In this document: piece after piece, positions 1 through 64,000 of the stretch
How positions within the stretch are numbered: position 1 is the first letter of the stretch
How the letters are laid out: the number at the start of each line of letters is the position of its first letter
Translations under genes and position numbers: made by a program
Source of the DNA: Bacteroidales bacterium
Lineage (GTDB): Bacteria > Bacteroidota > Bacteroidia > Bacteroidales > UBA932
Assembly: GCA_017398335.1 (NCBI GenBank)
Contig: JAFQGK010000065.1
Span: 9,765-73,764 of the forward strand
DNA: 64,000 nucleotides
Reading direction: 5' to 3'
The notes under the pieces: generated by a model
Seen by the model: only the letters and a program-made list of their open reading frames with translations
The model's database searches: none
What the model was told of the DNA's origin: nothing

Positions 1-240
1 GATCGAGAAATCGAACTCATAAGACTGGATAGCTCCTGCGTTGACTCCTTTGCCTTTACCGAATCCTGCCTGAATGGCTCTGCCTTCGTATGTCTTGAAC
101 AGGTAACCCTTGTATACCACGAAATTAAGTTCTCCTGCCTTTACTCCTTCTCCGAATACGAAATAGAACTTGAAGAAGATGAATGCGGCAAGTGCCAATG
201 CTGCAAGCAGTGTCAGTGATCCCAAAATTTTCCCTTTCAT
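1..240 (-). CDS. Conserved Bacteroidota membrane-anchored hypothetical protein, partial (runs off the window edge)
   Basis: Manual translation from ATG at 240: MKGKILGSLTLLAALALAAFIFFKFYFVFGEGVKAGELNFVVYKGYLFKTYEG..., open to position 1. N-terminal TM helix; TAACTTTG -7 element at 255-262 (minus strand). Confidence 0.75.
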   Translation of the reverse strand, partial: MKGKILGSLTLLAALALAAFIFFKFYFVFGEGVKAGELNFVVYKGYLFKTYEGRAIQAGFGKGKGVNAGAIQSYEFDFSI

Positions 241-266
241 AATCTAAATTTTCACAAAGTTAATAA

Positions 267-596
267 TTATTCCAAAATCCCGGCACAATGCAGCAGGGCT
301 ATGAATGGTGTCTGTTGTCTTTTAATGTAGGGCTTGATATTGCCGGTGTGTATGTCTTCCCAGCCTTTGGCGATGTCATAGGCATGAATGAAATCCTTGG
401 CTGTCAGATATTCACCTTTTTCTGCACGTTTCGTGCCCGGTTTTCCTCCTTTCAGGAACAGGCAGTTCCCTACAAACGTTGCACGGAAGGATATTCCGGT
501 AATTGTTGTGATCTCATTGTGTTCCTTGACATAGCTGACTACAAGGTGCCATATCGCAGTCCCGTCAAGTCCTTTGAATTCATCCTTGATTCTCAT
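267..596 (-). CDS. Hypothetical protein (109 aa)
   Basis: ORF with its own minus-strand TATTTTTG -7 element at 616-623; no family recognised. Confidence 0.6.
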   Translation of the reverse strand: MRIKDEFKGLDGTAIWHLVVSYVKEHNEITTITGISFRATFVGNCLFLKGGKPGTKRAEKGEYLTAKDFIHAYDIAKGWEDIHTGNIKPYIKRQQTPFIALLHCAGILE

Positions 597-663
597 TTTC
601 CTGATTTAAGACACGCAAAAATAGTGAAATATTCAGTATCTTGGGCCCGGATTACAGTGTATT

Positions 664-2736
664 ATGACAAAGAAATTACAATTGACTATATTCTTTCTTC
701 TTACGCTCATTTGCAGTAATGTGTATGCGTCTGAAAATCAATCATTTGAAAGATGGCAAGATGATAAGTTCTCTATGTTCATCCATTTCGGTCTGTACTC
801 ACATCTGGGAGGTGTCTGGAACGGAGAGCCTGTGCGTCAGGGATATAGCGAGCAGATTCAGTCCTTTGCCGGAATATTCAGTGACTGGTATGCATCAGTT
901 GCCGATGATTTCAATCCTGTGAACTTCAATGCAGATGCTGTCGTGGCGTTGGCAAAGGATGCAGGCATGCGTTCTGTGGTCTTTACATCCAAGCATCATG
1001 ACGGATTCTGCATGTTCGATTCTGCAACGACGGATTATGATAGTGTTGACGCGACCCCGTCCGGAAGGGATTATGTGAGAGAACTGTCAGACGCCTGTGC
1101 CAGGGAGGGAATAAGGTTCGGACTCTATTTTTCGCTGATTGACTGGCATTGTCCGTATGCCTTTCCTATATCAAGTCATAATGCGGATTTCATAACGGAA
1201 CAGCATCATGAACTGAACAAAGCTCAAGTAAGAGAACTTCTCACTTCATATGGACCTGTATCCGAACTATGGTTCGACATGGGTGCTCTTACCCCAACGC
1301 AGAGCCAGGAACTGTATTCTCTGGTAAAGGAAATCCAGCCGGAATGTATGGTGAGCGGCAGATTGGGAAATGATGTGTATGACTTTGCCGTGATGGCAGA
1401 TAACAGGTTGCCGGAAAGACAGTTGCATGCTCCGTGGCAGAGTGCGGCTTCAATGTTTCCCGAGACTTGGAGCTGGAGGAGCTGGCAGGAGAGGGGAGAT
1501 GTCGGTACGAAGGTCAGCGAGAAACTCAAAAGTCTGACGGATGTAGCCTCAAGGGGCGGAAACTATCTTCTGAATATCGGTCCCCAATCTGACGGAAGCG
1601 TGGTGCCGTTTGAGCGTGAGGTACTCATGCTAATGGGTCTGTGGCTCAAGGAAAACGGTGATGCCGTGTATGGTACTTCTCCTTCTCCATACAGGAATCT
1701 CTTCGATTGGGGGTGTGTTACTGTAAAAGGCAACAGAATGAACCTGATCCTTACCGGAGTATACCCTGAAGATGGGAGGATTGTCTTGCCAGTGAAAGGA
1801 TATCATGTGAAATCCTGCTGTACCAAGGGAGTCGGATGTATTCAAAGGAAGGAGATTCTGGAACTGCAGATAGGAAAGGATATGTTCGCAGACATGGCTG
1901 CCCCTTCCGTCATACGGCTTGACTTCGATAAGGATATAGAGCCTTTCGAGGTTTTTGCACCTCTTGATGCTTCGGCCGTTCTGGCGTGGGATAATGCTGC
2001 ACCCGACTACAGCTATTCCTGTTTCGACTATTACAGCAATTACCGCAGTACCGTGGGATATAACTGGGTGATTTCCGGCAGGAAGAAAGTATCTTCTTTT
2101 GAAATCATATATACTCAGGATGAGATAGGCAGAAAGTTGCTTCTGGAGGTTGGGAATGAGAGAATTCCAGTTGAGCTCGACGGAATGGAAGCTGCTGTCG
2201 ATATTCTTGAAGCGGATGTCCGGGACGTCATAATATCGCCAATCAGGGGAGGAGTGTTCGATCGTCCTTCTTCGTGGGCAGACTTTGATTGGCAATCGTT
2301 TACCGGTGAGGCACCGGAAACTGTGTCTTTTGCATCCCGTCCGTTCACAAATTATCTTTTGACTGCGGAAGTTGTCATGCAGTCAGAAGGATATACGCTT
2401 CTTGATGTGTACTCAGGAAACGGCGTGGAACTCATTGTCAATGGAGAACCGATGATGAAACATCTTAATCCCTATCGTTCCCTTCTTCATAAGGAAAGCG
2501 TGCTTCTATATCTTCAGAAAGGGAAAAATCAGGTTGCCGTCAGGTCGTATAACCGTTTTGAAAAGGTCGCTTCGGCTATGGTCGGATCAGGCGAAGGCAA
2601 GTTGTTCAGGAATGTGGTCACTCTCCCGGCTTCAGTACCGGCATCTTCCGGTTTGAAAGTACGTATAAGTGCTCTCGATAGAACATCGTCTCATTCAGAC
2701 TGTCTGCTTCACAATATCCGTTTGAAAGCTGATTGA
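664..2736 (+). CDS. Secreted alpha-L-fucosidase-like protein (GH29) with C-terminal beta-sandwich domains
   Basis: Signal peptide; GH29 motifs MFIHFGLYS, KHHDGF, ELWFD (nucleophile), GGNYLLNIGP. Confidence 0.85.
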   Translation: MTKKLQLTIFFLLTLICSNVYASENQSFERWQDDKFSMFIHFGLYSHLGGVWNGEPVRQGYSEQIQSFAGIFSDWYASVADDFNPVNFNADAVVALAKDAGMRSVVFTSKHHDGFCMFDSATTDYDSVDATPSGRDYVRELSDACAREGIRFGLYFSLIDWHCPYAFPISSHNADFITEQHHELNKAQVRELLTSYGPVSELWFDMGALTPTQSQELYSLVKEIQPECMVSGRLGNDVYDFAVMADNRLPERQLHAPWQSAASMFPETWSWRSWQERGDVGTKVSEKLKSLTDVASRGGNYLLNIGPQSDGSVVPFEREVLMLMGLWLKENGDAVYGTSPSPYRNLFDWGCVTVKGNRMNLILTGVYPEDGRIVLPVKGYHVKSCCTKGVGCIQRKEILELQIGKDMFADMAAPSVIRLDFDKDIEPFEVFAPLDASAVLAWDNAAPDYSYSCFDYYSNYRSTVGYNWVISGRKKVSSFEIIYTQDEIGRKLLLEVGNERIPVELDGMEAAVDILEADVRDVIISPIRGGVFDRPSSWADFDWQSFTGEAPETVSFASRPFTNYLLTAEVVMQSEGYTLLDVYSGNGVELIVNGEPMMKHLNPYRSLLHKESVLLYLQKGKNQVAVRSYNRFEKVASAMVGSGEGKLFRNVVTLPASVPASSGLKVRISALDRTSSHSDCLLHNIRLKAD

Positions 2737-2746
2737 TTATTTAAAT

Positions 2747-2778
2747 TTTGGCGATTCTATAAAAAATAGCTAAATTTG
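2747..2778 (+). promoter_or_regulatory. Bacteroidetes sigma-A promoter (-33 TTTG / -7 TAAATTTG)
   Basis: TTTG at 2747-2750, 20-nt spacer, TAAATTTG at 2771-2778, upstream of the lipoprotein gene. Confidence 0.7.
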
Positions 2779-2861
2779 CCTTAATTGTGCGGTATCGTAT
2801 TCGTAAGAATGTGGTGTCTATTTGCAAGTAGCTGATTGTTAATGATTTATATATTTTAACT

Positions 2862-4682
2862 ATGAATAAACGCCTTGGCCTTACTGTCTTAGCAACAGTT
2901 TTATCTCTTTGTGGATGCAAGGTAAATCCGATTGACGCAGGTGAACAGACCAAGCTGAATGTTGTCTTGTATGAAGGTGCTGTAGAACTGGCCGACAAGA
3001 AGTTCGGCATGTATTATGGCGACAAATATGGAAATGAAACAGGTGTGTATTATGTGGTTCTGAGTGATGCGATGTGCTATCGCTCGGGATTCGGCAAGCC
3101 TTATATGGATTCTGAAGGTGATATGCTGGTGCTGGAATTCAACGGACCTCTTCCTGAAGATGACTATAATCCTACAATACCTAACGGAACGTATGTCGTG
3201 GGAACAGAAGGCCAGACTCTTGTCAATCCTCAGAATTCATATGTGCAGCGTTTCTCCGGCAATATCCAGAGCCGCTACAGAATCGTTTCCGGTTCTGTGA
3301 CAGTAGGAACGTCCCAGACTGGCGGATATGATATCTATACTACCGATCTGGTTATTGAAAAAGCCGGGATCGAATATGCTGTCAGATATTCCTACAACGG
3401 TGACATCCTCCTGCAGGATTATAAACTGGTGGCACCTTCTCTTATCGGTCTTAAGGAGGATGTCATAGATGTTCCATACGATGTAGCCGAGGGCGGTTAT
3501 TACGGCAATATTTACGGCTATGGTACTGCAAACTATATGGTTACCTTGAGTACCAGAGGCTTTTCAGATGATACAAGTAATCAGCTTCCGGGCATGATGC
3601 TGGTTCTCAATCTTTTTGACGAAATACCTAAGGGAGATGACAAGAAGATCATTATCACTCCCGGCGAATACAAAGTGCAGACTTATATGAATGCAGCCGT
3701 AGGCACAATGTTATACGGACTGACAATGACAGCATCTTCTGGCGCAAGTTCTCCTTTCGGTACGTTCTTCTATCAGATAACAGCCAATGGTCAGGAGTCG
3801 ATAGAGTATATAGACGCAGGTACGTTGATTGTCGATCATGATGATGATGCGGATGGAGACGGAATCTATAAATATACATTCGACTATGATTTCCAGTCAT
3901 CTTCTTCCGGAAGGTCGTATACTGGACAATGGATAGGTGAGGTGCCGATTTCAGACCTCTCGACAGATTCGGACAGGGTCATTCTCTCTACCCTTGAGGA
4001 TGATGTCATGTGTGATATGTCTAAGATAGAGACAGGTACACTTTCCAAGGTCGAGACACTTAAATCAACTTTGAATACTCCGGAATCTCCTAGCTTCGAT
4101 CTCAAGACCGTGTGGCAGCTTCATCTTCAGCCTCGAGACTGGACAGCGGATGAAAAGAATAATTATGAATGGGATGACCGTCTTGATGTCTGGTGTCCTG
4201 ACGGAGACTGTATGGTGCTCGAATTCATCCTTCCAGTGGACTCTAATGGAGAAATCGCTCCTAGACCAAATTATGAATATGTCTATACGATTCAGCCTAA
4301 TTGTTCGATAGATGATCCTGAAAACTCGATGTCCTGCAGCCAGATGGGACGCCCTTATGACGATCTCTTCCATCCAGAGACAGCTGCATACTGGGGATAT
4401 ACGAAGTACAGCTGGTTCCCTAAGGAGTTTGACTACTGCAACGCGAGAAGAGGCTTTACCTGGGACGGATGGTTCAGAGGTGTATGGTACTATCATTTGC
4501 GTACAGGCAAGTATTTTGATATGGATGAAAATGCACCTGCAGTTTTCGGTACAGTCAAGGTAATGAGAAATGGAAATATATATTCCATTGTCTGGGATCT
4601 TCTGGATGATGCTGAGGCTCCAAATAAGATCCAGGGTGAATGGAAAGGACAGATCAGACGCGCAGTCAATATTGAAGAATAA
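2862..4682 (+). CDS. Hypothetical lipoprotein with about three internally repeated beta-rich domains
   Basis: Lipobox LCGC; repeated motifs YYGDKYG/YYGNIYG and MLVLEF/MLVLNL/MVLEF. Confidence 0.75.
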   Translation: MNKRLGLTVLATVLSLCGCKVNPIDAGEQTKLNVVLYEGAVELADKKFGMYYGDKYGNETGVYYVVLSDAMCYRSGFGKPYMDSEGDMLVLEFNGPLPEDDYNPTIPNGTYVVGTEGQTLVNPQNSYVQRFSGNIQSRYRIVSGSVTVGTSQTGGYDIYTTDLVIEKAGIEYAVRYSYNGDILLQDYKLVAPSLIGLKEDVIDVPYDVAEGGYYGNIYGYGTANYMVTLSTRGFSDDTSNQLPGMMLVLNLFDEIPKGDDKKIIITPGEYKVQTYMNAAVGTMLYGLTMTASSGASSPFGTFFYQITANGQESIEYIDAGTLIVDHDDDADGDGIYKYTFDYDFQSSSSGRSYTGQWIGEVPISDLSTDSDRVILSTLEDDVMCDMSKIETGTLSKVETLKSTLNTPESPSFDLKTVWQLHLQPRDWTADEKNNYEWDDRLDVWCPDGDCMVLEFILPVDSNGEIAPRPNYEYVYTIQPNCSIDDPENSMSCSQMGRPYDDLFHPETAAYWGYTKYSWFPKEFDYCNARRGFTWDGWFRGVWYYHLRTGKYFDMDENAPAVFGTVKVMRNGNIYSIVWDLLDDAEAPNKIQGEWKGQIRRAVNIEE

Positions 4683-4689
4683 ATATATT

Positions 4690-5151
4690 ATGGAAAGAAC
4701 ATTGGTTATTCTTAAGCCCGGATGTCTTCAGAGAGGACTTGTCGGCGAAGTTATTTCAAGATTCGAAAAAAGGGGTCTAAAGCTGGTTGCCATGAAGATG
4801 GTGCAGCTGACAGACGAGATGTTGGATGTTCATTATGCCCATCTTAAGGAGAAACCTTTTTTTCAGTGGCTCAAGGATGGAATGATGGCCGCACCTGTAA
4901 TCCTCTGCTGCTGGGAAGGTTACAGCGCAGTTCAGGTTGTCAGGGATATGGCTGGTGCTACAAGAGCAAGCAAGGCAGTTCCTGGCACAATCAGAGGCGA
5001 TTATAGTGTCAGCGCACAGGAGAATATCGTGCACACATCTGACTCGCTTGAAAATGCTGAGATCGAGCTTAAGAGATTCTTTGTGGATTCTGACTATTGC
5101 GATTATCCGTCACCGCTGAATCAGTACAAGTATGCTCCAGATGAAATGTAA
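4690..5151 (+). CDS. ndk: Nucleoside-diphosphate kinase
   Basis: MERTLVILKP, PGTIRGD and the NIVHTSDS catalytic-His motif. Start moved to the ATG at 4690. Confidence 0.95.
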   Translation: MERTLVILKPGCLQRGLVGEVISRFEKRGLKLVAMKMVQLTDEMLDVHYAHLKEKPFFQWLKDGMMAAPVILCCWEGYSAVQVVRDMAGATRASKAVPGTIRGDYSVSAQENIVHTSDSLENAEIELKRFFVDSDYCDYPSPLNQYKYAPDEM

Positions 5152-5160
5152 ATCAATGTA

Positions 5161-6642
5161 ATGATGATAAAATCGTTGTGTACAATCCTGTTGACGGTCG
5201 GTCTTCTGACAGGATGTGCCTGCAGTAATGATACAGCTGTCTCTGAAAATTCCGGGACAGCTGTTCTTTGTGATAAGGTCCTTCCGATCACAGGCACGTT
5301 TGTAAACCTTGCATATCAGGATGTCAGGAACAAGTATACGAACCCTGTATCATCCGATATGACCGATCCTTTGCTATGGCAGGCCAAGGTAAAGGAAATG
5401 AAAGAGTTCGGTGTAGAGTATATTGTCTTTATGGCTGTGGCCAATGAGGGTAGGGCCTACTATCCATCCTCCTTGATGCCATGGCATTACCCGGAAACAA
5501 GGACCAGTCCGGTGGATGCGATAATGGACGCTGCTGCTGATTGCGGTATCAAGGTGTTCATGAGTACGGGTTGGGCTGTGGACCAGGATGACAACCTCAG
5601 GATACCCGCCATAAAGAACAGACAGATCGAAATGATGACGGAACTTGCAGGGCTATATAAGAATCATCCGGCATTGTATGGATGGTATCTGCCTGTTGAG
5701 GATTGTCTTGGTCCCGTGCTGTCTGATTATGCCGTGAGTGCTGTGAATTCTCTTTCGCAGAAAGCAAGGCAGCTGACTCCGGATAAGAAGATACTTATTT
5801 CTCCTTATGGTATATTCAACTCCGATTTCTCCGATCCACGATATGCAGACCAGATATGCAGTCTGAAAGTCGATATCATTGCATATCAGGATGAGATAGG
5901 TTGCGTCCGTGAGGACTATCCTTTGACAAGGCTCAGAGATAACTGGAAGAAGCTGAGAGCTGTTCATGACAGATGCGGAATCGAGATGTGGGCCAATTGC
6001 GAGTCTTTTGCCTGGGAGGGAAATACAAACGACAGGACGTCTGCGCTGATTCCAGCGTCTTTCAGCCGATTGCTTTCCCAGCAGGCTGCTGCGACCGCAG
6101 GAGGGGCGGAAAGGATAATCTCCTTTATGATAACAGGCATATACGAACCGTCGTCATCTTCATATCGCCTAGGCCAGCCACATTGGTCAAATGTGGCGTA
6201 TGATGATTATATGGCATGGAAATCAGGAGACAGATATTGGTCTGTTGTCGAAGCATCTCTGACAGGACGTTACGGCCCTTTGGCAACCGAGGATTTCCGT
6301 GACCCAAGATGGAGATTTTATGAGGCAGACGAATCTTTGATCCATGATATGGGAGAGGAAACGACATTGAAATCAGTGCTTGTCCGTATGCTTCATTCAA
6401 GAAAGGATAAGATACTTCCACCGTCTTTATTGTCGCTTTATACCAGCATGGACGGTGAAAACTATACTCTCAGACAAATCTTATCTTGTCCGGCGTTCCC
6501 TAACGACAGACATGATACTTTCGTTGATAATGTATATCTGGATAAATTCGAACCAGTCTCTGCACGATATGTAAAGATATCTTTCAATGCAGATTCAAGA
6601 GCTGCATTTGACAGACTGGTAATAAATCCCGATCTTGATTAG
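5161..6642 (+). CDS. DUF4434-family TIM-barrel lipoprotein (putative glycoside hydrolase) with a C-terminal F5/8-like domain
   Basis: Lipobox LTGC; motifs ITGTF, YGWYLPVE, AYQD, WANCESF; paralogous to 9255-10337. Confidence 0.75.
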   Translation: MMIKSLCTILLTVGLLTGCACSNDTAVSENSGTAVLCDKVLPITGTFVNLAYQDVRNKYTNPVSSDMTDPLLWQAKVKEMKEFGVEYIVFMAVANEGRAYYPSSLMPWHYPETRTSPVDAIMDAAADCGIKVFMSTGWAVDQDDNLRIPAIKNRQIEMMTELAGLYKNHPALYGWYLPVEDCLGPVLSDYAVSAVNSLSQKARQLTPDKKILISPYGIFNSDFSDPRYADQICSLKVDIIAYQDEIGCVREDYPLTRLRDNWKKLRAVHDRCGIEMWANCESFAWEGNTNDRTSALIPASFSRLLSQQAAATAGGAERIISFMITGIYEPSSSSYRLGQPHWSNVAYDDYMAWKSGDRYWSVVEASLTGRYGPLATEDFRDPRWRFYEADESLIHDMGEETTLKSVLVRMLHSRKDKILPPSLLSLYTSMDGENYTLRQILSCPAFPNDRHDTFVDNVYLDKFEPVSARYVKISFNADSRAAFDRLVINPDLD

Positions 6643-7841
6643 AGTAGTCCCAGAACTTTGCTTCTGGACAACATACATGCTCCGATAGGGCCTCCTTTCT
6701 CTCCGAGTCTGGAGGTCTTTATCTTTGTGTCCTTGTTGATGATGTTGAGTGAGTGCTTCTGAATGGCGGCCTTTATCGGAAGCATGAGGTACTCTCTGGC
6801 TCCCGCCATCTTTCCGCCTATGACGACCAGTTCGGGATTGAATACGTTGATGATCCCGGCTATCGCTCTTCCCAGTACTCCACCTATTTCTTCAATGACC
6901 TCAATTGCAAGTACATCCTCTTCTTCAATAGCCATGAGTATGTCTTCAAGCATTATTTCCTGACCGCTATGGAACTTGTCCGCAAGTATGGATGCACGGC
7001 CTTCAGCAAGCCTCTCCATAAGGATTCTGTGCGCAGCATATCCGGAAGCTCCTGTCTCCAGACATCCTCTTTTACCGCATTGACAGATCTGGTCGTTGTT
7101 GAGCATAGGGAAGTGACCGATTTCGCCAGAGAATCCTGATTTACCGTATAGCAGTTTACCGTTCAGTATCATACCCATTCCAAGTCCCCAGGTGACATTG
7201 ATGAAAAGCATGTCCTTCTCATTCTTGCCTACTCCGCATATGTACTCACCGTATGTCATGGCTCTTGAGTCGTTCTCGACGAAAACCCTGCCGCCAAGTT
7301 CCTCCTCCATCAGAGAGGCTATCGGCCTGTCTTCACCGATGAAGTATGTAAAGCAATAGCCTGTTTCGTTGTTTACGCGACCGGAGAGATTGAGGCCATA
7401 TGCCAGGACCTCTTCCTCCTTGATGCCGGACTTCCTGATGTTATCCTTTATGATGGAGCATAGATTACGGAATGAATCGGCAGAACTCTCTACCTTGAAC
7501 GGAATGCTGTCTATGTAATCTACAATATCTCCCCTGAAGTCAGCTATCGCTATGCTGACATGGTGCCGTCTTACATCTGTGCCGATAAAATATCCGGCTG
7601 ATGCTTTAAGACCATATATGTTAGGCCTTCTTCCTCCATTCGTGTCCAGTTTTCCAAGGTCTTCCAGGAATCCTTCTTCAATCAATTCCTCTACAAGTTT
7701 GGTCGTGGTCGGTATGCTGGTGTTGAGTTCACGGCTCAAGTCAGCAATGCTGTAGCGCCCTTCTGTTACGCACAGACCAAGAATTTTCTTTTTAAGTAGA
7801 AAATTCTTGCTTTCAGAGCTATTCAGAAAAAAGTTTTTCAT
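6639..7841 (-). CDS. ROK-family transcriptional repressor (NagC/XylR-like)
   Basis: N-terminal HTH (SIADLSRELNTSIPTTTKLVEEL), GGRRP motif, ROK Zn motif GEIGH...CQCGKRGCLE. Confidence 0.92.
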   Translation of the reverse strand: MKNFFLNSSESKNFLLKKKILGLCVTEGRYSIADLSRELNTSIPTTTKLVEELIEEGFLEDLGKLDTNGGRRPNIYGLKASAGYFIGTDVRRHHVSIAIADFRGDIVDYIDSIPFKVESSADSFRNLCSIIKDNIRKSGIKEEEVLAYGLNLSGRVNNETGYCFTYFIGEDRPIASLMEEELGGRVFVENDSRAMTYGEYICGVGKNEKDMLFINVTWGLGMGMILNGKLLYGKSGFSGEIGHFPMLNNDQICQCGKRGCLETGASGYAAHRILMERLAEGRASILADKFHSGQEIMLEDILMAIEEEDVLAIEVIEEIGGVLGRAIAGIINVFNPELVVIGGKMAGAREYLMLPIKAAIQKHSLNIINKDTKIKTSRLGEKGGPIGACMLSRSKVLGLL

Positions 7842-9220
7842 TTGTTCCAGTATTCCTCAATTTCTTCAAGTGTCTTACCTGTGGTTTCCGGAATTACCTT
7901 CCACATTATGAGCATGTATGGAATGCACATTGCCGCAAACAGGAAGAAAGTGCCTGCCTGGCTCCAGCCGAGAAGTACAGGGGTAAGCTGGCCGATAAGG
8001 TATGTTCCTATCCATAATGCAAATCCGGCAATGGACATCGCACGTCCGCGTACGCTGTTTGGATACATCTCTGAAAGGAGTACGAAGACGATTGCGGAGA
8101 TGGATATTGCGCAGCAGAATACGTATGCAAGGAAGAAAGTGAGCATGAATCCGTTGCCGAGTCCGATCTGCGAGCCCCATGCGAAGTATATGCCGATTGC
8201 GAGCAGGCATAGGATCATTCCTGAGACTCCCCAATAAATCAGCTGCTTACGTCCGACGCGGTCGATGATGAATACGGCGAGAATAGTTGTTACCATATTC
8301 ACAATACCTACGAGGACTGTCGAGAACATAGGATTGTCAAATCCTGCCTCAGAGAATATCTTAGGTCCGTAGTAAAGCACAGCGTTCACACCCATGAACT
8401 GTCCGAGAATAGCTATCGCGCTACCAGCGATTACAGCGATGAGGATACCTGGCTTGAGCAGGTCTGACCATGCTCCATTGGTCTCACCCTTGAGCGAGTT
8501 CTGGGTTACTGTGATTTCTTCTGAGACTTCCTCTGATGTCGCATATATTCTGCTGAGAACAGCAGACGCCTTGCTAAGCTTATTGTTGATAATCAGCCAC
8601 TTAGGACTTTCAGGAATGAAGAATATGATGAAGAAGAAGAGTAGGGCCGGGATGGTTTCGCTTCCGAGCATTCCGCGCCATGCCTCTGTGTGCATGATCT
8701 TCTGCCAAAGGGTTACATTCCCTGTGATTGAATGGTCGATGTTTGCATCGATCACCCAGTTCATCAGGTAAGCCATCAGGAAGCCGATGGTAACTGCAAG
8801 CTGATATAGTGAAACAAGGGTACCGCGGATCTTTGCTGGCGACACCTCTGATATATATATAGGTGATACGATGGATACGATACCTATGCCGACTCCGCCG
8901 ATGATTCTGTATGCTACAAGGCCGTCAAAACTACCGCATACTGCGCATCCAATTGCTGAAATGCTGAAGAGTGCAGCTGAAATAAGCATGGTGAGTTTCC
9001 TGCCGAGGTAGTCGCTGAGTGTGCCTGCTACAAGAACACCGGCAATAGAGCCGATGAGAGCGCAGCCTACGTACCAGCCTTCAAGCATGTCGGTCAGTGC
9101 AAACTGTGTCTTGACCATTGCTGTGGTACCTGAAATTACAGCTGTGTCGTATCCGAAGAGGATTCCTCCGATGGCGGCAACCACCGCCATGAATATCACA
9201 TATCCTATTTTATTCTTCAT
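7838..9220 (-). CDS. MFS sugar porter (XylE/GalP-like sugar:H+ symporter)
   Basis: GGILFGYDTAVISG, YISEVSPAKIRG, PESPKWL and PETTGKTLEEI signatures. Confidence 0.93.
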   Translation of the reverse strand: MKNKIGYVIFMAVVAAIGGILFGYDTAVISGTTAMVKTQFALTDMLEGWYVGCALIGSIAGVLVAGTLSDYLGRKLTMLISAALFSISAIGCAVCGSFDGLVAYRIIGGVGIGIVSIVSPIYISEVSPAKIRGTLVSLYQLAVTIGFLMAYLMNWVIDANIDHSITGNVTLWQKIMHTEAWRGMLGSETIPALLFFFIIFFIPESPKWLIINNKLSKASAVLSRIYATSEEVSEEITVTQNSLKGETNGAWSDLLKPGILIAVIAGSAIAILGQFMGVNAVLYYGPKIFSEAGFDNPMFSTVLVGIVNMVTTILAVFIIDRVGRKQLIYWGVSGMILCLLAIGIYFAWGSQIGLGNGFMLTFFLAYVFCCAISISAIVFVLLSEMYPNSVRGRAMSIAGFALWIGTYLIGQLTPVLLGWSQAGTFFLFAAMCIPYMLIMWKVIPETTGKTLEEIEEYWNK

Positions 9221-9224
9221 AAGT

Positions 9225-9253
9225 CGTCATTGCCGGCGTTACCGGCAATCTCC
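9225..9253. repeat. CGTC-tagged REP-like palindrome
   Basis: CGTC-ATTGCCGG-cgtta-CCGGCAAT-CTCC fills the 34-bp intergenic gap. Confidence 0.65.
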
Positions 9254-9254
9254 A

Positions 9255-10337
9255 TTATTTGATGTTAAAATATTCCTTATACCTGTTGAATAAATTACCG
9301 GCAGAACCGTAAACGGACTGAGGGCTGAGGAAGTGCGAGAACTCGAAGGTGATGGCCTTGTCATATCCGCATCTTTTAGCGGCTTCCAGCTTAAGTCTCA
9401 GCTTGTCGAACTTGATCGGGAGGAACTTGATTGGCATGTCGCGGTCGAATGTTTCGGCATTCGTCCAGCATTTCATACCGTATTTGTCAGCAAGCTTCTT
9501 GTTGACGCTGAAGAAGGCATCAAGTTCGTCATAGTCGATATGGCCGTCCTGGAATGCTACTGCGTCCACTACATCATGAATTCCGGCAAAGATCTGATTC
9601 CATTCCCTTTCATGCTGCTCTACGGATACAGCATTGTTATTTATGGCTTTATTCGTGCCCATTATGGCTTTCTTGCCGTCTATCCAAGGAGATATGAAGA
9701 CAGGAAGACCTCCGGACACTTCCTTGCATTGCTGTCCCATTGCATGGAAGGCATCGACTGCACCGATTGTGTCTCGGCTGATTTCAGTACTGATGTACCA
9801 TCCGCCGAAACTATCATATTTCTCACCGTACATCTTCCAGACTTCGTCAATCACGAACCTGTTGTCCTCGATCTCGCGGCTCATGTCCTTGGTGTCCCAG
9901 TAAACTCCTGAATCATAAAGGCCCAGATAGAATTTCATTCCGTATTTCTGTGCGAGCCTGCAGAACATGTCAATGAGGTCAACGGAAGGCATGTAGCAGC
10001 CCTTTTTCATCAGGTATGGCGAAGGGTAGGTTATGAATTTCCTATATCCGCATCTGATGTCGATAACTGTGTCGATGCCGATTGATTTCATATAGGCAAA
10101 GTCACGGTCCCACTCTTTTTCTCCCCAGTTCTGATGAGGTATGTCGTGCGATATCTCGTCCAGGAATGTACCTGTGATCCTCAATCCGTTATCCTTGGGC
10201 ACGATAAGTCCTCCTTCGGTGGTCTCGTATGCTTCTGCTTCTTTTTCTGCAGTGCATGATGTTATGATTGATGGAGCAGCTAGAGCGGCAGTTCCTCCTA
10301 TCGCCATCTTTTTTAGAAATTCTCTGCGGTCTGTCAT
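9255..10337 (-). CDS. Tat-exported DUF4434-family TIM-barrel protein (putative glycoside hydrolase)
   Basis: Twin-arginine DRREFLKK plus lipobox ITSC; motifs ITGTFLDE, GGWYISTE, FQDG, WTNAETF. Confidence 0.8.
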   Translation of the reverse strand: MTDRREFLKKMAIGGTAALAAPSIITSCTAEKEAEAYETTEGGLIVPKDNGLRITGTFLDEISHDIPHQNWGEKEWDRDFAYMKSIGIDTVIDIRCGYRKFITYPSPYLMKKGCYMPSVDLIDMFCRLAQKYGMKFYLGLYDSGVYWDTKDMSREIEDNRFVIDEVWKMYGEKYDSFGGWYISTEISRDTIGAVDAFHAMGQQCKEVSGGLPVFISPWIDGKKAIMGTNKAINNNAVSVEQHEREWNQIFAGIHDVVDAVAFQDGHIDYDELDAFFSVNKKLADKYGMKCWTNAETFDRDMPIKFLPIKFDKLRLKLEAAKRCGYDKAITFEFSHFLSPQSVYGSAGNLFNRYKEYFNIK

Positions 10338-10360
10338 GATTTTATATTTTATACAAGGTA

Positions 10361-10470
10361 CAAATGTAGTTTCTTTTGTGATAATTTCAAATATCTGTTA
10401 AAGTTTTTAAAATAATTTAAAAATAATTCGGGTGTTTTGATTAGAATTTAAATAATTAGTTATATATTTG
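10361..10470. promoter_or_regulatory. Divergent sigma-A promoters of the PUL
   Basis: TACATTTG on the minus strand (10361-10368) and TATATTTG on the plus strand (10463-10470) in an AT-rich gap. Confidence 0.65.
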
Positions 10471-10491
10471 CCGATTATAAATATAATTAAG

Positions 10492-11817
10492 ATGAAGACA
10501 CTGAAACTGTTTACTTTTCTGACATTGCTACTTTCAGTCCTTTCGTGCAAGGAGACACGTACCTATAATAATAATTATATGTGGTTCGACTGTGAGGCCA
10601 ATTATGCTACACTTTCGCATCCCGACTCTATTTATCATTATATGAAGAAGTCCCGTGACCTGGGCTTCGACAATGTTGTTGTAGATATGAAGTCTATCAT
10701 GGGTGAAGTGCTCTATGACAGCCAGATTGCACCTTATATGGGTGATTGGGAAGGAGTCGAGCGCTCGAGAGACTATGATATGCTTGGTTATTTCATCGAG
10801 TATGGCAAGGATCTGGACATGAGGGTCTTCGGTTCGCTGAACGTTTTCGCTGGCGGACATAATTATTTTGACAGAGGTGTTGTATATATGGATAAGGCTG
10901 CATGGCAGTCTATCTGCTACCATAACGGTGTGCTGACTCCGATTTCTGAGATCAAGTCAAACTACAACTGCATGATGAATCCGTCGAATCCTGAGGTACA
11001 GGAATATCAGATCGAGATTCTTAAGGAATTCGTGAAGAAATATCCTGAAATTGACGGATTGATCTTTGACAGGGTGCGTTATGACGGAATTACTGCTGAC
11101 TTCAGCGAACTTTCGAAGAAGCAGTTCGAGGAGTATGCAGGTGTGACAGTCGAGAATTTCCCTGAGGATATCCTCAGCTGGTATGACGAGAACGGTAATC
11201 TGAGAGATACCTGGGTCCCAGGCAAATATGGAAAGAAATGGATAGAGTGGCGTGCCAATGTAATCCATGATTTTGTCGAAAAGACTCACAAAGCTCTCAA
11301 GGAGATCAACCCGGAACTCATCATCGGTGACTATACCGGAGCGTGGTATCCTACATACTGGCAGCTGGGCGTAAACTGGGCCAGCAAGGATTATGACCCA
11401 TATAAGGTGCCTCAGTATCAGTCATGGGCAACAGAAGATTATCATAAGTCCGGCTATGCAGAGATGCTTGACGTATATATGACAGGACTTTACTATAGCC
11501 TCATTACAAAGGAAGACGTAGATAAGGCAACAGGTGTAGTGGGACAGCGTTCAGAGGCAGGAATGGACAATAGCCTTACTTACTGCTACAGTGTCGAAGG
11601 CGGTGCCGAGATTGCCAAGGAAATCACCATGGGAGTCGTTCCGGTGATAGGATCCATATATGTAGAACAGTATCTTGGAGATTTCACTCCATTCGCACCG
11701 GCAGTCACACAGGCTCTCAAGAGCACTGACGGAGTGATGATCTTCGATATTGTCCATCTCAATAAGCATAAGCTTTGGGATGAACTGGAGTCTGCAATGA
11801 AGGCAGCGGGAAAATAA
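10492..11817 (+). CDS. GHL10 (family 10 glycosyl hydrolase-like/DUF187) lipoprotein
   Basis: Lipobox VLSC; motifs MNPSNPEVQEY, DGLIFDRVRYD, GAWY..Y..GVNWAS. Start placed at ATG 10492, downstream of the -7 element. Confidence 0.78.
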   Translation: MKTLKLFTFLTLLLSVLSCKETRTYNNNYMWFDCEANYATLSHPDSIYHYMKKSRDLGFDNVVVDMKSIMGEVLYDSQIAPYMGDWEGVERSRDYDMLGYFIEYGKDLDMRVFGSLNVFAGGHNYFDRGVVYMDKAAWQSICYHNGVLTPISEIKSNYNCMMNPSNPEVQEYQIEILKEFVKKYPEIDGLIFDRVRYDGITADFSELSKKQFEEYAGVTVENFPEDILSWYDENGNLRDTWVPGKYGKKWIEWRANVIHDFVEKTHKALKEINPELIIGDYTGAWYPTYWQLGVNWASKDYDPYKVPQYQSWATEDYHKSGYAEMLDVYMTGLYYSLITKEDVDKATGVVGQRSEAGMDNSLTYCYSVEGGAEIAKEITMGVVPVIGSIYVEQYLGDFTPFAPAVTQALKSTDGVMIFDIVHLNKHKLWDELESAMKAAGK

Positions 11818-11850
11818 ACGAAATTAATCAATAAACTAAACAATAACCCA

Positions 11851-14800
11851 ATGAAAGCGATTTATAGGAATCTGCTTGTCTTGTTAGTCTTTCTCTTGGG
11901 GGGGGGCAGCATCATTATATGCACAGCCTTCTATCAGAGGAAAGGTAACTGACGAAAACGGACAGCCTCTGCCAGGCGTGGCTGTCATGGTCGAAGGTAC
12001 CACAAACGGTACTCTGACTGATGACGACGGAAATTATTCTCTTTCCGGAGTAAAGAAAGGTGACGTTCTCTTGTTTTCGAGCCTCGGTCTTGGAGATCAG
12101 ACTTTCAACTGTGACGGAACACTTTCGAAATTGAACGTGACAATGAAGGAAGATATGAACTTCCTTGAAGAGACGATCGTCGTAGGTTACGGTACTCAGA
12201 AGAAGTCTTCGATGACATCTGCCGTTTCTGCAATGAAGGGTGACGAACTTCTCAAGGCCCCTGCGACAAACGTGTCACAGCTCATCGCCGGTAAGCTTTC
12301 CGGTGTGTCTTCGGTGCAGGAGTCAGGAGAGCCGGGTCTCGACCAGGCTTCCCTCCGTATCCGCGGATCTCAGTATGGAGCCAAGTATGTAGTAGACGGT
12401 TTCCCTGTGGATGACATCAACGATATCGACCCATATGATATCGAGAGCATCTCTGTCCTCAAGGACGGTGCTTCAGCAGCCGTGTACGGACTCCAGGCAG
12501 CGAACGGTATCATCATCGTTACCACAAAGAAGGGTGCTGCAGGTAAGCCGAAGATCACATATAACGCTACTTTCGGTGCATCTATGAACGCCAACTTCCC
12601 TGAGTTCATGGACGGCCCTCAGTTCGCATACTACTATAATGTTGCCGACATGATGGACGCCATGGCAAGAGGTGACATCACTTCTCCTAAGGAATATACT
12701 CCATACTTTACATCTGAGCAGGTCAAGCTGATGACAAACGGCGATCCTACTGACGGATGGGACAATGTCAACTACATCGACAAGGTCTTCAAGACAGGTT
12801 TCACCCAGAAGCACAATGTGACCGTGTCAGGAGGTAATGACACCTCGAAGTACTTCGCTTCATTCGGTTACCTCGGTCAGGAGGGTAACATAGACAACTT
12901 CAGCTACGACAGATACAACGTACGTACAAATGTGGAGTCTCAGTTTGCTAAATACTTCAAGTTTACAATGGGACTTTCTGGAGTGTTCTCAAACCGTCAG
13001 ACTCCTGGCTTGAGTGCAGGAGGATCTGATGGCGGATCATCTGAAGTAGGATGGCTCTCGATTCCTAAAATGACTATTATGATGCACCCATACCTTCCTG
13101 AAAAGTACGAAGGAATGTATACAGGTGTGGTTCCTAATAACCTTGCAGTGTGTAATTCGCCGCTTCCTGCAATCTACGAATCAGGCTACAAGAAGACGCG
13201 CAGTCTCGATGTCACTGCAAATACATCGCTTACATTCGATGTACCTGGCGTAAAGGGCCTTCAGCTAAAGGTTTCAGGTGCGTTTGACTACGGCGCTTCT
13301 ATGAATAAGAATCTCGACACTCCATTCGCGAATAAGATTATGGTCTATAAGAATGGGGGATGGTCTGAATATGGCGACCCAAGACAGAACGAGGGAACAG
13401 GTTACTCGCTTGGTGAGGGTACTTCATACTATCAGAGAATGACAGGTCAGGCTGGTATCAGTTATAACAATACATTCGGAAAACACTTTGTCGATCTCCT
13501 TGCTCTTGCAGAATTGAATGACTATAAGTCAAATCAGCATTCAGCATATGCGAAGCTGTTGCCTTTTGTTGAACTTCCGGAGTTAAGTTCCGGCCTTCCG
13601 ACAGAAGGTCCTATTTCCGGTGGAAGTTCAGCTTGGCGTTCTGCCGGTTACGTGTTCCGTGCACGTTATAACTGGGACGAGAGATATCTTGCTGAGTTCA
13701 CAGGACGTTATGATGGCTCTTACAAGTTTGCTGGTATGCGTAAGGCTCGTTGGGGCTTCTTCCCGTCAGCTTCTGTCGCTTGGAACATCTCTAAGGAGCC
13801 TTGGATGCAAGGCGCATCTTTCCTTGATGATCTGAAGATCAGGGGCTCGGTTGCCTTGCTCGGTAATGATTTGGGAACTAATCCGTATATGTATATGAGC
13901 ACGTATGTCAACAAATACAGTGATGGTTCAAAGATACCGGAGACTATATATGGTCAGTATTTGTCTAATAATACGACTGCTAATCCTACGTATCGTGACA
14001 ATGGAGTTCCTAATGTCGACCTTACTTGGGAAAAACAGCTTTCTTACAACGTCGGTTTCGACTTCAGCATGTGGAACGAAAAACTCTCAATGGAGGTGGA
14101 TGCATTCTACAACTATGTGTTTGATATGCTCACAGTTAATGGAACAGACTTTCCGCCATCTATGGGAGGATATTATATGACATATATAAATAAGAATGCT
14201 TACGATGTAAGGGGTATTGATGTGCTTGTTTCTCATAAGAATCATTTCATGCTTGGTGGCAAGCCTTTCCAGTATGGTATCAGCGCGACTCTTACATATG
14301 CAAAGAACCGCTGGATCATCTATCCGGATGAACCTAATGTAGACGCTATCCGTAAGGTAGTGGGTACATCTTTGGATGCATTCTATATATGGGTTGCTGA
14401 CGGTCTCTACACCTCAGAGGAGGAAATCGACAACTCTGCGTGGTATGGTAACAACAGACCAAATATCGGAGACATCAAGTATGTCGACCTTAATGGTGAC
14501 GGTCTGATCAATGAAGTAGGTGACAAGGCACGTATCGGTCGCTCGAACCGTCCTCAGCTCACATATGGTCTCAACCTTGACTTTGCTTGGAACGGTATTG
14601 ATTTCAACGCACAGTTCACAGGTGGATCGCTCTTTGACATTTCACTTACCGGTACGTACTATAACGGTAACGATGACAACACAATCTGGACACAGACTTT
14701 CAAGGAGGGAGCCAACTCTCCATTGTACCTTGTTGAGAATGCATACAGTGTGTACAACCCTGACGGAACATTCCCACGTCTTACCCTCAGCAACACAGGT

Positions 14801-15070
14801 GGACATGGTGGAGACAACGGCCTTGCATCGACTTTCTGGCTCCGTGATGGTACATATGTACGTCTTAAGTCAGCACAGCTGGGATATACTTTCCCTCGCA
14901 AGTGGACAGAGAAGATCAAGGTTGAGACTATCAGATTCTTTGTCGAAGGCCAGAATCTCTTCACTATCGACGGACTTCCAGAGGGAATCGACCCTGAGTC
15001 ACCAGGTGTGAACAACGGATATTATCCACAGCAGCGTCTCCTTATGGGAGGTATCACCTTGACATTCTAA
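11851..15070 (+). CDS. susC: SusC/RagA TonB-dependent transporter, frameshifted at a G9 tract (open ORF only from ~11978)
   Basis: Plug motifs IVVGYGTQKK and IESISVLKDGASAAVYG...ANGIIIVTTKKG; C-terminal aromatic (LTF). The signal peptide from ATG 11851 is out of frame by +1. Confidence 0.9.
11898..11906 (+). repeat. Poly-G (G9) homopolymer, candidate slipped-strand switch
   Basis: Removing one G joins MKAIYRNLLVLLVFLLGG to AASLYAQPSIRGKVTDENGQPLPGV, in frame with SusC. Confidence 0.85.
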
Positions 15071-15076
15071 TTACTT

Positions 15077-15104
15077 TGTCATCCTGAGCGAAGTCGAAGG
15101 ATCT
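15077..15104. repeat. REP-like element TGTCATCCTGAGCGAAGTCGAAGGATCT between susC and susD
   Basis: (T/C)GTC tag plus ATCCT...AGGAT stem, ending ATCT like the 9225 element. Confidence 0.65.
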
Positions 15105-15117
15105 AAAAAAGATTTTT

Positions 15118-16779
15118 ATGAAAAAAATAACAAGAATATTACTTCTCGTCGGAATCTTGGTGTCAGGTGTTTCCTGCAACAAGTTCTTTGACGACATGAA
15201 GCCTACCAGTGAGGTCTCTGACAAGGTAATCTGGCAGACTACTACCAATGCGGAATACTATGTCAATTACCTGTATGACTATGTTTATAGTGTAGTGACA
15301 TCTCAGACTTACGGAAATGCATTGACTGAGGCTTATACTGATATGCTTAAGTACAGCTCATTCAATGCCGGTCATTCCGGACTTTTTGTAAGTCAGATGG
15401 CGTATGGAGCTCCATATACAGAACGAAATTTCGTAAACGTATATCTTGGTGTTTGGGACGCCAGATATACAGGTGTCAGGAAATGTAATGGTGCTATTTC
15501 TGATCTTCGAGCATATGGGCAGATGTCAGTAGAAGATAAGGCAAGAATTGAGGCAGAACTCAAATTTACCCGTGCTTTCCTCTATTTCGACCTTATGAAG
15601 CGTTATAAGGATATCATCCTTTATGATGAGGATATGACTAAGTATACTAAAGATAAGGCTATCAGTACTGAGGAAGAAGGATGGGAATTCATCTATCAGG
15701 ACCTTTTGTATGCTGCCAACAACCTTCCGGAGAGAACTGCTTCAAGGGGACGAGCTGACAAGGGTATGGCTTGGGCGTTTATGACCCGCGCTATGCTTTA
15801 TGCACAGAGATATGAGGATGTCGTAACTGCTGCTGAAGAGGTGGCAAAGCTCGGATACGGACTTGAGGCTGATTATAGCAATGCTCTGATGAAGACTATT
15901 TATGCAGGCAACAATGAGGCTATCCTTCAGTGGCAGTTCGATAGAAGTGCCAATGTAACCCATAGATTTGATTACAACTATACCCCTGGCGGGGATTTCT
16001 CTCTTCAGGGACAGAAGGGTGGCGGACTTGCTACTCCTACCCAGGAAATGGTGGAATCTTACGAGAAGGCTACCGGAGGATTCATCGATTGGACTCCGTG
16101 GCATTCGACCACTACGCAGACTCCTCCTTATGACCAGCTCGAGCCTCGTTTCCATGCGACGATTCTTTACAATGGTGCAGAATGGAAAGGTCGTACTATT
16201 CAGCCATATGCAGGAGGTGCTGACGGTTGGAAGCAGTGGTACAACAACACTAATCCTGCAGGTGAAACTACAACAGGATATTATCTCAGAAAAATGGTTG
16301 ACGAAGGACATGATGTCGTAGCTACCCCTGGTGGAGTTGCTCCTTTTACAATCATAAGATATGCCGAGGTGCTGCTTAATAAGGCCGAGGCTTGCTATAA
16401 TCTGAACAAGACTGCAGAGGCAAACGATGCTGTCGCAGCCATCCGTAACCGAGTAGGACTTCCTTATACACCAAAGGGTGGTTCAGATTTATGGACTGCT
16501 ATCCGTCAGGAGCGCAAGGTAGAACTCGCTTTTGAAGGTCACTGGTATTGGGATCTACGTCGTTGGGGAGTTGCTCACGAGCAGTATCCTGAGGGACTTA
16601 CCGGATATCAGGTACACGGTCTTAAGATCGATGACAACGGTGATGGTACATTTACGTACGAGTATGTTTCAGTCGACAACGAAGACAGAGAGTTCCAGGA
16701 AAGAATGTACCGCCTTCCAATGCCTGACGGCGAGCTTGAGAACAATAAGCTTGTAGTGCAGTATAAAGAGTGGAAATAA
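15118..16779 (+). CDS. susD: SusD/RagB nutrient-binding lipoprotein
   Basis: Lipobox GVSC; motifs RYAEVLLNKAEA and ERKVELAFEGHWYWDLRRW; directly follows susC. Confidence 0.93.
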   Translation: MKKITRILLLVGILVSGVSCNKFFDDMKPTSEVSDKVIWQTTTNAEYYVNYLYDYVYSVVTSQTYGNALTEAYTDMLKYSSFNAGHSGLFVSQMAYGAPYTERNFVNVYLGVWDARYTGVRKCNGAISDLRAYGQMSVEDKARIEAELKFTRAFLYFDLMKRYKDIILYDEDMTKYTKDKAISTEEEGWEFIYQDLLYAANNLPERTASRGRADKGMAWAFMTRAMLYAQRYEDVVTAAEEVAKLGYGLEADYSNALMKTIYAGNNEAILQWQFDRSANVTHRFDYNYTPGGDFSLQGQKGGGLATPTQEMVESYEKATGGFIDWTPWHSTTTQTPPYDQLEPRFHATILYNGAEWKGRTIQPYAGGADGWKQWYNNTNPAGETTTGYYLRKMVDEGHDVVATPGGVAPFTIIRYAEVLLNKAEACYNLNKTAEANDAVAAIRNRVGLPYTPKGGSDLWTAIRQERKVELAFEGHWYWDLRRWGVAHEQYPEGLTGYQVHGLKIDDNGDGTFTYEYVSVDNEDREFQERMYRLPMPDGELENNKLVVQYKEWK

Positions 16780-16797
16780 TGATTAAACAGCATTAAA

Positions 16798-18486
16798 ATG
16801 AAGAAATTATATTACTTAATGATGGTCTGCATCCTCGCTGTGGCGTCATGTCAGAAGCCTCATTATATCGAGCCGACTGCAGATCGTCAGGGCATCACAT
16901 CGCTGACAGCGCGTTTTACCTCTACTTCAGATAAGTACGAGAACGCTGTCCTGGCAAAGCTTACAGTCGAGGACCCGGATGCTGATATGTTCGTGATTCC
17001 GGTTCCTTGGTTCTATCCGGAAGAGTCTACTGACCCTACTTCAATTCATATGACACGAGTTCGTCTTGAGGCAGAACTTGCTCCAAACTGTCGTATTGAT
17101 CCGCCTTTGGGAATGGTTGATCTGACTGAAGAGAATTATTATACCTTCACAAATGCTCGCGGAGAGAGCCGCGAGATCATCATTACCGGTAAGAGGACAA
17201 AGTCTGCCAAGTGCAACCTCATGACCTTCACTCTTACCAAGCCATATCAGATCGAAGGATTCATCGATGAGGATAAGAAGGAAGTTTACCTTTTCACAAC
17301 TGATGACCTTACAGGATTTTCAGCTGAGGCTACTGTTTGCGCTCATGCAACTATTCTTACCGATCTTTCTGTGAAGAAGAACTATAATGAGGAGCAGGAG
17401 GTTACTGTAATGGCTCAGGATGAGAAGACTACATGCACTTACAAGATCATCAAGAAGTATCCTAACAAGATTCCTTATGGATTCAGGGCAGCTTCTGCAA
17501 GACAGCTCTTCAACATCGATCCTGTTGCAAGGCTTAACCTGCCTGAGGCAAATGTGACTATATACTCTACACTCGCGTATTTCGACGGAAAGCTTGTGAT
17601 TTCTCTTGGAAACGGTACTACTCCGATTTTCTGTGACCCTCTTACTGGCATTCAGCTGGGTGAGATCAATGCAGGTGGCATTGACATTGCTGCAATCACA
17701 AATGACGAGGCAGGTAACATGGTCGTTTCAACTTTTGCAGACCCTAAGGGCAATGTAGTTCTGTACAAGACTAACTCTGTGACATCTGCACCGGTTGAGT
17801 TCCACACATTCGTCAACGATACAGACGTTCCTGTGGGCCATAACCTTAAGGTAAACGGTAACATCAATCAGGATGCAGTCATCATCCTTACTCATGAGGG
17901 TGTTGACGGCGTGACTACGACAAGCAAGTATACTAAGATTGTCATCACTGGCGGTCAGGTCGTTTCAACTGAGACGATCGACCTTGCAGGACTCGGCCTT
18001 GCTTGGGGCTCTGCTCCTGTAAATGCTGCCAAGGTAGTTCCTGTATCAAATACTCCTGACACAGGTGTGATGCTTTGCTACTATTCAGCAAATACTATCC
18101 AATATGTTGACGGAAGCGGTAAGATAGTGGCTTCACGTAATCTTGCTAATGATGGTGTGACCACAAACTACAACACCAATGTGATGGAGGCTAAGACATT
18201 CAACAATGCTCCGTATGTGATCCATCTCGTATCATCACACTTCCCTATGTGGGGCATCGAACCTCAGCTCAGAATCTGGGATGCATCTGATCCGAAGACC
18301 ATCAAGGAAGCTGATCCTATCATCTGCGAGAAGTCGACAGAGTGGTTCCAGACAGGTTACCAGGGATGTGCATCAGCTGACGTGATAATGGCATCTTCTG
18401 CTGACGGATTCAAGGTCTATGTATACTACTTTGACCATAATGCAAGTGTAATTGCAGGTTTTGTTGCAGACTGTATCGATATTTAA
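16798..18486 (+). CDS. DUF5018-like surface lipoprotein (SusE-position glycan-binding candidate)
   Basis: Lipobox VASC; Ig-like N-terminal region (VPWFYPEES) and a propeller-like C-terminal region. Confidence 0.65.
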   Translation: MKKLYYLMMVCILAVASCQKPHYIEPTADRQGITSLTARFTSTSDKYENAVLAKLTVEDPDADMFVIPVPWFYPEESTDPTSIHMTRVRLEAELAPNCRIDPPLGMVDLTEENYYTFTNARGESREIIITGKRTKSAKCNLMTFTLTKPYQIEGFIDEDKKEVYLFTTDDLTGFSAEATVCAHATILTDLSVKKNYNEEQEVTVMAQDEKTTCTYKIIKKYPNKIPYGFRAASARQLFNIDPVARLNLPEANVTIYSTLAYFDGKLVISLGNGTTPIFCDPLTGIQLGEINAGGIDIAAITNDEAGNMVVSTFADPKGNVVLYKTNSVTSAPVEFHTFVNDTDVPVGHNLKVNGNINQDAVIILTHEGVDGVTTTSKYTKIVITGGQVVSTETIDLAGLGLAWGSAPVNAAKVVPVSNTPDTGVMLCYYSANTIQYVDGSGKIVASRNLANDGVTTNYNTNVMEAKTFNNAPYVIHLVSSHFPMWGIEPQLRIWDASDPKTIKEADPIICEKSTEWFQTGYQGCASADVIMASSADGFKVYVYYFDHNASVIAGFVADCIDI

Positions 18487-18489
18487 CAG

Positions 18490-19536
18490 ATGAAGAAATT
18501 AATGATAATGATCGCTGCCGCTGCTCTCGCAATTTCATGCGAGGGCAGGGCTGGCGATATGCCTGAATGGCCATGGGAAGACCCTGAGGTCGAGGCTCCG
18601 GAACAGCAGCCAGAGGAAACTCCGGTTGAGGATGCAACACTTGACAAGTGGAAAGATGTCTCTGCTGATTATGGAATACTCCCGGAATATATCAAGGTAT
18701 ACAGGTCCCCCGAGAATCTGGAAGGAAAGAAGGCTGTCGCATATATTGCGATAGCTGACATGCCTTCCGCTCAGTGGGATATATGGAGTATCAATGATGC
18801 TGTAATGGAAGGTACTGCAGATTCGTTCAAGACTCCTTCCACTGTGTATGGCGAAGGAAACTGGCCGATTGTCATCAACGCAGGTTTCTTCTATGCTTCT
18901 GGCGGAAAGAACTATTCTTCAAGTCTGGCTGTAAGAAACTCAGAGGTTCTCGCATATAATATCAATTATGCTTCAGAGGACTGGGTTACAATGTATTATC
19001 CGACCCGCGCAGCTCTTCTCGAGTCAGAGTCGGGAGATTTTGATGCATGCTGGACTTACAGGACATGGGATAACCACTATATGTATCCTGCTCCGGCAGG
19101 CAATACCTGGGATGCAAAGCCTGCTCAGCAGCCGTCTGCTTCTTATCCTGAAGGAGGAAAGGAGTTTGCAGCCAAGAATGCCATTGGAGGTGGTCCGCTT
19201 CTGATTGACGGAGGAAAGTTCAAGGATACTTATGTAGAGGAACTTTTCAACGGAACTTCCGGCATAGGACCGGATTCCAATCAGCCACGTACTGCAATTG
19301 GAGTCACCTCCGATAAGAAGATGGTTCTCTTCGTCTGTGAAGGCCGTGAAATGACAGAAGGTGTAAAAGGACTTACTACAGCAGACCTGGCAAATATACT
19401 TCTTGACCTCGGATGCGTCGAGGCTATCAATCTTGATGGCGGCGGATCAAGCTGTATGCTTGTGAATGGCAAGGAGACAATCAAGGTTTCAGACGGCTCA
19501 CAGCGTGCAGTCGGAAGTACTATAATGATTAAATAA
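18490..19536 (+). CDS. Phosphodiester glycosidase (NAGPA family) lipoprotein
   Basis: Motifs INAGFF, AIGGGPLL, PRTAIG and AINLDGGGSS. Confidence 0.88.
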   Translation: MKKLMIMIAAAALAISCEGRAGDMPEWPWEDPEVEAPEQQPEETPVEDATLDKWKDVSADYGILPEYIKVYRSPENLEGKKAVAYIAIADMPSAQWDIWSINDAVMEGTADSFKTPSTVYGEGNWPIVINAGFFYASGGKNYSSSLAVRNSEVLAYNINYASEDWVTMYYPTRAALLESESGDFDACWTYRTWDNHYMYPAPAGNTWDAKPAQQPSASYPEGGKEFAAKNAIGGGPLLIDGGKFKDTYVEELFNGTSGIGPDSNQPRTAIGVTSDKKMVLFVCEGREMTEGVKGLTTADLANILLDLGCVEAINLDGGGSSCMLVNGKETIKVSDGSQRAVGSTIMIK

Positions 19537-19537
19537 C

Positions 19538-20956
19538 ATGAAGATTTTAAGAAACATATTCATTGTGTTGTCGCTTGCTGCATTTGTGGCATGTGAAGAC
19601 CCGAATGATGGATACCTTTGGAGTGATGACTGGAAAGAACAGACTCCTGAGCCAGATCCGGAAGAGCCGGGCCCTGAGGGACCTGGAACTGAGGGACCTG
19701 CTCCAGAGGTAAAGGAGGGTAAAGCCCGCCTTGTCTGGATTGATGCGGCTGCAAACTTCGAGGACTATGCTAACGACAAGGAGAATATCTCCAAGGATAT
19801 GTCCCGTCTCAAAGAAACAGGTTTTACTGGTGTGATTGTCGAAGTTCGTCCTACAACTGCAGGCGTGCTTTTTAAATCAGATGTAGAAGGACCTGTTACT
19901 CAGGTTGACGCTTGGATTCCCGGCGCTTATGTGTGGCTGCAGAGGACAGCTGATTTTGATTACCTGCAGGCTTTCATCGATGCTGGTAAGGACGTGGGAC
20001 TCGATGTCTATGCTGCCATCAATACAATGGTGGGCGGTAAGGAATGCCCTTATGGCCTTGGCTCTGATGGTCCGCTCTTCGACGGAACGGCAAAGAGGGA
20101 ATGGGCAAGTGTCGTTAATACATCCGATGGCCTCAAGAGCTGTATGGATATGGGATCAGGTACCAAATTCCTGAATCCTGCCAACGATGAGGTTGTGGAG
20201 TATCTCCTTGGAATTCTCGAAGACCTGGCAGCATATGATGTGAAGGGGATCATCCTTGACCGTTGCCGTTACGATGACAACGACCTTCAGAGTGATTTCT
20301 CAGATGTGTCCCGTCAGAAATTCGAGAAATATATCGGAAGGAAGGTGGAGAACTGGCCTGATGATATCTTCTCCCCTGGACAGAGCGACCTTGACAACTA
20401 TGTGACGGAAATGCAGCGTGACTGGATGACATTCCGTGCTAAGAACATCCATGACTTCATGGAGAAAGCTTCTGCAAGAGTACATTCCGTAAATCCTGAT
20501 ATCCGTTTCGGAGCCTATGTGGGAGCTTGGTATTCAAGCTACTATTATTCAGGAGTCAACTGGGCAAGTCCGGACTATAATGCCAGAAATGCCTACAACT
20601 GGGCTACTGCTGACTATAATCAGTATGGATATGCAGATCATTGCGACATAATGATCATAGGTGCATATGCCTCTACCAAGTCCATTTATGGAAACAGCGA
20701 GTGGACCATGCAGGGCTTCTGCAAGAGGGCTCAGACGATATTTGCCGGAGACGTTCCGTTCATAGGCGGTCCGGACATCGGAAACTCTACAGGCTTCACT
20801 GAAGGTGGTCAGGGAGCCTTGATGCCTGACATCGTAGATGCGTGCATCAATGCATCGACAGAAGGAATGTTCTTCTTCGACCTCTGTCATATAAAGATGT
20901 ATGACTACTGGGACGACATCAAGAAAGCCTTCGACCAATATCTGGAAACATTATAA
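19538..20956 (+). CDS. Second GHL10-like hydrolase, surface lipoprotein with a Pro/Glu linker
   Basis: Lipobox FVAC followed by EDPND; motifs FLNPANDEV, GIILDRCRYD, GAWYSSY...GVNWAS. Confidence 0.78.
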   Translation: MKILRNIFIVLSLAAFVACEDPNDGYLWSDDWKEQTPEPDPEEPGPEGPGTEGPAPEVKEGKARLVWIDAAANFEDYANDKENISKDMSRLKETGFTGVIVEVRPTTAGVLFKSDVEGPVTQVDAWIPGAYVWLQRTADFDYLQAFIDAGKDVGLDVYAAINTMVGGKECPYGLGSDGPLFDGTAKREWASVVNTSDGLKSCMDMGSGTKFLNPANDEVVEYLLGILEDLAAYDVKGIILDRCRYDDNDLQSDFSDVSRQKFEKYIGRKVENWPDDIFSPGQSDLDNYVTEMQRDWMTFRAKNIHDFMEKASARVHSVNPDIRFGAYVGAWYSSYYYSGVNWASPDYNARNAYNWATADYNQYGYADHCDIMIIGAYASTKSIYGNSEWTMQGFCKRAQTIFAGDVPFIGGPDIGNSTGFTEGGQGALMPDIVDACINASTEGMFFFDLCHIKMYDYWDDIKKAFDQYLETL

Positions 20957-20983
20957 ACTTTATACTAACCCAATTAAATTATC

Positions 20984-22549
20984 ATGAAAAAAATTGCTTT
21001 GATGCTGATGGCAGCATGTTTTGCTGTTGTCGCTTGTGAGGATGAGTTTGTTCCTCATGCTGATTTCCCACCTACACAGGTGACTATCCCTGCAGTAGGT
21101 ACAGACGAGGTACCTGTTGCATTTGATTTCTCTGCAAATGCAGCATGGACTGCCACTCTCGTAGGTGAGAATGTAGTCGAGTGGCTCTCTATCTCTCCTA
21201 AGAAGGGTGAGGCTGGTGATGCTACAATCAAGTTCACTGCAACTGCAAACACAGACAAAGAGAACCGCACTGCGACTCTCGAGATCACTGTTGCAGGTCT
21301 TGAGCCAATCCAGGTTCCTGTAGTTCAGCTTCAGAAGAACGCTATCGACGTAAACGCTGAGGATGCTTACACTGTATCTTTCAAGGGCGGTACAGTTGAG
21401 ATCGAGGTTGGTCACAATGTTGACTACACATACGAGGTTTCAGCTGAGTGGCTTGCTGAGGTTAAGTCTAAGGCTTACACAACTGACAAGCTTACTTTCT
21501 CTGCTCCAGAGCAGGAGGTTAACGCTCCAGCAAGAACTGCTACTGTAACTGTATACAGCGAGCTTGGTGTTGTTAAGGTCGTTACTGTTACTCAGGAGGC
21601 TTGGAGTCCTATCGTATGGTCTAAGTCACTTTCTGAGCTTGGCGCTACAGCTGGCCGTGTAGGTGTCGGTGCTTTCGGTAACTATGTTGCTTTCACTGCT
21701 AACGGTGCTGCATACCTCGCAGATGCTGCTACTGGTGAGAATGTTCAGAAAATTCCACTCCCTGACGGATTCGTAGCAGGTGGTGTTCACGTTGATGATG
21801 CTGGTAACCTTATGGTTTCTGGTCCGGATTGTCAGGTAGTAGGCGATGCTCCTTCAGGTGGACAGATGGGTGGAAATCTTCAACTCTATCTTGTTGATCC
21901 TACAACATTTACTCCTACTCCACTTGTTGACTACAATTCAGCTAACTTCTATTGCACAGAGATGGGTAACTTCCGCGTTAAGGGTGATGTTACAAAGGAC
22001 GCTGTAATTGCTGCTTATGTATGTACTGGTCCTGGCGCAACTTATGTTCTTTACTGGGAAGTTAAGAATGGCGTAGTAGCTGCTCCTGCTTACACAGTGC
22101 TTCCTGACTACTCTTGGGATGCTTCAACAGGTGTTGCAGCTCCAGTTGGTGCTACTCTTGCTGACGGTTTCTACTGTATCACTTATGGTGCTGATTACGA
22201 CCTCTTCTATTACGATGGAGCTGAGTGGGCTAAGACTTGGGAATCCCCTGCCTCTTGGATGGAGAACTTCAACTGTATTTCTACAACTGAAGTAAACGGT
22301 GTCAAGTATCTTGCTCTTACAATGTCTTGCCACTTCAACTATGACTACACTGATATCGTAGTTCTCGATGTAACTGATCCTAAGGCAGCTAAGGAAGTAT
22401 TCAAGATCCAGATGAACTTCCACACTACAAACGAGGCTGGTCTTACATACTCAGACATCTTCATCAAGGGTGAGGACGGCAAGCTCGCAGCTTACGTGAT
22501 CGACCCATGGATGGATGCAGTTGAGAAGTATCTCTTCCCACTTGAGTAA
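20984..22549 (+). CDS. Lipoprotein with tandem BACON domains and a C-terminal propeller-like domain
   Basis: Lipobox VVAC; BACON motifs WTA...WLSISP..G...NTDKENRTATLEIT...V.Q, present twice. Confidence 0.75.
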   Translation: MKKIALMLMAACFAVVACEDEFVPHADFPPTQVTIPAVGTDEVPVAFDFSANAAWTATLVGENVVEWLSISPKKGEAGDATIKFTATANTDKENRTATLEITVAGLEPIQVPVVQLQKNAIDVNAEDAYTVSFKGGTVEIEVGHNVDYTYEVSAEWLAEVKSKAYTTDKLTFSAPEQEVNAPARTATVTVYSELGVVKVVTVTQEAWSPIVWSKSLSELGATAGRVGVGAFGNYVAFTANGAAYLADAATGENVQKIPLPDGFVAGGVHVDDAGNLMVSGPDCQVVGDAPSGGQMGGNLQLYLVDPTTFTPTPLVDYNSANFYCTEMGNFRVKGDVTKDAVIAAYVCTGPGATYVLYWEVKNGVVAAPAYTVLPDYSWDASTGVAAPVGATLADGFYCITYGADYDLFYYDGAEWAKTWESPASWMENFNCISTTEVNGVKYLALTMSCHFNYDYTDIVVLDVTDPKAAKEVFKIQMNFHTTNEAGLTYSDIFIKGEDGKLAAYVIDPWMDAVEKYLFPLE

Positions 22550-22562
22550 TCATTCCAATACT

Positions 22563-22596
22563 TGCAGCCGGGGACACCGGTTTCCGGCTGCATTTT
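22563..22596 (+). terminator. Intrinsic terminator
   Basis: TGCAGCCGG...CCGGCTGCA stem followed by TTTT. Confidence 0.7.
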
Positions 22597-22625
22597 AAAA
22601 TTTTAAACTAAAACAGATCATTATA

Positions 22626-23789
22626 ATGGATTTCAAGAAACTTGCTGCTCAGTATAAGAGCGAGCTATTGGACAGCGTCCTTCCTTTCTGGCTTGAGAAG
22701 TCACAGGACCTCGAGTATGGCGGATATTTCAGCTGTCTGAACCGTGACGGTAGTGTCTTTGACACTGACAAGTTCATCTGGCTTCAGGGAAGGGAAGTGT
22801 GGATGTTTGCGATGTTGTATAATAAGGTGGAGAAGAAGCAGGAGTGGCTTGATTGCGCTATTCAGGGAGCTGAGTTCCTTAAGAAGCATGCGCACGACGG
22901 TAATTATGACTTCTATTTTTCGGTTACCCGTGAAGGAAATCCTATCATTCAGCCTTATAACATCTTCTCGAATACATTCGCATGTATGGCATTCGCCCAG
23001 CTTGCAGAGGCTACAGGCAGCGAGGAGTACAAGGAGATTGCTCTGAAGACTTTCCAGAGGATTCTTGACCGCCGTAATGATCCTAAGGGACGTTGGGAAA
23101 AATCATATCCCGGAACACGTCCTATGAAGGGCTTTGCTCTTCCTATGATCATATGCAACATGGCGCTTGAAATCGAAAACATCCTGCCGGATAAATCCAT
23201 GCTGGATGTCACAATCGACGAGTGCCTTGGTGAAATCCTGAATGTGTTCTATCAGCCTGACCTTGGCGTGATGCTGGAGAATGTCTCTCCGGACGGTACG
23301 CCGATAGATTGCTTTGAAGGACGTGAAATCAATCCCGGACATGATCTGGAGGCACTCTGGTTCATGATGAATCTCGGTATACGTCGTAATGACAAGGCAT
23401 TGATTGAGAAGTGTGTAAAGATTTCTCTCGATGTCATCGAGTATGGCTGGGACAAGGAATATGGCGGCATATTCTATTTCATGGACAGCAAGTGTGTTCC
23501 ACAGCAGAAGCTTGAGTGGGATCAGAAACTCTGGTGGGTTCATCTCGAATCGGCCATCTGCATGATAAAGGGCTACCAGTTGACAGGCAATCTTCAGTGT
23601 CTTGAGTGGTTCAACAGGCTCCACGATTATATGTGGACGCATTTCAAGGATGAAGAGTATCCTGAGTGGTATGGATATCTGAATCGTCGTGGCGAGGTTC
23701 TGCTTCCTCTTAAAGGCGGCAAATGGAAGGGATGCTTCCATGTTCCTCGTGGACTCTATCAGATATGGCAGATCCTTGAAACACTTTAA
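22626..23789 (+). CDS. N-acylglucosamine 2-epimerase (AGE family; Bacteroides NanE-like)
   Basis: Motifs DKFIWLQGR, NPGHDLE, KLWWVH, EWYGYLNRRG, KGGKWKGCFHVPR. Confidence 0.9.
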   Translation: MDFKKLAAQYKSELLDSVLPFWLEKSQDLEYGGYFSCLNRDGSVFDTDKFIWLQGREVWMFAMLYNKVEKKQEWLDCAIQGAEFLKKHAHDGNYDFYFSVTREGNPIIQPYNIFSNTFACMAFAQLAEATGSEEYKEIALKTFQRILDRRNDPKGRWEKSYPGTRPMKGFALPMIICNMALEIENILPDKSMLDVTIDECLGEILNVFYQPDLGVMLENVSPDGTPIDCFEGREINPGHDLEALWFMMNLGIRRNDKALIEKCVKISLDVIEYGWDKEYGGIFYFMDSKCVPQQKLEWDQKLWWVHLESAICMIKGYQLTGNLQCLEWFNRLHDYMWTHFKDEEYPEWYGYLNRRGEVLLPLKGGKWKGCFHVPRGLYQIWQILETL

Positions 23790-23809
23790 TCTGCCCACAT
23801 AGATACATA

Positions 23810-23844
23810 AAAAACGCTGTATGAGGTAATCATACAGCGTTTTT
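23810..23844. terminator. Bidirectional terminator between convergent genes
   Basis: AAAAACGCTGTATGA-ggtaa-TCATACAGCGTTTTT, a perfect 15-bp stem. Confidence 0.85.
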
Positions 23845-23860
23845 AAATAAATATATGCCT

Positions 23861-25285
23861 CTATCGGTTGATTTCCTGTCTGTAGACTCTACCGAAGCGG
23901 TCTGTGACGCGTACTTCAATGACTTTGGCACCAGGGGACAGACTTGCACGGAACATGTTCCATGTCGGATATGCACAGACCCATTCTCTCTTGAACTTGC
24001 CTGTTGCAGGGCTGTAATAGCTCTTCGCTGCCGGATCATATCCCTTGAATCTTTCCATGTCGCATACCTTTACGCCATCCTCGAAATATTCTACTTTCCA
24101 CATAGGATCGTAATCCCAAATGTTGGCAACTGTATATCCTTTGTATTCGTCATCATCGACATATACCTTCATCTGATGGTCGAGCGGCTTGCCGCTTGAT
24201 TTGAACTGCCAGGTCACCTTATCTCCGTCAAATTCAATTGCCTTCCATCCTATAGGAGTGCCGTCGATGCAGTATGGACCGCACCACCATGCGCCACAAA
24301 GGCCGGAAATGTTCTGTTCCATCAGATCTGGAGTGATGATCTGGTTCATTGATGTGTGCGTATGTCCGGACAATATTATAGCTTTATAAGGAGCAAGTCT
24401 TTCGTATAGCGCTTTCTTATTGCTCATTATTTCGCTTATGTCGTTGTAGCTGAATGCTTCACGGTCGGATTCCCAGAGTGTAGTAGGAATGTGTACGGAA
24501 ACTACTACGGTAGAGCCGGCCGGTACATATGACAGATCTCTTTCCAGCCAGCGAAGCTGCCTCTGTTCAAGGTATCCGATATAGAACCAGTCGCGTCCGA
24601 TAAAGAAGTTGTTGTTCAGAACAACATAATGGACTTTTCCTACGTTGAATGAGTACCATGCAGGTCCGAATGCATCCTCGAAATCTTTGGCCGATCCTTC
24701 AAACTGATTGCCCCAGCATGTCATGTCATGGTTGCCCATCACTATCCTCATAGGAATTCCTACATGATCGAAAGCCTTCTTGATACCGGGGTAGAGCCTA
24801 TGGTCCCATCCTACGAGGTCTCCGAGGCAGATTGCAAAGGTCTCGTCAGAATCCATGGATTTGACGAATTCTCCCATAGCCTTGGTCTGCTCTTCAAGCT
24901 GAGGCAGCTCATCAGCTTCTGAAATCTGTGGGTCGGCAAATGCTATGAGATTGTGGCGTGTGTCATCCTTTTCCTTTTTCCTGACGATGAAATCATAGCT
25001 CTTCTTAGCATTTCTGCCTATGGCCATGAAGTAAGACTCATTTCCGGCACTTGTAGACGAACTGTAACCAGCCGGAGTCGAGATGAATATGAATCTGCTG
25101 TCCTGATCCGGATCGATCTCGAAACGTCCTTTACTGTCAGTGACTGTCGTCAGCAGACCATCTGAAACTACTACGCCCGAGATTGCATTCCCTTCGGTAT
25201 CCTTTACGGTTCCTTTGATTTCTTTTGCATCTGCATATGAGAATGTATATGCCAATGCTAAAAATATGGTAAGTATTCTTTTCAT
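23861..25285 (-). CDS. Secreted calcineurin-like metallophosphoesterase (MetallophosN/C architecture)
   Basis: Signal peptide from MKRILTIF; motifs GVVVSDG, ADPQ, LGDL, GNHD, SGHTH, CGAWW. Confidence 0.87.
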   Translation of the reverse strand: MKRILTIFLALAYTFSYADAKEIKGTVKDTEGNAISGVVVSDGLLTTVTDSKGRFEIDPDQDSRFIFISTPAGYSSSTSAGNESYFMAIGRNAKKSYDFIVRKKEKDDTRHNLIAFADPQISEADELPQLEEQTKAMGEFVKSMDSDETFAICLGDLVGWDHRLYPGIKKAFDHVGIPMRIVMGNHDMTCWGNQFEGSAKDFEDAFGPAWYSFNVGKVHYVVLNNNFFIGRDWFYIGYLEQRQLRWLERDLSYVPAGSTVVVSVHIPTTLWESDREAFSYNDISEIMSNKKALYERLAPYKAIILSGHTHTSMNQIITPDLMEQNISGLCGAWWCGPYCIDGTPIGWKAIEFDGDKVTWQFKSSGKPLDHQMKVYVDDDEYKGYTVANIWDYDPMWKVEYFEDGVKVCDMERFKGYDPAAKSYYSPATGKFKREWVCAYPTWNMFRASLSPGAKVIEVRVTDRFGRVYRQEINR

Positions 25286-25298
25286 GCTTATCTGTCTT

Positions 25299-26411
25299 TT
25301 ACCTGTATGCCTTTCCTTCCATCTCCCAGCCTGTAAGGGTAGAGATATATGGAATCGCACAGCTTGCTACCTTTATCTGGCCTTTATAATTCGGATGCCA
25401 GCATGCTCCGAGCTCATTGTCTTCGTTATATACATCCCTGGTCAGACCCATATAGGAAATGTTCTTCAATCCGCTTGTGCGGCACGCCTCCCTAATGTAG
25501 TCATATGTATAAGGAGAACAGTTTGAAGCCATACAAAGTATCGGAATGTCTTCACCGTAGGCCGCTCTGATCTTGTTCAGCAGTTCCGTATAGCGTGCAG
25601 CAAACCTTTCTGAGGATGGCTGCTCTCCTGTGGAGAAATCGTTTGTTCCCAAGTATATCACCACTATGTCTGGGGTGAATTCAGCCTTGGACTGGTCCCA
25701 TATAAGAGTCTTGTCTTCATCGAATGCCTGGCTGTATCTGTCCGGCATGTTATATCCGCTTCTGCTGCCGCCATAATTTCTGGCAATTCCTTGTCCCGAG
25801 TGACATACAAGATTGTAGTCGGCGTTGAAGTACCTTGCCGCTATGGCAGCATATGTGAGGTTGCAATTTTCCGTTTTGGCTTCGAACGGATCGTCCTTTG
25901 AACTGCTTTCCGTACCGAATCCTGCCGTATATGAATCTCCTATGAATTCAATGTGTCTTTCCTTGCGCCCGTCTGCCTGAAGCACTTCTCCTTCGGTCAG
26001 GAAAGAATGCAGGGTTATTTTACCTTGCTCTCCTTCCGTCTTTTTCTGGAGTATCACTTCGTGTTCCCCCTTTCCAAGCCCCTCAGCAAGGACTATTACG
26101 GTATCTTTAGCTTCAACTGAGAACCTTCTGTCTGCCTCAGGTCCCATTTCCTTGTCGATCCACAGGTTGAACCAGCTGTTTCTGGAGTCAGAGCATCTTA
26201 CTGCAAGGTACGGTCCGTTGAAACGTATTCTGAGATATACTCCGCTCCAATCGTATGACACCTCCGCACCATCCTTGATGACACGTCCGGTGTATTCTAT
26301 GCGGCTGTCGGAGGCCGGTGTCTCTATCCTTTCGACTTTTCTTCTGGCAGAAAGATCGCTGCAGAGTGCTGATGTGGCTGCAATGGCCAGTAATAAAATG
26401 AATCTTTTCAT
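25299..26411 (-). CDS. SGNH/GDSL esterase, CE2-like acetyl esterase
   Basis: Motifs EFIGDSYTAGFG, SGQG, LGTND, WHPN; CE2-type N-terminal jelly-roll; signal peptide MKRFILL. Confidence 0.82.
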   Translation of the reverse strand: MKRFILLLAIAATSALCSDLSARRKVERIETPASDSRIEYTGRVIKDGAEVSYDWSGVYLRIRFNGPYLAVRCSDSRNSWFNLWIDKEMGPEADRRFSVEAKDTVIVLAEGLGKGEHEVILQKKTEGEQGKITLHSFLTEGEVLQADGRKERHIEFIGDSYTAGFGTESSSKDDPFEAKTENCNLTYAAIAARYFNADYNLVCHSGQGIARNYGGSRSGYNMPDRYSQAFDEDKTLIWDQSKAEFTPDIVVIYLGTNDFSTGEQPSSERFAARYTELLNKIRAAYGEDIPILCMASNCSPYTYDYIREACRTSGLKNISYMGLTRDVYNEDNELGACWHPNYKGQIKVASCAIPYISTLTGWEMEGKAYR

Positions 26412-26413
26412 AT

Positions 26414-27784
26414 CTAGCTTCTCCAAAATAATTTCAGTTTAGTGAACATATATGTAAATATCATCATCAGTCCCGTAATGATCACTCCTTGAACAACTCC
26501 CCAGAACTGGGAGCCTTCTGACAGAGACGAGAGGAGGCCGTATGCTCCGGTAAGGTTAAGGATCGGACCGATAAGGAATGAGGTTATGGTATAGGCGATC
26601 ATCGGATTCTGTCCGACACCGGCCAGAAATCTTTGTCTGACATTGAACCTGATTTCCAGCATGAGCAGGAAGGATGTCACCAGAGCTGCCATTCCGCCTG
26701 TAGTAAGCAGATAGGAAATGTTGCAGTAATCTTTGGTTATTCCTCCGTCTATGGGGTCGAAAACAATGCCGGTCAGCATGAGGGCGAAGCCTGTGTATGC
26801 CGTAAAGGTGTATATGTTTCTTGACTTAAATGTCAGGATAATGAATATTGCTGCAAGTACGGCAGATATAATGAAGTCAGCAGTGACATTTCTTGTATAT
26901 AGGCCCCATAGCTGAATCAGCATGGCAGCAAGTGCAATAGCTCCTGCAGCTACGCCTTTATTGTCAATTGTTGCAGGTTCCCCGCTTCTGCTGTATGCTA
27001 GAATCCTGTCACCTACGACTGATGACGGAATGACAATCAGAAGATACTGCAGCCAGTCCCAGGTGAAGAACCAGCTGATCGAGTCTGTCGAAGGAATGAT
27101 TGACAATGTTTCGGGAATGTAGGAGTCCATGGCTTTAAGAGCTGCCGCGAGCAGAAAGACAAGCCATCTCAGCCTTGTGTTGTCTCTTGTCAGAAGCCAT
27201 ATGAGTCCACCCCATAATGAAACATTGGCAAGAATCATTATTATTATATCGCACTTTCCTTTGTCAAGAGGAATGCCGAACCATTTGACATGGATGACGC
27301 CCAGAAGACATATTGTGAGTATTCCGCTGATATTGAGTGTGTTGCCGGTCTTGCCCTTTATGCGTACAAGACTCATGAACATTCCTGCCCATAGGGCGAT
27401 CATATAGATATAGACCTGCCATGCAGGCTGTGCAGTAGCTGATACGGAGTATGCGTTGCCGAGAAGTAAGGCGAAACAGGTCAGTATCAGCCATCTTTTG
27501 ACAAGCCCCAGTATTATTTTCCATAGACTTTGTCCACTTTCTATCCTTTTCCTCATTGCGAAAGGAAAGGCTGCTCCCATTGGGAACAGAAAGAATGGGA
27601 ATACGAGATCCACCCATGTCAGACCGGCGCAAGTCGGGTCGAAGGCGTAGGTGGGTGGGGGAGTCTGTGCATGAAACATCCATGCAGGAAGACCGGAGTC
27701 GAATCCTATGTTTGCACATAGGATCATACCAGCGATTGCAATTCCTCTCAGTATGTCAATCGATGCGATGCGTTCCTTGTACAC
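26414..27784 (-). CDS. DUF5009 multi-TM protein (HGSNAT/NagX-like acyltransferase superfamily)
   Basis: RIASIDILRG, WMFHAQTPPP, GLTWVDLVFPFFLF; many TM helices. Confidence 0.78.
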   Translation of the reverse strand: MYKERIASIDILRGIAIAGMILCANIGFDSGLPAWMFHAQTPPPTYAFDPTCAGLTWVDLVFPFFLFPMGAAFPFAMRKRIESGQSLWKIILGLVKRWLILTCFALLLGNAYSVSATAQPAWQVYIYMIALWAGMFMSLVRIKGKTGNTLNISGILTICLLGVIHVKWFGIPLDKGKCDIIIMILANVSLWGGLIWLLTRDNTRLRWLVFLLAAALKAMDSYIPETLSIIPSTDSISWFFTWDWLQYLLIVIPSSVVGDRILAYSRSGEPATIDNKGVAAGAIALAAMLIQLWGLYTRNVTADFIISAVLAAIFIILTFKSRNIYTFTAYTGFALMLTGIVFDPIDGGITKDYCNISYLLTTGGMAALVTSFLLMLEIRFNVRQRFLAGVGQNPMIAYTITSFLIGPILNLTGAYGLLSSLSEGSQFWGVVQGVIITGLMMIFTYMFTKLKLFWRS

Positions 27785-27794
27785 GATAATTCTG

Positions 27795-27846
27795 TTTTTA
27801 TAATTCTTTACAAATTTAGCTATAATTTATAAAAGAATTATAAAAA
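27795..27846. promoter_or_regulatory. AT-rich palindrome enclosing the -7 promoter (TAAATTTG, minus strand) of the DUF5009 operon
   Basis: TTTTTATAATTCTTT...AAAGAATTATAAAAA, perfect 15-bp arms. Confidence 0.55.
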
Positions 27847-27848
27847 TA

Positions 27849-28778
27849 TCAGAAGCATTCCTTAAGGATTTCTACAATATTGCGTGATTTGCCCATGGTA
27901 TAGAAATGTACGGCTGGAACTCCGTGGCTGATAAGGTCTTTGCATTGCATCGCGCACCATTCCGTGCCTATACGGTATATGGCTTCCTTATCGTCTTTCG
28001 CCTTAGCTATTTCGTCAGTAAGTTCGACCGGAATGTTAAGCGAGAATGCCTCAGGAAGCATATTGACCTGTCTGGCTGTTGACAGAGGTTTCAGACCCGG
28101 TATTATCGGTACGGTTATTCCTGCTTCGCGGCAACGTTTCACAAAGTCGTAATATACCTTGTTGTCGAAGAACATCTGCGTGATTATATAATCTGCACCT
28201 GCATCAACCTTCTTCTTGAGATTAATAATGTCGGTCTCGATGTTTGCCGCTTCAAAGTGCTTTTCAGGATATCCTCCGACTCCGATGCAGAACAAATCTG
28301 CTCCATACTTCTTTTCGTATCCATGGATTCCTTCAACGAGTTCGCTTGCATACCGGTAGCCTCCGGGTGTAGGAGTGAAGCGCTTCTCTCCAAGTGTACT
28401 GTCACCTCTCAAGGCCACGATATTGCTGATTCCCATGAACTTAAGGTTGTCGAGCTTGCTGTCGATCTCTTCTCTGGTATTTCCCCCGCATATAAGGTGA
28501 GGTACCACTTCGATATCATATCTGGACAAAATGGCTCCACAGACCGTTGTCTCGTTGATACGGTTACGGATCAACTTGCGGGTGAAACTGCCGTCTGCCT
28601 GCTGGCTGTACTCGTATTCGTCCCTGTGGCTGGTCACATTTATATATTTAGGCTTGAACTCCATGAATGGGGCAATGCTTTCCAGAAGTTCCGCCTTCGT
28701 GATTCCTTTGAGAGGAGGTACAATTTCGATGGAAGGGAATGCCTTTGTACTGCAAGCCAGTATGTCAGATATCTTCAT
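27849..28778 (-). CDS. metF: 5,10-methylenetetrahydrofolate reductase
   Basis: Motifs VPHLICGG, ALRGD, GYPEKH, ITQMFFD, HFYTM. Confidence 0.93.
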   Translation of the reverse strand: MKISDILACSTKAFPSIEIVPPLKGITKAELLESIAPFMEFKPKYINVTSHRDEYEYSQQADGSFTRKLIRNRINETTVCGAILSRYDIEVVPHLICGGNTREEIDSKLDNLKFMGISNIVALRGDSTLGEKRFTPTPGGYRYASELVEGIHGYEKKYGADLFCIGVGGYPEKHFEAANIETDIINLKKKVDAGADYIITQMFFDNKVYYDFVKRCREAGITVPIIPGLKPLSTARQVNMLPEAFSLNIPVELTDEIAKAKDDKEAIYRIGTEWCAMQCKDLISHGVPAVHFYTMGKSRNIVEILKECF

Positions 28779-28872
28779 AAGTTTATTTTCTTGGAGGGTA
28801 ACTCTTTGTCTATTAGTGTGTTATGATTAATGCTTCTTTGATGGACCGAGCTTCTGTGTGAGCGCTGCACTG

Positions 28873-31800
28873 TCATTTCAAGAGATGACCGAGGAATCTT
28901 CGAGCTGTCTCTTCTGACATCCCGCGACGTCCTGCATAGTCTTCATACTGTCTTTCGCTGAGGCTCCTGATTTCCGGATATGCCGCTTCAGGGTGTATGA
29001 AGATCATTCCGCAGATGCTGGCTTCCGGAGTCATTGCGCAGCTTTCAGTCAGATGTATGCCAAGTCCTTCCTGATTGCAGCAAGAGCATCTGCTGTCGTG
29101 TACCTCATGGTGTGCGGAGCCCTCCAGCATGTGAAGTATGTCTTTTTTCAATGTGTGGTCCGGGCAGCTTGAATACCCTGCAGCCGGTTTGATGACCTTC
29201 AATCCTTTTTCACCGCATGTGCCTTGTGCTGTTAGATCGTCCATGATCTTTCTGTCAAGCCATAATGATGCAGCTTCAGCAAGAGTCATTCTTACCGCTT
29301 TGCCTATCAAGTCTTCATATTTGTTGGAGCATGCCGGACAGCAGCAGCCTTCTTCGTGTGCATCAGCTGCTCTGACGCTTATGGCGAAGCAGCCGAATGG
29401 GGAAGTCCTTCCACTGTCTTCCGGTGCGACAAGGTCGCACAATGATCTTCCTTTGCCGTTTTCTTCCCTCAACATCGGAATCTTGAACTGGCCATCATCT
29501 GTTTTTAAAATGATGTCGTCTCCTGAATTACAAGCTGCGAAGAATCTTGCACCAAGCTTTATCCGGAAATTTCCGACTGCAATCTCATCTTCTGCATCCC
29601 TTTTCAGTTGAATAAGTTCCATCGCTTCAAGGGAATGGCTTCCATATCTCACTCCCCAGATGGCGTAGAACATCTTCCAGTCGAAGAAAGGAAGAATCTC
29701 CGATGCAGGGATTTCCATAATGGGGATGTCGCATGGCAAGCATGAAGTATAGCTTTCCAATGCGTATTTTACTCTGGATATTTCAGGACTTTCAGTCTTG
29801 TCCGTTTCTTTCATATACAATCTCCGTAGTTCTTCCTGTCTTATATGTTCTTCTTTTTCAAATGTTTCAGGATCCATTACATATCTCTTTGCCATGACAG
29901 CAGCAGACGAGGCATCCGGACCGTAATAGGTGTGGTTGTATATAGGAGCCAGTTTTACCGCCGTATGAACAGCCGATGTCGTAGCACCTCCGATGAACAG
30001 TGGTGTTGACATGTTTCTGGCCGCCATTTCCCTGCATATGTCTTCCATCTGGTAAAGGGATGGTGTTATGAGACCGCTCACAGCTATTATGTCGGCTCCA
30101 ATTCTTTCTGCTTCCGAAAGGATTGTATCCCTGTCTACCATGACGCCGAGATCATGAACTTCGAAACCATTGCAGTTCAGCACTATACCGGTTATGTTCT
30201 TGCCAATGTCGTGGACGTCACCCTTGACGGTGGCAATGACGATTCTTGGTCTGGTTCTGGACTCCTTTATCTCAGATTCCATATATGGTTGAAGGATGTC
30301 GACGGCATCACGCATGACCTTTGCAGATTTTACAACCTGAGGCAGGAACATCTTTCCTTCTCCGAACATTCTGCCCACAGTCTCCATGCCTTCCATCAGG
30401 GGACCTTCGATTATTCCGACCGCCTTTCGGCCTCCTTCCATAGCCTCTGTCAGGTCAGACTTCAGGTTGTCTGACCGTCCTTTTACTATAGCATTCTTCA
30501 GACGTTCGTTTACGGGAAGCTGAATTTCTGAGGATCGGATTGCAATGGAATCTTTGTCTGAATCCTTTGCAGCCATCATTTCGGCGGCTTTCCCGATAAG
30601 TCTTTCCGTCGCATGGACGTCAACATCGAAGATGACGTCTTCCACACATTTTAGGAGTTCCGGTTCTATTTCATCATATACCTGAAGCATCGAAGGGTTG
30701 ACTATGGCCATATCCAGACCGGCCTTGATTGCATGATACAGAAAGGCGGAATGCATGGCTTCGCGCACGGCATTGTTGCCTCTGAAGGCAAATGAGAGGT
30801 TGGAAACTCCGCCGGAAGTCAAGGCTCCCGGAAGGTTTGCCTTGATCCATCTTACAGCTTCTATGAAATCGACTGCATATCTGGAGTGCTCGGCTATTCC
30901 TGTTCCTATGGAAAGAATGTTTACATCGAATATTATATTCTCAGGAGTGATTCCGGCTTCTTCTGTGAGCAGTCTGTATGCTCTGCCGCAGATCTCTATC
31001 TTACGGTCGAATGTTGTAGCCTGTCCTTCTTCATCAAAGGCCATGACCACCATAGCCGCGCCGAATGTCTTTATGGTTCTTGCCTTTCTGACGAATTCTT
31101 CCGGGCCTTCCTTGAGGCTTATCGAGTTGACGATACATTTGCCTTGGGCGTTCTTCAGACCGGCCAGAATCGTTTCCCAATGTGATGAGTCGATCATCAA
31201 TGCCGCTTTGGCTACAGATGGGTCGTTGGAAACGTATCTGACAAAACGCTCCATTTCCATTGTACTGTTAAGCATAGCATCATCCATATTTATGTCGATG
31301 ATAGACGCTCCGTCCTCAATCTGTCTGGCCGCAATGGAAAGAGCCTCGTCATATTTTCCTTCAGATATCAGCCTTGCAAATTTTCTGGAACCGGCCACAT
31401 TTGTCCTTTCGCCGATATTAGTGAAGTTATTTGTCTCTATATCAATGGATACTGCTTCCAGACCACTTACTGTCAGCTTGGTGCATTTCGTCCCTGCAGT
31501 AGCTTGACGTGGGGCAATTCCATTGAGTGCCGCTGCTATAGCCTTTATATGTTCAGGTGTCGTACCGCAGCAGCCTCCTGCGATGTTCAGCAGGCCTTTG
31601 GATGCAAGTTCCCGGAGCTGTCCGGCCATCTCTTCAGGTTTCTGGTCATAACTTCCCATTTCATTCGGAAGTCCTGCATTAGGATAGCAGCTTATGCCGC
31701 AACTGCACCATTTTGATATATCTTCGATCAGCGGAGCCATTTCTGAGGCACCAAGCGAACAGTTCAAGCCGAACGCAAGGATAGGGTAGTGTCTGATTGA

Positions 31801-32571
31801 TGTATAGAAAGCCTCAAGTGTCTGTCCGGTCAGTGTCCTTCCGCTTCTGTCACCGACTGATACAGAAATCATTACCGGAATCTTGCTCCCGTCAGGGAGA
31901 GGTTGGATGATGGAACCGGCATTTTGCCATCCCCGGCTAGGGGAAGGGGCCCAGCCCGGCTGGGAAGGGGCCGGTGTAGTCACCAACCCCTCCCGGACGA
32001 GGCCCTGAATGCCGTTCAGTGCGGCTTTTACATTCAGAGCGTCAAAACATGTCTCGATAAGGAGAAGGTCGGCACCACCTCTCAGCAAGGCCTCAGCCTG
32101 CTCTCTGTATGCCTCCTGCATCTGCTCAAAACTGTAGGGCCTGTATGCCGGATCAGATGCGTCAGGTGATAAAGACAGTGATTTCGATGTAGGCCCTATG
32201 CTTCCTGCTACCCATACCTTCCGTCCAGTGCTTTTCATATAGCAGTCAGCTGCCTCGCGTGCCAGTCTCGCGCCTTCATATGCCATCATCCCGGCAAAAT
32301 CCTCACAACCGTACTCTGACTGGGATATGCGGTTGGCGCTGAATGTGTTGGTCTCGATGATATCTGCTCCGGCTTCAAGATATTCCTTATGGATGGACTG
32401 GATTATGTCAGGACGGGTAAGGTTAAGACATTCGTTGTTACCTCGAAGCTCTTTCGGACAATTCTCAAAAGGCCCCGTATGGTAGTCATCTTCCTTCAGT
32501 CCATATCTCTGGATGACAGTGCCCATGGCACCGTCCAGAATCAGAATCCTGTCTTTGGGAATTGATATCAT
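28873..32571 (-). CDS. metH: Cobalamin-dependent methionine synthase
   Basis: Motifs LDGAMGT, GGCCGTTPEHI, IGERTNV, DVHDIGKNI, GYSSCPDH. Confidence 0.95.
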   Translation of the reverse strand: MISIPKDRILILDGAMGTVIQRYGLKEDDYHTGPFENCPKELRGNNECLNLTRPDIIQSIHKEYLEAGADIIETNTFSANRISQSEYGCEDFAGMMAYEGARLAREAADCYMKSTGRKVWVAGSIGPTSKSLSLSPDASDPAYRPYSFEQMQEAYREQAEALLRGGADLLLIETCFDALNVKAALNGIQGLVREGLVTTPAPSQPGWAPSPSRGWQNAGSIIQPLPDGSKIPVMISVSVGDRSGRTLTGQTLEAFYTSIRHYPILAFGLNCSLGASEMAPLIEDISKWCSCGISCYPNAGLPNEMGSYDQKPEEMAGQLRELASKGLLNIAGGCCGTTPEHIKAIAAALNGIAPRQATAGTKCTKLTVSGLEAVSIDIETNNFTNIGERTNVAGSRKFARLISEGKYDEALSIAARQIEDGASIIDINMDDAMLNSTMEMERFVRYVSNDPSVAKAALMIDSSHWETILAGLKNAQGKCIVNSISLKEGPEEFVRKARTIKTFGAAMVVMAFDEEGQATTFDRKIEICGRAYRLLTEEAGITPENIIFDVNILSIGTGIAEHSRYAVDFIEAVRWIKANLPGALTSGGVSNLSFAFRGNNAVREAMHSAFLYHAIKAGLDMAIVNPSMLQVYDEIEPELLKCVEDVIFDVDVHATERLIGKAAEMMAAKDSDKDSIAIRSSEIQLPVNERLKNAIVKGRSDNLKSDLTEAMEGGRKAVGIIEGPLMEGMETVGRMFGEGKMFLPQVVKSAKVMRDAVDILQPYMESEIKESRTRPRIVIATVKGDVHDIGKNITGIVLNCNGFEVHDLGVMVDRDTILSEAERIGADIIAVSGLITPSLYQMEDICREMAARNMSTPLFIGGATTSAVHTAVKLAPIYNHTYYGPDASSAAVMAKRYVMDPETFEKEEHIRQEELRRLYMKETDKTESPEISRVKYALESYTSCLPCDIPIMEIPASEILPFFDWKMFYAIWGVRYGSHSLEAMELIQLKRDAEDEIAVGNFRIKLGARFFAACNSGDDIILKTDDGQFKIPMLREENGKGRSLCDLVAPEDSGRTSPFGCFAISVRAADAHEEGCCCPACSNKYEDLIGKAVRMTLAEAASLWLDRKIMDDLTAQGTCGEKGLKVIKPAAGYSSCPDHTLKKDILHMLEGSAHHEVHDSRCSCCNQEGLGIHLTESCAMTPEASICGMIFIHPEAAYPEIRSLSERQYEDYAGRRGMSEETARRFLGHLLK
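31890..31999. mobile_element. MITE/RPE-like palindromic element inserted in frame in metH
   Basis: Terminal inverted repeats CGTCAGGGAGAGGTTGGATGA / TCACCAACCCCTCCCGGACG; GC-rich interior; encodes an extra ~35-aa Pro/Gly peptide. Confidence 0.7.
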
Positions 32572-32577
32572 CTGTTT

Positions 32578-33108
32578 CTATTCTACGTTTATCCATTCGT
32601 ATTCTCCGCCCCATATTTCAAGGAAACGGATGAAATCGGCATTGCTTATTACAGTACTTGCGGTATTATCACAAGGGTGGAAGCTCAGACGCTCTGCATT
32701 CTGCAGGTCGGCGTCCAGGAAGAGTTTCACCCGATGCCCGTTCTCGAAATGCTCCTTTGTCATTTCCTGGTGCCCCATGTCGTTGATCAGGCCGAAAGGA
32801 GATACGGAACCTGGAAGAAGGCCCAGACATCTTTCCATCCTTTCTGGTGATGCGAATGACAGCTTTCCCTGCTTCAGACTTTTTTCCAGAGCATGTATTC
32901 CTAGTTCCTTATGGCATTCAAAGACAACAAGATAATGCCTGTTGCCTTTGTGATTTCTGAAGAAAAGATTCTTGCAATGTGTGGAATCAATGTTTTTCCA
33001 ATATTCCAGAGCGAGCTCTATGGTCGGGAGCGGCGGATGATGATGAGTGACATAATCTATTCCGTGAGTCTCCAGAAATTTCTCTACCTTTTCTATTTTT
33101 GATGACAT
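32578..33108 (-). CDS. Prolyl-tRNA editing protein (YbaK/ProX/PrdX family)
   Basis: Motifs HCKNLFFRN, LSFAS, PGSVSPFGL, FHPCDNTAS. Confidence 0.88.
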   Translation of the reverse strand: MSSKIEKVEKFLETHGIDYVTHHHPPLPTIELALEYWKNIDSTHCKNLFFRNHKGNRHYLVVFECHKELGIHALEKSLKQGKLSFASPERMERCLGLLPGSVSPFGLINDMGHQEMTKEHFENGHRVKLFLDADLQNAERLSFHPCDNTASTVISNADFIRFLEIWGGEYEWINVE

Positions 33109-33120
33109 GTGACGTGATTA

Positions 33121-34263
33121 TTATCCGAGGAAACTGAGAAGGATTCCGGCAGCTACGGCAGAACCGATCACTCCAGCTACATTCGGTGCCATTGCGTGCA
33201 TGAGGAGGTGGTTCTGAGGATCGAACTCTCGTCCCACGTTCTGTGATACTCTGGCTGCATCCGGTACGGCTGATACACCTGCGTTACCGATGAGCGGATT
33301 GATCTTATTACCTTCCTTGCAGAACAGGTTCATTATTTTGGCAAAGCCGACTCCACAGAATGTCGCAACGCAGAATGAGAAGAGACCCAATGCGAAAATC
33401 TTTACTGATGTTGCTGTAAGGAAGACATCTGCCTGGGTCGAACATCCGACCGTAACACCTATGAGGATGGTGACGACGTCAATCATCGGTCCACGTGCCG
33501 TCTCGGCGAGCCTTCTTGTCACTCCGCTCTCTTTCAGGAGGTTACCGAAGAAGAGCATACCGAGAAGAGGCATGCCAGAAGGAACGATGAGAGCCGTCAG
33601 AATGAATCCTACGATAGGGAATATGATCTTCTCCTTCTGGCTGACTGTTCTTGGCGTCTTCATCTTGATGAGTCTTTCCTTTTTTGTCGTCATCAGAAGC
33701 ATTATCGGACGCTGGATCACAGGGACCAGAGCCATGTATGAATATGCCGATACCGCGATAGCTCCCATGAGATGCGGCGCAAGCTTGGACGACAGAAAGA
33801 TGGCTGTAGGACCATCCGCACCTCCGATAATACCGATTGCACCGGATTCGGCCGGTGTGAATCCAATGTGCATTGCAACGATGTATGCACCGAATATACC
33901 GATCTGTGCAGCTGCTCCGATCAGAAGCAGACGTGGCTGGGATATCAATGAAGAGAAATCCGTCATGGCACCGATGCCAAGGAAGATAAGAGGCGGATAC
34001 CATCCCTTCTGCACGCCCTGATACAGGATGTTCATCACCGATCCTTGCTCATAGATACCTATCTGGAGGCCTTCGGTAAACGGAATGTTTCCTATGATCA
34101 TACCAAAGCCGATGGGAACCAGCAGAAGCGGCTCCCAATCTTTCTTGATGGCAACGGTGATGAAAGCTATGCCGATGATTATCATCACCATATGCTGCCA
34201 TGTCATATTTGCAAAGCCTGTATATTGCAGAAACTGCTGCAGGCTCTCAATAACAGTATTCAT
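33121..34263 (-). CDS. mmdB: Na+-translocating decarboxylase beta subunit (OadB/MmdB)
   Basis: Motifs IGIIGGADGPT, AYSYMALVP, NVAGVIGSA. Confidence 0.92.
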   Translation of the reverse strand: MNTVIESLQQFLQYTGFANMTWQHMVMIIIGIAFITVAIKKDWEPLLLVPIGFGMIIGNIPFTEGLQIGIYEQGSVMNILYQGVQKGWYPPLIFLGIGAMTDFSSLISQPRLLLIGAAAQIGIFGAYIVAMHIGFTPAESGAIGIIGGADGPTAIFLSSKLAPHLMGAIAVSAYSYMALVPVIQRPIMLLMTTKKERLIKMKTPRTVSQKEKIIFPIVGFILTALIVPSGMPLLGMLFFGNLLKESGVTRRLAETARGPMIDVVTILIGVTVGCSTQADVFLTATSVKIFALGLFSFCVATFCGVGFAKIMNLFCKEGNKINPLIGNAGVSAVPDAARVSQNVGREFDPQNHLLMHAMAPNVAGVIGSAVAAGILLSFLG

Positions 34264-34279
34264 GTCTTGTCCTTAATTA

Positions 34280-34732
34280 CTACCCGATGGTAACGATTGC
34301 CGCTCCTTCAAGAACTGAGTCGCCTTTTGAGGCATTTACCGCAGTGATAACCCCGTCCCACTCAGCCTGGATGTCATTCTCCATCTTCATTGCCTCAAGC
34401 ACAGCAATGGTCTGTCCTGCCTTGACAGTGTCACCTACCTTTACCTTGATGTCGATAATCACGCCTGGAAGAGGCGAGGTAACAGGTTTTCCCTGACCGG
34501 TTGCAGATACTGGTGCCGGAGCAGGGGATGCAGGCTGAACTGGGGCAGAAGGCGCCTGAACTGCTGATGCGGGAGCTGGTGCTGCCGATGTCTGAGCAGG
34601 CGCTGAAGCATTCTCCATTTCAACCTGATATGAAACTCCGTTTACTGTTACGTCCGCAATATTGCCTGATAGGGAATTGACGGCTACGTCATATCTGTTG
34701 CCATTGATCTTGAAACTGTATTCTTTCATCAT
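34280..34732 (-). CDS. mmdC: Biotin carboxyl carrier subunit
   Basis: EAMKM biotinylation motif; Ala/Pro linker. Confidence 0.9.
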   Translation of the reverse strand: MMKEYSFKINGNRYDVAVNSLSGNIADVTVNGVSYQVEMENASAPAQTSAAPAPASAVQAPSAPVQPASPAPAPVSATGQGKPVTSPLPGVIIDIKVKVGDTVKAGQTIAVLEAMKMENDIQAEWDGVITAVNASKGDSVLEGAAIVTIG

Positions 34733-35103
34733 TTTCTTCGTTTAATTGTAATTATATAGCTTTCGCTATCGTGAACTGTGTCGTTGAAATACTGGTGCAG
34801 GGCCATCCCTATGGCCGCATATGTCTCTCCGTTGAGCTCCTGCTCAAGAGCCATTGCGATTGCCGCCGCTTCTTCTTCGGAAGGAACTCCGGACTTCATT
34901 TTCTTTGCCGGTTTCTTCAAACTGAACTTGCCGTTGACAGCCTTGCCGATCATTGTATATGCGAAATACAGGACTACAAGAGCAAGGAATACTACTGCCA
35001 CAGATACAAGGGTGATAGTCACTCCATGAGGATCCCTGACCGCCATATCCGCGCTTTTCCGCACGACGTTTTCCGACACCTGAAGTATTGTGAATATATT
35101 CAT
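34729..35103 (-). CDS. OadG/MmdD-family decarboxylase subunit
   Basis: Single TM helix, AAIAMAL motif, position in the operon. Confidence 0.8.
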   Translation of the reverse strand: MNIFTILQVSENVVRKSADMAVRDPHGVTITLVSVAVVFLALVVLYFAYTMIGKAVNGKFSLKKPAKKMKSGVPSEEEAAAIAMALEQELNGETYAAIGMALHQYFNDTVHDSESYIITIKRRK

Positions 35104-35111
35104 GACTCCTT

Positions 35112-36674
35112 TTATAATGGAAGATTATCGTGCTTTTTCCATGGGTTTTCCTGAGCTTTGACAGCAAGCTGTTCCAGAGCTCTGATGACGCGGAAACGAG
35201 TGTTCCTCGGTTCTATCACGTCGTCGATATACCCGTATGAGGCAGCATTGTACGGATTGCAGAAGAGGTCGTTATATTCCTTCTTCTTTTCTTCTGCTGC
35301 GGCTGCCTTTGCTGCCGGATCTTCAATTGCCTTGATTTCTTTTGAGTAGAGGATCTCGACGGCTCCCTCAGCTCCCATCACTGCAATGTTCGCCGAAGGC
35401 CACGCATAGTTGATATCACCTCGTAACTGCTTGCAGCTCATGGTTATATGGGCCCCGCCGTATGACTTCCTCAAAGTTACTGTAACCTTAGGTACTGTAG
35501 CCTCTCCGTATGCATAAAGAAGTTTTGCGCCATGGCTGATGATTCCGCCGTATTCCTGCTGTGTTCCGCAAAGGAAGCCTGGCACATCGACCAAGGTGAC
35601 GATAGGAATATTGAAAGCGTCGCAGAAGCGGACGAAGCGTGCTGCCTTACGTGATGCGTTTATATCAAGTACTCCTGCAAGAATCTTAGGCTGGTTCGCA
35701 ACGATTCCTACCGAACGTCCGTTCATATGGGCAAATCCTACGATTATGTTCTTAGCCCAGCTTTTATGAACCTCGAGGAATTGTCCGTCGTCGACGATGC
35801 TTCCTATGACCTGATACATGTCATACGCCTTGTTCGGATTGTCAGGAATGATGTCATTGAGGGCGTCGTCATATCTTCCTGCCGGATCGGCTGTCTCGAC
35901 AAAAGGAGCTTCTTCGCGGTTGTTTGATGGCAGGAAACTGAGCAGAGTCTTGATTGTTGCAATGCCGTCCTCCTCATTTTCTGCTGCGAAATGTGCCACA
36001 CCGCTCTTGCTTGCATGAACGCTTGCACCTCCCAGTTCCTCCTGGGTCACCGATTCACCTGTCACGGTCTTTACCACCCCAGGACCGGTAAGGAACATAT
36101 AGGATGTGTCCTTGATCATAACGGTGAAGTCAGTAAGGGCAGGGGAGTAAACTGCTCCGCCTGCGCATGGACCGAATATGCCTGAAATCTGAGGTATGAC
36201 ACCTGATGCGAGAATGTTTCTCTCGAATATTTCTCCGAAACCGGCCAGCGAGCATATTCCTTCCTGAATTCGTGCGCCGCCAGAATCATTAAGGCCTATG
36301 AAAGGTGCTCCGTTGCGGACAGCCATATCCATTACCTTACATATCTTCTGTGCCATGGTTTCCGACATGGAACCTCCGGATATAGTGAAGTCCTGGGCAA
36401 AGACATAGACAGGACGTCCGTCTATTGTTCCCATTCCAGTCACAACCCCGTCTCCGTCGTACGATGTCTTCTCCATCCCGAAGTTGGTGCAACGATGTCT
36501 GACAAACATATCGAATTCTTCAAAGCTTCCCTCGTCCAGAAGCATCGAAAGTCTTTCCCTCGCGGTCAGCTTGCCTTTCTGGTGCTGGGCATCGATCCTT
36601 TTCTGGCCTCCACCCATTCGTGCGGAAGCCCTGCGCTCTACCAGTTCCTTGATTTTTTCCTGCTGAATGCTCAT
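35112..36674 (-). CDS. mmdA: Methylmalonyl-/propionyl-CoA carboxyltransferase alpha subunit
   Basis: Motifs [39 protein letters not shown]. Confidence 0.92.
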
Positions 36675-36736
36675 ATTTTATAATAGTTTCGTTGTCTTGT
36701 CTTCATGCCCGAAGAGTCTTACAACATTCATTATGA

Positions 36737-36744
36737 CAAAGATA
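36737..36744 (-). promoter_or_regulatory. Sigma-A -7 element (TATCTTTG) for the mmd operon
   Basis: Consensus match ~60 bp upstream of mmdA. Confidence 0.55.
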
Positions 36745-36845
36745 GCATTTTTTCCAACTGACCAAATAAAATTGTGCCCCAGATCCTTTTATTACGCCAC
36801 AATGGCTGTCCGTGTGGTAAAAAACAGCCGATATGAGGTGAAAAC

Positions 36846-36879
36846 AAAAAAATCCGATAGCTTGCGGCTACCGGATTTT
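36846..36879 (-). terminator. Intrinsic terminator after yebC
   Basis: AAAATCCGATAGC-ttgcg-GCTACCGGATTTT stem; the upstream A-run gives a U tail on the minus strand. Confidence 0.7.
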
Positions 36880-36898
36880 CGGTGTATTGCAGTATTTA

Positions 36899-37630
36899 TT
36901 ACGGCTGCATTGTTGTATAAACGTTCTGAACGTCGTCATCCTCTTCGATTCTCTCGATGAGCTTCTCGACATCAGCCTTTGCATCACCTTCAAGGACCTT
37001 GAGGTCAACGTTTGGAAGACGGGTGAATTCTGCAGCGATGAGCTCGTAACCATTGTCCTCGATCCATTTCTGGATAGTGTTGAATGCTGTGAACTCTCCG
37101 TAAAGAACAATCTCCATCTCCTCATTCTCGTTCTCCTCCTCAAAGATCTCTTCTACGCCGTAATCGATCAACTCGAGCTCAAGCTCCTCGAGATCATATG
37201 GATTGGCGCTCTTCATGCGGAACATGCACTTGCGGTCGAACATATAGTCAACACTGCCTGAAGTACCGAGCGATCCGCCGCTCTTTGTGAAATATGAACG
37301 TACATTTGCTACAGTACGGTTGTTGTTGTCGGTAGCAGCTTCAACGAGGACTGCGATTCCGTGAGGACCGTATCCTTCGAATACTACTTCCTTGTAATCT
37401 GCCTGATCCTTGTCAGTAGCTCTCTTGATTGCGCGTTCGATGTTGTCCTTAGGCATGTTCTCGCTGCGTGCAGTCTGGATGAGGGCACGGAGACGAGGGT
37501 TGCCAGTCACGTCAGGGCCTCCCTGCTTTACAGCAATTGTGATTTCCTTTCCGATCTTAGTGAAGACGCGGGCCATATGACCCCATCTTTTGAACTTGCG
37601 CTCTTTTCTGAACTCAAATGCTCTTCCCAT
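36899..37630 (-). CDS. yebC: YebC/PmpR-family protein
   Basis: MGRAFEFRK start; motifs NMPKDNIERAIK, EGYGPHG, TDNNNRT, DDDVQNVY. Confidence 0.92.
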   Translation of the reverse strand: MGRAFEFRKERKFKRWGHMARVFTKIGKEITIAVKQGGPDVTGNPRLRALIQTARSENMPKDNIERAIKRATDKDQADYKEVVFEGYGPHGIAVLVEAATDNNNRTVANVRSYFTKSGGSLGTSGSVDYMFDRKCMFRMKSANPYDLEELELELIDYGVEEIFEEENENEEMEIVLYGEFTAFNTIQKWIEDNGYELIAAEFTRLPNVDLKVLEGDAKADVEKLIERIEEDDDVQNVYTTMQP

Positions 37631-37631
37631 A

Positions 37632-38300
37632 TTACTTGTTTTCGATGCGTGCGATGTATTTGTCGATATCGTAACCCTCCATTGACTGCGGGTACTGATC
37701 CTTGATTGTCTCGTAGAATCCGAGTGCCTTCTCAGCATTTCCGAGCTTCTCTGCTACCATACCTGCCTTAAGGAGGTAACCTGCTGCAAACATATTGTCA
37801 GCTGTTGCTGCTGCTTTCTCGAAGTATCCGAGAGCCTTGCTGTAGTCTTCAAGTCCTACGTAAGCGTCACCGATGCAAGCTGTTGCGCGTGCAGCAAGGA
37901 TAGCATCCTTGCCCTTGTAGCTCTCGAGGTAGTCGATAGCAGACTCGAAGTTTCCAAGCTGGAGCTCACATACTCCTGCATAGAAATATACAGCCTTTCC
38001 TGCCTTTGCACCATACTCGTCGATAATCTGAGTGAAACCGAGCACGTTGCCGTCACCGTTAAGTGCAAGTTCGTAATCCGCAGCGCGGAAATTCTGCTCT
38101 GCAAGAGCCATCTGACCTTCAGCCTCAGCTTTTGCTGGCTGATAAGCGAATTTGAACCAGCAGAATACTGCGATTGCAAGTACTACGATACCGGCTGCGA
38201 TTCCGCCGATGATCTTGCCGTTCTCGTTGAAGAACTTTTCAGTCTTTGAAATTGCCTCGACTACTGCCTCGGCATTCTCGTTTTTGATTTCTTTAGCCAT
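37632..38300 (-). CDS. Membrane-anchored TPR protein (YfgM-like)
   Basis: One TM helix followed by TPR repeats. Confidence 0.8.
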   Translation of the reverse strand: MAKEIKNENAEAVVEAISKTEKFFNENGKIIGGIAAGIVVLAIAVFCWFKFAYQPAKAEAEGQMALAEQNFRAADYELALNGDGNVLGFTQIIDEYGAKAGKAVYFYAGVCELQLGNFESAIDYLESYKGKDAILAARATACIGDAYVGLEDYSKALGYFEKAAATADNMFAAGYLLKAGMVAEKLGNAEKALGFYETIKDQYPQSMEGYDIDKYIARIENK

Positions 38301-38363
38301 ATTAATCAGTTTATATATTTGTCAATAATAGATCGGGAAATATCCCTGTACAAAAACAGTCGG

Positions 38364-38412
38364 CAAATTTAGGAAAAAATGTTCAAACTCCCAATTAAAA
38401 TGGTTATCTTTG
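38364..38412. promoter_or_regulatory. Divergent sigma-A -7 elements (TPR gene / recF)
   Basis: TAAATTTG on the minus strand at 38364-38371; TATCTTTG on the plus strand at 38405-38412. Confidence 0.65.
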
Positions 38413-38431
38413 CCTTCTATAGAAAAATAAT

Positions 38432-39529
38432 ATGCCGGTACTCGAGAAAATAGTCATAGCGGATTTCAGGAATATCCGGCTCCAGGAGATAGATTTTTCG
38501 CCAAATATCAACTGCATAAGCGGAAACAATGGTGAAGGCAAGACAAATCTTCTGGATGCAATTCACTATTTGTCAATGACAAAGAGTGCCTTCGCATCCT
38601 CAGATCGCTTCAATTTCAGACACGGAACTGAGGAATTCTCCATTTCAGGAACATACAGGATGTCCAACGGACTTTCCAGCAGATTCGCTCTGAAGATGTC
38701 TTCCAGGGGTGAGAAGAAGGTCAAGCGCGATGAAAAGCCTTATCAGAAGGTCTCCGAGCATGTCGGAGTGCTTCCGGTGGTGATGGTTTCCCCGTCTGAT
38801 GTGTCAATGGTAAGCGAGTCTGGAGATGAGCGCAGACGCTTTGTGAATGCGGTTCTTTCTCAGATGGACAGGGAATATATGTCTGCCATGCAGCAGTACA
38901 ACAGGCTTCTGATGCAGAGGAACAGGATGCTGAAGGAGATGGATGTGGACAGGACGTTGCTGGAGGTGATCGATATGAGGATGGCTTCTCTAGCCGAGCC
39001 GGTCTACAAGGCACGAAAGAAGTTAGTTGAAGATCTGAAACCGATTGTTTCGGAGTACTATAAGGCTCTGTCAGGAGACTCGGAGCAGGTCGATATCGAA
39101 TATGAATCGGAATTGTCGAAGGCTTCGCTGGATCAGCTGCTTGCCGCTTCGTATGATAGGGACCGCATCATGAAGCATACCACGTCCGGCATCCATAGAG
39201 ATGATTTCTCTTTCCGGATGAACGGTCATCCGATAAGAAGATACGGCTCCCAGGGCCAGCAGAAGTCGTTTCTGGTTTCCCTTAAATTCGCTCAATACGA
39301 AATCATGAAGAAGAACTACGGATTTGCACCTATACTTCTGCTTGACGATGTCTTTGACAAGCTTGATATGGGCAGGATCTCCAATCTTCTCCAGATGGTC
39401 GCCAGCAATGATTTCGGTCAGATATTCATTACAGACAGCAATAAAGTGAGGATGTCCGGAATTGTTGACGGACTGACTCAGGACAGGGCATATTTCGAGA
39501 CTGTCGGGGGTACGTTCACGAAGATATGA
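38432..39529 (+). CDS. recF: DNA replication/repair protein RecF
   Basis: Walker A GNNGEGKTN; motifs GSQGQQKS and LLLDDVFDKLD. Confidence 0.95.
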   Translation: MPVLEKIVIADFRNIRLQEIDFSPNINCISGNNGEGKTNLLDAIHYLSMTKSAFASSDRFNFRHGTEEFSISGTYRMSNGLSSRFALKMSSRGEKKVKRDEKPYQKVSEHVGVLPVVMVSPSDVSMVSESGDERRRFVNAVLSQMDREYMSAMQQYNRLLMQRNRMLKEMDVDRTLLEVIDMRMASLAEPVYKARKKLVEDLKPIVSEYYKALSGDSEQVDIEYESELSKASLDQLLAASYDRDRIMKHTTSGIHRDDFSFRMNGHPIRRYGSQGQQKSFLVSLKFAQYEIMKKNYGFAPILLLDDVFDKLDMGRISNLLQMVASNDFGQIFITDSNKVRMSGIVDGLTQDRAYFETVGGTFTKI

Positions 39530-39530
39530 T

Positions 39531-39875
39531 ATGGCATTTGACGGAAGACATAATAAGTTGAGAAGGAAGGAAGCCGTCGGGATGCAGGATCTTATGATCC
39601 AGTATCTGCGCGACATGAAACTGACCTCGGGAATGAACAGACAGAGGGTTGCAGAGGCCTGGAATACGGTTTCTGGAGCTTCAAGATATACATTGTCCGT
39701 GTCATTCGAACGAGGAGTGATGACATGTGTGATAAGTTCTTCTCTTGTCCGTAACCAATTGTATTTCCAAAGGGATGTCCTTGTCCAGAAGATGAACGAG
39801 TTTCTGAAGTCGGACAATCTGTATGATTCGGGAGGAAAGGATGGCCCTGCCGTCAGAACGCTTATTTTGAAATGA
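39531..39875 (+). CDS. DUF721 (DciA-like) protein
   Basis: Size, W...G motif and SS..RNQL; sits directly after recF. Confidence 0.7.
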   Translation: MAFDGRHNKLRRKEAVGMQDLMIQYLRDMKLTSGMNRQRVAEAWNTVSGASRYTLSVSFERGVMTCVISSSLVRNQLYFQRDVLVQKMNEFLKSDNLYDSGGKDGPAVRTLILK

Positions 39876-39882
39876 TATACCT

Positions 39883-40917
39883 ATGAAAATAGTCGCAGAC
39901 AGTAAAGTCCCTTTTCTCAAGGGTGTTTTTGAACCATATGCAGAAGTGGTTTATATAGATGGAAAGAAGATTTCTCACGAAGATATTCTGGATGCAGATG
40001 CAATGATCATCAGGACCCGCACCCGTTGTGACAAGGCGTTGCTGAATGGTACGAAGGTAAGGATGATAGCTACGGCGACAATCGGTACAGATCATATAGA
40101 CCTCAAATATTGTGCAGATAATGGAATAGAAGTACATAATGCGGAAGGTTGTAATGCCGGAGGTGTGATGCAGTATGTGTTCTCTGCCTTGTATGGCGTG
40201 GCGGCGCGTAAGTCCATCAAACTGGATGACTTTACCTTCGGTATCGTCGGTGTCGGACATGTCGGTTCTCTAGTGGAGAAGATGGCCAGATATCTTGGAT
40301 TCAAGGTCCTGCTCTGTGATCCTCCGAGGGCAGCTGCTGAAGGCTCTGATGCGTTCTGCTCCTTGGATTATCTGCTGGCCAACTCGCAGATAGTGACTAT
40401 GCATGTCCCGCTTGATGAGACAACCAGAAATATGGCCGATAAGGATTTCTTCGATCTGATGCCCATAGGCTCGATATTCATCAATGCTTCCCGCGGTGAG
40501 ATCGTGGATGAAGATGCACTGATGCAGTCTTTGCAGAAATTCGGAGCTGTCATCATTGACACATGGAAGAACGAGCCTGACATTAATGAGCGGCTTATGG
40601 ATATGGTGGATATTGCGACACCGCATATCGCCGGTTATTCGTATCAGGGAAAACAGAATGGTACTGCTGCATCGGTTCAGGCCGTGGCAAGACATTTCGG
40701 AATAAGTCAGCTGTATGATTTCTATCCGGAATATGACAAATCTGGCCACGAACCCGTACTCCTTGACCTCAAGGGCAAGAAACAAGGCGAGGTGGCAGCT
40801 GTATTTCAATATAATTATCCTATATTTACAGACGATTTCCGCTTCCGTATGGAACCGGATAATTTCGAGCGCATGCGTTCGGACTACCAATATCGCAGGG
40901 AGATATATGTAGAATAA
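39883..40917 (+). CDS. pdxB: 4-phosphoerythronate dehydrogenase
   Basis: Motifs TATIGTDHID, GCNAGGV, GVGHVG, TPHIAGYS. Confidence 0.88.
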   Translation: MKIVADSKVPFLKGVFEPYAEVVYIDGKKISHEDILDADAMIIRTRTRCDKALLNGTKVRMIATATIGTDHIDLKYCADNGIEVHNAEGCNAGGVMQYVFSALYGVAARKSIKLDDFTFGIVGVGHVGSLVEKMARYLGFKVLLCDPPRAAAEGSDAFCSLDYLLANSQIVTMHVPLDETTRNMADKDFFDLMPIGSIFINASRGEIVDEDALMQSLQKFGAVIIDTWKNEPDINERLMDMVDIATPHIAGYSYQGKQNGTAASVQAVARHFGISQLYDFYPEYDKSGHEPVLLDLKGKKQGEVAAVFQYNYPIFTDDFRFRMEPDNFERMRSDYQYRREIYVE

Positions 40918-40947
40918 TCAATTAACCACATAAAAACAGATAACACT

Positions 40948-42444
40948 ATGTTTACTAAAGAAGATGTTGCTCAGATTGAGCAGAGAGGCTCGAATGTAAC
41001 GACTGTTGAGGACCAGGTGGAACGCTTCAAGAAAGGCTTTCCTTGGATGAAGATAGTTGCTCCGGCAACCCCTCAGAGAGGAATCAAGGTTCTTGATGAT
41101 GCAGAGGTAGATGCAGCGGTCAGATATTATGAAGGTGCATCCATTAACGGCAAGTGTAAGTTCGTACCTGCTTCCGGAGCAGCTTCGCGTATGTTCAAGG
41201 ATCTTTTCAGCGGACTTGATGCATTGAAGGCCGGTAAGGAGGTTGCAGATGACGCCCCTGCTGCTAAATTCGTCAATCAGATCCAGTCTTTTGCATTCTA
41301 TACTCCTGAAGTTTTCGGCGATAAGGTGTATCCATGCAATGACTACAGGAAGTCTGTGCTTTCAAAGACTCTTACAGAAGAAGGTCTGGGTTATGGAGCA
41401 AAGCCTAAGGGTGTCCTCAAGTTCCATAAGTATACTGACGGCGAGATCCGCACTGCATTCGCCGAGCATCTTGTGGAGGCTCAGAACTATATGAGGAATG
41501 AGGATGGTACGGCTAATCTTGTCGTGACTATATCTCCTGAGCATCAGCAGCTGTTCGAGGAGGCTTATGCAGAGGTAAAGGCAGCCTACGAGGCCAGATA
41601 TGGAGTAAAATATAATATTGTATTCACTTTCCAGGACAAGGCTACAGATACAATAGCTGTGGATGTTGAAAACAAACCTTTCAGGACAGAAACGGATTCG
41701 CTTCTTTTCCGTCCGGCCGGTCATGGAGCCCTTATCTATAATCTCAACAAATTAGAGGAAGAGGTGGTTTCTATCAAGAATATCGACAATGTGGCTAACG
41801 AACGTCTGCTTCCTGAGACAGCGACTTGGAAGAAAGTCCTGCTTGGAAAGGCATTGGAGCTTCGTGACAGGATATATTCTTATCTCAATAGGCTAGATGC
41901 AGAGGTTACGGAAGAACTTTGCGCTGAGATAGAGGCTTTCCTCGCTGGTGAACTTTGCGTGGAGATGCCGGAGCAGAAAGATCTGACAGCCAAAGCTGCA
42001 GCCCTTCGTGCCAAGCTGAACCGTCCGATCCGCGTTGCCGGAATGGTAAAGAACCAGGGAGAGCCGGGCGGTGGTCCTTTCATCATTGCAGAACCTGACG
42101 GATCGACATCTCTTCAGGTACTCGAGAGTGTACAGATCAACATGTCTGATGAGAAGTCACGTGACGCCCTTGCTTCTGCGACTCACTTCAATCCGGTAGA
42201 TATCGTATGCTGTCTTCATGACTATAAGGGACAGAGCTTCGATCTCCTCCAATATGTCGACGAGGATGCCGGCTTCATTTCTTCGAAGAGCTATCAGGGA
42301 CGTGAACTCAAGGCTCTTGAGCTTCCTGGTCTTTGGAATGGTGCGATGAGCAAGTGGAATACACTCTTTGTTGAGGTCCCTCTCGAGACTTTCAACCCGG
42401 TGAAGGTCGTTCTTGATCTTCTGCGTCCTGCGCATCAGAACTGA
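40948..42444 (+). CDS. DUF4301-family protein
   Basis: Motifs KFVPASGAASRMFK, FRPAGHGAL, GEPGGGPF, LELPGLWNGAM. Confidence 0.88.
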   Translation: MFTKEDVAQIEQRGSNVTTVEDQVERFKKGFPWMKIVAPATPQRGIKVLDDAEVDAAVRYYEGASINGKCKFVPASGAASRMFKDLFSGLDALKAGKEVADDAPAAKFVNQIQSFAFYTPEVFGDKVYPCNDYRKSVLSKTLTEEGLGYGAKPKGVLKFHKYTDGEIRTAFAEHLVEAQNYMRNEDGTANLVVTISPEHQQLFEEAYAEVKAAYEARYGVKYNIVFTFQDKATDTIAVDVENKPFRTETDSLLFRPAGHGALIYNLNKLEEEVVSIKNIDNVANERLLPETATWKKVLLGKALELRDRIYSYLNRLDAEVTEELCAEIEAFLAGELCVEMPEQKDLTAKAAALRAKLNRPIRVAGMVKNQGEPGGGPFIIAEPDGSTSLQVLESVQINMSDEKSRDALASATHFNPVDIVCCLHDYKGQSFDLLQYVDEDAGFISSKSYQGRELKALELPGLWNGAMSKWNTLFVEVPLETFNPVKVVLDLLRPAHQN

Positions 42445-42450
42445 TTTTTC

Positions 42451-42488
42451 CGTGGAGCGTAAAGCATGTCAATGCTTTACGCTCCACG
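42451..42488. repeat. Perfect 17-bp-stem palindrome between convergent genes (REP-like or terminator)
   Basis: CGTGGAGCGTAAAGCAT-gtca-ATGCTTTACGCTCCACG. Confidence 0.7.
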
Positions 42489-42490
42489 TT

Positions 42491-43795
42491 TCAATAACGC
42501 TCTGTAGCGATAAGCAGGTTGCCGGCAGTGTCTGACTTAAGGCCGAAGATGTGGTAGCTGCCGCTGGAGGCCGTGCCGAGTTTCTTGCGTAACGTGTCTG
42601 TGTCCATCGGAAGATTCCTGGCAGTTACGTCTGCCTTCGGGTATTCGCCTGAGATGGAACGTATGCCGCGTCTGTCCAGAGGCACTGTCCTGAGGATTCT
42701 GAATATTTTGCCTAAGGACTTCAGATCTGCAAATGATTCGATAGCAGAGATGTCCGATTTCTGCGACGGTATATAATAATGCGTGGATTTCCCTAATTTC
42801 TTAAGCCCGTATCTTGAACATATGGTGTTATAGCCACCGGACTTCATCAGCGTCTTGCCAGGCTCGAAAAGTATCTCAGCTGCATATATCTCATCCGTTG
42901 CGGCAACTTCTACAGCTGCCTGCCTTTCTTCAGATGGCTTGAATGTCAGGCTTGAAGATGCAGATTCTGCTCCGGCTGACGGTTCAACTGCAGTAATGCT
43001 GTATTCGCCATTCCATTCCCTGTCCATCCACACCAGAAGCTCCTTGCATTCTCCGGAGGATCCTACTATATGGACTTCACGACAATGTTCTCCAAGCCTG
43101 TCGCACACCATGGTTATGTCAGCCATAGGGGAGAGCTTGATCAGCAGGTGCCGTGAAAATGCGAATATTTCATCCTTTAAGGTAAGCACATCAGGTGTGC
43201 AGTCTTCCAGTAGGAATACCTTACGGCCTCCTTCACCCCTTCTGGCAGGATCGATAAATACTATGTCCGGATGGAAATCAGATAGCAGAGATGTGATTGT
43301 AACAGTTTCTGTATCAGCTGCATCTGAATTTACAGCAGACGTTGCAGGGGAGTTCTCCGGAACGACAGAACAATTCCTGACGATGACGTTGTCCGCCCCA
43401 AGTACATCAAAATTATGGGAGGCAGCATTGCAAAGGACTTCAAGTCTTTCGCAGTACAGCACCTGTGCCGCTATTTTTGAAAAATACCAGGAATCTACTC
43501 CGAAGCCTCCTGTGAGATCTGCAATATTGGATCTATATGATGCAATTCTTAAAGCCAGTTCTGATTTATATCTTCCCGTAAGACTGCTGCTGCATTGTTC
43601 TGCTGACAGCTTCAGCGGAAATATAAGCTTGGGCTCATCATACCATTCAGGAACTTTCCCCTTCAGCTTTCTACGGCTTTCGATGCAGTTGACGGCTAAT
43701 TCCATATCTATTTCCGGCCATTTCTTTCTGTCAAGAATAAGCCGGGATACGTCATCGGTCAGGTGGTCCTGTACAAATCCGATCAGCTTGTCCAT
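42491..43795 (-). CDS. Class I SAM-dependent methyltransferase with THUMP-like C-terminus (PG_1098-like)
   Basis: Motifs EQCSS, DLTGGFGVD, FIDPARR, IKLSPMAD. Confidence 0.8.
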   Translation of the reverse strand: MDKLIGFVQDHLTDDVSRLILDRKKWPEIDMELAVNCIESRRKLKGKVPEWYDEPKLIFPLKLSAEQCSSSLTGRYKSELALRIASYRSNIADLTGGFGVDSWYFSKIAAQVLYCERLEVLCNAASHNFDVLGADNVIVRNCSVVPENSPATSAVNSDAADTETVTITSLLSDFHPDIVFIDPARRGEGGRKVFLLEDCTPDVLTLKDEIFAFSRHLLIKLSPMADITMVCDRLGEHCREVHIVGSSGECKELLVWMDREWNGEYSITAVEPSAGAESASSSLTFKPSEERQAAVEVAATDEIYAAEILFEPGKTLMKSGGYNTICSRYGLKKLGKSTHYYIPSQKSDISAIESFADLKSLGKIFRILRTVPLDRRGIRSISGEYPKADVTARNLPMDTDTLRKKLGTASSGSYHIFGLKSDTAGNLLIATERY

Positions 43796-45242
43796 TGTGC
43801 CATTTCTGTCTGAAGAATAGGTCGACGCTAGGGTGAACTTCCTTTTCAACTACCTCTGTTACAGGAACTTCCTTCATAATAGGATCATCGTTCTCATCGT
43901 AAAGAGGAGTTCCGAAATCATCAGTAACCTGTACCAGCTCTGTGATTACATTGCCGTTTTCGTCAGTCTTGTTCTGAGTAATGAAGGTAGTCGTTGTGTA
44001 CGACAGTTCAAGGTTGATTGTATATGAACCGTTATCATCCTTGCTGATGTTCAGAATGCTGCCTTCAGATGCTCTCGTCCTTGTCGGATTTGTTTCGTCA
44101 TATGAGTATACCTGAAAGGTGTGATATGAGAAGGACCAGTCTAATGCAGTATTGCTTAATTCTACATCACCCTCATTGATGAATGCTCTTGACAACTTAA
44201 GTACAGGTATGTTATTATTGTCAATCAGGACGCCATCTTTGCCTTCACCCGGATTAAAGCGAATCATGAGTTCTCCGCCTCCCTCTGAAATGCTGATGTC
44301 ATCTATATTGAATGAACCGTCATATCCATATTTGGTTTCGCCTTCATTTGTAAGACTGCCTGAACTGTATATGCATCTGTTGAATTTATTGCCTGACTTT
44401 TTGACAAAAGACCCGTTGTATTCGGCACGAAGCGTCTTGCCCCTTTTGTCTGTCAGCCTTAAAGCTACTGTCAGTGTCTCGCCTTCGATTGTAGCCTTGA
44501 TGGAACCGTAACCACCCTTGAGGGTGAATATCTCACCTTTGTCGTAAAGCACTGCTGTCCCATTAGGAATATTGCTTGTGCTGATATTGACAGTCTTGCC
44601 TAGACTTGAAGGGGCGATGGTAAAATCTATCGCCTCGTCTTTCTGGCTGTAAAGAATGAACCGGCTTGGCGCACCGTCTTCCATTTCAATGTATGTGGCT
44701 GAAGTCAGATCCTTGACTATCCTTTCATATGCCCATTGATTGGAAATCGTAGCCTCAGTGTACTCGGAATAAGGTCCGTTGTAACTTCCGGAAATGGCAT
44801 TGACCGGAGCCGACTTCAGATTCTGAGATGAAAATTCAAAACTGATGTTCCTGGAGGCTTCGTCTATCGAACATGTTATCGTGCAGTATCCGCTGTTTTC
44901 CTTATCATCGTATCTTATGAAGTTTCCGGTCTGTTCGAATGTTTCCTTCTGTCCTCCTAATTTGGCGTTAGGTACAGTGATGACGAGCTCGCCTACAGAC
45001 TTTTCTATCTCGTCTAAAGTTGTATATCCGGATGTTTCAGAAATCCATATCTGCGTGTCATTTCCAAGCTTATGTAATACTACTGATCTGATATCATATG
45101 TGTCACCATTGTATTGGAATGTACCGGGAACCTTTTCTGGTTCAAGTCCTGATTCAGTCTGGACTTCTTTACATGAGTTGAGTGCAAGCAGTGATGTCGC
45201 CAGAACGGTGGCAGCATGTATTCTGTGAAAAATATTCATCAT
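43752..45242 (-). CDS. Hypothetical lipoprotein with repeated beta-rich domains
   Basis: Lipobox LNSC; domains ending SYNG/EYNG. Confidence 0.7.
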   Translation of the reverse strand: MMNIFHRIHAATVLATSLLALNSCKEVQTESGLEPEKVPGTFQYNGDTYDIRSVVLHKLGNDTQIWISETSGYTTLDEIEKSVGELVITVPNAKLGGQKETFEQTGNFIRYDDKENSGYCTITCSIDEASRNISFEFSSQNLKSAPVNAISGSYNGPYSEYTEATISNQWAYERIVKDLTSATYIEMEDGAPSRFILYSQKDEAIDFTIAPSSLGKTVNISTSNIPNGTAVLYDKGEIFTLKGGYGSIKATIEGETLTVALRLTDKRGKTLRAEYNGSFVKKSGNKFNRCIYSSGSLTNEGETKYGYDGSFNIDDISISEGGGELMIRFNPGEGKDGVLIDNNNIPVLKLSRAFINEGDVELSNTALDWSFSYHTFQVYSYDETNPTRTRASEGSILNISKDDNGSYTINLELSYTTTTFITQNKTDENGNVITELVQVTDDFGTPLYDENDDPIMKEVPVTEVVEKEVHPSVDLFFRQKWHNGQADRICTGPPDR

Positions 45243-45482
45243 AGTCGAGTTTATATTCCGCGAATATAGTAATTTTTATTCTCTAATCATTCTGTCAATA
45301 TAAAAAAATGCTCTGTACTCTTTCATTGGTCCGTAGATTGCTTTGTTTCGGAATATTGATGGGTATGAATGCACCTTCGTCCTCAGGCTGTGGTAGGGCC
45401 AACCAGACGCTGAGGCTCTTCATACATCAATTTTGCGAGTCGCCGGGCCCCTATGCGGGTCTGGCGATAAAATTCAGAATAT

Positions 45483-46010
45483 ATGGAAAGGATATCTGAT
45501 GTAGTATTCAGAACAGCGTTCAGGATACTTTGTGACAGGGTTGACAGTGAGGAAGTCACAAATAAGGTAATGCTCTATGCAGATAGGCACGAGATAATAT
45601 ATGACGGCAGTGAAGGGTCAATGGATTGGTTTCTCAGACAGACCTGTCTCAGAAGCAGGCTCATAATAGCGAGAAGAAGGCTTCTGTGGCTGTTGAATGT
45701 CAGAAACGAACTCTTTGTCAGAGCATCCCCAAAAGCTGAAAATCAGGACGACTATGTTACAAAGCAGGCATGGCAGGTGTATTGCAGGGCTGTGTTCAGG
45801 ATGACCCCGCTTCAAGGAATGGCATATACCCTATGTGTTCTAGAGGAACTTCCGTTAATAAGGGCAGCAGGAATCCTGGAACTTTCCGAGTTCCGGATCG
45901 GGATTGCATTGGAACGAGCTTCTGCCAAGATCCGCAGGGAACTGGCGGTATACGGCAGAAGTGACCTGTACTGTTCGTTCGTGAAATTCATACGTATGGT
46001 CAATGCCTGA
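45483..46010 (+). CDS. Divergent ECF sigma-factor-like protein
   Basis: Region-2-like VFRTAFRILCDRVDSEEV...W and region-4-like MTPLQ..AYTL..LEEL...AAGILELS. Confidence 0.55.
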   Translation: MERISDVVFRTAFRILCDRVDSEEVTNKVMLYADRHEIIYDGSEGSMDWFLRQTCLRSRLIIARRRLLWLLNVRNELFVRASPKAENQDDYVTKQAWQVYCRAVFRMTPLQGMAYTLCVLEELPLIRAAGILELSEFRIGIALERASAKIRRELAVYGRSDLYCSFVKFIRMVNA

Positions 46011-46069
46011 ACTTATTCTTTCGTGTTTTCAGCGTAAGTTTCTATCTTTGCAGTCCAAATCAAGCATTT

Positions 46070-47275
46070 ATGAAGAAACTGTTCCTGCTGTTACCGATAT
46101 TTTTCTCAATCAGTTCATATGCTCAGGTCAATCATACCCTGTCTGTTGATGGAGACCTGCCGTCTGTGGTGGAAAGACTGATGGACAGGAGGGACTCGAT
46201 CAGAAATGACGGATATAAGATCAGGAAGATAAGGTCTCATATCAATCTGGAGTTTGCATCTTCAGCAAATGCGTATTTCTCAGATGGAAGATTTGATGAG
46301 GTATCATTCAAGATGAACCGCGTCAGGCTTGAGATCTATGGCAGACTCAATGAACATCTTTCATATCATTTCCGTCAGTCATTCAATAAGTACAGCAATC
46401 CATATTCCGTGGATAATATGTCCTCATCCATCGAATATGCAAATATAAAATGGCATCAGAGCGAAAGATTCGAGCTTGTCGCCGGAAAGCAGTATCTCGC
46501 TGTCGCAGGCTATGAGGGTTATGTCAATGGCTTGCTGGTCAGAGAGTTCAGTGAATTCAACAATAACTTTGAGATTTATCAGACAGGACTCAAAGGTACC
46601 GTCATGTTTACTCCGACGCAGCATCTGGTGATCCAGGTGGCGAATAACAGAAGTTCGAGGGATGAGCAGATGTATATCCATGGCCTTCCTGCAGGCGTCG
46701 AAAGTTCAAAGTTCCCTCTTATCGGAACCCTCAACTGGAACGGATGGTTTCTCGATGGCGCACTTCATCTGATGTATTCAGCCTCCGCCGGTCAGCTTGC
46801 AAAAGGAAAGAATGTCTGTCATCTCATGTGTGGCAACATTTATAAGAAAGGTCCTGTACTTGCTTATCTTGATGTCCTGTACTCTAAGGCGGCATTGGAC
46901 TACCAGCAGCGTATTACAGTCCTGCAGAACGGTCCTGATCCTGTTACTGCCCAGAATGTGGAGTATCTTACATTGATTGCCAATGTCGACTATAGTTTCC
47001 ATCCGAAGTGGAATACATATCTGAAAGGAGCGTATGAGACTGCCGGGGTTTATAAGGCCAACGGTGCCTTTGCGCAAGGAAAGTATATGTCTGCATGGAA
47101 TGCCCAGGCGTGCCTTGAGTGGTTCCCGTTTACCGGGGACAAGGGTTTCAAGATCTTTGCACATTATGTCTATAAAGGATTCACGCTGACAGAAAATGCG
47201 CTGGCGATAGGGGGACATATGCCTCATACGCAGCGCATCTCTCTCGGAATCCAGTATGTGATACCGGTATTATAG
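46070..47275 (+). CDS. Outer-membrane porin (OprO/OprP-like Bacteroidetes family)
   Basis: Signal peptide, amphipathic beta strands, RVRLEIYG..YHFRQ; TATCTTTG promoter at 46043-46050. Confidence 0.65.
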   Translation: MKKLFLLLPIFFSISSYAQVNHTLSVDGDLPSVVERLMDRRDSIRNDGYKIRKIRSHINLEFASSANAYFSDGRFDEVSFKMNRVRLEIYGRLNEHLSYHFRQSFNKYSNPYSVDNMSSSIEYANIKWHQSERFELVAGKQYLAVAGYEGYVNGLLVREFSEFNNNFEIYQTGLKGTVMFTPTQHLVIQVANNRSSRDEQMYIHGLPAGVESSKFPLIGTLNWNGWFLDGALHLMYSASAGQLAKGKNVCHLMCGNIYKKGPVLAYLDVLYSKAALDYQQRITVLQNGPDPVTAQNVEYLTLIANVDYSFHPKWNTYLKGAYETAGVYKANGAFAQGKYMSAWNAQACLEWFPFTGDKGFKIFAHYVYKGFTLTENALAIGGHMPHTQRISLGIQYVIPVL

Positions 47276-48181
47276 GATATTGAGACTCTGTTCCTTTATC
47301 TTTTCCAGTTCATCCTTCATCTTTACGACGATCTTCTGGATTTCTGTGTGGTTGGCTTTCGAGCCTGTCGTGTTGATCTCTCTTCCCATCTCCTGAGCAA
47401 TGAAGCCCAGCTTCTTTCCCGGACACTCTTCTCCGGCGATTGTGTCAAGGAAGTATCTGCAATGCTGACGGAGGCGGACCTTCTCTTCGTTGATATCAAG
47501 TTTTTCGATATAGAATATCATCTCCTGCTCCAGACGGCTCTGGTCAGGCTCAGCCTTGAGCTCGGCAAAGCGGCTTAAAATTTTTTCCCGGATTGCCTCT
47601 ACACGTTCCTTTTCGAATGCTTCGACCTGGGCTGAATATTCAAGAATATTCGCAACCTTTTCGGTCACATCCTTATAAAGGACCTCGCCCTCCTGTGTAC
47701 GGAAGGCATTGATGTTGGCAAGTGCTTCATCTATGCATGCATCCACTATCGGCCAGTTTTCGTCAGTAATGACCTCCTGCTTCTTGGCATCCATTACTTC
47801 CGGCATTCTGACTATCATCGCGAGAAGGTCGTTCGGATTCTGAGTCCAGAGGTTTTCAGCACCTATGCGGCTGTCATTCTTTGTCTGTATCTTCCTGCCG
47901 AGTTCGAAAATCTGCTGATAATATTCCATAGCCAGCTCCATGTTTATCTTCTTGGCGCTGTCTGCCGCATTGGGTTCATATGTAATGAAGAAATCTATGT
48001 TTCCACGGGTGAGGGCTGCTGCAATCTTCTGTCTTACAGCCATTTCCTTGTCTTTCGGAAGCATTGATGTCTTGAGGCTTATGTCTGCGGTCTTTCCGTT
48101 GAGGGAGCGGACCTCTACTGTAATCTTTCCTGTCTCCAATATGGCCTCGGCTTTGCCGTAGCCTGTCATTGATCTAATCAT
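47270..48181 (-). CDS. yicC: YicC/YloC-family endoribonuclease
   Basis: MIRSMTGYG start; motifs EKLDINEE and GKKLGFIAQEMGREINTTGSKAN. Confidence 0.92.
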   Translation of the reverse strand: MIRSMTGYGKAEAILETGKITVEVRSLNGKTADISLKTSMLPKDKEMAVRQKIAAALTRGNIDFFITYEPNAADSAKKINMELAMEYYQQIFELGRKIQTKNDSRIGAENLWTQNPNDLLAMIVRMPEVMDAKKQEVITDENWPIVDACIDEALANINAFRTQEGEVLYKDVTEKVANILEYSAQVEAFEKERVEAIREKILSRFAELKAEPDQSRLEQEMIFYIEKLDINEEKVRLRQHCRYFLDTIAGEECPGKKLGFIAQEMGREINTTGSKANHTEIQKIVVKMKDELEKIKEQSLNIL

Positions 48182-48207
48182 ATCGCTAAAAATCTGATTT
48201 GAAGACA

Positions 48208-48235
48208 CAAAAATACTGAAAATTCTGTATATTTG
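48208..48235. promoter_or_regulatory. Divergent sigma-A -7 elements (yicC / glnS)
   Basis: TATTTTTG on the minus strand at 48208-48215; TATATTTG on the plus strand at 48228-48235. Confidence 0.65.
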
Positions 48236-48267
48236 CCCGATTATTTGCAAATTCATTAACCAGATAT

Positions 48268-49938
48268 ATGGAAGAGGTAAACAAGGAAACCGTTGAGACC
48301 AGAAATCTCAACTTTTTGGAAGAAATCATTGAGGCGGATCTCGCCAGCGGCAAGTGTGAAACCATTATGACCCGTTTCCCGCCGGAGCCTAACGGCTACC
48401 TGCATATCGGCCATGCGAAAAGTATCTGTATCAATTTCGGTCTTGCAAAGAAGTATGGCGGAAAGACCAATCTTCGTTTCGACGATACAAACCCTGTAAA
48501 GGAGGACACTGAGTATGTTGATTCCATCAAGGAGGACATCAAGTGGCTCGGCTTTGAGTGGGAGAACGAGAGATATGCCTCCGATTATTTCGACCAGCTC
48601 TATGAGTGGGCTGAGGAACTGATCAGGAAGGGCCTTGCATATGTGGACGACCAGACACAGGAGGAAATCCGTGCCGGTCGAGGAACCGTACAGGTGCCAG
48701 GAACGGAGAGCCCTTACCGTAACCGCAGTGTGGAAGAGAATCTCAAGCTTTTCCGTGAAATGCGTGACGGCAAGTATGCTGAGGGAGAGAAGGTGCTTCG
48801 TGCTAAGATTGACATGGCGCATCCCAACATGCTTTTCCGCGATCCTCTCATGTATCGTATAATCCATGCTGACCACCATCGTATGGGAAGCAAGTGGTGC
48901 ATCTATCCGATGTATGACTATGCTCACGGACAGTCAGATTCGATTGAGAACATCACTCACTCAATCTGTACCCTTGAGTTCGATGTTCACCGTCCTCTCT
49001 ATGACTGGTTCATCGAGAAGCTGGGAATCTTCCCTTCGCATCAGCATGAGTTCGCAAGGCTCAACCTTACCTATACTGTGATGTCAAAGCGCAAGCTTCT
49101 CGAGCTTGTTAAGAACAACTTCGTAAGCGGCTGGGATGATCCTCGCATGCCTACCATCTGCGGTATCCGCCGTCGTGGATATACACCTGAGTCGATCCGT
49201 ATGTTTGCAGAAAAGGTCGGAGTGGCAAAGCGCGAGCAACTTATTGACCTCCAGCTTATGGAGTGGTGTGTACGTCAGGACCTTAACGAGCGCTCAAACC
49301 GCTATATGGTCGTTCAGGATCCTGTCAAACTGACCATCACCAACTGGGAGCCGGGTAAGGTGGAGTGGTTCGATGCTCCTCTCAATCCAGCCGATCCAGA
49401 AGGACCTTCACGCAAGGTTCCTTTCACCGGTGAGGTATATATCGAGAGAAACGACTTCATGGAGGAGCCTCCTAAGAAGTATTTCCGTCTCAAACCGGAC
49501 GGAGAAGTACGTCTTAAATATACTTATATCGTGAAGTGTCAGGAGGTTGTGAAGGATGCTGAGGGCAACATAATCGAGATCAAGTGTACATATGACCCTA
49601 CTTCCAAGCCGGGTGCAGGAGAGTGGCGTTCTGTAAAGGGAACCATCCACTGGGTGTCTACAGAGCATGCGAAGGAACTCGAACTCAGGCTTTATGACAA
49701 GCTGTTCACTGAAGCACAGATGGGACAGATTCCAGAGGGTGAGGACTATAAGAACTACCTCAATCCTGAGTCTCTCGTGATCGGCAAGGGTTATGCTGAG
49801 CCTGCTCTTCTTGAGGACAATTCGGGAATTGCTGTACAGTTCGAGCGCGTAGGGTATTTCTACAAGGATCCGGACAGCACTCCAGATCATTTCATCTTCA
49901 ACAAGACCACAGCGTTGAAGGACAGCTTCAAATTTTAA
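48268..49938 (+). CDS. glnS: Glutamine--tRNA ligase
   Basis: Motifs TRFPPEPNGYLHIGHAK, MSKRKL, GWDDPRMPT. Confidence 0.96.
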   Translation: MEEVNKETVETRNLNFLEEIIEADLASGKCETIMTRFPPEPNGYLHIGHAKSICINFGLAKKYGGKTNLRFDDTNPVKEDTEYVDSIKEDIKWLGFEWENERYASDYFDQLYEWAEELIRKGLAYVDDQTQEEIRAGRGTVQVPGTESPYRNRSVEENLKLFREMRDGKYAEGEKVLRAKIDMAHPNMLFRDPLMYRIIHADHHRMGSKWCIYPMYDYAHGQSDSIENITHSICTLEFDVHRPLYDWFIEKLGIFPSHQHEFARLNLTYTVMSKRKLLELVKNNFVSGWDDPRMPTICGIRRRGYTPESIRMFAEKVGVAKREQLIDLQLMEWCVRQDLNERSNRYMVVQDPVKLTITNWEPGKVEWFDAPLNPADPEGPSRKVPFTGEVYIERNDFMEEPPKKYFRLKPDGEVRLKYTYIVKCQEVVKDAEGNIIEIKCTYDPTSKPGAGEWRSVKGTIHWVSTEHAKELELRLYDKLFTEAQMGQIPEGEDYKNYLNPESLVIGKGYAEPALLEDNSGIAVQFERVGYFYKDPDSTPDHFIFNKTTALKDSFKF

Positions 49939-49944
49939 TGAATC

Positions 49945-50763
49945 ATGAAAAGGCTATTTATAATTATCTGTGTCCTGTCGGTTTTCTGCCAGACTTCCTA
50001 CGCATATGTCGAAAAGGAAGTCAAGGTCAGAAGTGACAAGATGGATAAAGATGTTCCTGTCAATGTGATATTGCCAGACAGCTATCATCTTTCAGATGCC
50101 TTTCCTGTAGTATATCTGCTTCACGGCTTCAGTGACAATCATAAGGGATGGGCGCGCAGAGGAGTTGTGGGATGTCTTGCTGATACCTATGACATAATTG
50201 TAGTCATGCCTGACGGAGGATATGACAGTTGGTATTTTGACAGTGAGACGACTCCTGAATATCAGTACGAAACCTTCGTCTCCAAGGAACTTGTAGAGTA
50301 TGTGGACAGCCACTACAAGACAATTCCTCAGCGTGAAGGCAGGGCGATAACAGGTCTTTCCATGGGAGGACATGGCGCACTTTATCTTGCCTTCAGGCAT
50401 CAGGATGTATATTCTTCAGCCGGAAGTACGTCCGGTGGCGTGGATATCCGTCCATTTCCAGAGAAGTGGGGAATAGCCAAGCGTCTAGGTACCAAGGAGG
50501 CCAATCCTGAGGCATGGGAGAAGAATACCGTCATCAATATGACTCATCTTCTCCAGCCTGGTTCATTGAATCTGATAATTGACTGCGGAACTGAGGATTT
50601 CTTCCATGAGGTGAACTGCAACCTTCATGATAAGCTGATGAAGGAGGGAATACCTCACGATTTCTATCAGCGTCCTGGAGGGCATAACTGGACTTACTGG
50701 CTGAATTCCATCAAGTATCAGATGCTGTTCTTCGTAACCTGTTTCAGAAATCAGATACAGTGA
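49945..50763 (+). CDS. Secreted alpha/beta-hydrolase esterase (CE1/tributyrin esterase-like)
   Basis: Motifs YLLHG, GLSMGG nucleophile elbow, DCGTEDF, GGHNW. Confidence 0.85.
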   Translation: MKRLFIIICVLSVFCQTSYAYVEKEVKVRSDKMDKDVPVNVILPDSYHLSDAFPVVYLLHGFSDNHKGWARRGVVGCLADTYDIIVVMPDGGYDSWYFDSETTPEYQYETFVSKELVEYVDSHYKTIPQREGRAITGLSMGGHGALYLAFRHQDVYSSAGSTSGGVDIRPFPEKWGIAKRLGTKEANPEAWEKNTVINMTHLLQPGSLNLIIDCGTEDFFHEVNCNLHDKLMKEGIPHDFYQRPGGHNWTYWLNSIKYQMLFFVTCFRNQIQ

Positions 50764-50786
50764 TCCGGAAGAATATCGGAATAATG

Positions 50787-50813
50787 AGGATAGCAGAAAC
50801 GCTATCCTTTTTT
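50787..50813 (+). terminator. Intrinsic terminator
   Basis: AGGATAGC-agaaac-GCTATCCT followed by a T-run. Confidence 0.75.
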
Positions 50814-50942
50814 CTTTCAGTATGTTTTGAAACTTTCCCGGCCAGATTGTTGTATATTTGTTTTTTATTATTACCTTTGCAGTAGCTAATTTAGAATAAT
50901 TAAAAATAACATATAAGTTGAACGAATAAAAATCATTAAGTT

Positions 50943-51461
50943 ATGTTAAGCGAGAAACTTTATAAGGCAATCAATGACCAGATCAACGCCGAATTGTGGT
51001 CAGCATATCTTTATCTCTCGATGTCTATGGACTGCGAGGCTAAAGGATATAAGGGAATAGCAAATTGGTTCTTTGTTCAGTTTCAGGAAGAACAGGACCA
51101 TGCACGCATATTCATGAATTATCTCAATTCCCGTGATGCCAAGGTGGAACTTTTGCCGATAGCCGAGGTCGCTGTTCAGTGGGATTCTGTCCTTGATATG
51201 TTCAAGGATACTCTCGCACATGAGAAGAAGGTTACTGCAATGATCAATAATATAGCGGCAATAGCAAATGAGGACCGTGATTATGCTTCCATCAACAGGA
51301 TCACCTGGTTCATAGACGAGCAGGTTGAGGAAGAGGAGTCTGCAAGAGATATGATAGCGGCCTTCGAGTCTGTTGAAGGAAACAAGTACGGCATGTATAT
51401 GCTTGACAAGGAGCTCGCAGCTCGAGTATATACGGCCCCATCGCCTCTGGCAGCAGAATAA
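50943..51461 (+). CDS. ftnA: Non-heme ferritin
   Basis: Ferroxidase motifs QINAELWSAYLY, EEQDHA, HEKKVT, EQVEEE. Confidence 0.92.
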   Translation: MLSEKLYKAINDQINAELWSAYLYLSMSMDCEAKGYKGIANWFFVQFQEEQDHARIFMNYLNSRDAKVELLPIAEVAVQWDSVLDMFKDTLAHEKKVTAMINNIAAIANEDRDYASINRITWFIDEQVEEEESARDMIAAFESVEGNKYGMYMLDKELAARVYTAPSPLAAE

Positions 51462-51468
51462 TTTTATC

Positions 51469-51497
51469 GACCGGCTGATTCAGTCGGTCTTTTTTTT
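51469..51497 (+). terminator. Intrinsic terminator
   Basis: GACCGGCTG-att-CAGTCGGTC followed by T8. Confidence 0.85.
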
Positions 51498-51527
51498 GTT
51501 ATTTTTGCGTTGCTAAAAAATAATGCT

Positions 51528-52709
51528 ATGCAGAAGATAAGTGACAGAATATATTCAGTAGGAGTCAACGATGATGATAAGGTCCTTTTTGAGGGTTTAT
51601 GGCCTCTCCCTTTCGGTGTAAGCTATAATTCATATATTGTTGATGATGAGAAGGTTGCGTTGATAGACACTGTTGAGGCAGGGTTTGAGGAGGAGTTCCT
51701 TGAGAATATAAACGAGGCAATCGGAGGACGTCCGGTCGACTACCTTGTGGTCAACCATATGGAGCCGGACCATTCTTCCCTTATTTCGTATATGCTTGAG
51801 TGTTATCCGGATCTGAAGATCATTGCCAATGCCAAGACATTGCCGATGCTTAAAGGCTACCATAATGTTCAGGATGATAGAGTGCTGGTAGTTTCTGAAG
51901 GACAGTCAGTAAGCCTTGGAGAGTGCAGCCTCAGCTTCCATATGATACCTATGGTTCATTGGCCGGAGACAATGGTGACATGGCTGCCAGAGGAGAATAC
52001 AGTATTTTCCGGTGATGCCTTCGGCACATTCGGAGTCGTTGCTGATGATATTGTCGATGCGGAAGAGACATTCGATCAATATAGAGATGAAATGATCCGT
52101 TATTATTCCAACATTGTCGGGAAGTACGGAACTCCGGTTCAGAGTGCCCTGAAGAAGCTTTCGGGCCTTCCTGTGAAGAGGATCTGCAGCACTCATGGCC
52201 CTGTGTGGGAGAAGAATATCGAAAAGGTTGTCTCTTTATATGACAAGCTAAGCAGATATGAGGTCGAGAGGGGAGTCTGCATAGTCTACGGATCTATGTA
52301 TGGAAATACGGCGGCTGCGGCAGATGCTCTGGCTGTAGAGCTCGAAGCACGTGGAATCCCTTGTGCCGTACATGACCTGGCAGGCAACAATTCCGGTGAA
52401 CTCGGTGTCTCCGGTGCATTGAGGGATGTATTCAAGTATGATACGATAGTAGTGGGATCACCAACGTATAATAACGGCATATTCCCTCCTGTTGAGACAT
52501 TCATGGCTGCCTTGAAGGCACGTCTGATCAAGGGACGCCGTTTCTATGCATTCGGCTCCTATACATGGTCTCCTTCGAGCGTGAATCAGCTCAACAAGCT
52601 GGCTTCAGAAATGGATTTCCAGATTCTTGGCGACGGCTTAGCCTTCCCTCAGTCGTATTCGAGAGAGAAATTCGATGCATCGGCCATAGCCGATTGTATA
52701 TTGAAATAA
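51528..52709 (+). CDS. FprA-family flavodiiron protein
   Basis: Motifs NHMEPDHS, HWPE, FSGDAFG, THGP, flavodoxin SMYGNT. Confidence 0.9.
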   Translation: MQKISDRIYSVGVNDDDKVLFEGLWPLPFGVSYNSYIVDDEKVALIDTVEAGFEEEFLENINEAIGGRPVDYLVVNHMEPDHSSLISYMLECYPDLKIIANAKTLPMLKGYHNVQDDRVLVVSEGQSVSLGECSLSFHMIPMVHWPETMVTWLPEENTVFSGDAFGTFGVVADDIVDAEETFDQYRDEMIRYYSNIVGKYGTPVQSALKKLSGLPVKRICSTHGPVWEKNIEKVVSLYDKLSRYEVERGVCIVYGSMYGNTAAAADALAVELEARGIPCAVHDLAGNNSGELGVSGALRDVFKYDTIVVGSPTYNNGIFPPVETFMAALKARLIKGRRFYAFGSYTWSPSSVNQLNKLASEMDFQILGDGLAFPQSYSREKFDASAIADCILK

Positions 52710-52715
52710 TATGAT

Positions 52716-53339
52716 TTAATCTACGAAACGCACCTTCCCGAAGTCACGTGGCTTTGCGGAAGGTGTTTCGTCTGCATATCCCAGACCGATGCAGAGACAG
52801 AACTCATATCCTTCCGAGAATCCGAGTCTGTCGATATACGGCTTGCAGACATCATTGCCGCTGAGGAAACGTACCGGGCTCCCAAGACATACGGAACCGA
52901 CTCCGAGTGACCATGCGGACAACATGATGTTCTGTGACAGAAGTCCGCAGTCATAAGCAGAGAAATCGTACGACAGGTCTCTTGCGATGAAAACCATGGT
53001 GGGAGCATCTCTGAAACAGCCTTTGACCATTTCCGGGTCTCGGTCCGGATGGGCTGCCGCCATCGCTTCCTTCATCTCTGCGAGCAGTGCCGGATTATCT
53101 ACGACGCGTACTTCCCATGACTGCTTGTTCTGACCGTTGGGAGCATTGATTCCACACTCCAGAATCTTGTTCATGGTCTCCCTGTCTACCGGCTCGGATT
53201 TATATTTTCTTATGCTTCGTCTAGCCATTATGTTTTCAATGACGGCATTTTCTCCGCTTTCCTGTTTGTCATTGCAGTTCGCACATGAAAGGACAGTCAT
53301 CAGGCCCAGTCCTATCATCAGAAGATTAAAGGTTTTCAT
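52716..53339 (-). CDS. Nitroreductase-family lipoprotein
   Basis: Motifs RRSIRKY, APNGQNKQSW, QNIMLSAWSLGVGS; N-terminal lipobox VLSC. Confidence 0.85.
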   Translation of the reverse strand: MKTFNLLMIGLGLMTVLSCANCNDKQESGENAVIENIMARRSIRKYKSEPVDRETMNKILECGINAPNGQNKQSWEVRVVDNPALLAEMKEAMAAAHPDRDPEMVKGCFRDAPTMVFIARDLSYDFSAYDCGLLSQNIMLSAWSLGVGSVCLGSPVRFLSGNDVCKPYIDRLGFSEGYEFCLCIGLGYADETPSAKPRDFGKVRFVD

Positions 53340-53412
53340 ATTTTTAAATTTTCAAGTGGTAGGCAAATATAGCAAAATATGAGTATTTTTGCATCTGCTT
53401 AAACAGAATGCG

Positions 53413-54168
53413 ATGGATAGAAAAGTATTGCTTTCCAATGGCGACCCGATGGGAGCCGCAATTTATGACTATCATAGGAATGGCAGGGCCGGAACATTGG
53501 TTGTGATGTCGTCACAATTTGAAGATGACGAAATTCCTGTAGAGGACCTTTTCAGAGGTATCGAAGATATGCCGGATCTGGAAAGACTGGCATTGGAATC
53601 TGCAACCGGGGATATTCTGGATGTAGGCGCAGGAAGCGGCTGTCATAGCCTGGCTCTGAAGGAAATGGGAAAGAAACCGGTGGCTATAGATATTTCTCCT
53701 TTGTCTGTAGAGGTTATGAAGGAGAGGGGACTGGAGGCGTATCAGATCAATTTCTATGATGAATCCTTCGTCAGAAAGTTCGATACTGTCCTGATGCTTA
53801 TGAACGGAACCGGTATAATCGGAAATATTGGCAATATCCCTACATTTTTCTCCAGAATCAGGGAACTGCTGAATCCGGGAGGATCAGTGCTGATTGATTC
53901 GAGCGACCTACGTTATCTCTTTGAGGAAGAGGACGGTAGCATCATGATCGACCTCGCTGATGAATATTACGGTCAGCTTGACTATAGAATGAAGTATGTC
54001 GATGCCGTGGATACTGATCTTGAAGGAGTGGAAGGGGAGACTTTCGATTGGCTCTACCTTGATTTCAATACACTTGCATATTATGCGGAGGAAAATGGAT
54101 TCTCTGCTGAAGTGATAGCGGAAGGTGAACATTATGACTATCTTGCTAAATTGATTTTAACTGATTGA
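53413..54168 (+). CDS. Class I SAM-dependent methyltransferase
   Basis: Motifs DPMGAAIYDY and ILDVGAGSG; TATTTTTG promoter at 53384-53391. Confidence 0.85.
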   Translation: MDRKVLLSNGDPMGAAIYDYHRNGRAGTLVVMSSQFEDDEIPVEDLFRGIEDMPDLERLALESATGDILDVGAGSGCHSLALKEMGKKPVAIDISPLSVEVMKERGLEAYQINFYDESFVRKFDTVLMLMNGTGIIGNIGNIPTFFSRIRELLNPGGSVLIDSSDLRYLFEEEDGSIMIDLADEYYGQLDYRMKYVDAVDTDLEGVEGETFDWLYLDFNTLAYYAEENGFSAEVIAEGEHYDYLAKLILTD

Positions 54169-54171
54169 TAT

Positions 54172-55356
54172 ATGGCTGTTTATGATTTTGATAAGGTGAT
54201 CTGCCGTAAGAATACGGGAGCGATTAAGACAGATGCTTTGGGAAGATTTTTCGGTAAGGAAGACCTGCTGCCGATGTGGGTGGCTGATATGGATTTCGCG
54301 ACTCCGCATTTCATCATAGATGCTTTGCGTGAGCGTCTTGAGCATCCTGTATTCGGATATACGGAAGTTCCTGATGAATTGTGGCCTACTGTCATGCAGT
54401 GGATAGAGGAACATCATGGATGGAAGGTCGAGCGCGAGTGGCTTACCTATATTCCTGGTATTGTCAAGGGTATCGGATTTGCCATCAATTCATTGACACG
54501 TCCTGATGAAAAGATCATCATCCAGCCTCCGGTATATCATCCTTTCAGACTCGTTCCTCAGAAGAACGGAAGGGAGTTGGTATACAACCCTCTGATCGAG
54601 AATCCGGACGGAAGCTATTCAATGGATTTCGATAATCTTGAAAAGGTCTGTGATTCTTCATGCAGAATGCTCATACTTTCAAACCCACATAATCCGGCAG
54701 GTATCGTATGGCCAAGGGAAACGCTTGAGAGGCTGGCATCGTTCTGTCACAGTCATGGTGTCATAGTCATTTCTGACGAGATACATTCGGATATGGCTCT
54801 TTTCGGTAACAAGCATATCCCTTTTGCAACGGTTTCTGAAGAGGCTGCCCAATGCAGCATAACCTTCGGCTCTCCTTCAAAGACTTTCAATATAGCGGGT
54901 ATAGTAAGCTCATATGCAATTGTGCCTTCGAAAGAGCTGCGTGAGCGCTTCTACTCATGGCTCGACGCCAATGAACTTGATTCTCCGCCGATGTTTTCAC
55001 CGATAGCAACCATTGCCGCATTCAGGAACGGCGAGGAGTGGAGGCAGGAAATGCTGAAATATGTAGAAGGAAATATCGGATATCTGGAAGAATTCTGCAG
55101 AAATGAACTGCCGCAGATAAAGCCATTGAGACCACAGGCTTCTTTCCTTGTATGGCTTGATTGCAGGGAACTCGGACTTGAGCATGATGAACTTGTGTCT
55201 CTGTTCATCGATAAGGCAGGACTTGCACTCAATGACGGCGAGACGTTCAATCCGGGAGGACGGGGATTCATGCGAATGAATGTCGCTCTGCCACGTGAGT
55301 CGCTCAAACGTGCTCTTGTATCCTTGAGGGATGCAGTGGTCAGGACGATTTCTTAA
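54172..55356 (+). CDS. PatB/MalY-family PLP C-S lyase (cystathionine beta-lyase-like)
   Basis: Motifs PMWVADMDF, NPHNPAG, SDEIHSD, SPSKTFNIAG. Confidence 0.9.
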   Translation: MAVYDFDKVICRKNTGAIKTDALGRFFGKEDLLPMWVADMDFATPHFIIDALRERLEHPVFGYTEVPDELWPTVMQWIEEHHGWKVEREWLTYIPGIVKGIGFAINSLTRPDEKIIIQPPVYHPFRLVPQKNGRELVYNPLIENPDGSYSMDFDNLEKVCDSSCRMLILSNPHNPAGIVWPRETLERLASFCHSHGVIVISDEIHSDMALFGNKHIPFATVSEEAAQCSITFGSPSKTFNIAGIVSSYAIVPSKELRERFYSWLDANELDSPPMFSPIATIAAFRNGEEWRQEMLKYVEGNIGYLEEFCRNELPQIKPLRPQASFLVWLDCRELGLEHDELVSLFIDKAGLALNDGETFNPGGRGFMRMNVALPRESLKRALVSLRDAVVRTIS

Positions 55357-56323
55357 GCGTAATCACGGTTATTTCCGGACGTACTCCTATTCTTACAGGA
55401 ATAATGGTTTCGCCGAGGCCAGGGTTTACATATATGTACTGCGAACCTTGTGAATATAAGCCTCTGTTCTGTCTGAATATGTATCTGCTTGGCGACCAAC
55501 TGAAGAGTGAAAACTGCATTGCATGCGTATGACCGCTCAGAGTCAGTGGGTAGTCTTTTCCTGTTATTTCGGATTCCCAATGCATAGGGTCGTGCGTGAG
55601 TATGATCCTGAAACTGCCATCTGTGCCTGCCGAGGCCTTCTGCAGGTTGCCTTTTGACGGGAAATGTCTGGATGGAGAAATATTCTCGACACCGATTATC
55701 TTTATGCTGTCTCTTCCTCTGGTGACGGTCATGTTTTCGTCAAGAAGAATATTCCATCCCATCTCTTTCTCTTTACGGATGACTTCTGACGGGCCTTTAG
55801 GATGGTGACCGGTCTTGTCGCGTTCCGCAGAATAAATGCAATAGTCGTGATTTCCAAGGACAGATACCACTCCGTCAGTTGCTCTGATATCCTGAAGAAT
55901 ATCCTTGACTACATCAATCTCAGAACTGTCAAGAGTAATCAGGTCACCGGTAAAAGCAACCATATCCGGATCAAGACCATTGATGATTTCTATAATCTTC
56001 TTCAATGAATCATGCCGCTTTGAAAATGATCTTGCGTGTATGTCTGAAATGTGTATCAGTCTATATCCGTCAAATCCTTCAGGGAGATTCTGAAATTCAA
56101 GCTCCACTTCCTTTACCTGTGGCCTTTCTCTGCCGATCCATGCTCCATATGCAATGAAGACAGGTGGAATCAGGAGGACCAGAAGTCCTTTCAGAAATGT
56201 CTGCTTGAATGTGAGACTGGTGAGGACGGCCAAGACACCGCTGGCCATTGCATCGGCAATGACCAATACGGTCCAGCATAGTATCAGTACGCCGGTAATG
56301 GCTATCGCTTCTGTTGACATCAC
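55340..56323 (-). CDS. Membrane-anchored metallophosphoesterase (YkuE-like)
   Basis: Motifs ISDIH, FTGDL, LGNHDY, LTHDP, SGHTH. Confidence 0.85.
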   Translation of the reverse strand: MMSTEAIAITGVLILCWTVLVIADAMASGVLAVLTSLTFKQTFLKGLLVLLIPPVFIAYGAWIGRERPQVKEVELEFQNLPEGFDGYRLIHISDIHARSFSKRHDSLKKIIEIINGLDPDMVAFTGDLITLDSSEIDVVKDILQDIRATDGVVSVLGNHDYCIYSAERDKTGHHPKGPSEVIRKEKEMGWNILLDENMTVTRGRDSIKIIGVENISPSRHFPSKGNLQKASAGTDGSFRIILTHDPMHWESEITGKDYPLTLSGHTHAMQFSLFSWSPSRYIFRQNRGLYSQGSQYIYVNPGLGETIIPVRIGVRPEITVITLKKSS

Positions 56324-56325
56324 GC

Positions 56326-56946
56326 TTATTTCAAAAGTGTTTTCTTTATATTCTCATCTTCGGATATGAGTCTTGTTATGTCCAGATGAGTGCATACTTC
56401 TTCGCTGAGGAAGCGTGAAGTGGAATTCGTATGTGCCGGATCCCAGGTGAGGAGTATTACATGGGTTTTCAATGCCTTAAGCTTCCTGGCCAGCATTTCG
56501 TGATCGGCATCTCCGCTTATGAGCACGACGTAGTCGAATTTGCGGATCAGCGTCATTTCATATGTGTCAAGCGCAAACCATGTGTCTACACCTTTTTCAA
56601 TGACTCCTCCCCTCGGATTTTCCCTGAGATGCTTGTAGTGGAAGATCACGTCATTCTCGATGAGGCTGTCCTCGAACTCCCTTTCGCTGTAAAGAAGGTC
56701 TTTCTTCTTTGCATCCTGGGCACGGTAACGTCCTCTGTAGTAATGACATTCAGTAATATACATGTGGCGTCTCGCGATTCCGTCAAGTTCACAGATCTTT
56801 TTCGGAATGTATTGCAGCAGGCCTGTCAGGTTGACTCTAAGCGGTCCTTGTTGAGCCAGACCTTCGTTGATTTTTGCGTAATAGCCGCCATCGATGAAGA
56901 CGCCTACGGATTTGTTCAGATTACTGGTTTCCATATATTTCCTCAT
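56326..56946 (-). CDS. NYN-domain (LabA/DUF88, PIN-like) protein
   Basis: Acidic catalytic motifs VFIDGGY, EKGVD, LISGDAD. Confidence 0.85.
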   Translation of the reverse strand: MRKYMETSNLNKSVGVFIDGGYYAKINEGLAQQGPLRVNLTGLLQYIPKKICELDGIARRHMYITECHYYRGRYRAQDAKKKDLLYSEREFEDSLIENDVIFHYKHLRENPRGGVIEKGVDTWFALDTYEMTLIRKFDYVVLISGDADHEMLARKLKALKTHVILLTWDPAHTNSTSRFLSEEVCTHLDITRLISEDENIKKTLLK

Positions 56947-56949
56947 TTA

Positions 56950-59097
56950 TTATTCTACAAAAGTCATTTCTTCCAGGAGGTGATCGGCATTCGCAAGTTT
57001 GTCTATGATGAAGAGAACATATCTTACGTCAAGACTGATATTGCGACAGAAGTCCGGATCGAAATCTATATCGCTCATCGTTCCTTCCCATACACGGTCG
57101 AAGTTTATACCTATCAGATTGCCGTCGGCGTTGATAACAGGGCTCCCGGAGTTGCCGCCTGAGGTGTGGTTAGTTGCAATGAAGCATACCGGAACCTCTC
57201 CTGAGGCGTCTGTCCATCTGCCGAAATCTCTGGTGGCATAGAGGTCACGGAGACTCTGAGGTATGTTGTAATCAAAGATCTCTGGGTTGTCTTTCTCGAT
57301 AATTCCTGCCAGAGTGGATGACGGCCTGTAGTATATTCCGTCGGATGGGGAGTATCCCTTTATGTTGCCATATGCAACCCTGAGCGTCAGGTTGGCGTCA
57401 GGATAGAAAGCCTTGCTGCCTTCTGCCGGTCCTTTGCCCTCTGCAGCAAGTGCATCAGCGTATTCCATCTGTCCGCGCATATAATCCCTGTATGCCAGCT
57501 GGAGGTCCTGACTGATCTGCTGGACCTTCACTGAATGAGGAATTATCCATTCTGTCATCTTTACATAGAACTCCTTTACAGGGTCATTCTCAAGAATTTC
57601 GCGGTCAGATTCTCCGATAGCATTCATCCTTTCTCTGTCAACGTATACAGTTGACCTCATCATATCTTCAATCCATGCCTCTGCAGATCCGTGAGCGGCC
57701 ATTTTTGCCTTGAAGTAGTCAGGCTTGTCTTCTATGTCTATGTTCTTGTCGAAAGCTTCCATAAGAGCAATGAAGCACTCTTTGTCTATCGGCAGGTAGT
57801 AGTCCTTGAAGAATTCGTCTGTGTGTTTCTTCAGTTTTGTCAGGTCAACCGGTTCGTCTTTCCTATTAGGTATGCAGTACCTTCCTATGTTAGCCGCAAA
57901 TGAAGCAGCTTCAAAACTTCTGGCAGTCTCGATATAATAGTCAATGAGATACTGATGAATCTCCATCTCCCTGCAGAGGTCTCCTATCTTTTCTATAAGT
58001 CCTTCATATTCAGTACCCTTTGCCCATTCTGTAAAATCTGCTTCGAACTTCTTTTTGGTCTCTACTGTCTTCATCTTGCGGATGCCGCCGGCCTCTCCCT
58101 GCCATTTCTTCCATGCATTTGCCACTCTTGCCTTCTTGGTCGAGTATTTGATGCGCACGTCCTGACTTGCAGCCATGTGCTTGTTGAATATGTCCAGTCT
58201 GAGACTACGCAGGGCCACCTTGTGCGGATCGGATATTTCTGAAATGTATCTCACGCCTTCCGAATGGATGTATTCCTGTGTGCTGCCAGGGAAGCCGTAT
58301 ATGAATGTAAAGTCCCCTTCCTGTACTCCGGCAGTGCTGATCTTGAAATATTTCTTTGGCTTGAAAGGGACATTCTCTGGCGAATATTCTGCAGGATTGT
58401 TGTCCTTGTCTGCATATATGCGGAAAAGTGAAAAATCTCCGGTGTGCCTTGGCCACATCCAATTGTCAGTCTCGCCTCCGAACTTTCCTATTGATGAAGG
58501 TGGCGCTCCCACGAGTCTGATATCCTTGTATTCTCTATATACGAACAGAAAGTACTGGTTGCCGTAGTACAGGGCCTCCACTGTCGCACGGAGCCCCTTT
58601 TCTTCATCGGTAACGCTCTTGAGCAGTTCATCAGAGTTCCGGCGTACCAGATTTACTCTCTCACTTTCGCTCATGGATTCTTCATAACCTTTGAGTATCA
58701 CGGGAGTAACATCTTCCATCCTTTCGAGAAAGCTTACAGTAAGGCCTTCGTTCGGAAGTTCCTCGCTGCGGCTCATTGCCCAGAATCCGTCTTTCAGATA
58801 ATCATGTTCCACACTGCTGTGCTTCTGGATCTGAGCATATCCGCAATGGTGGTTTGTAAGCAGCAGTCCCTCAGGGGAAATCAGCTCGGCGCTGCATCCG
58901 CGTGCGAACATGACGACGGCATCCTTCAGTGATGCCTGATTTATACTATATATATCCTCCGCATCAAGTCTGAAACCTTTAGCCTGCATGTCCTCGATCC
59001 TTTGCGAAATAAGTGACGGCAGCCACATTCCTTCGTCTGCCTTTGCCTGAATCGCTGTGATCATACATACCGTTAAAATGATTATTGTCTTTCTCAT
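56950..59097 (-). CDS. S46 dipeptidyl peptidase (DPP11-like)
   Basis: Motifs ADEGMWLP, TNHHC, DNWMWPRHTGDF, GGNSGSP, FDRVWE. Confidence 0.9.
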   Translation of the reverse strand: MRKTIIILTVCMITAIQAKADEGMWLPSLISQRIEDMQAKGFRLDAEDIYSINQASLKDAVVMFARGCSAELISPEGLLLTNHHCGYAQIQKHSSVEHDYLKDGFWAMSRSEELPNEGLTVSFLERMEDVTPVILKGYEESMSESERVNLVRRNSDELLKSVTDEEKGLRATVEALYYGNQYFLFVYREYKDIRLVGAPPSSIGKFGGETDNWMWPRHTGDFSLFRIYADKDNNPAEYSPENVPFKPKKYFKISTAGVQEGDFTFIYGFPGSTQEYIHSEGVRYISEISDPHKVALRSLRLDIFNKHMAASQDVRIKYSTKKARVANAWKKWQGEAGGIRKMKTVETKKKFEADFTEWAKGTEYEGLIEKIGDLCREMEIHQYLIDYYIETARSFEAASFAANIGRYCIPNRKDEPVDLTKLKKHTDEFFKDYYLPIDKECFIALMEAFDKNIDIEDKPDYFKAKMAAHGSAEAWIEDMMRSTVYVDRERMNAIGESDREILENDPVKEFYVKMTEWIIPHSVKVQQISQDLQLAYRDYMRGQMEYADALAAEGKGPAEGSKAFYPDANLTLRVAYGNIKGYSPSDGIYYRPSSTLAGIIEKDNPEIFDYNIPQSLRDLYATRDFGRWTDASGEVPVCFIATNHTSGGNSGSPVINADGNLIGINFDRVWEGTMSDIDFDPDFCRNISLDVRYVLFIIDKLANADHLLEEMTFVE

Positions 59098-59105
59098 ATC
59101 TGTAA

Positions 59106-59708
59106 TTATATCAATCCTTCGTTTATATACATCTTTCTGTAATACTCCGCCTTCTTTCCGATCGGGAGAGGGTAGGCCCTTGATGACGAGGGCATTCTCC
59201 AGAAATCAAGTTTCCTGCCCTCAGATGTGACTATTTCTGACATTTCTCCTACTGCCGGTTCCTTGCATCCGAAAGTCTCCACAATTATATCAGTAGCTTT
59301 CTGACCGGTGGTAATAATCGCCCTGCATTCCGGAATCCTTTTCAGAATTGCCTTGAAGTCAGTGAACTCCACCACCTCCAGAAACTTGTCGGATGCGTTG
59401 TCCTTCAGTCTTATCACCTTAACGGCGGTATCGTATAGTGCTATCCCTTTTTCTGCACAGAAGGCAGCTATCCTTTCTTTGTCGAAAGCTTTATGCTTTT
59501 TACTTTCCCCGTCCTGCAATACGAAATGCTCTTTGTCATTGTAAAATATCTCTCCTGTTATTCTCCACATGTCGTTTATCCAGTTGGGATAGAAGAAATC
59601 CATGGACCACCTTTTCCTGGCTGGCGGGAAACTGCCCAACATCAGGATGCGGGCTCCTTCAGGAAGGAACGGATCAAGCGGATGACTTTCTACAACTTGG
59701 TCAGTCAT
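59106..59708 (-). CDS. Uracil-DNA glycosylase superfamily protein
   Basis: Motifs MLGSFPP, FFYPN, MPSSSRAYP. Confidence 0.8.
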   Translation of the reverse strand: MTDQVVESHPLDPFLPEGARILMLGSFPPARKRWSMDFFYPNWINDMWRITGEIFYNDKEHFVLQDGESKKHKAFDKERIAAFCAEKGIALYDTAVKVIRLKDNASDKFLEVVEFTDFKAILKRIPECRAIITTGQKATDIIVETFGCKEPAVGEMSEIVTSEGRKLDFWRMPSSSRAYPLPIGKKAEYYRKMYINEGLI

Positions 59709-59709
59709 G

Positions 59710-60285
59710 TCAGAAAATTATTCTGTTTGAGATTATTTCATTTTCGCAGAATGTGGCTTCAAGGGATATCGAGTCATCAGAACGTCTTGCCAGTATCTCC
59801 GGCATTTCAAGTTCAGCAGCCACAAAGTCCCCGATTCTGAGTGATGTCAGCTGCGATGCCCTGCATATCGTGTCCTCGACAATTGACTTGATGTCTTCTC
59901 CGCAATGGCAGCCATATATCTTTTTGCCTTCTGCACTTATCTCAAAAAAGTTATCCTCGTTTGTAATCAGCACCGGGTTGTACAATGGCATCGGAAGAAG
60001 TGATGTGTGGTCTATGCATGAGGCATAGGCAATGTCGGCCGGCGTCATCTCCTCTGCTGTCGAGCAGTAAAGCAGCACTCCGAAATTGAAACCATCATAA
60101 TATCGCTCGGCAAATCTGCTGCCTATGCATTTCCCCGCCTTGCTGATTCTGGCGAAAACTACAGGTGCCCTGAATATCGCATTAACGCACTCGGGAGAGT
60201 AGAAATCTTTGTTTTCCCTCTCCCAAGTCGTGTCTGGCCGGCAGCAGCATAAATCGCTGCCGTATGGTCTGGTGATAATGTTCAT
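59710..60285 (-). CDS. Degenerate fumarylacetoacetate-hydrolase-family protein
   Basis: RPD, RISKAGKCIGSRFAERYYD and SLRIGD match the FAH fold; catalytic residues appear absent. Confidence 0.6.
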   Translation of the reverse strand: MNIITRPYGSDLCCCRPDTTWERENKDFYSPECVNAIFRAPVVFARISKAGKCIGSRFAERYYDGFNFGVLLYCSTAEEMTPADIAYASCIDHTSLLPMPLYNPVLITNEDNFFEISAEGKKIYGCHCGEDIKSIVEDTICRASQLTSLRIGDFVAAELEMPEILARRSDDSISLEATFCENEIISNRIIF

Positions 60286-60291
60286 TCTCCT

Positions 60292-61224
60292 TTAGAATAA
60301 TGATCCTTGTCCTCCGAACTTGCTGCTGAGCCTGCTCAGAGCGTCTCCCATTTCTTCTTCTGACAGAGGTCTGTTTTCTGCAGCCTTACGTTGCTGTATG
60401 GCTGCTCTCTTCTCCTCGTCGTACTTTTCCTTGAGTATGGCGAACTGACGCTTTGTGTCGAGAGTGAAGTCACCGTTGCTTATCCATGCAAAATACGAAG
60501 GCTCGCTCATATATACTTCGCGTGCAGTCTTTCCTTTATGCTTACCGAAGCTTATGCAAGGCTCGTCCTTGTCATTCAATACTATTCTGCCGGCATAGTC
60601 GACAATGCGTTGCTTGGTCGAAAAACGTGCAAGCTTGTCCACGTTGTTCTCGATTCGAGGATCACATGCATATCTGTCCAGCTGGCCCTTGAGAACTTCG
60701 TATGTCGCAAGTGTGTCCGCTTCGGCTGCATGAGCGTTTTCAAGGTCCTTCTCACAGTAGAACATATAGGCAGCCTTCAGTGTACGAGGCTCCATGATGT
60801 GGAATATGTTCTGGACATCCACCATCTGCATCCCGTGAAGGTCGATGTCCGGCTTCTTGTCAGTGTACTGGCGCACTCTTTCGATTTCTTCGGCAAGAAG
60901 CGGGAGATCGAATTTCGCTGAATTGAAACCGGCCAGATCGCTGCCTTTGAGCCATTCAGTGACTTCATCCACTATCTGGTAGAATGTCGGCTTGTCAGCG
61001 AGGTCCTCGGCAGATATTCCATGGACAGCCTGAGCGGAAGGATTGATCGCCCTCTGGCAATTGCCTGCATAATCCCAAGGTTTTACTCTCCAGGTCTTGA
61101 CTCTCTGTTCGCCACCCGGCATAACCTTGACAAAGCAGAGCTCAATTATCGAGTCTGCCGCGATATTGAGCCCTGTACTTTCTATATCAAAAAATAATAA
61201 TGGTCTTGTCAGATTCAATTCCAT
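60292..61224 (-). CDS. DEDDh 3'-5' exonuclease (DnaQ / Pol III epsilon-like)
   Basis: Motifs FDIESTG, VHGI, GFNSAKFD, HAAEADT. Confidence 0.88.
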   Translation of the reverse strand: MELNLTRPLLFFDIESTGLNIAADSIIELCFVKVMPGGEQRVKTWRVKPWDYAGNCQRAINPSAQAVHGISAEDLADKPTFYQIVDEVTEWLKGSDLAGFNSAKFDLPLLAEEIERVRQYTDKKPDIDLHGMQMVDVQNIFHIMEPRTLKAAYMFYCEKDLENAHAAEADTLATYEVLKGQLDRYACDPRIENNVDKLARFSTKQRIVDYAGRIVLNDKDEPCISFGKHKGKTAREVYMSEPSYFAWISNGDFTLDTKRQFAILKEKYDEEKRAAIQQRKAAENRPLSEEEMGDALSRLSSKFGGQGSLF

Positions 61225-61256
61225 ATTGAAAGTCTTTTTTCAAAAATCCGGAGGAC

Positions 61257-62378
61257 TTAAGAAATCATGATAGGCATGATGATGCCGCAGATCTTCTCGC
61301 TGTCCTCTTCCTCTTCTGCCGGAACAATGAGAGCCGCTCTCTTGCTGTCCAGGAACTTCATTACGATTTCCCCGCAGTTCATGTTCGAAAGGATTTCGAT
61401 GATGAAAGGAGACTTGAAGCCGATTGTAAGAGGCTCTCCGTCATACTGGCACTGCATCTTCTCATATGCAGCGATGGAGAATCCGAGATCCTGGGCTGAA
61501 ATCTCAAGCGAACCGTTCTGAAGGTCGAACTTGATGTGGTTGGAAGCCTTGTTTGCGCACACCGATACGCGACGTACGGTGTTGAGAAGCTGAAGTCTGT
61601 TGATCTTCAGGATGTTAGAGTTGTTCTGCGGTATTACATCCCTGTATTTAGGATATTTTCCGACCACGAGTCTGCATATGACCATTGTCTGGCCGAAGCA
61701 GAACGAAGCATTCTTCGAGTCAAATGCAACATCTACATTTTCGATGTCTTTGCCGATGATCGCCTTGAGGATTGCCGCAGGTTTCTTGTGAAGAATGAAC
61801 GAAGCCTTGGCAGCAGCCTTTACATCTGTAGTCGTGTAGCAGATGAGCTTGTGCGAGTCTGATGCGACAAGAGTGGTGGAGTCCACGTCGATGTCGAAGA
61901 GGATACCGTTCATCGCAGGACGGATCTCGTCGTCAGCTGTTGCATAGATTGTGCTTGAAATACCTTCCAGAAGGCTCTGAGCCGGGAACATGATGCTTAT
62001 TGCAGTTTCGTCAGTACCTGTGATCTCAGGGTAGTCCTCTGCAGGGAAATATGGAAGATTGGATTCTCCGCTTGCCCAGCTGCATACGAACGAACTGTCG
62101 CTTGAAGTCTGGATTGTGAGCGGCTGATCCGGAAGTTCCTTAAGAAGGTCCATCATATGCTTGGCAGGAACTGCGATCTTACCTTCTTCCACAGTCTCTT
62201 CTACCTCAATCTGAGTCTTGAGGGTTAGCTCTGTGTCTGACGCAGTGATCTCCAGCACATTTCCATTGAGGTCAAACAGGAAGTTCTCCAGGATTGGAAG
62301 CGGTGATTTTGCAGGGATAGCCTTGGATACAGCCATGACGCCCCTGAGCAATTCTGAACTTGAAATTATAAGTTTCAT
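61257..62378 (-). CDS. dnaN: DNA polymerase III beta sliding clamp
   Basis: Motifs LPILENFLF, DEIRPAMNG, ASDSHKL, IGFKS, IMPI; TATATTTG promoter at 62404-62411 (minus strand). Confidence 0.95.
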   Translation of the reverse strand: MKLIISSSELLRGVMAVSKAIPAKSPLPILENFLFDLNGNVLEITASDTELTLKTQIEVEETVEEGKIAVPAKHMMDLLKELPDQPLTIQTSSDSSFVCSWASGESNLPYFPAEDYPEITGTDETAISIMFPAQSLLEGISSTIYATADDEIRPAMNGILFDIDVDSTTLVASDSHKLICYTTTDVKAAAKASFILHKKPAAILKAIIGKDIENVDVAFDSKNASFCFGQTMVICRLVVGKYPKYRDVIPQNNSNILKINRLQLLNTVRRVSVCANKASNHIKFDLQNGSLEISAQDLGFSIAAYEKMQCQYDGEPLTIGFKSPFIIEILSNMNCGEIVMKFLDSKRAALIVPAEEEEDSEKICGIIMPIMIS

Positions 62379-62538
62379 GATGAACTAATTTTGTTTAAGT
62401 CAACAAATATAAGAATTTTTCAAAAGAAGTGGCATATTTTTTGAGAAATTCTGTGCGGTGTCTTGCGACCGGTACGGTCCGACTGCAAAAACCGCGCATA
62501 ATTAAGTTGAAAAATAACAAATTATTCAGTACATAAAT

Positions 62539-63969
62539 ATGAAAAGAGGATTTCTAATCGTTTTGCTCTCTGCTGTTGTCGGAGGGTTGACATCTTTTGT
62601 TGTTGTCAGGAATATGACAGAAAGTCAGACACAGGTTGTCCAGACTTCTGAAGGTGCCCAGTACAGAACCGTGAATCTGACTCAGGACAACTGGCCTGAT
62701 TTTACATATGCTGCAGAATCTGCAGTTGATGCTGTCGTTTATGTCAGGGTAAAGGCTACAGAATCAGGTCAGGCAATGCCTAATTCTATATTTGACTTTT
62801 TCTTCGGTATGCCACAGGGAACCCCTCAACCTCGAGAGAAGGTCGGAAGCGGTTCTGGTGTAATAATCCGAGAAGACGGATATATAGTGACAAACAATCA
62901 TGTGATTGAAGGTGCGACTGAGATCGAGGTTACTCTCAATTCAAATCAGACTTATCCGGCTACTCTGGTCGGAACGGATCCGGCTACAGATGTGGCTCTT
63001 CTCAAGATTGATGCTTCCGGTCTGCCGGTCGTACCGTTCGGTGACTCTGACAAGCTCCGTCTCGGAGAGTGGGTGATAGCCATCGGTTCCCCGTATGATC
63101 TTCGTTCCACCATTACTGCAGGTATCGTAAGTGCAAAGGGACGTTCGATGCCGAACTATACAGGTGAGTTCAAGATCGAATCATTCATCCAGACTGATGC
63201 AGCCGTGAACCCTGGCAACAGTGGAGGAGCTCTTGTGGACAAATCCGGCAATCTGGTGGGAATCAACACCGCAATCATTTCAAAGACAGGGTCTTATTCA
63301 GGTTATTCGTTTGCGGTCCCTTCCAACATCGTAAAGAAGATTGTATACGATCTGATGGATTTCGGAAGTGTGAAGAGAGCCATACTCGGCATCACCATGC
63401 AGGAAATTGACGATAAAATAGCGGAGGAGTTGAAACTTTCTTCAAGAAACGGCGTATATATTGTTGAGGTTTCTAAAAGTGGAGCAGCCGACAAGGCCGG
63501 TGTTCAGAAGGGTGACGTACTTATAGCCATTGACTCTACGAAGATTACGACATCTTCTTCAGTGCAGGAGGCTGTAAGCAGATTCTCTCCAGGAGACAAG
63601 GCTGTTCTTACCATTTTACGTGAAGGAAAGGAGAAACATCTGGATGTTACATTCAAAGGTACTTCTCAGGAAAACGGAACTCTCGCAGAAGATGGTTCTG
63701 TAGCGTTCTATGGTTCGTCAATCAAGGAGGCTTCAGAAGAAATTCTCAAAAGATATGGTTTGAAGAACGGTGTCGAAATCGTTGAACTCGGACCAGGCAA
63801 ACTGAAGGAAGCCGGAGCTACCGAAGGATTCATCATCCTTTATGTAAACGATCAGGCTGTCAAGACTCCGCAGGATATCATCGATATCGTCAAGAAGTCA
63901 AAGCGTGCTGTCTTCGTCGAGGGTATCACTCCATCCGGAAGAACAGGCTACTTCGGTTTCGGAGTATAG
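62539..63969 (+). CDS. htrA: HtrA/DegP serine protease with two PDZ domains
   Basis: Motifs GSGSGVII, TNNHV, TDVALLK, NPGNSGG. Confidence 0.92.
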   Translation: MKRGFLIVLLSAVVGGLTSFVVVRNMTESQTQVVQTSEGAQYRTVNLTQDNWPDFTYAAESAVDAVVYVRVKATESGQAMPNSIFDFFFGMPQGTPQPREKVGSGSGVIIREDGYIVTNNHVIEGATEIEVTLNSNQTYPATLVGTDPATDVALLKIDASGLPVVPFGDSDKLRLGEWVIAIGSPYDLRSTITAGIVSAKGRSMPNYTGEFKIESFIQTDAAVNPGNSGGALVDKSGNLVGINTAIISKTGSYSGYSFAVPSNIVKKIVYDLMDFGSVKRAILGITMQEIDDKIAEELKLSSRNGVYIVEVSKSGAADKAGVQKGDVLIAIDSTKITTSSSVQEAVSRFSPGDKAVLTILREGKEKHLDVTFKGTSQENGTLAEDGSVAFYGSSIKEASEEILKRYGLKNGVEIVELGPGKLKEAGATEGFIILYVNDQAVKTPQDIIDIVKKSKRAVFVEGITPSGRTGYFGFGV

Positions 63970-64000
63970 AAAGTTAAATTTTTATAATACGAATGAGACA

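What the first reader, a model, noticed from the sequence alone, without database searches (positions are those of the whole stretch)
664..27784. Candidate PUL for a ManNAc- or phosphodiester-containing (bacterial-type) glycan, built largely from uncharacterised enzymes
Seen: SusC/SusD are flanked by two DUF4434 TIM barrels, two GHL10-like hydrolases, a NAGPA phosphodiester glycosidase, a secreted metallophosphoesterase, a CE2-like O-acetyl esterase, a DUF5009 acyltransferase-like protein, GH29, a sugar porter, a ROK repressor and an AGE 2-epimerase. No GH33 sialidase or NanA lyase is visible. Established: AGE/NanE interconverts ManNAc and GlcNAc, NAGPA cleaves sugar-1-phosphodiesters, and E. 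coli DigH (GHL10 family) acts on peptidoglycan. Inference: the ManNAc may be released directly from a polymer, e.g. teichoic-acid linkage units, secondary wall polymers, O-acetylated ManNAc-phosphate capsules or ECA-like glycans. DUF4434/GHL10 would then be candidate N-acetylmannosaminidases, i.e. foraging on other bacteria's envelopes. Related clusters probably exist in other Bacteroidales; I cannot confirm their characterisation status.
Basis: partly seen in the sequence, partly recalled or inferred. Interest (0 to 1): 0.8.

Follow-up and report, generated by a model that had tools for sequence, protein, structure and literature searches.

The report
Orphan amino-sugar phosphoglycan utilisation locus
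A gut Bacteroidales bacterium carries a real, widely conserved nutrient-harvesting gene cluster built mostly from uncharacterised enzymes. Its food polymer has never been identified; the enzymes point to acetylated, phosphate-bridged amino-sugar polymers such as cell-envelope glycans of other microbes, not to sialic acid.

Summary
The core runs from about 5161 to 27784. It holds a ROK regulator, MFS porter, two DUF4434, two GHL10-DUF4985, SusC/D, DUF5018 and BACON lipoproteins, NAGPA, AGE, a metallophosphoesterase, CE2 and DUF5009. This order is kept in more than 30 Bacteroidales genomes. GH29 and the neighbouring unknown lipoprotein lie beyond an ndk gene and do not travel with the locus.

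[quoted passage not shown] The kind is therefore known but orphan. This scan has already flagged the family on other DNA (Alistipes, Muribaculaceae and others).

New here:
- The AGE is a separate paralogue, 42% identical to the NanL/sialidase-linked one found in a sister genome.
- The GHL10 enzymes form a distinct DRxRY subfamily that lacks the Asp-Asp pair of DigH/Cwp19.
- Elsewhere this GHL10 module is fused to NAGPA, metallophosphoesterase, SASA esterase, FAD oxidoreductase or GNAT domains.
- DUF4434 keeps Glu residues after strands 4 and 7, as in clan GH-A.

Best reading (about 0.5): breakdown of an O-acetylated, partly N-deacetylated HexNAc phosphoglycan that contains ManNAc. No substrate was tested.

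The parts
664..2736 (+). GH29 alpha-L-fucosidase with signal peptide; adjacent, not core
   Evidence: Pfam Alpha_L_fucos, 235 bits. Full-length orthologues were found in 5 of 60 same-genus genomes, none on a contig that holds the PUL-type AGE.
2862..4682 (+). 606-aa lipoprotein of no known family; travels with GH29, not core
   Evidence: No Pfam or NCBIfam match. No named Atlas neighbour. Found in 1 of 36 same-genus genomes, there next to the GH29 orthologue.
4690..5151 (+). ndk (nucleoside diphosphate kinase), a housekeeping gene marking the left edge of the locus
   Evidence: Pfam NDK, 162.5 bits. It ends 9 bases before the next gene.
5161..6642 (+). DUF4434 TIM barrel with C-terminal F5/8 type C domain; lipoprotein signal
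   Evidence: Pfam. About 49% identical homologues sit at the end of the locus in L061-L063 and L070. It keeps the invariant Glu pair of alignment A3.
6639..7841 (-). ROK-family regulator with N-terminal winged helix (NagC/Mlc-like); counterpart of the predicted NanR (BT0433) of B. thetaiotaomicron
   Evidence: Pfam ROK plus HTH_24; NCBIfam NagC/Mlc below cut-off; 43-52% identical ROK genes beside the locus in L038, L039, L052, L064; Ravcheev 2013 Table 2.
7838..9220 (-). Sugar-porter-family MFS transporter (inner membrane import of the released monosaccharide)
   Evidence: Pfam Sugar_tr, 376 bits; TIGR00879 over cut-off. 84-94% identical in most close relatives (63-76% in two, L008 and L017) at the same position. 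BT0454 is the B. thetaiotaomicron counterpart next to AGE BT0453.
9255..10337 (-). DUF4434 TIM barrel, twin-arginine lipoprotein; candidate retaining beta-glycosidase
   Evidence: Pfam, 279 bits. About 80% identical to PDB 4H41 = BT0435. The N-terminus reads RREFLK ... SC. Invariant E185 and E295 lie after strands 4 and 7 of the model. Foldseek neighbours are Cwp19 and clan GH-A enzymes.
10404..10423 (.). 20-bp A/T palindrome in the divergent promoter; candidate ROK operator
   Evidence: Conserved in the aligned intergenic regions of 20 related loci, between two TAnnTTTG -7 boxes. It is the only match in the 64-kb window; 0 are expected by chance.
10492..11817 (+). GHL10+DUF4985 lipoprotein, DRxRY subfamily
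   Evidence: Pfam. The profile hits Cwp19 at E 7.5e-13. AF2 model pLDDT 90.6; best Foldseek match is Cwp19, then PgaB C-terminal domain, beta-amylase and GH156. Invariant D201-R202-x-R204.
11853..15070 (+). SusC-like TonB-dependent transporter; reading frame broken at a G9 run (11898-11906) in the signal-peptide region
   Evidence: TIGR04056, 835 bits. The ATG at 11853 runs into a stop; relatives L009 and L012 have G8 in frame.
15118..16779 (+). SusD-like lipoprotein
   Evidence: Pfam SusD_RagB, 205 bits.
16798..18486 (+). DUF5018 surface lipoprotein (probable glycan-binding protein)
   Evidence: Pfam DUF5018, 314 bits. Always follows SusD in related loci.
18490..19536 (+). NAGPA-family phosphodiester glycosidase, lipoprotein
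   Evidence: Pfam NAGPA, 99 bits. PDB hits to DUF2233 3OHG and vertebrate NAGPA, with the DGGGS motif aligned. The motif's role is described in PMC13474241.
19538..20956 (+). Second GHL10+DUF4985 lipoprotein (30% identical to the first); acidic stretch after the lipid Cys
   Evidence: Pfam; alignments A1 and A2; N-terminus.
20984..22549 (+). BACON plus DUF5018-like surface lipoprotein
   Evidence: Pfam BACON, 61 bits, and a weak DUF5018 match. Position conserved.
22626..23789 (+). N-acyl-D-glucosamine 2-epimerase (AGE), cytoplasmic; only copy in the assembly
   Evidence: NCBIfam equivalog, 672 bits against cut-off 600. 518 and 508 bits to the solved AGEs 6F04 and 2GZ6. Single copy in the assembly. 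87-93% identical in related loci.
23861..25285 (-). Secreted metallophosphoesterase with MetallophosN and MetallophosC domains
   Evidence: Pfam. Weak match to purple acid phosphatase. Fused to GHL10 in Bacteroides spp. and, in the opposite order, in P0167.
25299..26411 (-). CE2-type SGNH O-acetyl esterase
   Evidence: Pfam CE2_N plus GDSL. Conserved beside the metallophosphoesterase in 8 related loci.
26414..27784 (-). DUF5009 transmembrane acyltransferase, HGSNAT-like
   Evidence: Pfam DUF5009, 172 bits. DUF5009 intermixes with the HGSNAT clade in PMC12423673. Present in 34 related loci.

Best explanation
This is a ROK-regulated polysaccharide utilisation locus. It most likely takes apart an O-acetylated, partly N-deacetylated N-acetylhexosamine phosphoglycan that contains ManNAc. 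The most plausible source is cell-envelope polymers of other microbes: teichoic-acid-type or secondary wall polymers with their GlcNAc-1-phosphate linkage units, or sugar-1-phosphate capsules.

Every step of the proposed route is inferred:
1. DUF5018, BACON and SusD lipoproteins bind the polymer at the cell surface. A surface GHL10 enzyme cuts it, and SusC imports the fragments.
2. In the periplasm, CE2 removes O-acetyl groups. DUF5009 re-acetylates free amino groups with cytoplasmic acetyl-CoA, as HGSNAT does.
3. NAGPA cleaves HexNAc-alpha-1-phosphate bridges. The metallophosphoesterase removes the phosphate thus exposed. The DRxRY GHL10s cut the anionic backbone.
4. The twin-arginine-exported DUF4434 acts as a retaining beta-glycosidase and frees the last sugar, possibly beta-ManNAc.
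5. The MFS porter imports ManNAc/GlcNAc and AGE converts ManNAc to GlcNAc. A ROK kinase and a NagB-like gene for the later steps lie elsewhere in the genome.
6. The ROK repressor at the 10404-10423 palindrome senses an amino-sugar product.
For: Shown here:
- All families are present, and the gene order is conserved in more than 30 loci.
- NAGPA keeps the DGGGS catalytic loop.
- AGE passes the NCBIfam equivalog cut-off and scores about 510-520 bits to solved AGEs.
- No NanL or GH33 was found in the assembly. A same-genus genome holds a separate SusD-NanL-AGE-GH33-GH20 cluster whose AGE is only 42% identical.
- The GHL10-DUF4985 module occurs fused to a metallophosphoesterase in both orders, and to NAGPA, SASA esterase, FAD oxidoreductase and GNAT acetyltransferase domains. 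These fusions link the activities to one substrate.
- Invariant Arg residues replace the second Asp of DigH/Cwp19. Where the motif could be read, 85 of about 103 motif hits, found in 113 of the 150 best representatives, read DRxR[YFW] and none read DD. This fits an anionic ligand.
- Accessory genes in related loci are further O-acetyl esterases, a second phosphoesterase, GH20 and HGSNAT-like proteins.
- DUF4434 has invariant Glu after strands 4 and 7, and clan GH-A neighbours.
- The MFS, DUF4434 and AGE proteins are far more conserved (80-93%) than the surface proteins (40-60%), as expected for enzymes that handle a fixed small product.
- DUF5009 groups with HGSNAT.

From my own knowledge of mechanism, not tested here: beta-ManNAc cannot use substrate-assisted catalysis, so a two-carboxylate GH-A-type enzyme is the expected solution.
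Against: - No substrate, induction or enzyme activity has been tested for any member.
[quoted passage not shown] Expression therefore does not need other bacteria and could reflect host, dietary or self-derived material.
- The locus has no glycerol- or ribitol-phosphodiesterase, amidase, peptidase or MurNAc-specific enzyme.
- Vertebrate NAGPA is specific for terminal alpha-GlcNAc, not ManNAc.
- Sugar-porter MFS transporters are not known HexNAc importers (own knowledge).
- PUL-type AGE occurs in 12 same-genus genomes where no NAGPA orthologue was found at E <= 1e-40, so the two are not obligately linked.
- susC is out of frame in this assembly.
Confidence: 0.5

Rival explanations
1. The locus harvests a host glycan. 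Candidates are N-glycans carrying GlcNAc-alpha-1-phosphate-6-Man (the natural NAGPA substrate), or alpha-GlcNAc-capped or heparan-like structures. AGE would serve general amino-sugar metabolism.
For: NAGPA and HGSNAT are both lysosomal host-glycan enzymes. In B. thetaiotaomicron the homologous region includes GH89 alpha-N-acetylglucosaminidase BT0438 and abuts the sialidase/N-glycan cluster BT0455-0461; its operons are induced in vivo. GH29 fucosidase lies next to the locus here.
Against: GlcNAc-P-Man glycans are rare (own knowledge), yet the locus is highly conserved in small-genome ruminant-gut bacteria. The window locus has no GH18, GH92, GH2, GH33 or GH89. GH29 is not conserved with it. 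Host glycans contain no ManNAc unless sialic acid is cleaved by a lyase, and none was found in this assembly. PMC6989115 still calls the B. thetaiotaomicron inducers unknown.
Confidence: 0.15
2. The target is peptidoglycan itself. The GHL10 enzymes would cut denuded glycan strands as DigH and Cwp19 do. CE2 would remove MurNAc O-acetyl groups and DUF5009 would re-acetylate GlcN. NAGPA and the phosphatase would only clear wall-polymer stubs.
For: The only studied GHL10 members act on peptidoglycan, and Cwp19 is the best sequence and fold match. The genome has a MurQ-like SIS gene next to GH20 and a DUF4015-like gene.
Against: The Asp-Asp pair shared by DigH and Cwp19 is Asp-Arg in every PUL GHL10 read. 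The locus has no amidase, peptidase, lysozyme, MurNAc kinase or etherase. Peptidoglycan gives no ManNAc, so the conserved AGE would be unexplained.
Confidence: 0.1
3. The target is a partly de-N-acetylated biofilm exopolysaccharide without phosphate in its backbone (PNAG-like or Pel/galactosaminogalactan-like). The GHL10s would be GH153-like endo-hydrolases.
For: PgaB C-terminal (GH153) structures are the second-best fold match, with weak sequence hits to PgaB and GHL13. The DUF5009 and GNAT partners fit a polymer with free amino groups.
Against: This does not explain the conserved NAGPA, the phosphoesterases or their fusions to GHL10, nor the AGE.
Confidence: 0.08
4. The locus is the downstream part of sialic-acid or free amino-sugar scavenging. 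ManNAc would come from Neu5Ac split by other community members, as implied by the name NanR regulon ("sialic acid; N-acetylglucosamine").
For: Ravcheev 2013 assigns the B. thetaiotaomicron ROK regulator BT0433 to sialic acid and GlcNAc use. AGE works in the Bacteroides-type sialic-acid pathway (own knowledge).
Against: No lyase or sialidase was found in this assembly. The genus uses a different AGE paralogue with NanL and GH33. A SusC/D system with seven secreted enzymes is not needed to take up a free monosaccharide.
Confidence: 0.05

Closest known systems
Bacteroides thetaiotaomicron VPI-5482 BT0433-BT0454 (predicted NanR regulon; PUL8 BT0439-0443 and PUL9 BT0449-0453)
   Same: Same families: ROK regulator, DUF4434 (BT0435, about 80% identical to the window protein), AGE (BT0437, BT0453), sugar-porter MFS (BT0454), SusC/D, a DUF5018-type lipoprotein (BT0450), GHL10 genes (BT0447, BT0449), a calcineurin-like phosphoesterase (BT0448; seen as a GHL10::phosphoesterase fusion in the related Bacteroides loci fetched here), and DUF5009 (BT0446).
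   Different: B. thetaiotaomicron has two SusC/D sets, two AGE genes, GH89 and DUF4855. I could not confirm a NAGPA gene in strain VPI-5482; the NAGPA-bearing B. thetaiotaomicron locus fetched (L048) has a different order. Its substrate is unknown, so comparison gives membership but no function.
Vertebrate uncovering enzyme NAGPA and bacterial DUF2233 (PDB 3OHG, 6PKU/6PKY)
   Same: Pfam family over cut-off; the DGGGS loop aligns.
   Different: Only the C-terminal 120 or so residues align by sequence (E 1e-10 to 1e-5). The window protein is a lipoprotein and has no EGF stalk or propeptide. Sugar specificity is unknown.
GHL10 enzymes DigH (E. coli) and Cwp19 (C. difficile)
   Same: Pfam GHL10; TIM-barrel fold closest to Cwp19; no Glu at strand 7.
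   Different: The FDDYFY motif of DigH and Cwp19 is LDRVRY here. An extra C-terminal DUF4985 domain is present. The context is a PUL, not cell division or the S-layer.
Bacteroides-type sialic-acid cluster (NanL lyase, NanE/AGE epimerase, NanT; with GH33)
   Same: Uses an AGE-family epimerase to turn ManNAc into GlcNAc.
   Different: No lyase or sialidase here. The AGE is a different paralogue, 42% identical to the NanL-linked one of same-genus genome G004.
Human HGSNAT (heparan-alpha-glucosaminide N-acetyltransferase)
   Same: DUF5009 groups with HGSNAT in the TmAT superfamily.
   Different: No DUF5009 protein has been assayed; the acceptor sugar is unknown.

Membership tests
Bacteroidota polysaccharide utilisation locus (Sus-like) | Adjacent susC-like TonB-dependent transporter and susD-like lipoprotein with co-oriented secreted enzymes | tested here: met
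   TIGR04056 at 835 bits and SusD_RagB at 205 bits, followed by five lipoprotein genes on the same strand. Caveat: susC is frameshifted at the G9 run.
B. thetaiotaomicron BT0433-BT0454-type orphan locus family | Co-occurrence of ROK regulator, DUF4434, AGE, sugar-porter MFS, SusC/D, DUF5018-type lipoprotein, GHL10-DUF4985, MetallophosN/C phosphoesterase and DUF5009 | tested here: met
   All are present in the window. The B. thetaiotaomicron gene list comes from papers. The DUF4434 is about 80% identical to BT0435.
NAGPA / DUF2233 phosphodiester glycosidase | Pfam PF09992 over the gathering score | tested here: met
   99.3 bits against 25.
NAGPA / DUF2233 phosphodiester glycosidase | Invariant DGGGS substrate-binding and catalytic loop | tested here: met
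   NLDGGGSS aligns with the loop in 3OHG, 6OZD and 6U11. The motif is defined in PMC13474241.
NAGPA / DUF2233 phosphodiester glycosidase | Hydrolysis of HexNAc-alpha-1-phosphodiester at the glycosidic C-O bond | not testable with these tools
   Needs an enzyme assay.
GHL10 (DigH/Cwp19 type) | Pfam PF02638 over cut-off and Cwp19-like TIM barrel | tested here: met
   67.6 and 52.8 bits against 27.9. Profile E 7.5e-13 to Cwp19. Foldseek top hits are 5OQ2 and 5OQ3.
GHL10 (DigH/Cwp19 type) | Asp-Asp pair at the end of strand 4 (Cwp19 Asp195-Asp196, proposed catalytic) | tested here: not met
   D201-R202 in all 26 aligned PUL enzymes. Among the 150 best representatives none reads DD; E. coli DigH has DD.
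N-acyl-D-glucosamine 2-epimerase (AGE) | NCBIfam equivalog NF052547 over cut-off and close similarity to assayed or solved AGEs | tested here: met
   672 bits against 600. 518 and 508 bits to 6F04 and 2GZ6; about 70 bits to cellobiose 2-epimerases.
Sialic-acid (nan) utilisation cluster | N-acetylneuraminate lyase and GH33 sialidase in the locus or genome | tested here: not met
   One DHDPS-family gene (76 bits to the nanA model, against 100-174 bits for the NanL-like genes of sister genomes). No BNR_2 match over the cut-off. The assembly is 86% complete.
Clan GH-A-like retaining glycosidase (for DUF4434) | Acidic residues at the C-terminal ends of strands 4 and 7 of the TIM barrel | tested here: met
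   Invariant E185 (strand 177-182) and E295 (strand 289-293) across 17 sequences down to 20% identity. Fold neighbours are GH53, GH10 and GH5. A catalytic role has not been assayed.
HGSNAT-like transmembrane acetyltransferase (for DUF5009) | Pfam DUF5009/HGSNAT_cat match and TmAT fold | tested here: met
   171.7 bits against 25. The literature places DUF5009 within the HGSNAT clade. Catalytic residues were not checked.

The most novel reading that the evidence does not exclude
The locus family is a dedicated system by which gut Bacteroidales eat the wall teichoic-acid linkage units, secondary wall polymers or HexNAc-1-phosphate capsules of other microbes. Within it, DUF4434 would be the first exo-beta-N-acetylmannosaminidase family. 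The DRxRY GHL10-DUF4985 enzymes would be a new family of phosphoglycan-specific glycanases that work in relay with a bacterial "uncovering enzyme" and a phosphatase.
Probability: 0.3. Interest if true: 0.8.

Novelty: new member of a known kind. Interest (0 to 1): 0.5.

Why it matters
The locus family is conserved from human-gut Bacteroides to small-genome ruminant-gut Bacteroidales. It contains at least four enzyme families with no assayed member: DUF4434, the DRxRY GHL10-DUF4985 subfamily, DUF5009 and bacterial NAGPA. Its substrate has been unknown since it was reported as induced in vivo. Identifying that substrate would assign activities to these families. It would explain why bacteria without a sialic-acid lyase keep a ManNAc epimerase. 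If the prey is other microbes' envelopes, it would also reveal a route of bacterial necromass recycling in the gut. This window adds a compact single-copy version and the fusion and motif evidence. The experiments are better done in cultured Bacteroides.

Tried and rejected
- Single-sequence PDB search with GHL10 found nothing; a profile was needed.
- For the 606-aa lipoprotein, Pfam, NCBIfam and the protein Atlas gave no family.
- Das et al. 2013 (DUF2233 structure) and Martens et al. 2008 (the in vivo induction data) are not held. The in vivo statement therefore rests on its citation in PMC6989115.
- Literature searches for DUF4434, DUF4985, DUF5018, GHL10, phosphodiester glycosidase and BT0435-BT0454 found no functional characterisation of the locus.
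I therefore could not test expression, or whether reads show G8 or G9 in susC.
- The palindrome at 10404-10423 was not found upstream of the GH29 operon or the DUF5009 operon at up to 2 mismatches, so a shared operator for those operons is not shown.
- I considered and rejected GH29 as a member of the locus.
- I rejected the idea that contigs labelled as Firmicutes show the locus outside Bacteroidota. They carry SusC/D genes about 55% identical to the window's, so mis-binning is more likely.
- No complex prediction was run, because no binding claim is made.

Full report
**What is there**

In order:
- GH29, 664-2736
- a 606-aa lipoprotein with no family, 2862-4682
- ndk, 4690-5151
- DUF4434 with an F5/8-C domain, 5161-6642
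- on the minus strand: a ROK regulator with a winged helix (6639-7841), a sugar-porter MFS (7838-9220) and a second DUF4434 (9255-10337)
- on the plus strand: GHL10+DUF4985 (10492-11817), SusC (11853-15070), SusD, DUF5018, NAGPA (18490-19536), a second GHL10+DUF4985 (19538-20956), a BACON lipoprotein and AGE (22626-23789)
- on the minus strand: DUF5009, CE2 and a MetallophosN/C phosphoesterase (27784 down to 23861)

Beyond these lie metF, metH and housekeeping genes. N-termini show lipoprotein signals on nearly all secreted parts. The 9255-10337 DUF4434 has a twin-arginine signal, so it is exported, not cytoplasmic.

**Where it comes from and how conserved it is**

The window lies in a 2.2-Mb assembly, 86% complete. 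The nearest NAGPA homologues come from ruminant-gut Bacteroidales and Candidatus Cryptobacteroides genomes.

I mapped the window's proteins onto 80 fetched loci. The order MFS-DUF4434-GHL10-SusC-SusD-DUF5018-NAGPA-GHL10-BACON-AGE recurs in more than 30 of them, usually followed by phosphoesterase, CE2 and DUF5009. Rearranged versions occur in B. stercorirosoris, B. ovatus, B. xylanisolvens, B. faecis, B. pyogenes, Barnesiella, Hoylesella and Muribaculaceae.

MFS, DUF4434 and AGE are 80-93% identical across loci whose surface proteins are only 40-60% identical.

GH29 and the 606-aa protein do not travel with the locus. The 606-aa protein is in 1 of 36 sister genomes, there next to the GH29 orthologue. 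GH29 orthologues never share a contig with the PUL-type AGE. ndk separates this pair from the rest.

**Regulation**

The divergent promoter (10338-10491) holds two Bacteroides-type TAnnTTTG -7 boxes. Between them is a 20-bp A/T palindrome that is conserved in 20 related loci. It is unique in the window, with 0 matches expected by chance. I take it as the candidate ROK operator; this is inference.

**Known counterpart**

The exported DUF4434 is about 80% identical to PDB 4H41, which is BT0435 of B. thetaiotaomicron. Papers give the neighbouring B. thetaiotaomicron genes:
- BT0437 and BT0453: AGE
- BT0438: GH89
- BT0439-0443 and BT0449-0453: SusC/D operons, PUL8 and PUL9
- BT0446: DUF5009
- BT0447 and BT0449: GHL10
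- BT0448: phosphoesterase
- BT0454: sugar porter

Ravcheev et al. 2013 predicted a ROK regulator, NanR (BT0433), for "sialic acid; N-acetylglucosamine". [quoted passage not shown] It also shows induction by carbon limitation through BT4338. No held paper assigns a substrate.

Earlier notes of this scan describe the same family in other genomes. I reached the B. thetaiotaomicron link independently; the Ravcheev lead came from those notes and I checked it.

**Not a sialic-acid locus**

The assembly has one DHDPS-family gene, scoring 76 bits to the nanA model. It has no BNR sialidase over the cut-off and a single AGE.

In 61 genomes of the genus, AGE-family genes fall into score classes. The window's type (230 bits or more) is in 27 genomes. 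A type scoring about 170 bits lies beside NanL-like genes. In genome G004 that second type sits in a SusD-NanL-AGE-GH33-GH20 cluster and is 42% identical to the window's AGE.

The window's AGE passes the NCBIfam equivalog cut-off. It scores 518 and 508 bits to the solved Nostoc and Anabaena AGEs, against about 70 bits to cellobiose 2-epimerases.

NAGPA orthologues occur in 17 of 61 genomes. In 8 of these they lie within 10 kb of the PUL-type AGE. Twelve genomes have that AGE without a detected NAGPA. The epimerase/DUF4434/porter module is therefore wider than this particular front end.

**The enzymes**

- *NAGPA.* It keeps the DGGGS loop that binds GlcNAc and phosphate in the human enzyme.
- *GHL10 fold.* A 26-sequence profile hits Cwp19 at E 7.5e-13. 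The AlphaFold model (pLDDT 90.6) matches Cwp19 best, then the PgaB C-terminal domain, beta-amylases and GH156.
- *GHL10 motif.* The Asp-Asp pair of Cwp19 (Asp195-Asp196) and of E. coli DigH is Asp-Arg here, with invariant D201, R202 and R204. Among the 150 best of 850 representative homologues, 85 of about 103 readable motif hits are DRxR[YFW] and none is DD. This is a separate subfamily. The DigH/peptidoglycan analogy should not be carried over.
- *GHL10 fusions.* The GHL10-DUF4985 module is found fused to MetallophosN/C in both orders, and to NAGPA, SASA esterase, FAD_oxidored (PF12831), an F5/8-C insert and GNAT acetyltransferase domains. These are the same partner families that sit beside it in the loci. 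That ties glycan cleavage, phosphodiester and phosphate removal, O-deacetylation and N-acetylation to one substrate.
- *DUF4434.* It has invariant Glu185 and Glu295 just after strands 4 and 7 of its model. Its fold neighbours are Cwp19 and the clan GH-A families GH53, GH10 and GH5. This is the layout of retaining beta-glycosidases.
- *DUF5009.* It groups with HGSNAT.

**Interpretation**

The most coherent substrate class is an O-acetylated, partly N-deacetylated HexNAc phosphoglycan that yields ManNAc. The likeliest sources are microbial envelope polymers: teichoic-acid linkage units, ManNAc-containing secondary wall polymers, or sugar-1-phosphate capsules.

It remains inference, and several points weigh against a strictly bacterial prey:
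- The B. thetaiotaomicron operons are induced in vivo and by starvation.
- The locus has no polyol-phosphodiesterase, amidase or MurNAc enzymes.
- Known NAGPA is specific for GlcNAc.

I put about 0.5 on the phosphoglycan reading. I put 0.15 on a host glycan, 0.1 on peptidoglycan proper, 0.08 on a phosphate-free de-N-acetylated exopolysaccharide, and 0.05 on a sialic-acid or free amino-sugar role.

**Verdict**

The locus is a new member of a known but orphan locus family. Interest is moderate: the open question is real and testable. But tractable models carry the same genes, and this window adds refinement (paralogue split, DRxRY subfamily, fusions, locus boundaries) rather than a new kind of system.

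Noticed in passing
window 11853-11960 (G run 11898-11906): susC starts at the ATG at 11853 but a run of nine G shifts the frame into a stop. Relatives L009 and L012 have eight G at the same place and read through. This is either an assembly error or slipped-strand switching; reads could not be examined.
   Followed up: partly
window 10404-10423: A perfect 20-bp A/T palindrome lies between two divergent TAnnTTTG promoter boxes. It is conserved in 20 related loci and unique in the window. It is a candidate operator of the ROK regulator.
   Followed up: partly
own genome contigs C6, C15, C24, C29, C43, C50: At least nine further MetallophosN/C-type phosphoesterase paralogues (24-30% identical) are scattered in a 2.2-Mb genome. 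All other enzymes of the locus are single-copy, apart from the locus's own GHL10 and DUF4434 pairs.
   Followed up: no
L092 (G004:C17:14000-23000): A same-genus genome has a canonical SusD / NanL-like lyase / AGE paralogue / GH33 sialidase / GH20 cluster. Its AGE is 42% identical to the window's.
   Followed up: yes
L015:12202-15200, L029:14274-17240 and 14 other loci: A GxDLY/GDSL_3 esterase and a 480-620-aa FAD_oxidored (PF12831) protein recur inside related loci. The same FAD domain is fused to GHL10 in P0177. This hints at an oxidative step that the window's version lacks.
   Followed up: partly
L065, L069, L071, L072: Contigs labelled Lachnoclostridium, Oscillibacter, Vescimonas and Acutalibacteraceae carry this SusC/D locus, with SusC about 55% identical to the window's. 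They are probably mis-binned Bacteroidales contigs rather than evidence of transfer to Firmicutes.
   Followed up: no
L086 (G000:C52:18743-22438): A MurQ-like SIS gene (246 bits, below the 302 cut-off) lies between a GH20 gene and a gene with lamin-tail and DUF4015-like domains. This may be a separate amino-sugar or muropeptide module.
   Followed up: partly
window 22550-22625 and 23790-23860: GC-rich hairpins followed by T runs lie before and after AGE. The second could act as a two-way terminator between AGE and the convergent phosphoesterase operon.
   Followed up: no

Follow-up and report, generated by a model that had tools for sequence, protein, structure and literature searches.

The window analysed here is a whole stretch of 64,000 nucleotides of Bacteroidales DNA. 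On its minus strand (28873..32571) it carries an intact metH gene, recognized by its ORF and Pfam matches, which encodes a cobalamin-dependent methionine synthase of 1232 amino acids with all five MetH Pfam domains (S-methyl_trans, Pterin_bind, B12-binding_2, B12-binding and Met_synt_B12). Within this ORF, at positions 31890..31999, we find a 110-bp GC-rich imperfect palindrome. The block is bounded by inverted repeats, as the original prediction (made from the letters alone) had claimed: the two outer arms, 17 nt each (31890..31906 and 31983..31999), are 88% complementary, and an inverted-arm search at the block gave 2 matches against 0.07 expected by chance. An inner ACCGGC/GCCGGT pair (31915..31920 and 31970..31975) and a direct repeat, GGGAAGGGGCC, occurring twice in the block, had also been noticed, and both are present. 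Enclosed by the inner pair are two hairpins, one at 31930..31944 (TCCCC, a GGCTA loop and GGGGA on the plus strand) and the other at 31950..31964 (CCCAGC/CCG/GCTGGG).

The reading frame is kept through the block, which translates as ...VREGLVTTPAPSQPGWAPSPSRGWQNAGSIIQPLPDG... and codes for MetH residues ~192-228. The extra residues that had been suspected are confirmed: the element contributes about 32-35 residues that human MetH (4CCZ) does not have, query residues 197-231 standing opposite only 3 residues there, and the segment is missing from the MetH of 22 of 24 relatives in a multiple alignment. A six-frame search of 40 relatives found a MetH match in 25, and nearly all of these alignments break at residues ~189 and ~229. 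The metH gene of RGIG8473 (copy L087) has an orthologous insert with a canonical core, and that of genome G002 a decayed one. The arms of the present copy and of L087 are clearly related, with paired changes between them (GGTTGG/CCAACC versus GGCTGT/ACAGCC). When the element is deleted from L087, the remaining spacer resembles that of the empty alleles; all 110 bp, including the arms, are therefore an insertion. Empty-site metH alleles exist, as had been anticipated, and no target-site duplication is seen in the metH filled/empty comparison. The empty allele of genome G013 is placed among the filled alleles in a MetH tree, owing either to a loss or to weak resolution of the tree. The spacer of this same allele (L009) is ~6 residues longer (EMDKNSRSV) than that of the other empty alleles and may represent a scar left behind by imprecise loss.

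Where does the insert lie in the protein? An AlphaFold2 run on MetH residues 1-390 with 25 aligned relatives gave a pLDDT of 85.7 and a pTM of 0.86, and pLDDT fell below 50 only at residues 199-228 and at the last four residues (387-390). The model places residues 199-228 between a helix (178-193) and a strand (233-237), so that the mapping onto structure bears out a low-confidence loop between an α-helix and the next β-strand. In a TIM barrel, loops that lead from a helix to the next strand lie on the face opposite the catalytic strand ends. For the insert loop we take this to be the face of the homocysteine-binding barrel away from the zinc site and the invariant Cys271, Cys334 and Cys335. 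Since the segment is predicted to be disordered, connects a helix to a strand and faces away from the catalytic ends, the insert is most likely, as far as a model can indicate, a tolerated, disordered surface loop.

Is the block one of a kind? A BLAST search of the genome with the full 120-nt element as query returned only the query itself; a 19-nt piece of it matched five other loci and so revealed a family. Six canonical copies came out of a pattern scan of the genome. An nhmmer profile made from 74 copies, with the metH row excluded, recovers these six together with a copy in the shikimate kinase gene (E 3e-5) and the metH copy (E 8.5e-4, whole genome). The present genome thus has 8 copies, four of them in frame (MetH, MurB, ArgC, AroK). 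The shikimate kinase copy (G000:C24:69190-69380) belongs to subfamily B, has a mutated core, CCCCTACCCGGGGGTGGGAAAATGCC, and is orthologous to the AroK insert L066.

The family core, CCCCTAGCCGGGGGTGGCA, is almost invariant. From the outside inward, the layout comprises long locus-specific arms, an asymmetric internal loop (TCC/TCC), a 5-6 bp helix of GTGAC/GTCAC type (P1b) and, inside P1b, a variable GC hairpin (P2), the invariant ACCCCC-TAGCC-GGGGGT hairpin (P3) and then GGCAYG. Read linearly, canonical loci consist of an arm, TCCG, the GTGAC-type helix, CCCC, the variable GC hairpin, ACCCCC-TAGCC-GGGGGT, GGCAYGTC, the partner of the GTGAC-type helix, CTMC and the second arm. Only a core of ~45-60 nt is conserved, while element length ranges from 88 to 163 nt. 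The arms are unique to each locus, their ends vary among copies, and BLAST searches with the arms found no second source of arm sequences in the genome. No relevant Rfam 15 match was found at E<=1 for six loci, including the metH locus. The members of one subfamily (L061, L091, L095, L132 and L147; copies 24, 56, 60, 99 and 114) have P2 replaced by a conserved insert of ~70 nt that reads …CTGC(T/C)GCCGCAGGCTGTTCGC…GCCCACTGGGCTGTTTGC…; among these, L132 lies in frame in ArgC. A divergent variant, GGGGCTGGCACG, occurs twice in tandem, 97 nt apart, at L055 (G064:C81:8902-9019).

The metH element has P1b, P2 and P3 in family order, together with its long complementary outer arms of 17 nt. By alignment with 74 family members, the entire element (31890..31999, minus strand) is a subfamily B copy, and its core orientation, CCCCTAGCC..., is that of the metH coding strand. 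The ACCGGC/GCCGGT pair aligns as the counterpart of the GTGAC-type helix (helix 2 of the family, which covaries in 4 of 6 pairs), and the hairpin at 31950..31964 as P2, whose helix 3 also covaries. The hairpin at 31930..31944 is P3, nearly invariant among 75 aligned copies; against the canonical form (ACCCCC-GGCTA-GGGGGT), the outermost C-G pair has become T-A in the metH copy, with both sides changed. The core match has 1 mismatch to CCCCTAGCCG(G/T)GGGTGGCA. The subfamily B signature TTTTGCCA (31922..31929; GGCAAAA on the coding strand) is shared with copies L066 (AroK), L069, L078, L086, L087 (MetH) and L129, and the best alignment of the metH copy has the subfamily reading GGCAAAATGCC after the core.

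We examined how widely the core is distributed among genomes. With a 21-nt core and up to 2 mismatches, 17 of 101 genomes of the genus carry it, at 1-19 copies each, and the reversed-pattern control gave 0. Among 150 genomes drawn at family level, which represent 37 genera, single matches with 1 mismatch appeared in only one other genus. A public scan for the exact core, with one genome per GTDB species, found at least 117 stretches; among the matches listed, all but one come from Candidatus Cryptobacteroides or from uncultured Bacteroidales/Bacteroidia, and their sources are ruminant and other animal guts. The exception, a Nonomuraea match, is probably due to chance. A scan of IMG/VR for the core gave 0 matches. 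From related genomes we gathered 121 distinct copies, which answers the doubt whether the block might be single-copy. The hairpin repeat family of gut Cryptobacteroides is previously undescribed; literature searches found no Bacteroidales or Cryptobacteroides equivalent. We consider it probable that the metH block is one copy of this lineage-specific, non-autonomous palindromic repeat, and that it entered metH in the ancestor of a few Cryptobacteroides species.

The original prediction had inferred a repeat family in this lineage that adds peptides to core enzymes, and this inference held up well. Copies fall in both classes, intergenic and coding, and the share of elements within genes is 16-50%. 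Ten gene families contain in-frame copies verified by Pfam: MetH (the present genome and RGIG8473), MurB (two different sites, three species), ArgC, AroK and TruB (two species each), PrmC and SufD (three species each), ApbE and a cytidylyltransferase (one copy each) and, probably, glycerate kinase (one copy). On each strand, the invariant core has TAG in one of its three frames, and the coding copies read the TAG-free frames (e.g., HPLAGGGMS, PPSRGWH, MPPPARG). Both orientations relative to the genes are found among them. In TruB and PrmC, the same loop holds elements of opposite orientation with different arms in different species, while the orthologous MetH copies, and likewise the SufD copies, differ by compensatory changes in their arms. 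In coding regions, the survivors would be those copies that keep the frame open and happen to fall in tolerant loops.

If the arms change in compensation, is the fold itself under constraint? We counted pairs explicitly over four named helices in the 75-copy alignment. (RNAalifold, run on a MAFFT alignment, gave only an alternative C5/G5 pairing without the variable helices, and was replaced by this counting.) Paired cells amount to 77%, against 61% in shuffles (0/500 reached), both sides have changed in 25 of 32 pairs, and the covariation score is 0.395, compared with 0.153 for shuffles and at most 0.213 for slid partners. Beyond the conserved part, the outer arms contribute a median of 17 further Watson-Crick pairs. 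With the core oriented as written, arm mismatches are A.C in 54 cases and G.T in 18, so that the complementary strand tolerates wobble pairs. On this complementary strand, cGNAg is the reading of 31 of 89 distinct P2 loops, and many more are of the form G..A; such loop motifs are exceptionally stable in DNA hairpins. The wobble bias and the GNA loops suggest that the strand that folds is the one antisense to metH (the plus strand of the window). We infer that the constrained form is a folded single strand, probably DNA.

Intergenic copies sit almost only at the 3' ends of genes: their flanking genes are convergent in 44 cases, tandem in 29 and divergent in 1. The ends of the outer arms carry an A-run...T-run in 16 cases and the reverse in 1, as in bidirectional terminators. 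(Looking for A/T runs immediately beyond the arms gave no information, since the runs belong to the arms; the test was redone on the arm ends.) Could the family then be chiefly a host cis-element, that is, a terminator, mRNA-end hairpin or protein-binding site comparable to REP/BIME or SPRITE, maintained by selection and with the coding copies as rare tolerated accidents? The 3'-end location and the run asymmetry are what one would see in that case, as are a core that is invariant across species and helices that covary; at one orthologous site, moreover, genome G111 has a plain hairpin where the present genome has the element. Indeed, an identical core across species with 20-30% protein divergence is explained equally well by purifying selection for a host function and by recent spread. 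Yet a terminator inside MetH, MurB, ArgC, AroK or SufD would harm expression, and the core and its pairing are kept there. Nor is a host function easily reconciled with 0 to 19 copies among congeners, with orthologous sites that are filled or empty by species, or with sets of near-identical inner units at different loci of one genome. We regard this explanation as unlikely, though it deserves to be kept in mind.

Returning to the reading of the family as a spreading repeat, how might the locus-specific arms arise? In two intergenic filled/empty comparisons, the arms are absent from the empty site and no target-site duplication is seen. Related copies within one genome have the same inner arm (10-20 nt), and the outer parts by which they differ are palindromic all the same; orthologous copies in the present genome and L128 have the outer arm and flanks in common and entirely different inner arms and P2. 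The element may spread, or be renewed, in the form of a folded single strand, the one complementary to the core as written. On the simplest reading, the unit would consist of the core plus inner arms, copied into the apex of an existing palindrome, either a terminator or the arms of an older copy; alternatively, conversion seeded by the core may swap the inner part. Landing at an apex would explain both the locus-specific outer arms and the inner units that appear to have been exchanged at some orthologous sites. At the empty intergenic sites examined, there was no earlier hairpin that matched the outer arms, and the idea of hairpin targeting consequently rests only on comparisons between copies. 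For the recently duplicated copy L067, a synteny search gave no empty site, and its left flank is not conserved.

We found no mobilizing enzyme, and a transposase with matching ends, as originally envisaged, did not turn up. ORFs resembling Y1 transposases (PF01797-like) occur in 67 of the 101 genus genomes with no visible correlation with the presence of the element, and none was seen next to an element copy. Inverted pairs of copies ~700 bp apart (L050, L076) were considered as transposon ends; they flank a nitroreductase-like gene and SufD, with no transposase. A hairpin-homing type of element, with a folded single strand bearing cGNAg loops, landing at palindrome apexes and constrained at the nucleic-acid level within essential ORFs, is thus a possibility that we offer tentatively and would not yet bet on. 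If it is true, housekeeping enzymes carry segments in which the constraint acts on DNA or RNA structure and not on the protein, and the inner unit could be exchanged or inverted where it sits (compare the opposite orientations in TruB and PrmC).

Does the extra peptide reach the MetH protein? The element is spanned without gaps in contigs of independent DNA studies and of two metatranscriptome libraries, with the caveat that RNA libraries can contain DNA. In run X5, one contig of low similarity has 57 nt in place of 156 nt across the metH site; its source is probably a related organism whose allele is empty-like, and the contig is too short for interpretation. A strongly conserved folded structure with stable loops might be expected of a small intron, a ribozyme or a translational bypass, by which the element would be removed at the RNA or translation level and MetH made without the extra peptide. 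Such removal is very improbable: no Rfam match appeared at E<=1, the frame is open through the element in all Pfam-verified coding copies and the TAG frame is never used, both orientations relative to the genes occur, the contigs from the RNA libraries of two runs are contiguous with no joint that skips exactly the element, and the strand indicated by the wobble bias is the one antisense to metH. The MetH element is most likely transcribed and translated with its gene, translation being inferred and not observed. Finally, a lineage-specific expansion of the MetH loop with a merely fortuitous palindrome, or an artefact of assembly, could appeal to the full 120-nt query being single-copy by BLAST and can practically be ruled out, given that the profile search and alignment assign the block to the family, that another species has an orthologous canonical-core copy in its metH (L087), and that contigs of four runs from three independent studies carry the element.

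The presence of one repeat family in at least ten enzyme families has several uses. The element marks loops that tolerate ~35 extra residues in MetH, MurB, ArgC, AroK, TruB, PrmC and SufD, and it is a sharp lineage marker in metagenomes. It also provides a natural case in which constraints of nucleic-acid structure and of coding overlap, and it poses a tractable question: what recognizes the invariant core?

How does the family compare with known systems? The insertion sequences IS1397 and ISKpn1 target the loops of REP sequences, and class C group II introns insert after terminators. The inferred preference of our element for the apex of existing palindromes would resemble these hairpin-targeting systems; unlike them (they are autonomous and code for proteins), it has no known coding capacity or partner enzyme. 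It resembles MITEs, including the terminator-like SPRITE and the Correia and ERIC elements, in being small and non-autonomous, folding back on itself, lying sometimes within genes and being sometimes terminator-like (PMC10969869, PMC2229807). The features of MITEs, namely conserved terminal inverted repeats, target-site duplications and often a parent IS, were not found. The suggestion that the block represents a MITE family accordingly falls: with only the core conserved and the arms locus-specific, and without target-site duplications, this is not a classical MITE.

With REP/BIME sequences and the REPINs associated with RAYTs (PMC3733652), the family shares hairpins repeated at gene ends, and in both it is probably single-strand folding that matters. 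It differs in its length (~100 nt versus 20-40 nt), its three-helix architecture, its occurrence inside ORFs and the lack of a conserved GTAG/CGTC end tag, and no link to a RAYT has been shown. The traits that define REPs are thus lacking, as are those that define MITEs. CGTC ends had been proposed as a trait of the element, in common with an intergenic repeat at ~9225, but they are not a family feature, and the proposed kinship is wrong because that repeat belongs to a different, far more abundant, REP-like family. Members of this second family (one at 9222-9250 of the window) read (C)GTCAT, a 6-7 nt stem, CTTGA/CCTGA, the complementary stem and ATC; at up to 4 mismatches there are at least 83 copies in the genome against 0 for the reversed pattern, and the stems covary. 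They fit the CGTC-tagged palindromic repeats described earlier (PMC3733652). A 306-aa ORF with a weak PF01797 match (G000:C40:63122-64556) has two inverted copies of this repeat ~1 kb away, and the two may form a RAYT/REP pair. At L198 (G082:C8, ~62900-63100), four tandem units of the CGTCAT repeat occupy an intergenic site that holds the palindromic element in the present genome.

The closest parallel is with the Rickettsia palindromic elements (RPEs), which are likewise palindromic, ~100-150 bp long and multi-copy, occur both between genes and in frame in unrelated housekeeping genes, and add their peptide at positions compatible with the fold (PMC10969869). There are clear differences. The hosts of RPEs are obligate intracellular Alphaproteobacteria, whereas ours are gut anaerobes of the phylum Bacteroidota; the Cryptobacteroides family conserves only a ~45-60 nt core and has locus-specific arms instead of conserved terminal repeats; and it uses two reading frames and both orientations, with its intergenic copies at gene 3' ends. 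Since the matches are Bacteroidales MAGs and no RPE reference sequence was compared, kinship is not shown, and we describe the element, by analogy, as one that works like an RPE and not as a member of that group. A 2024 review presents RPEs as the most extreme example known and only speculates on their occurrence elsewhere (PMC10969869), and the in-frame colonization of core enzymes has so far been regarded as a peculiarity of Rickettsia. The same phenomenon is now found in free-living, abundant gut and rumen Bacteroidales, with hairpins kept by compensatory substitutions, and this gives a second, independent system in which to study how proteins tolerate or exploit palindromic inserts.
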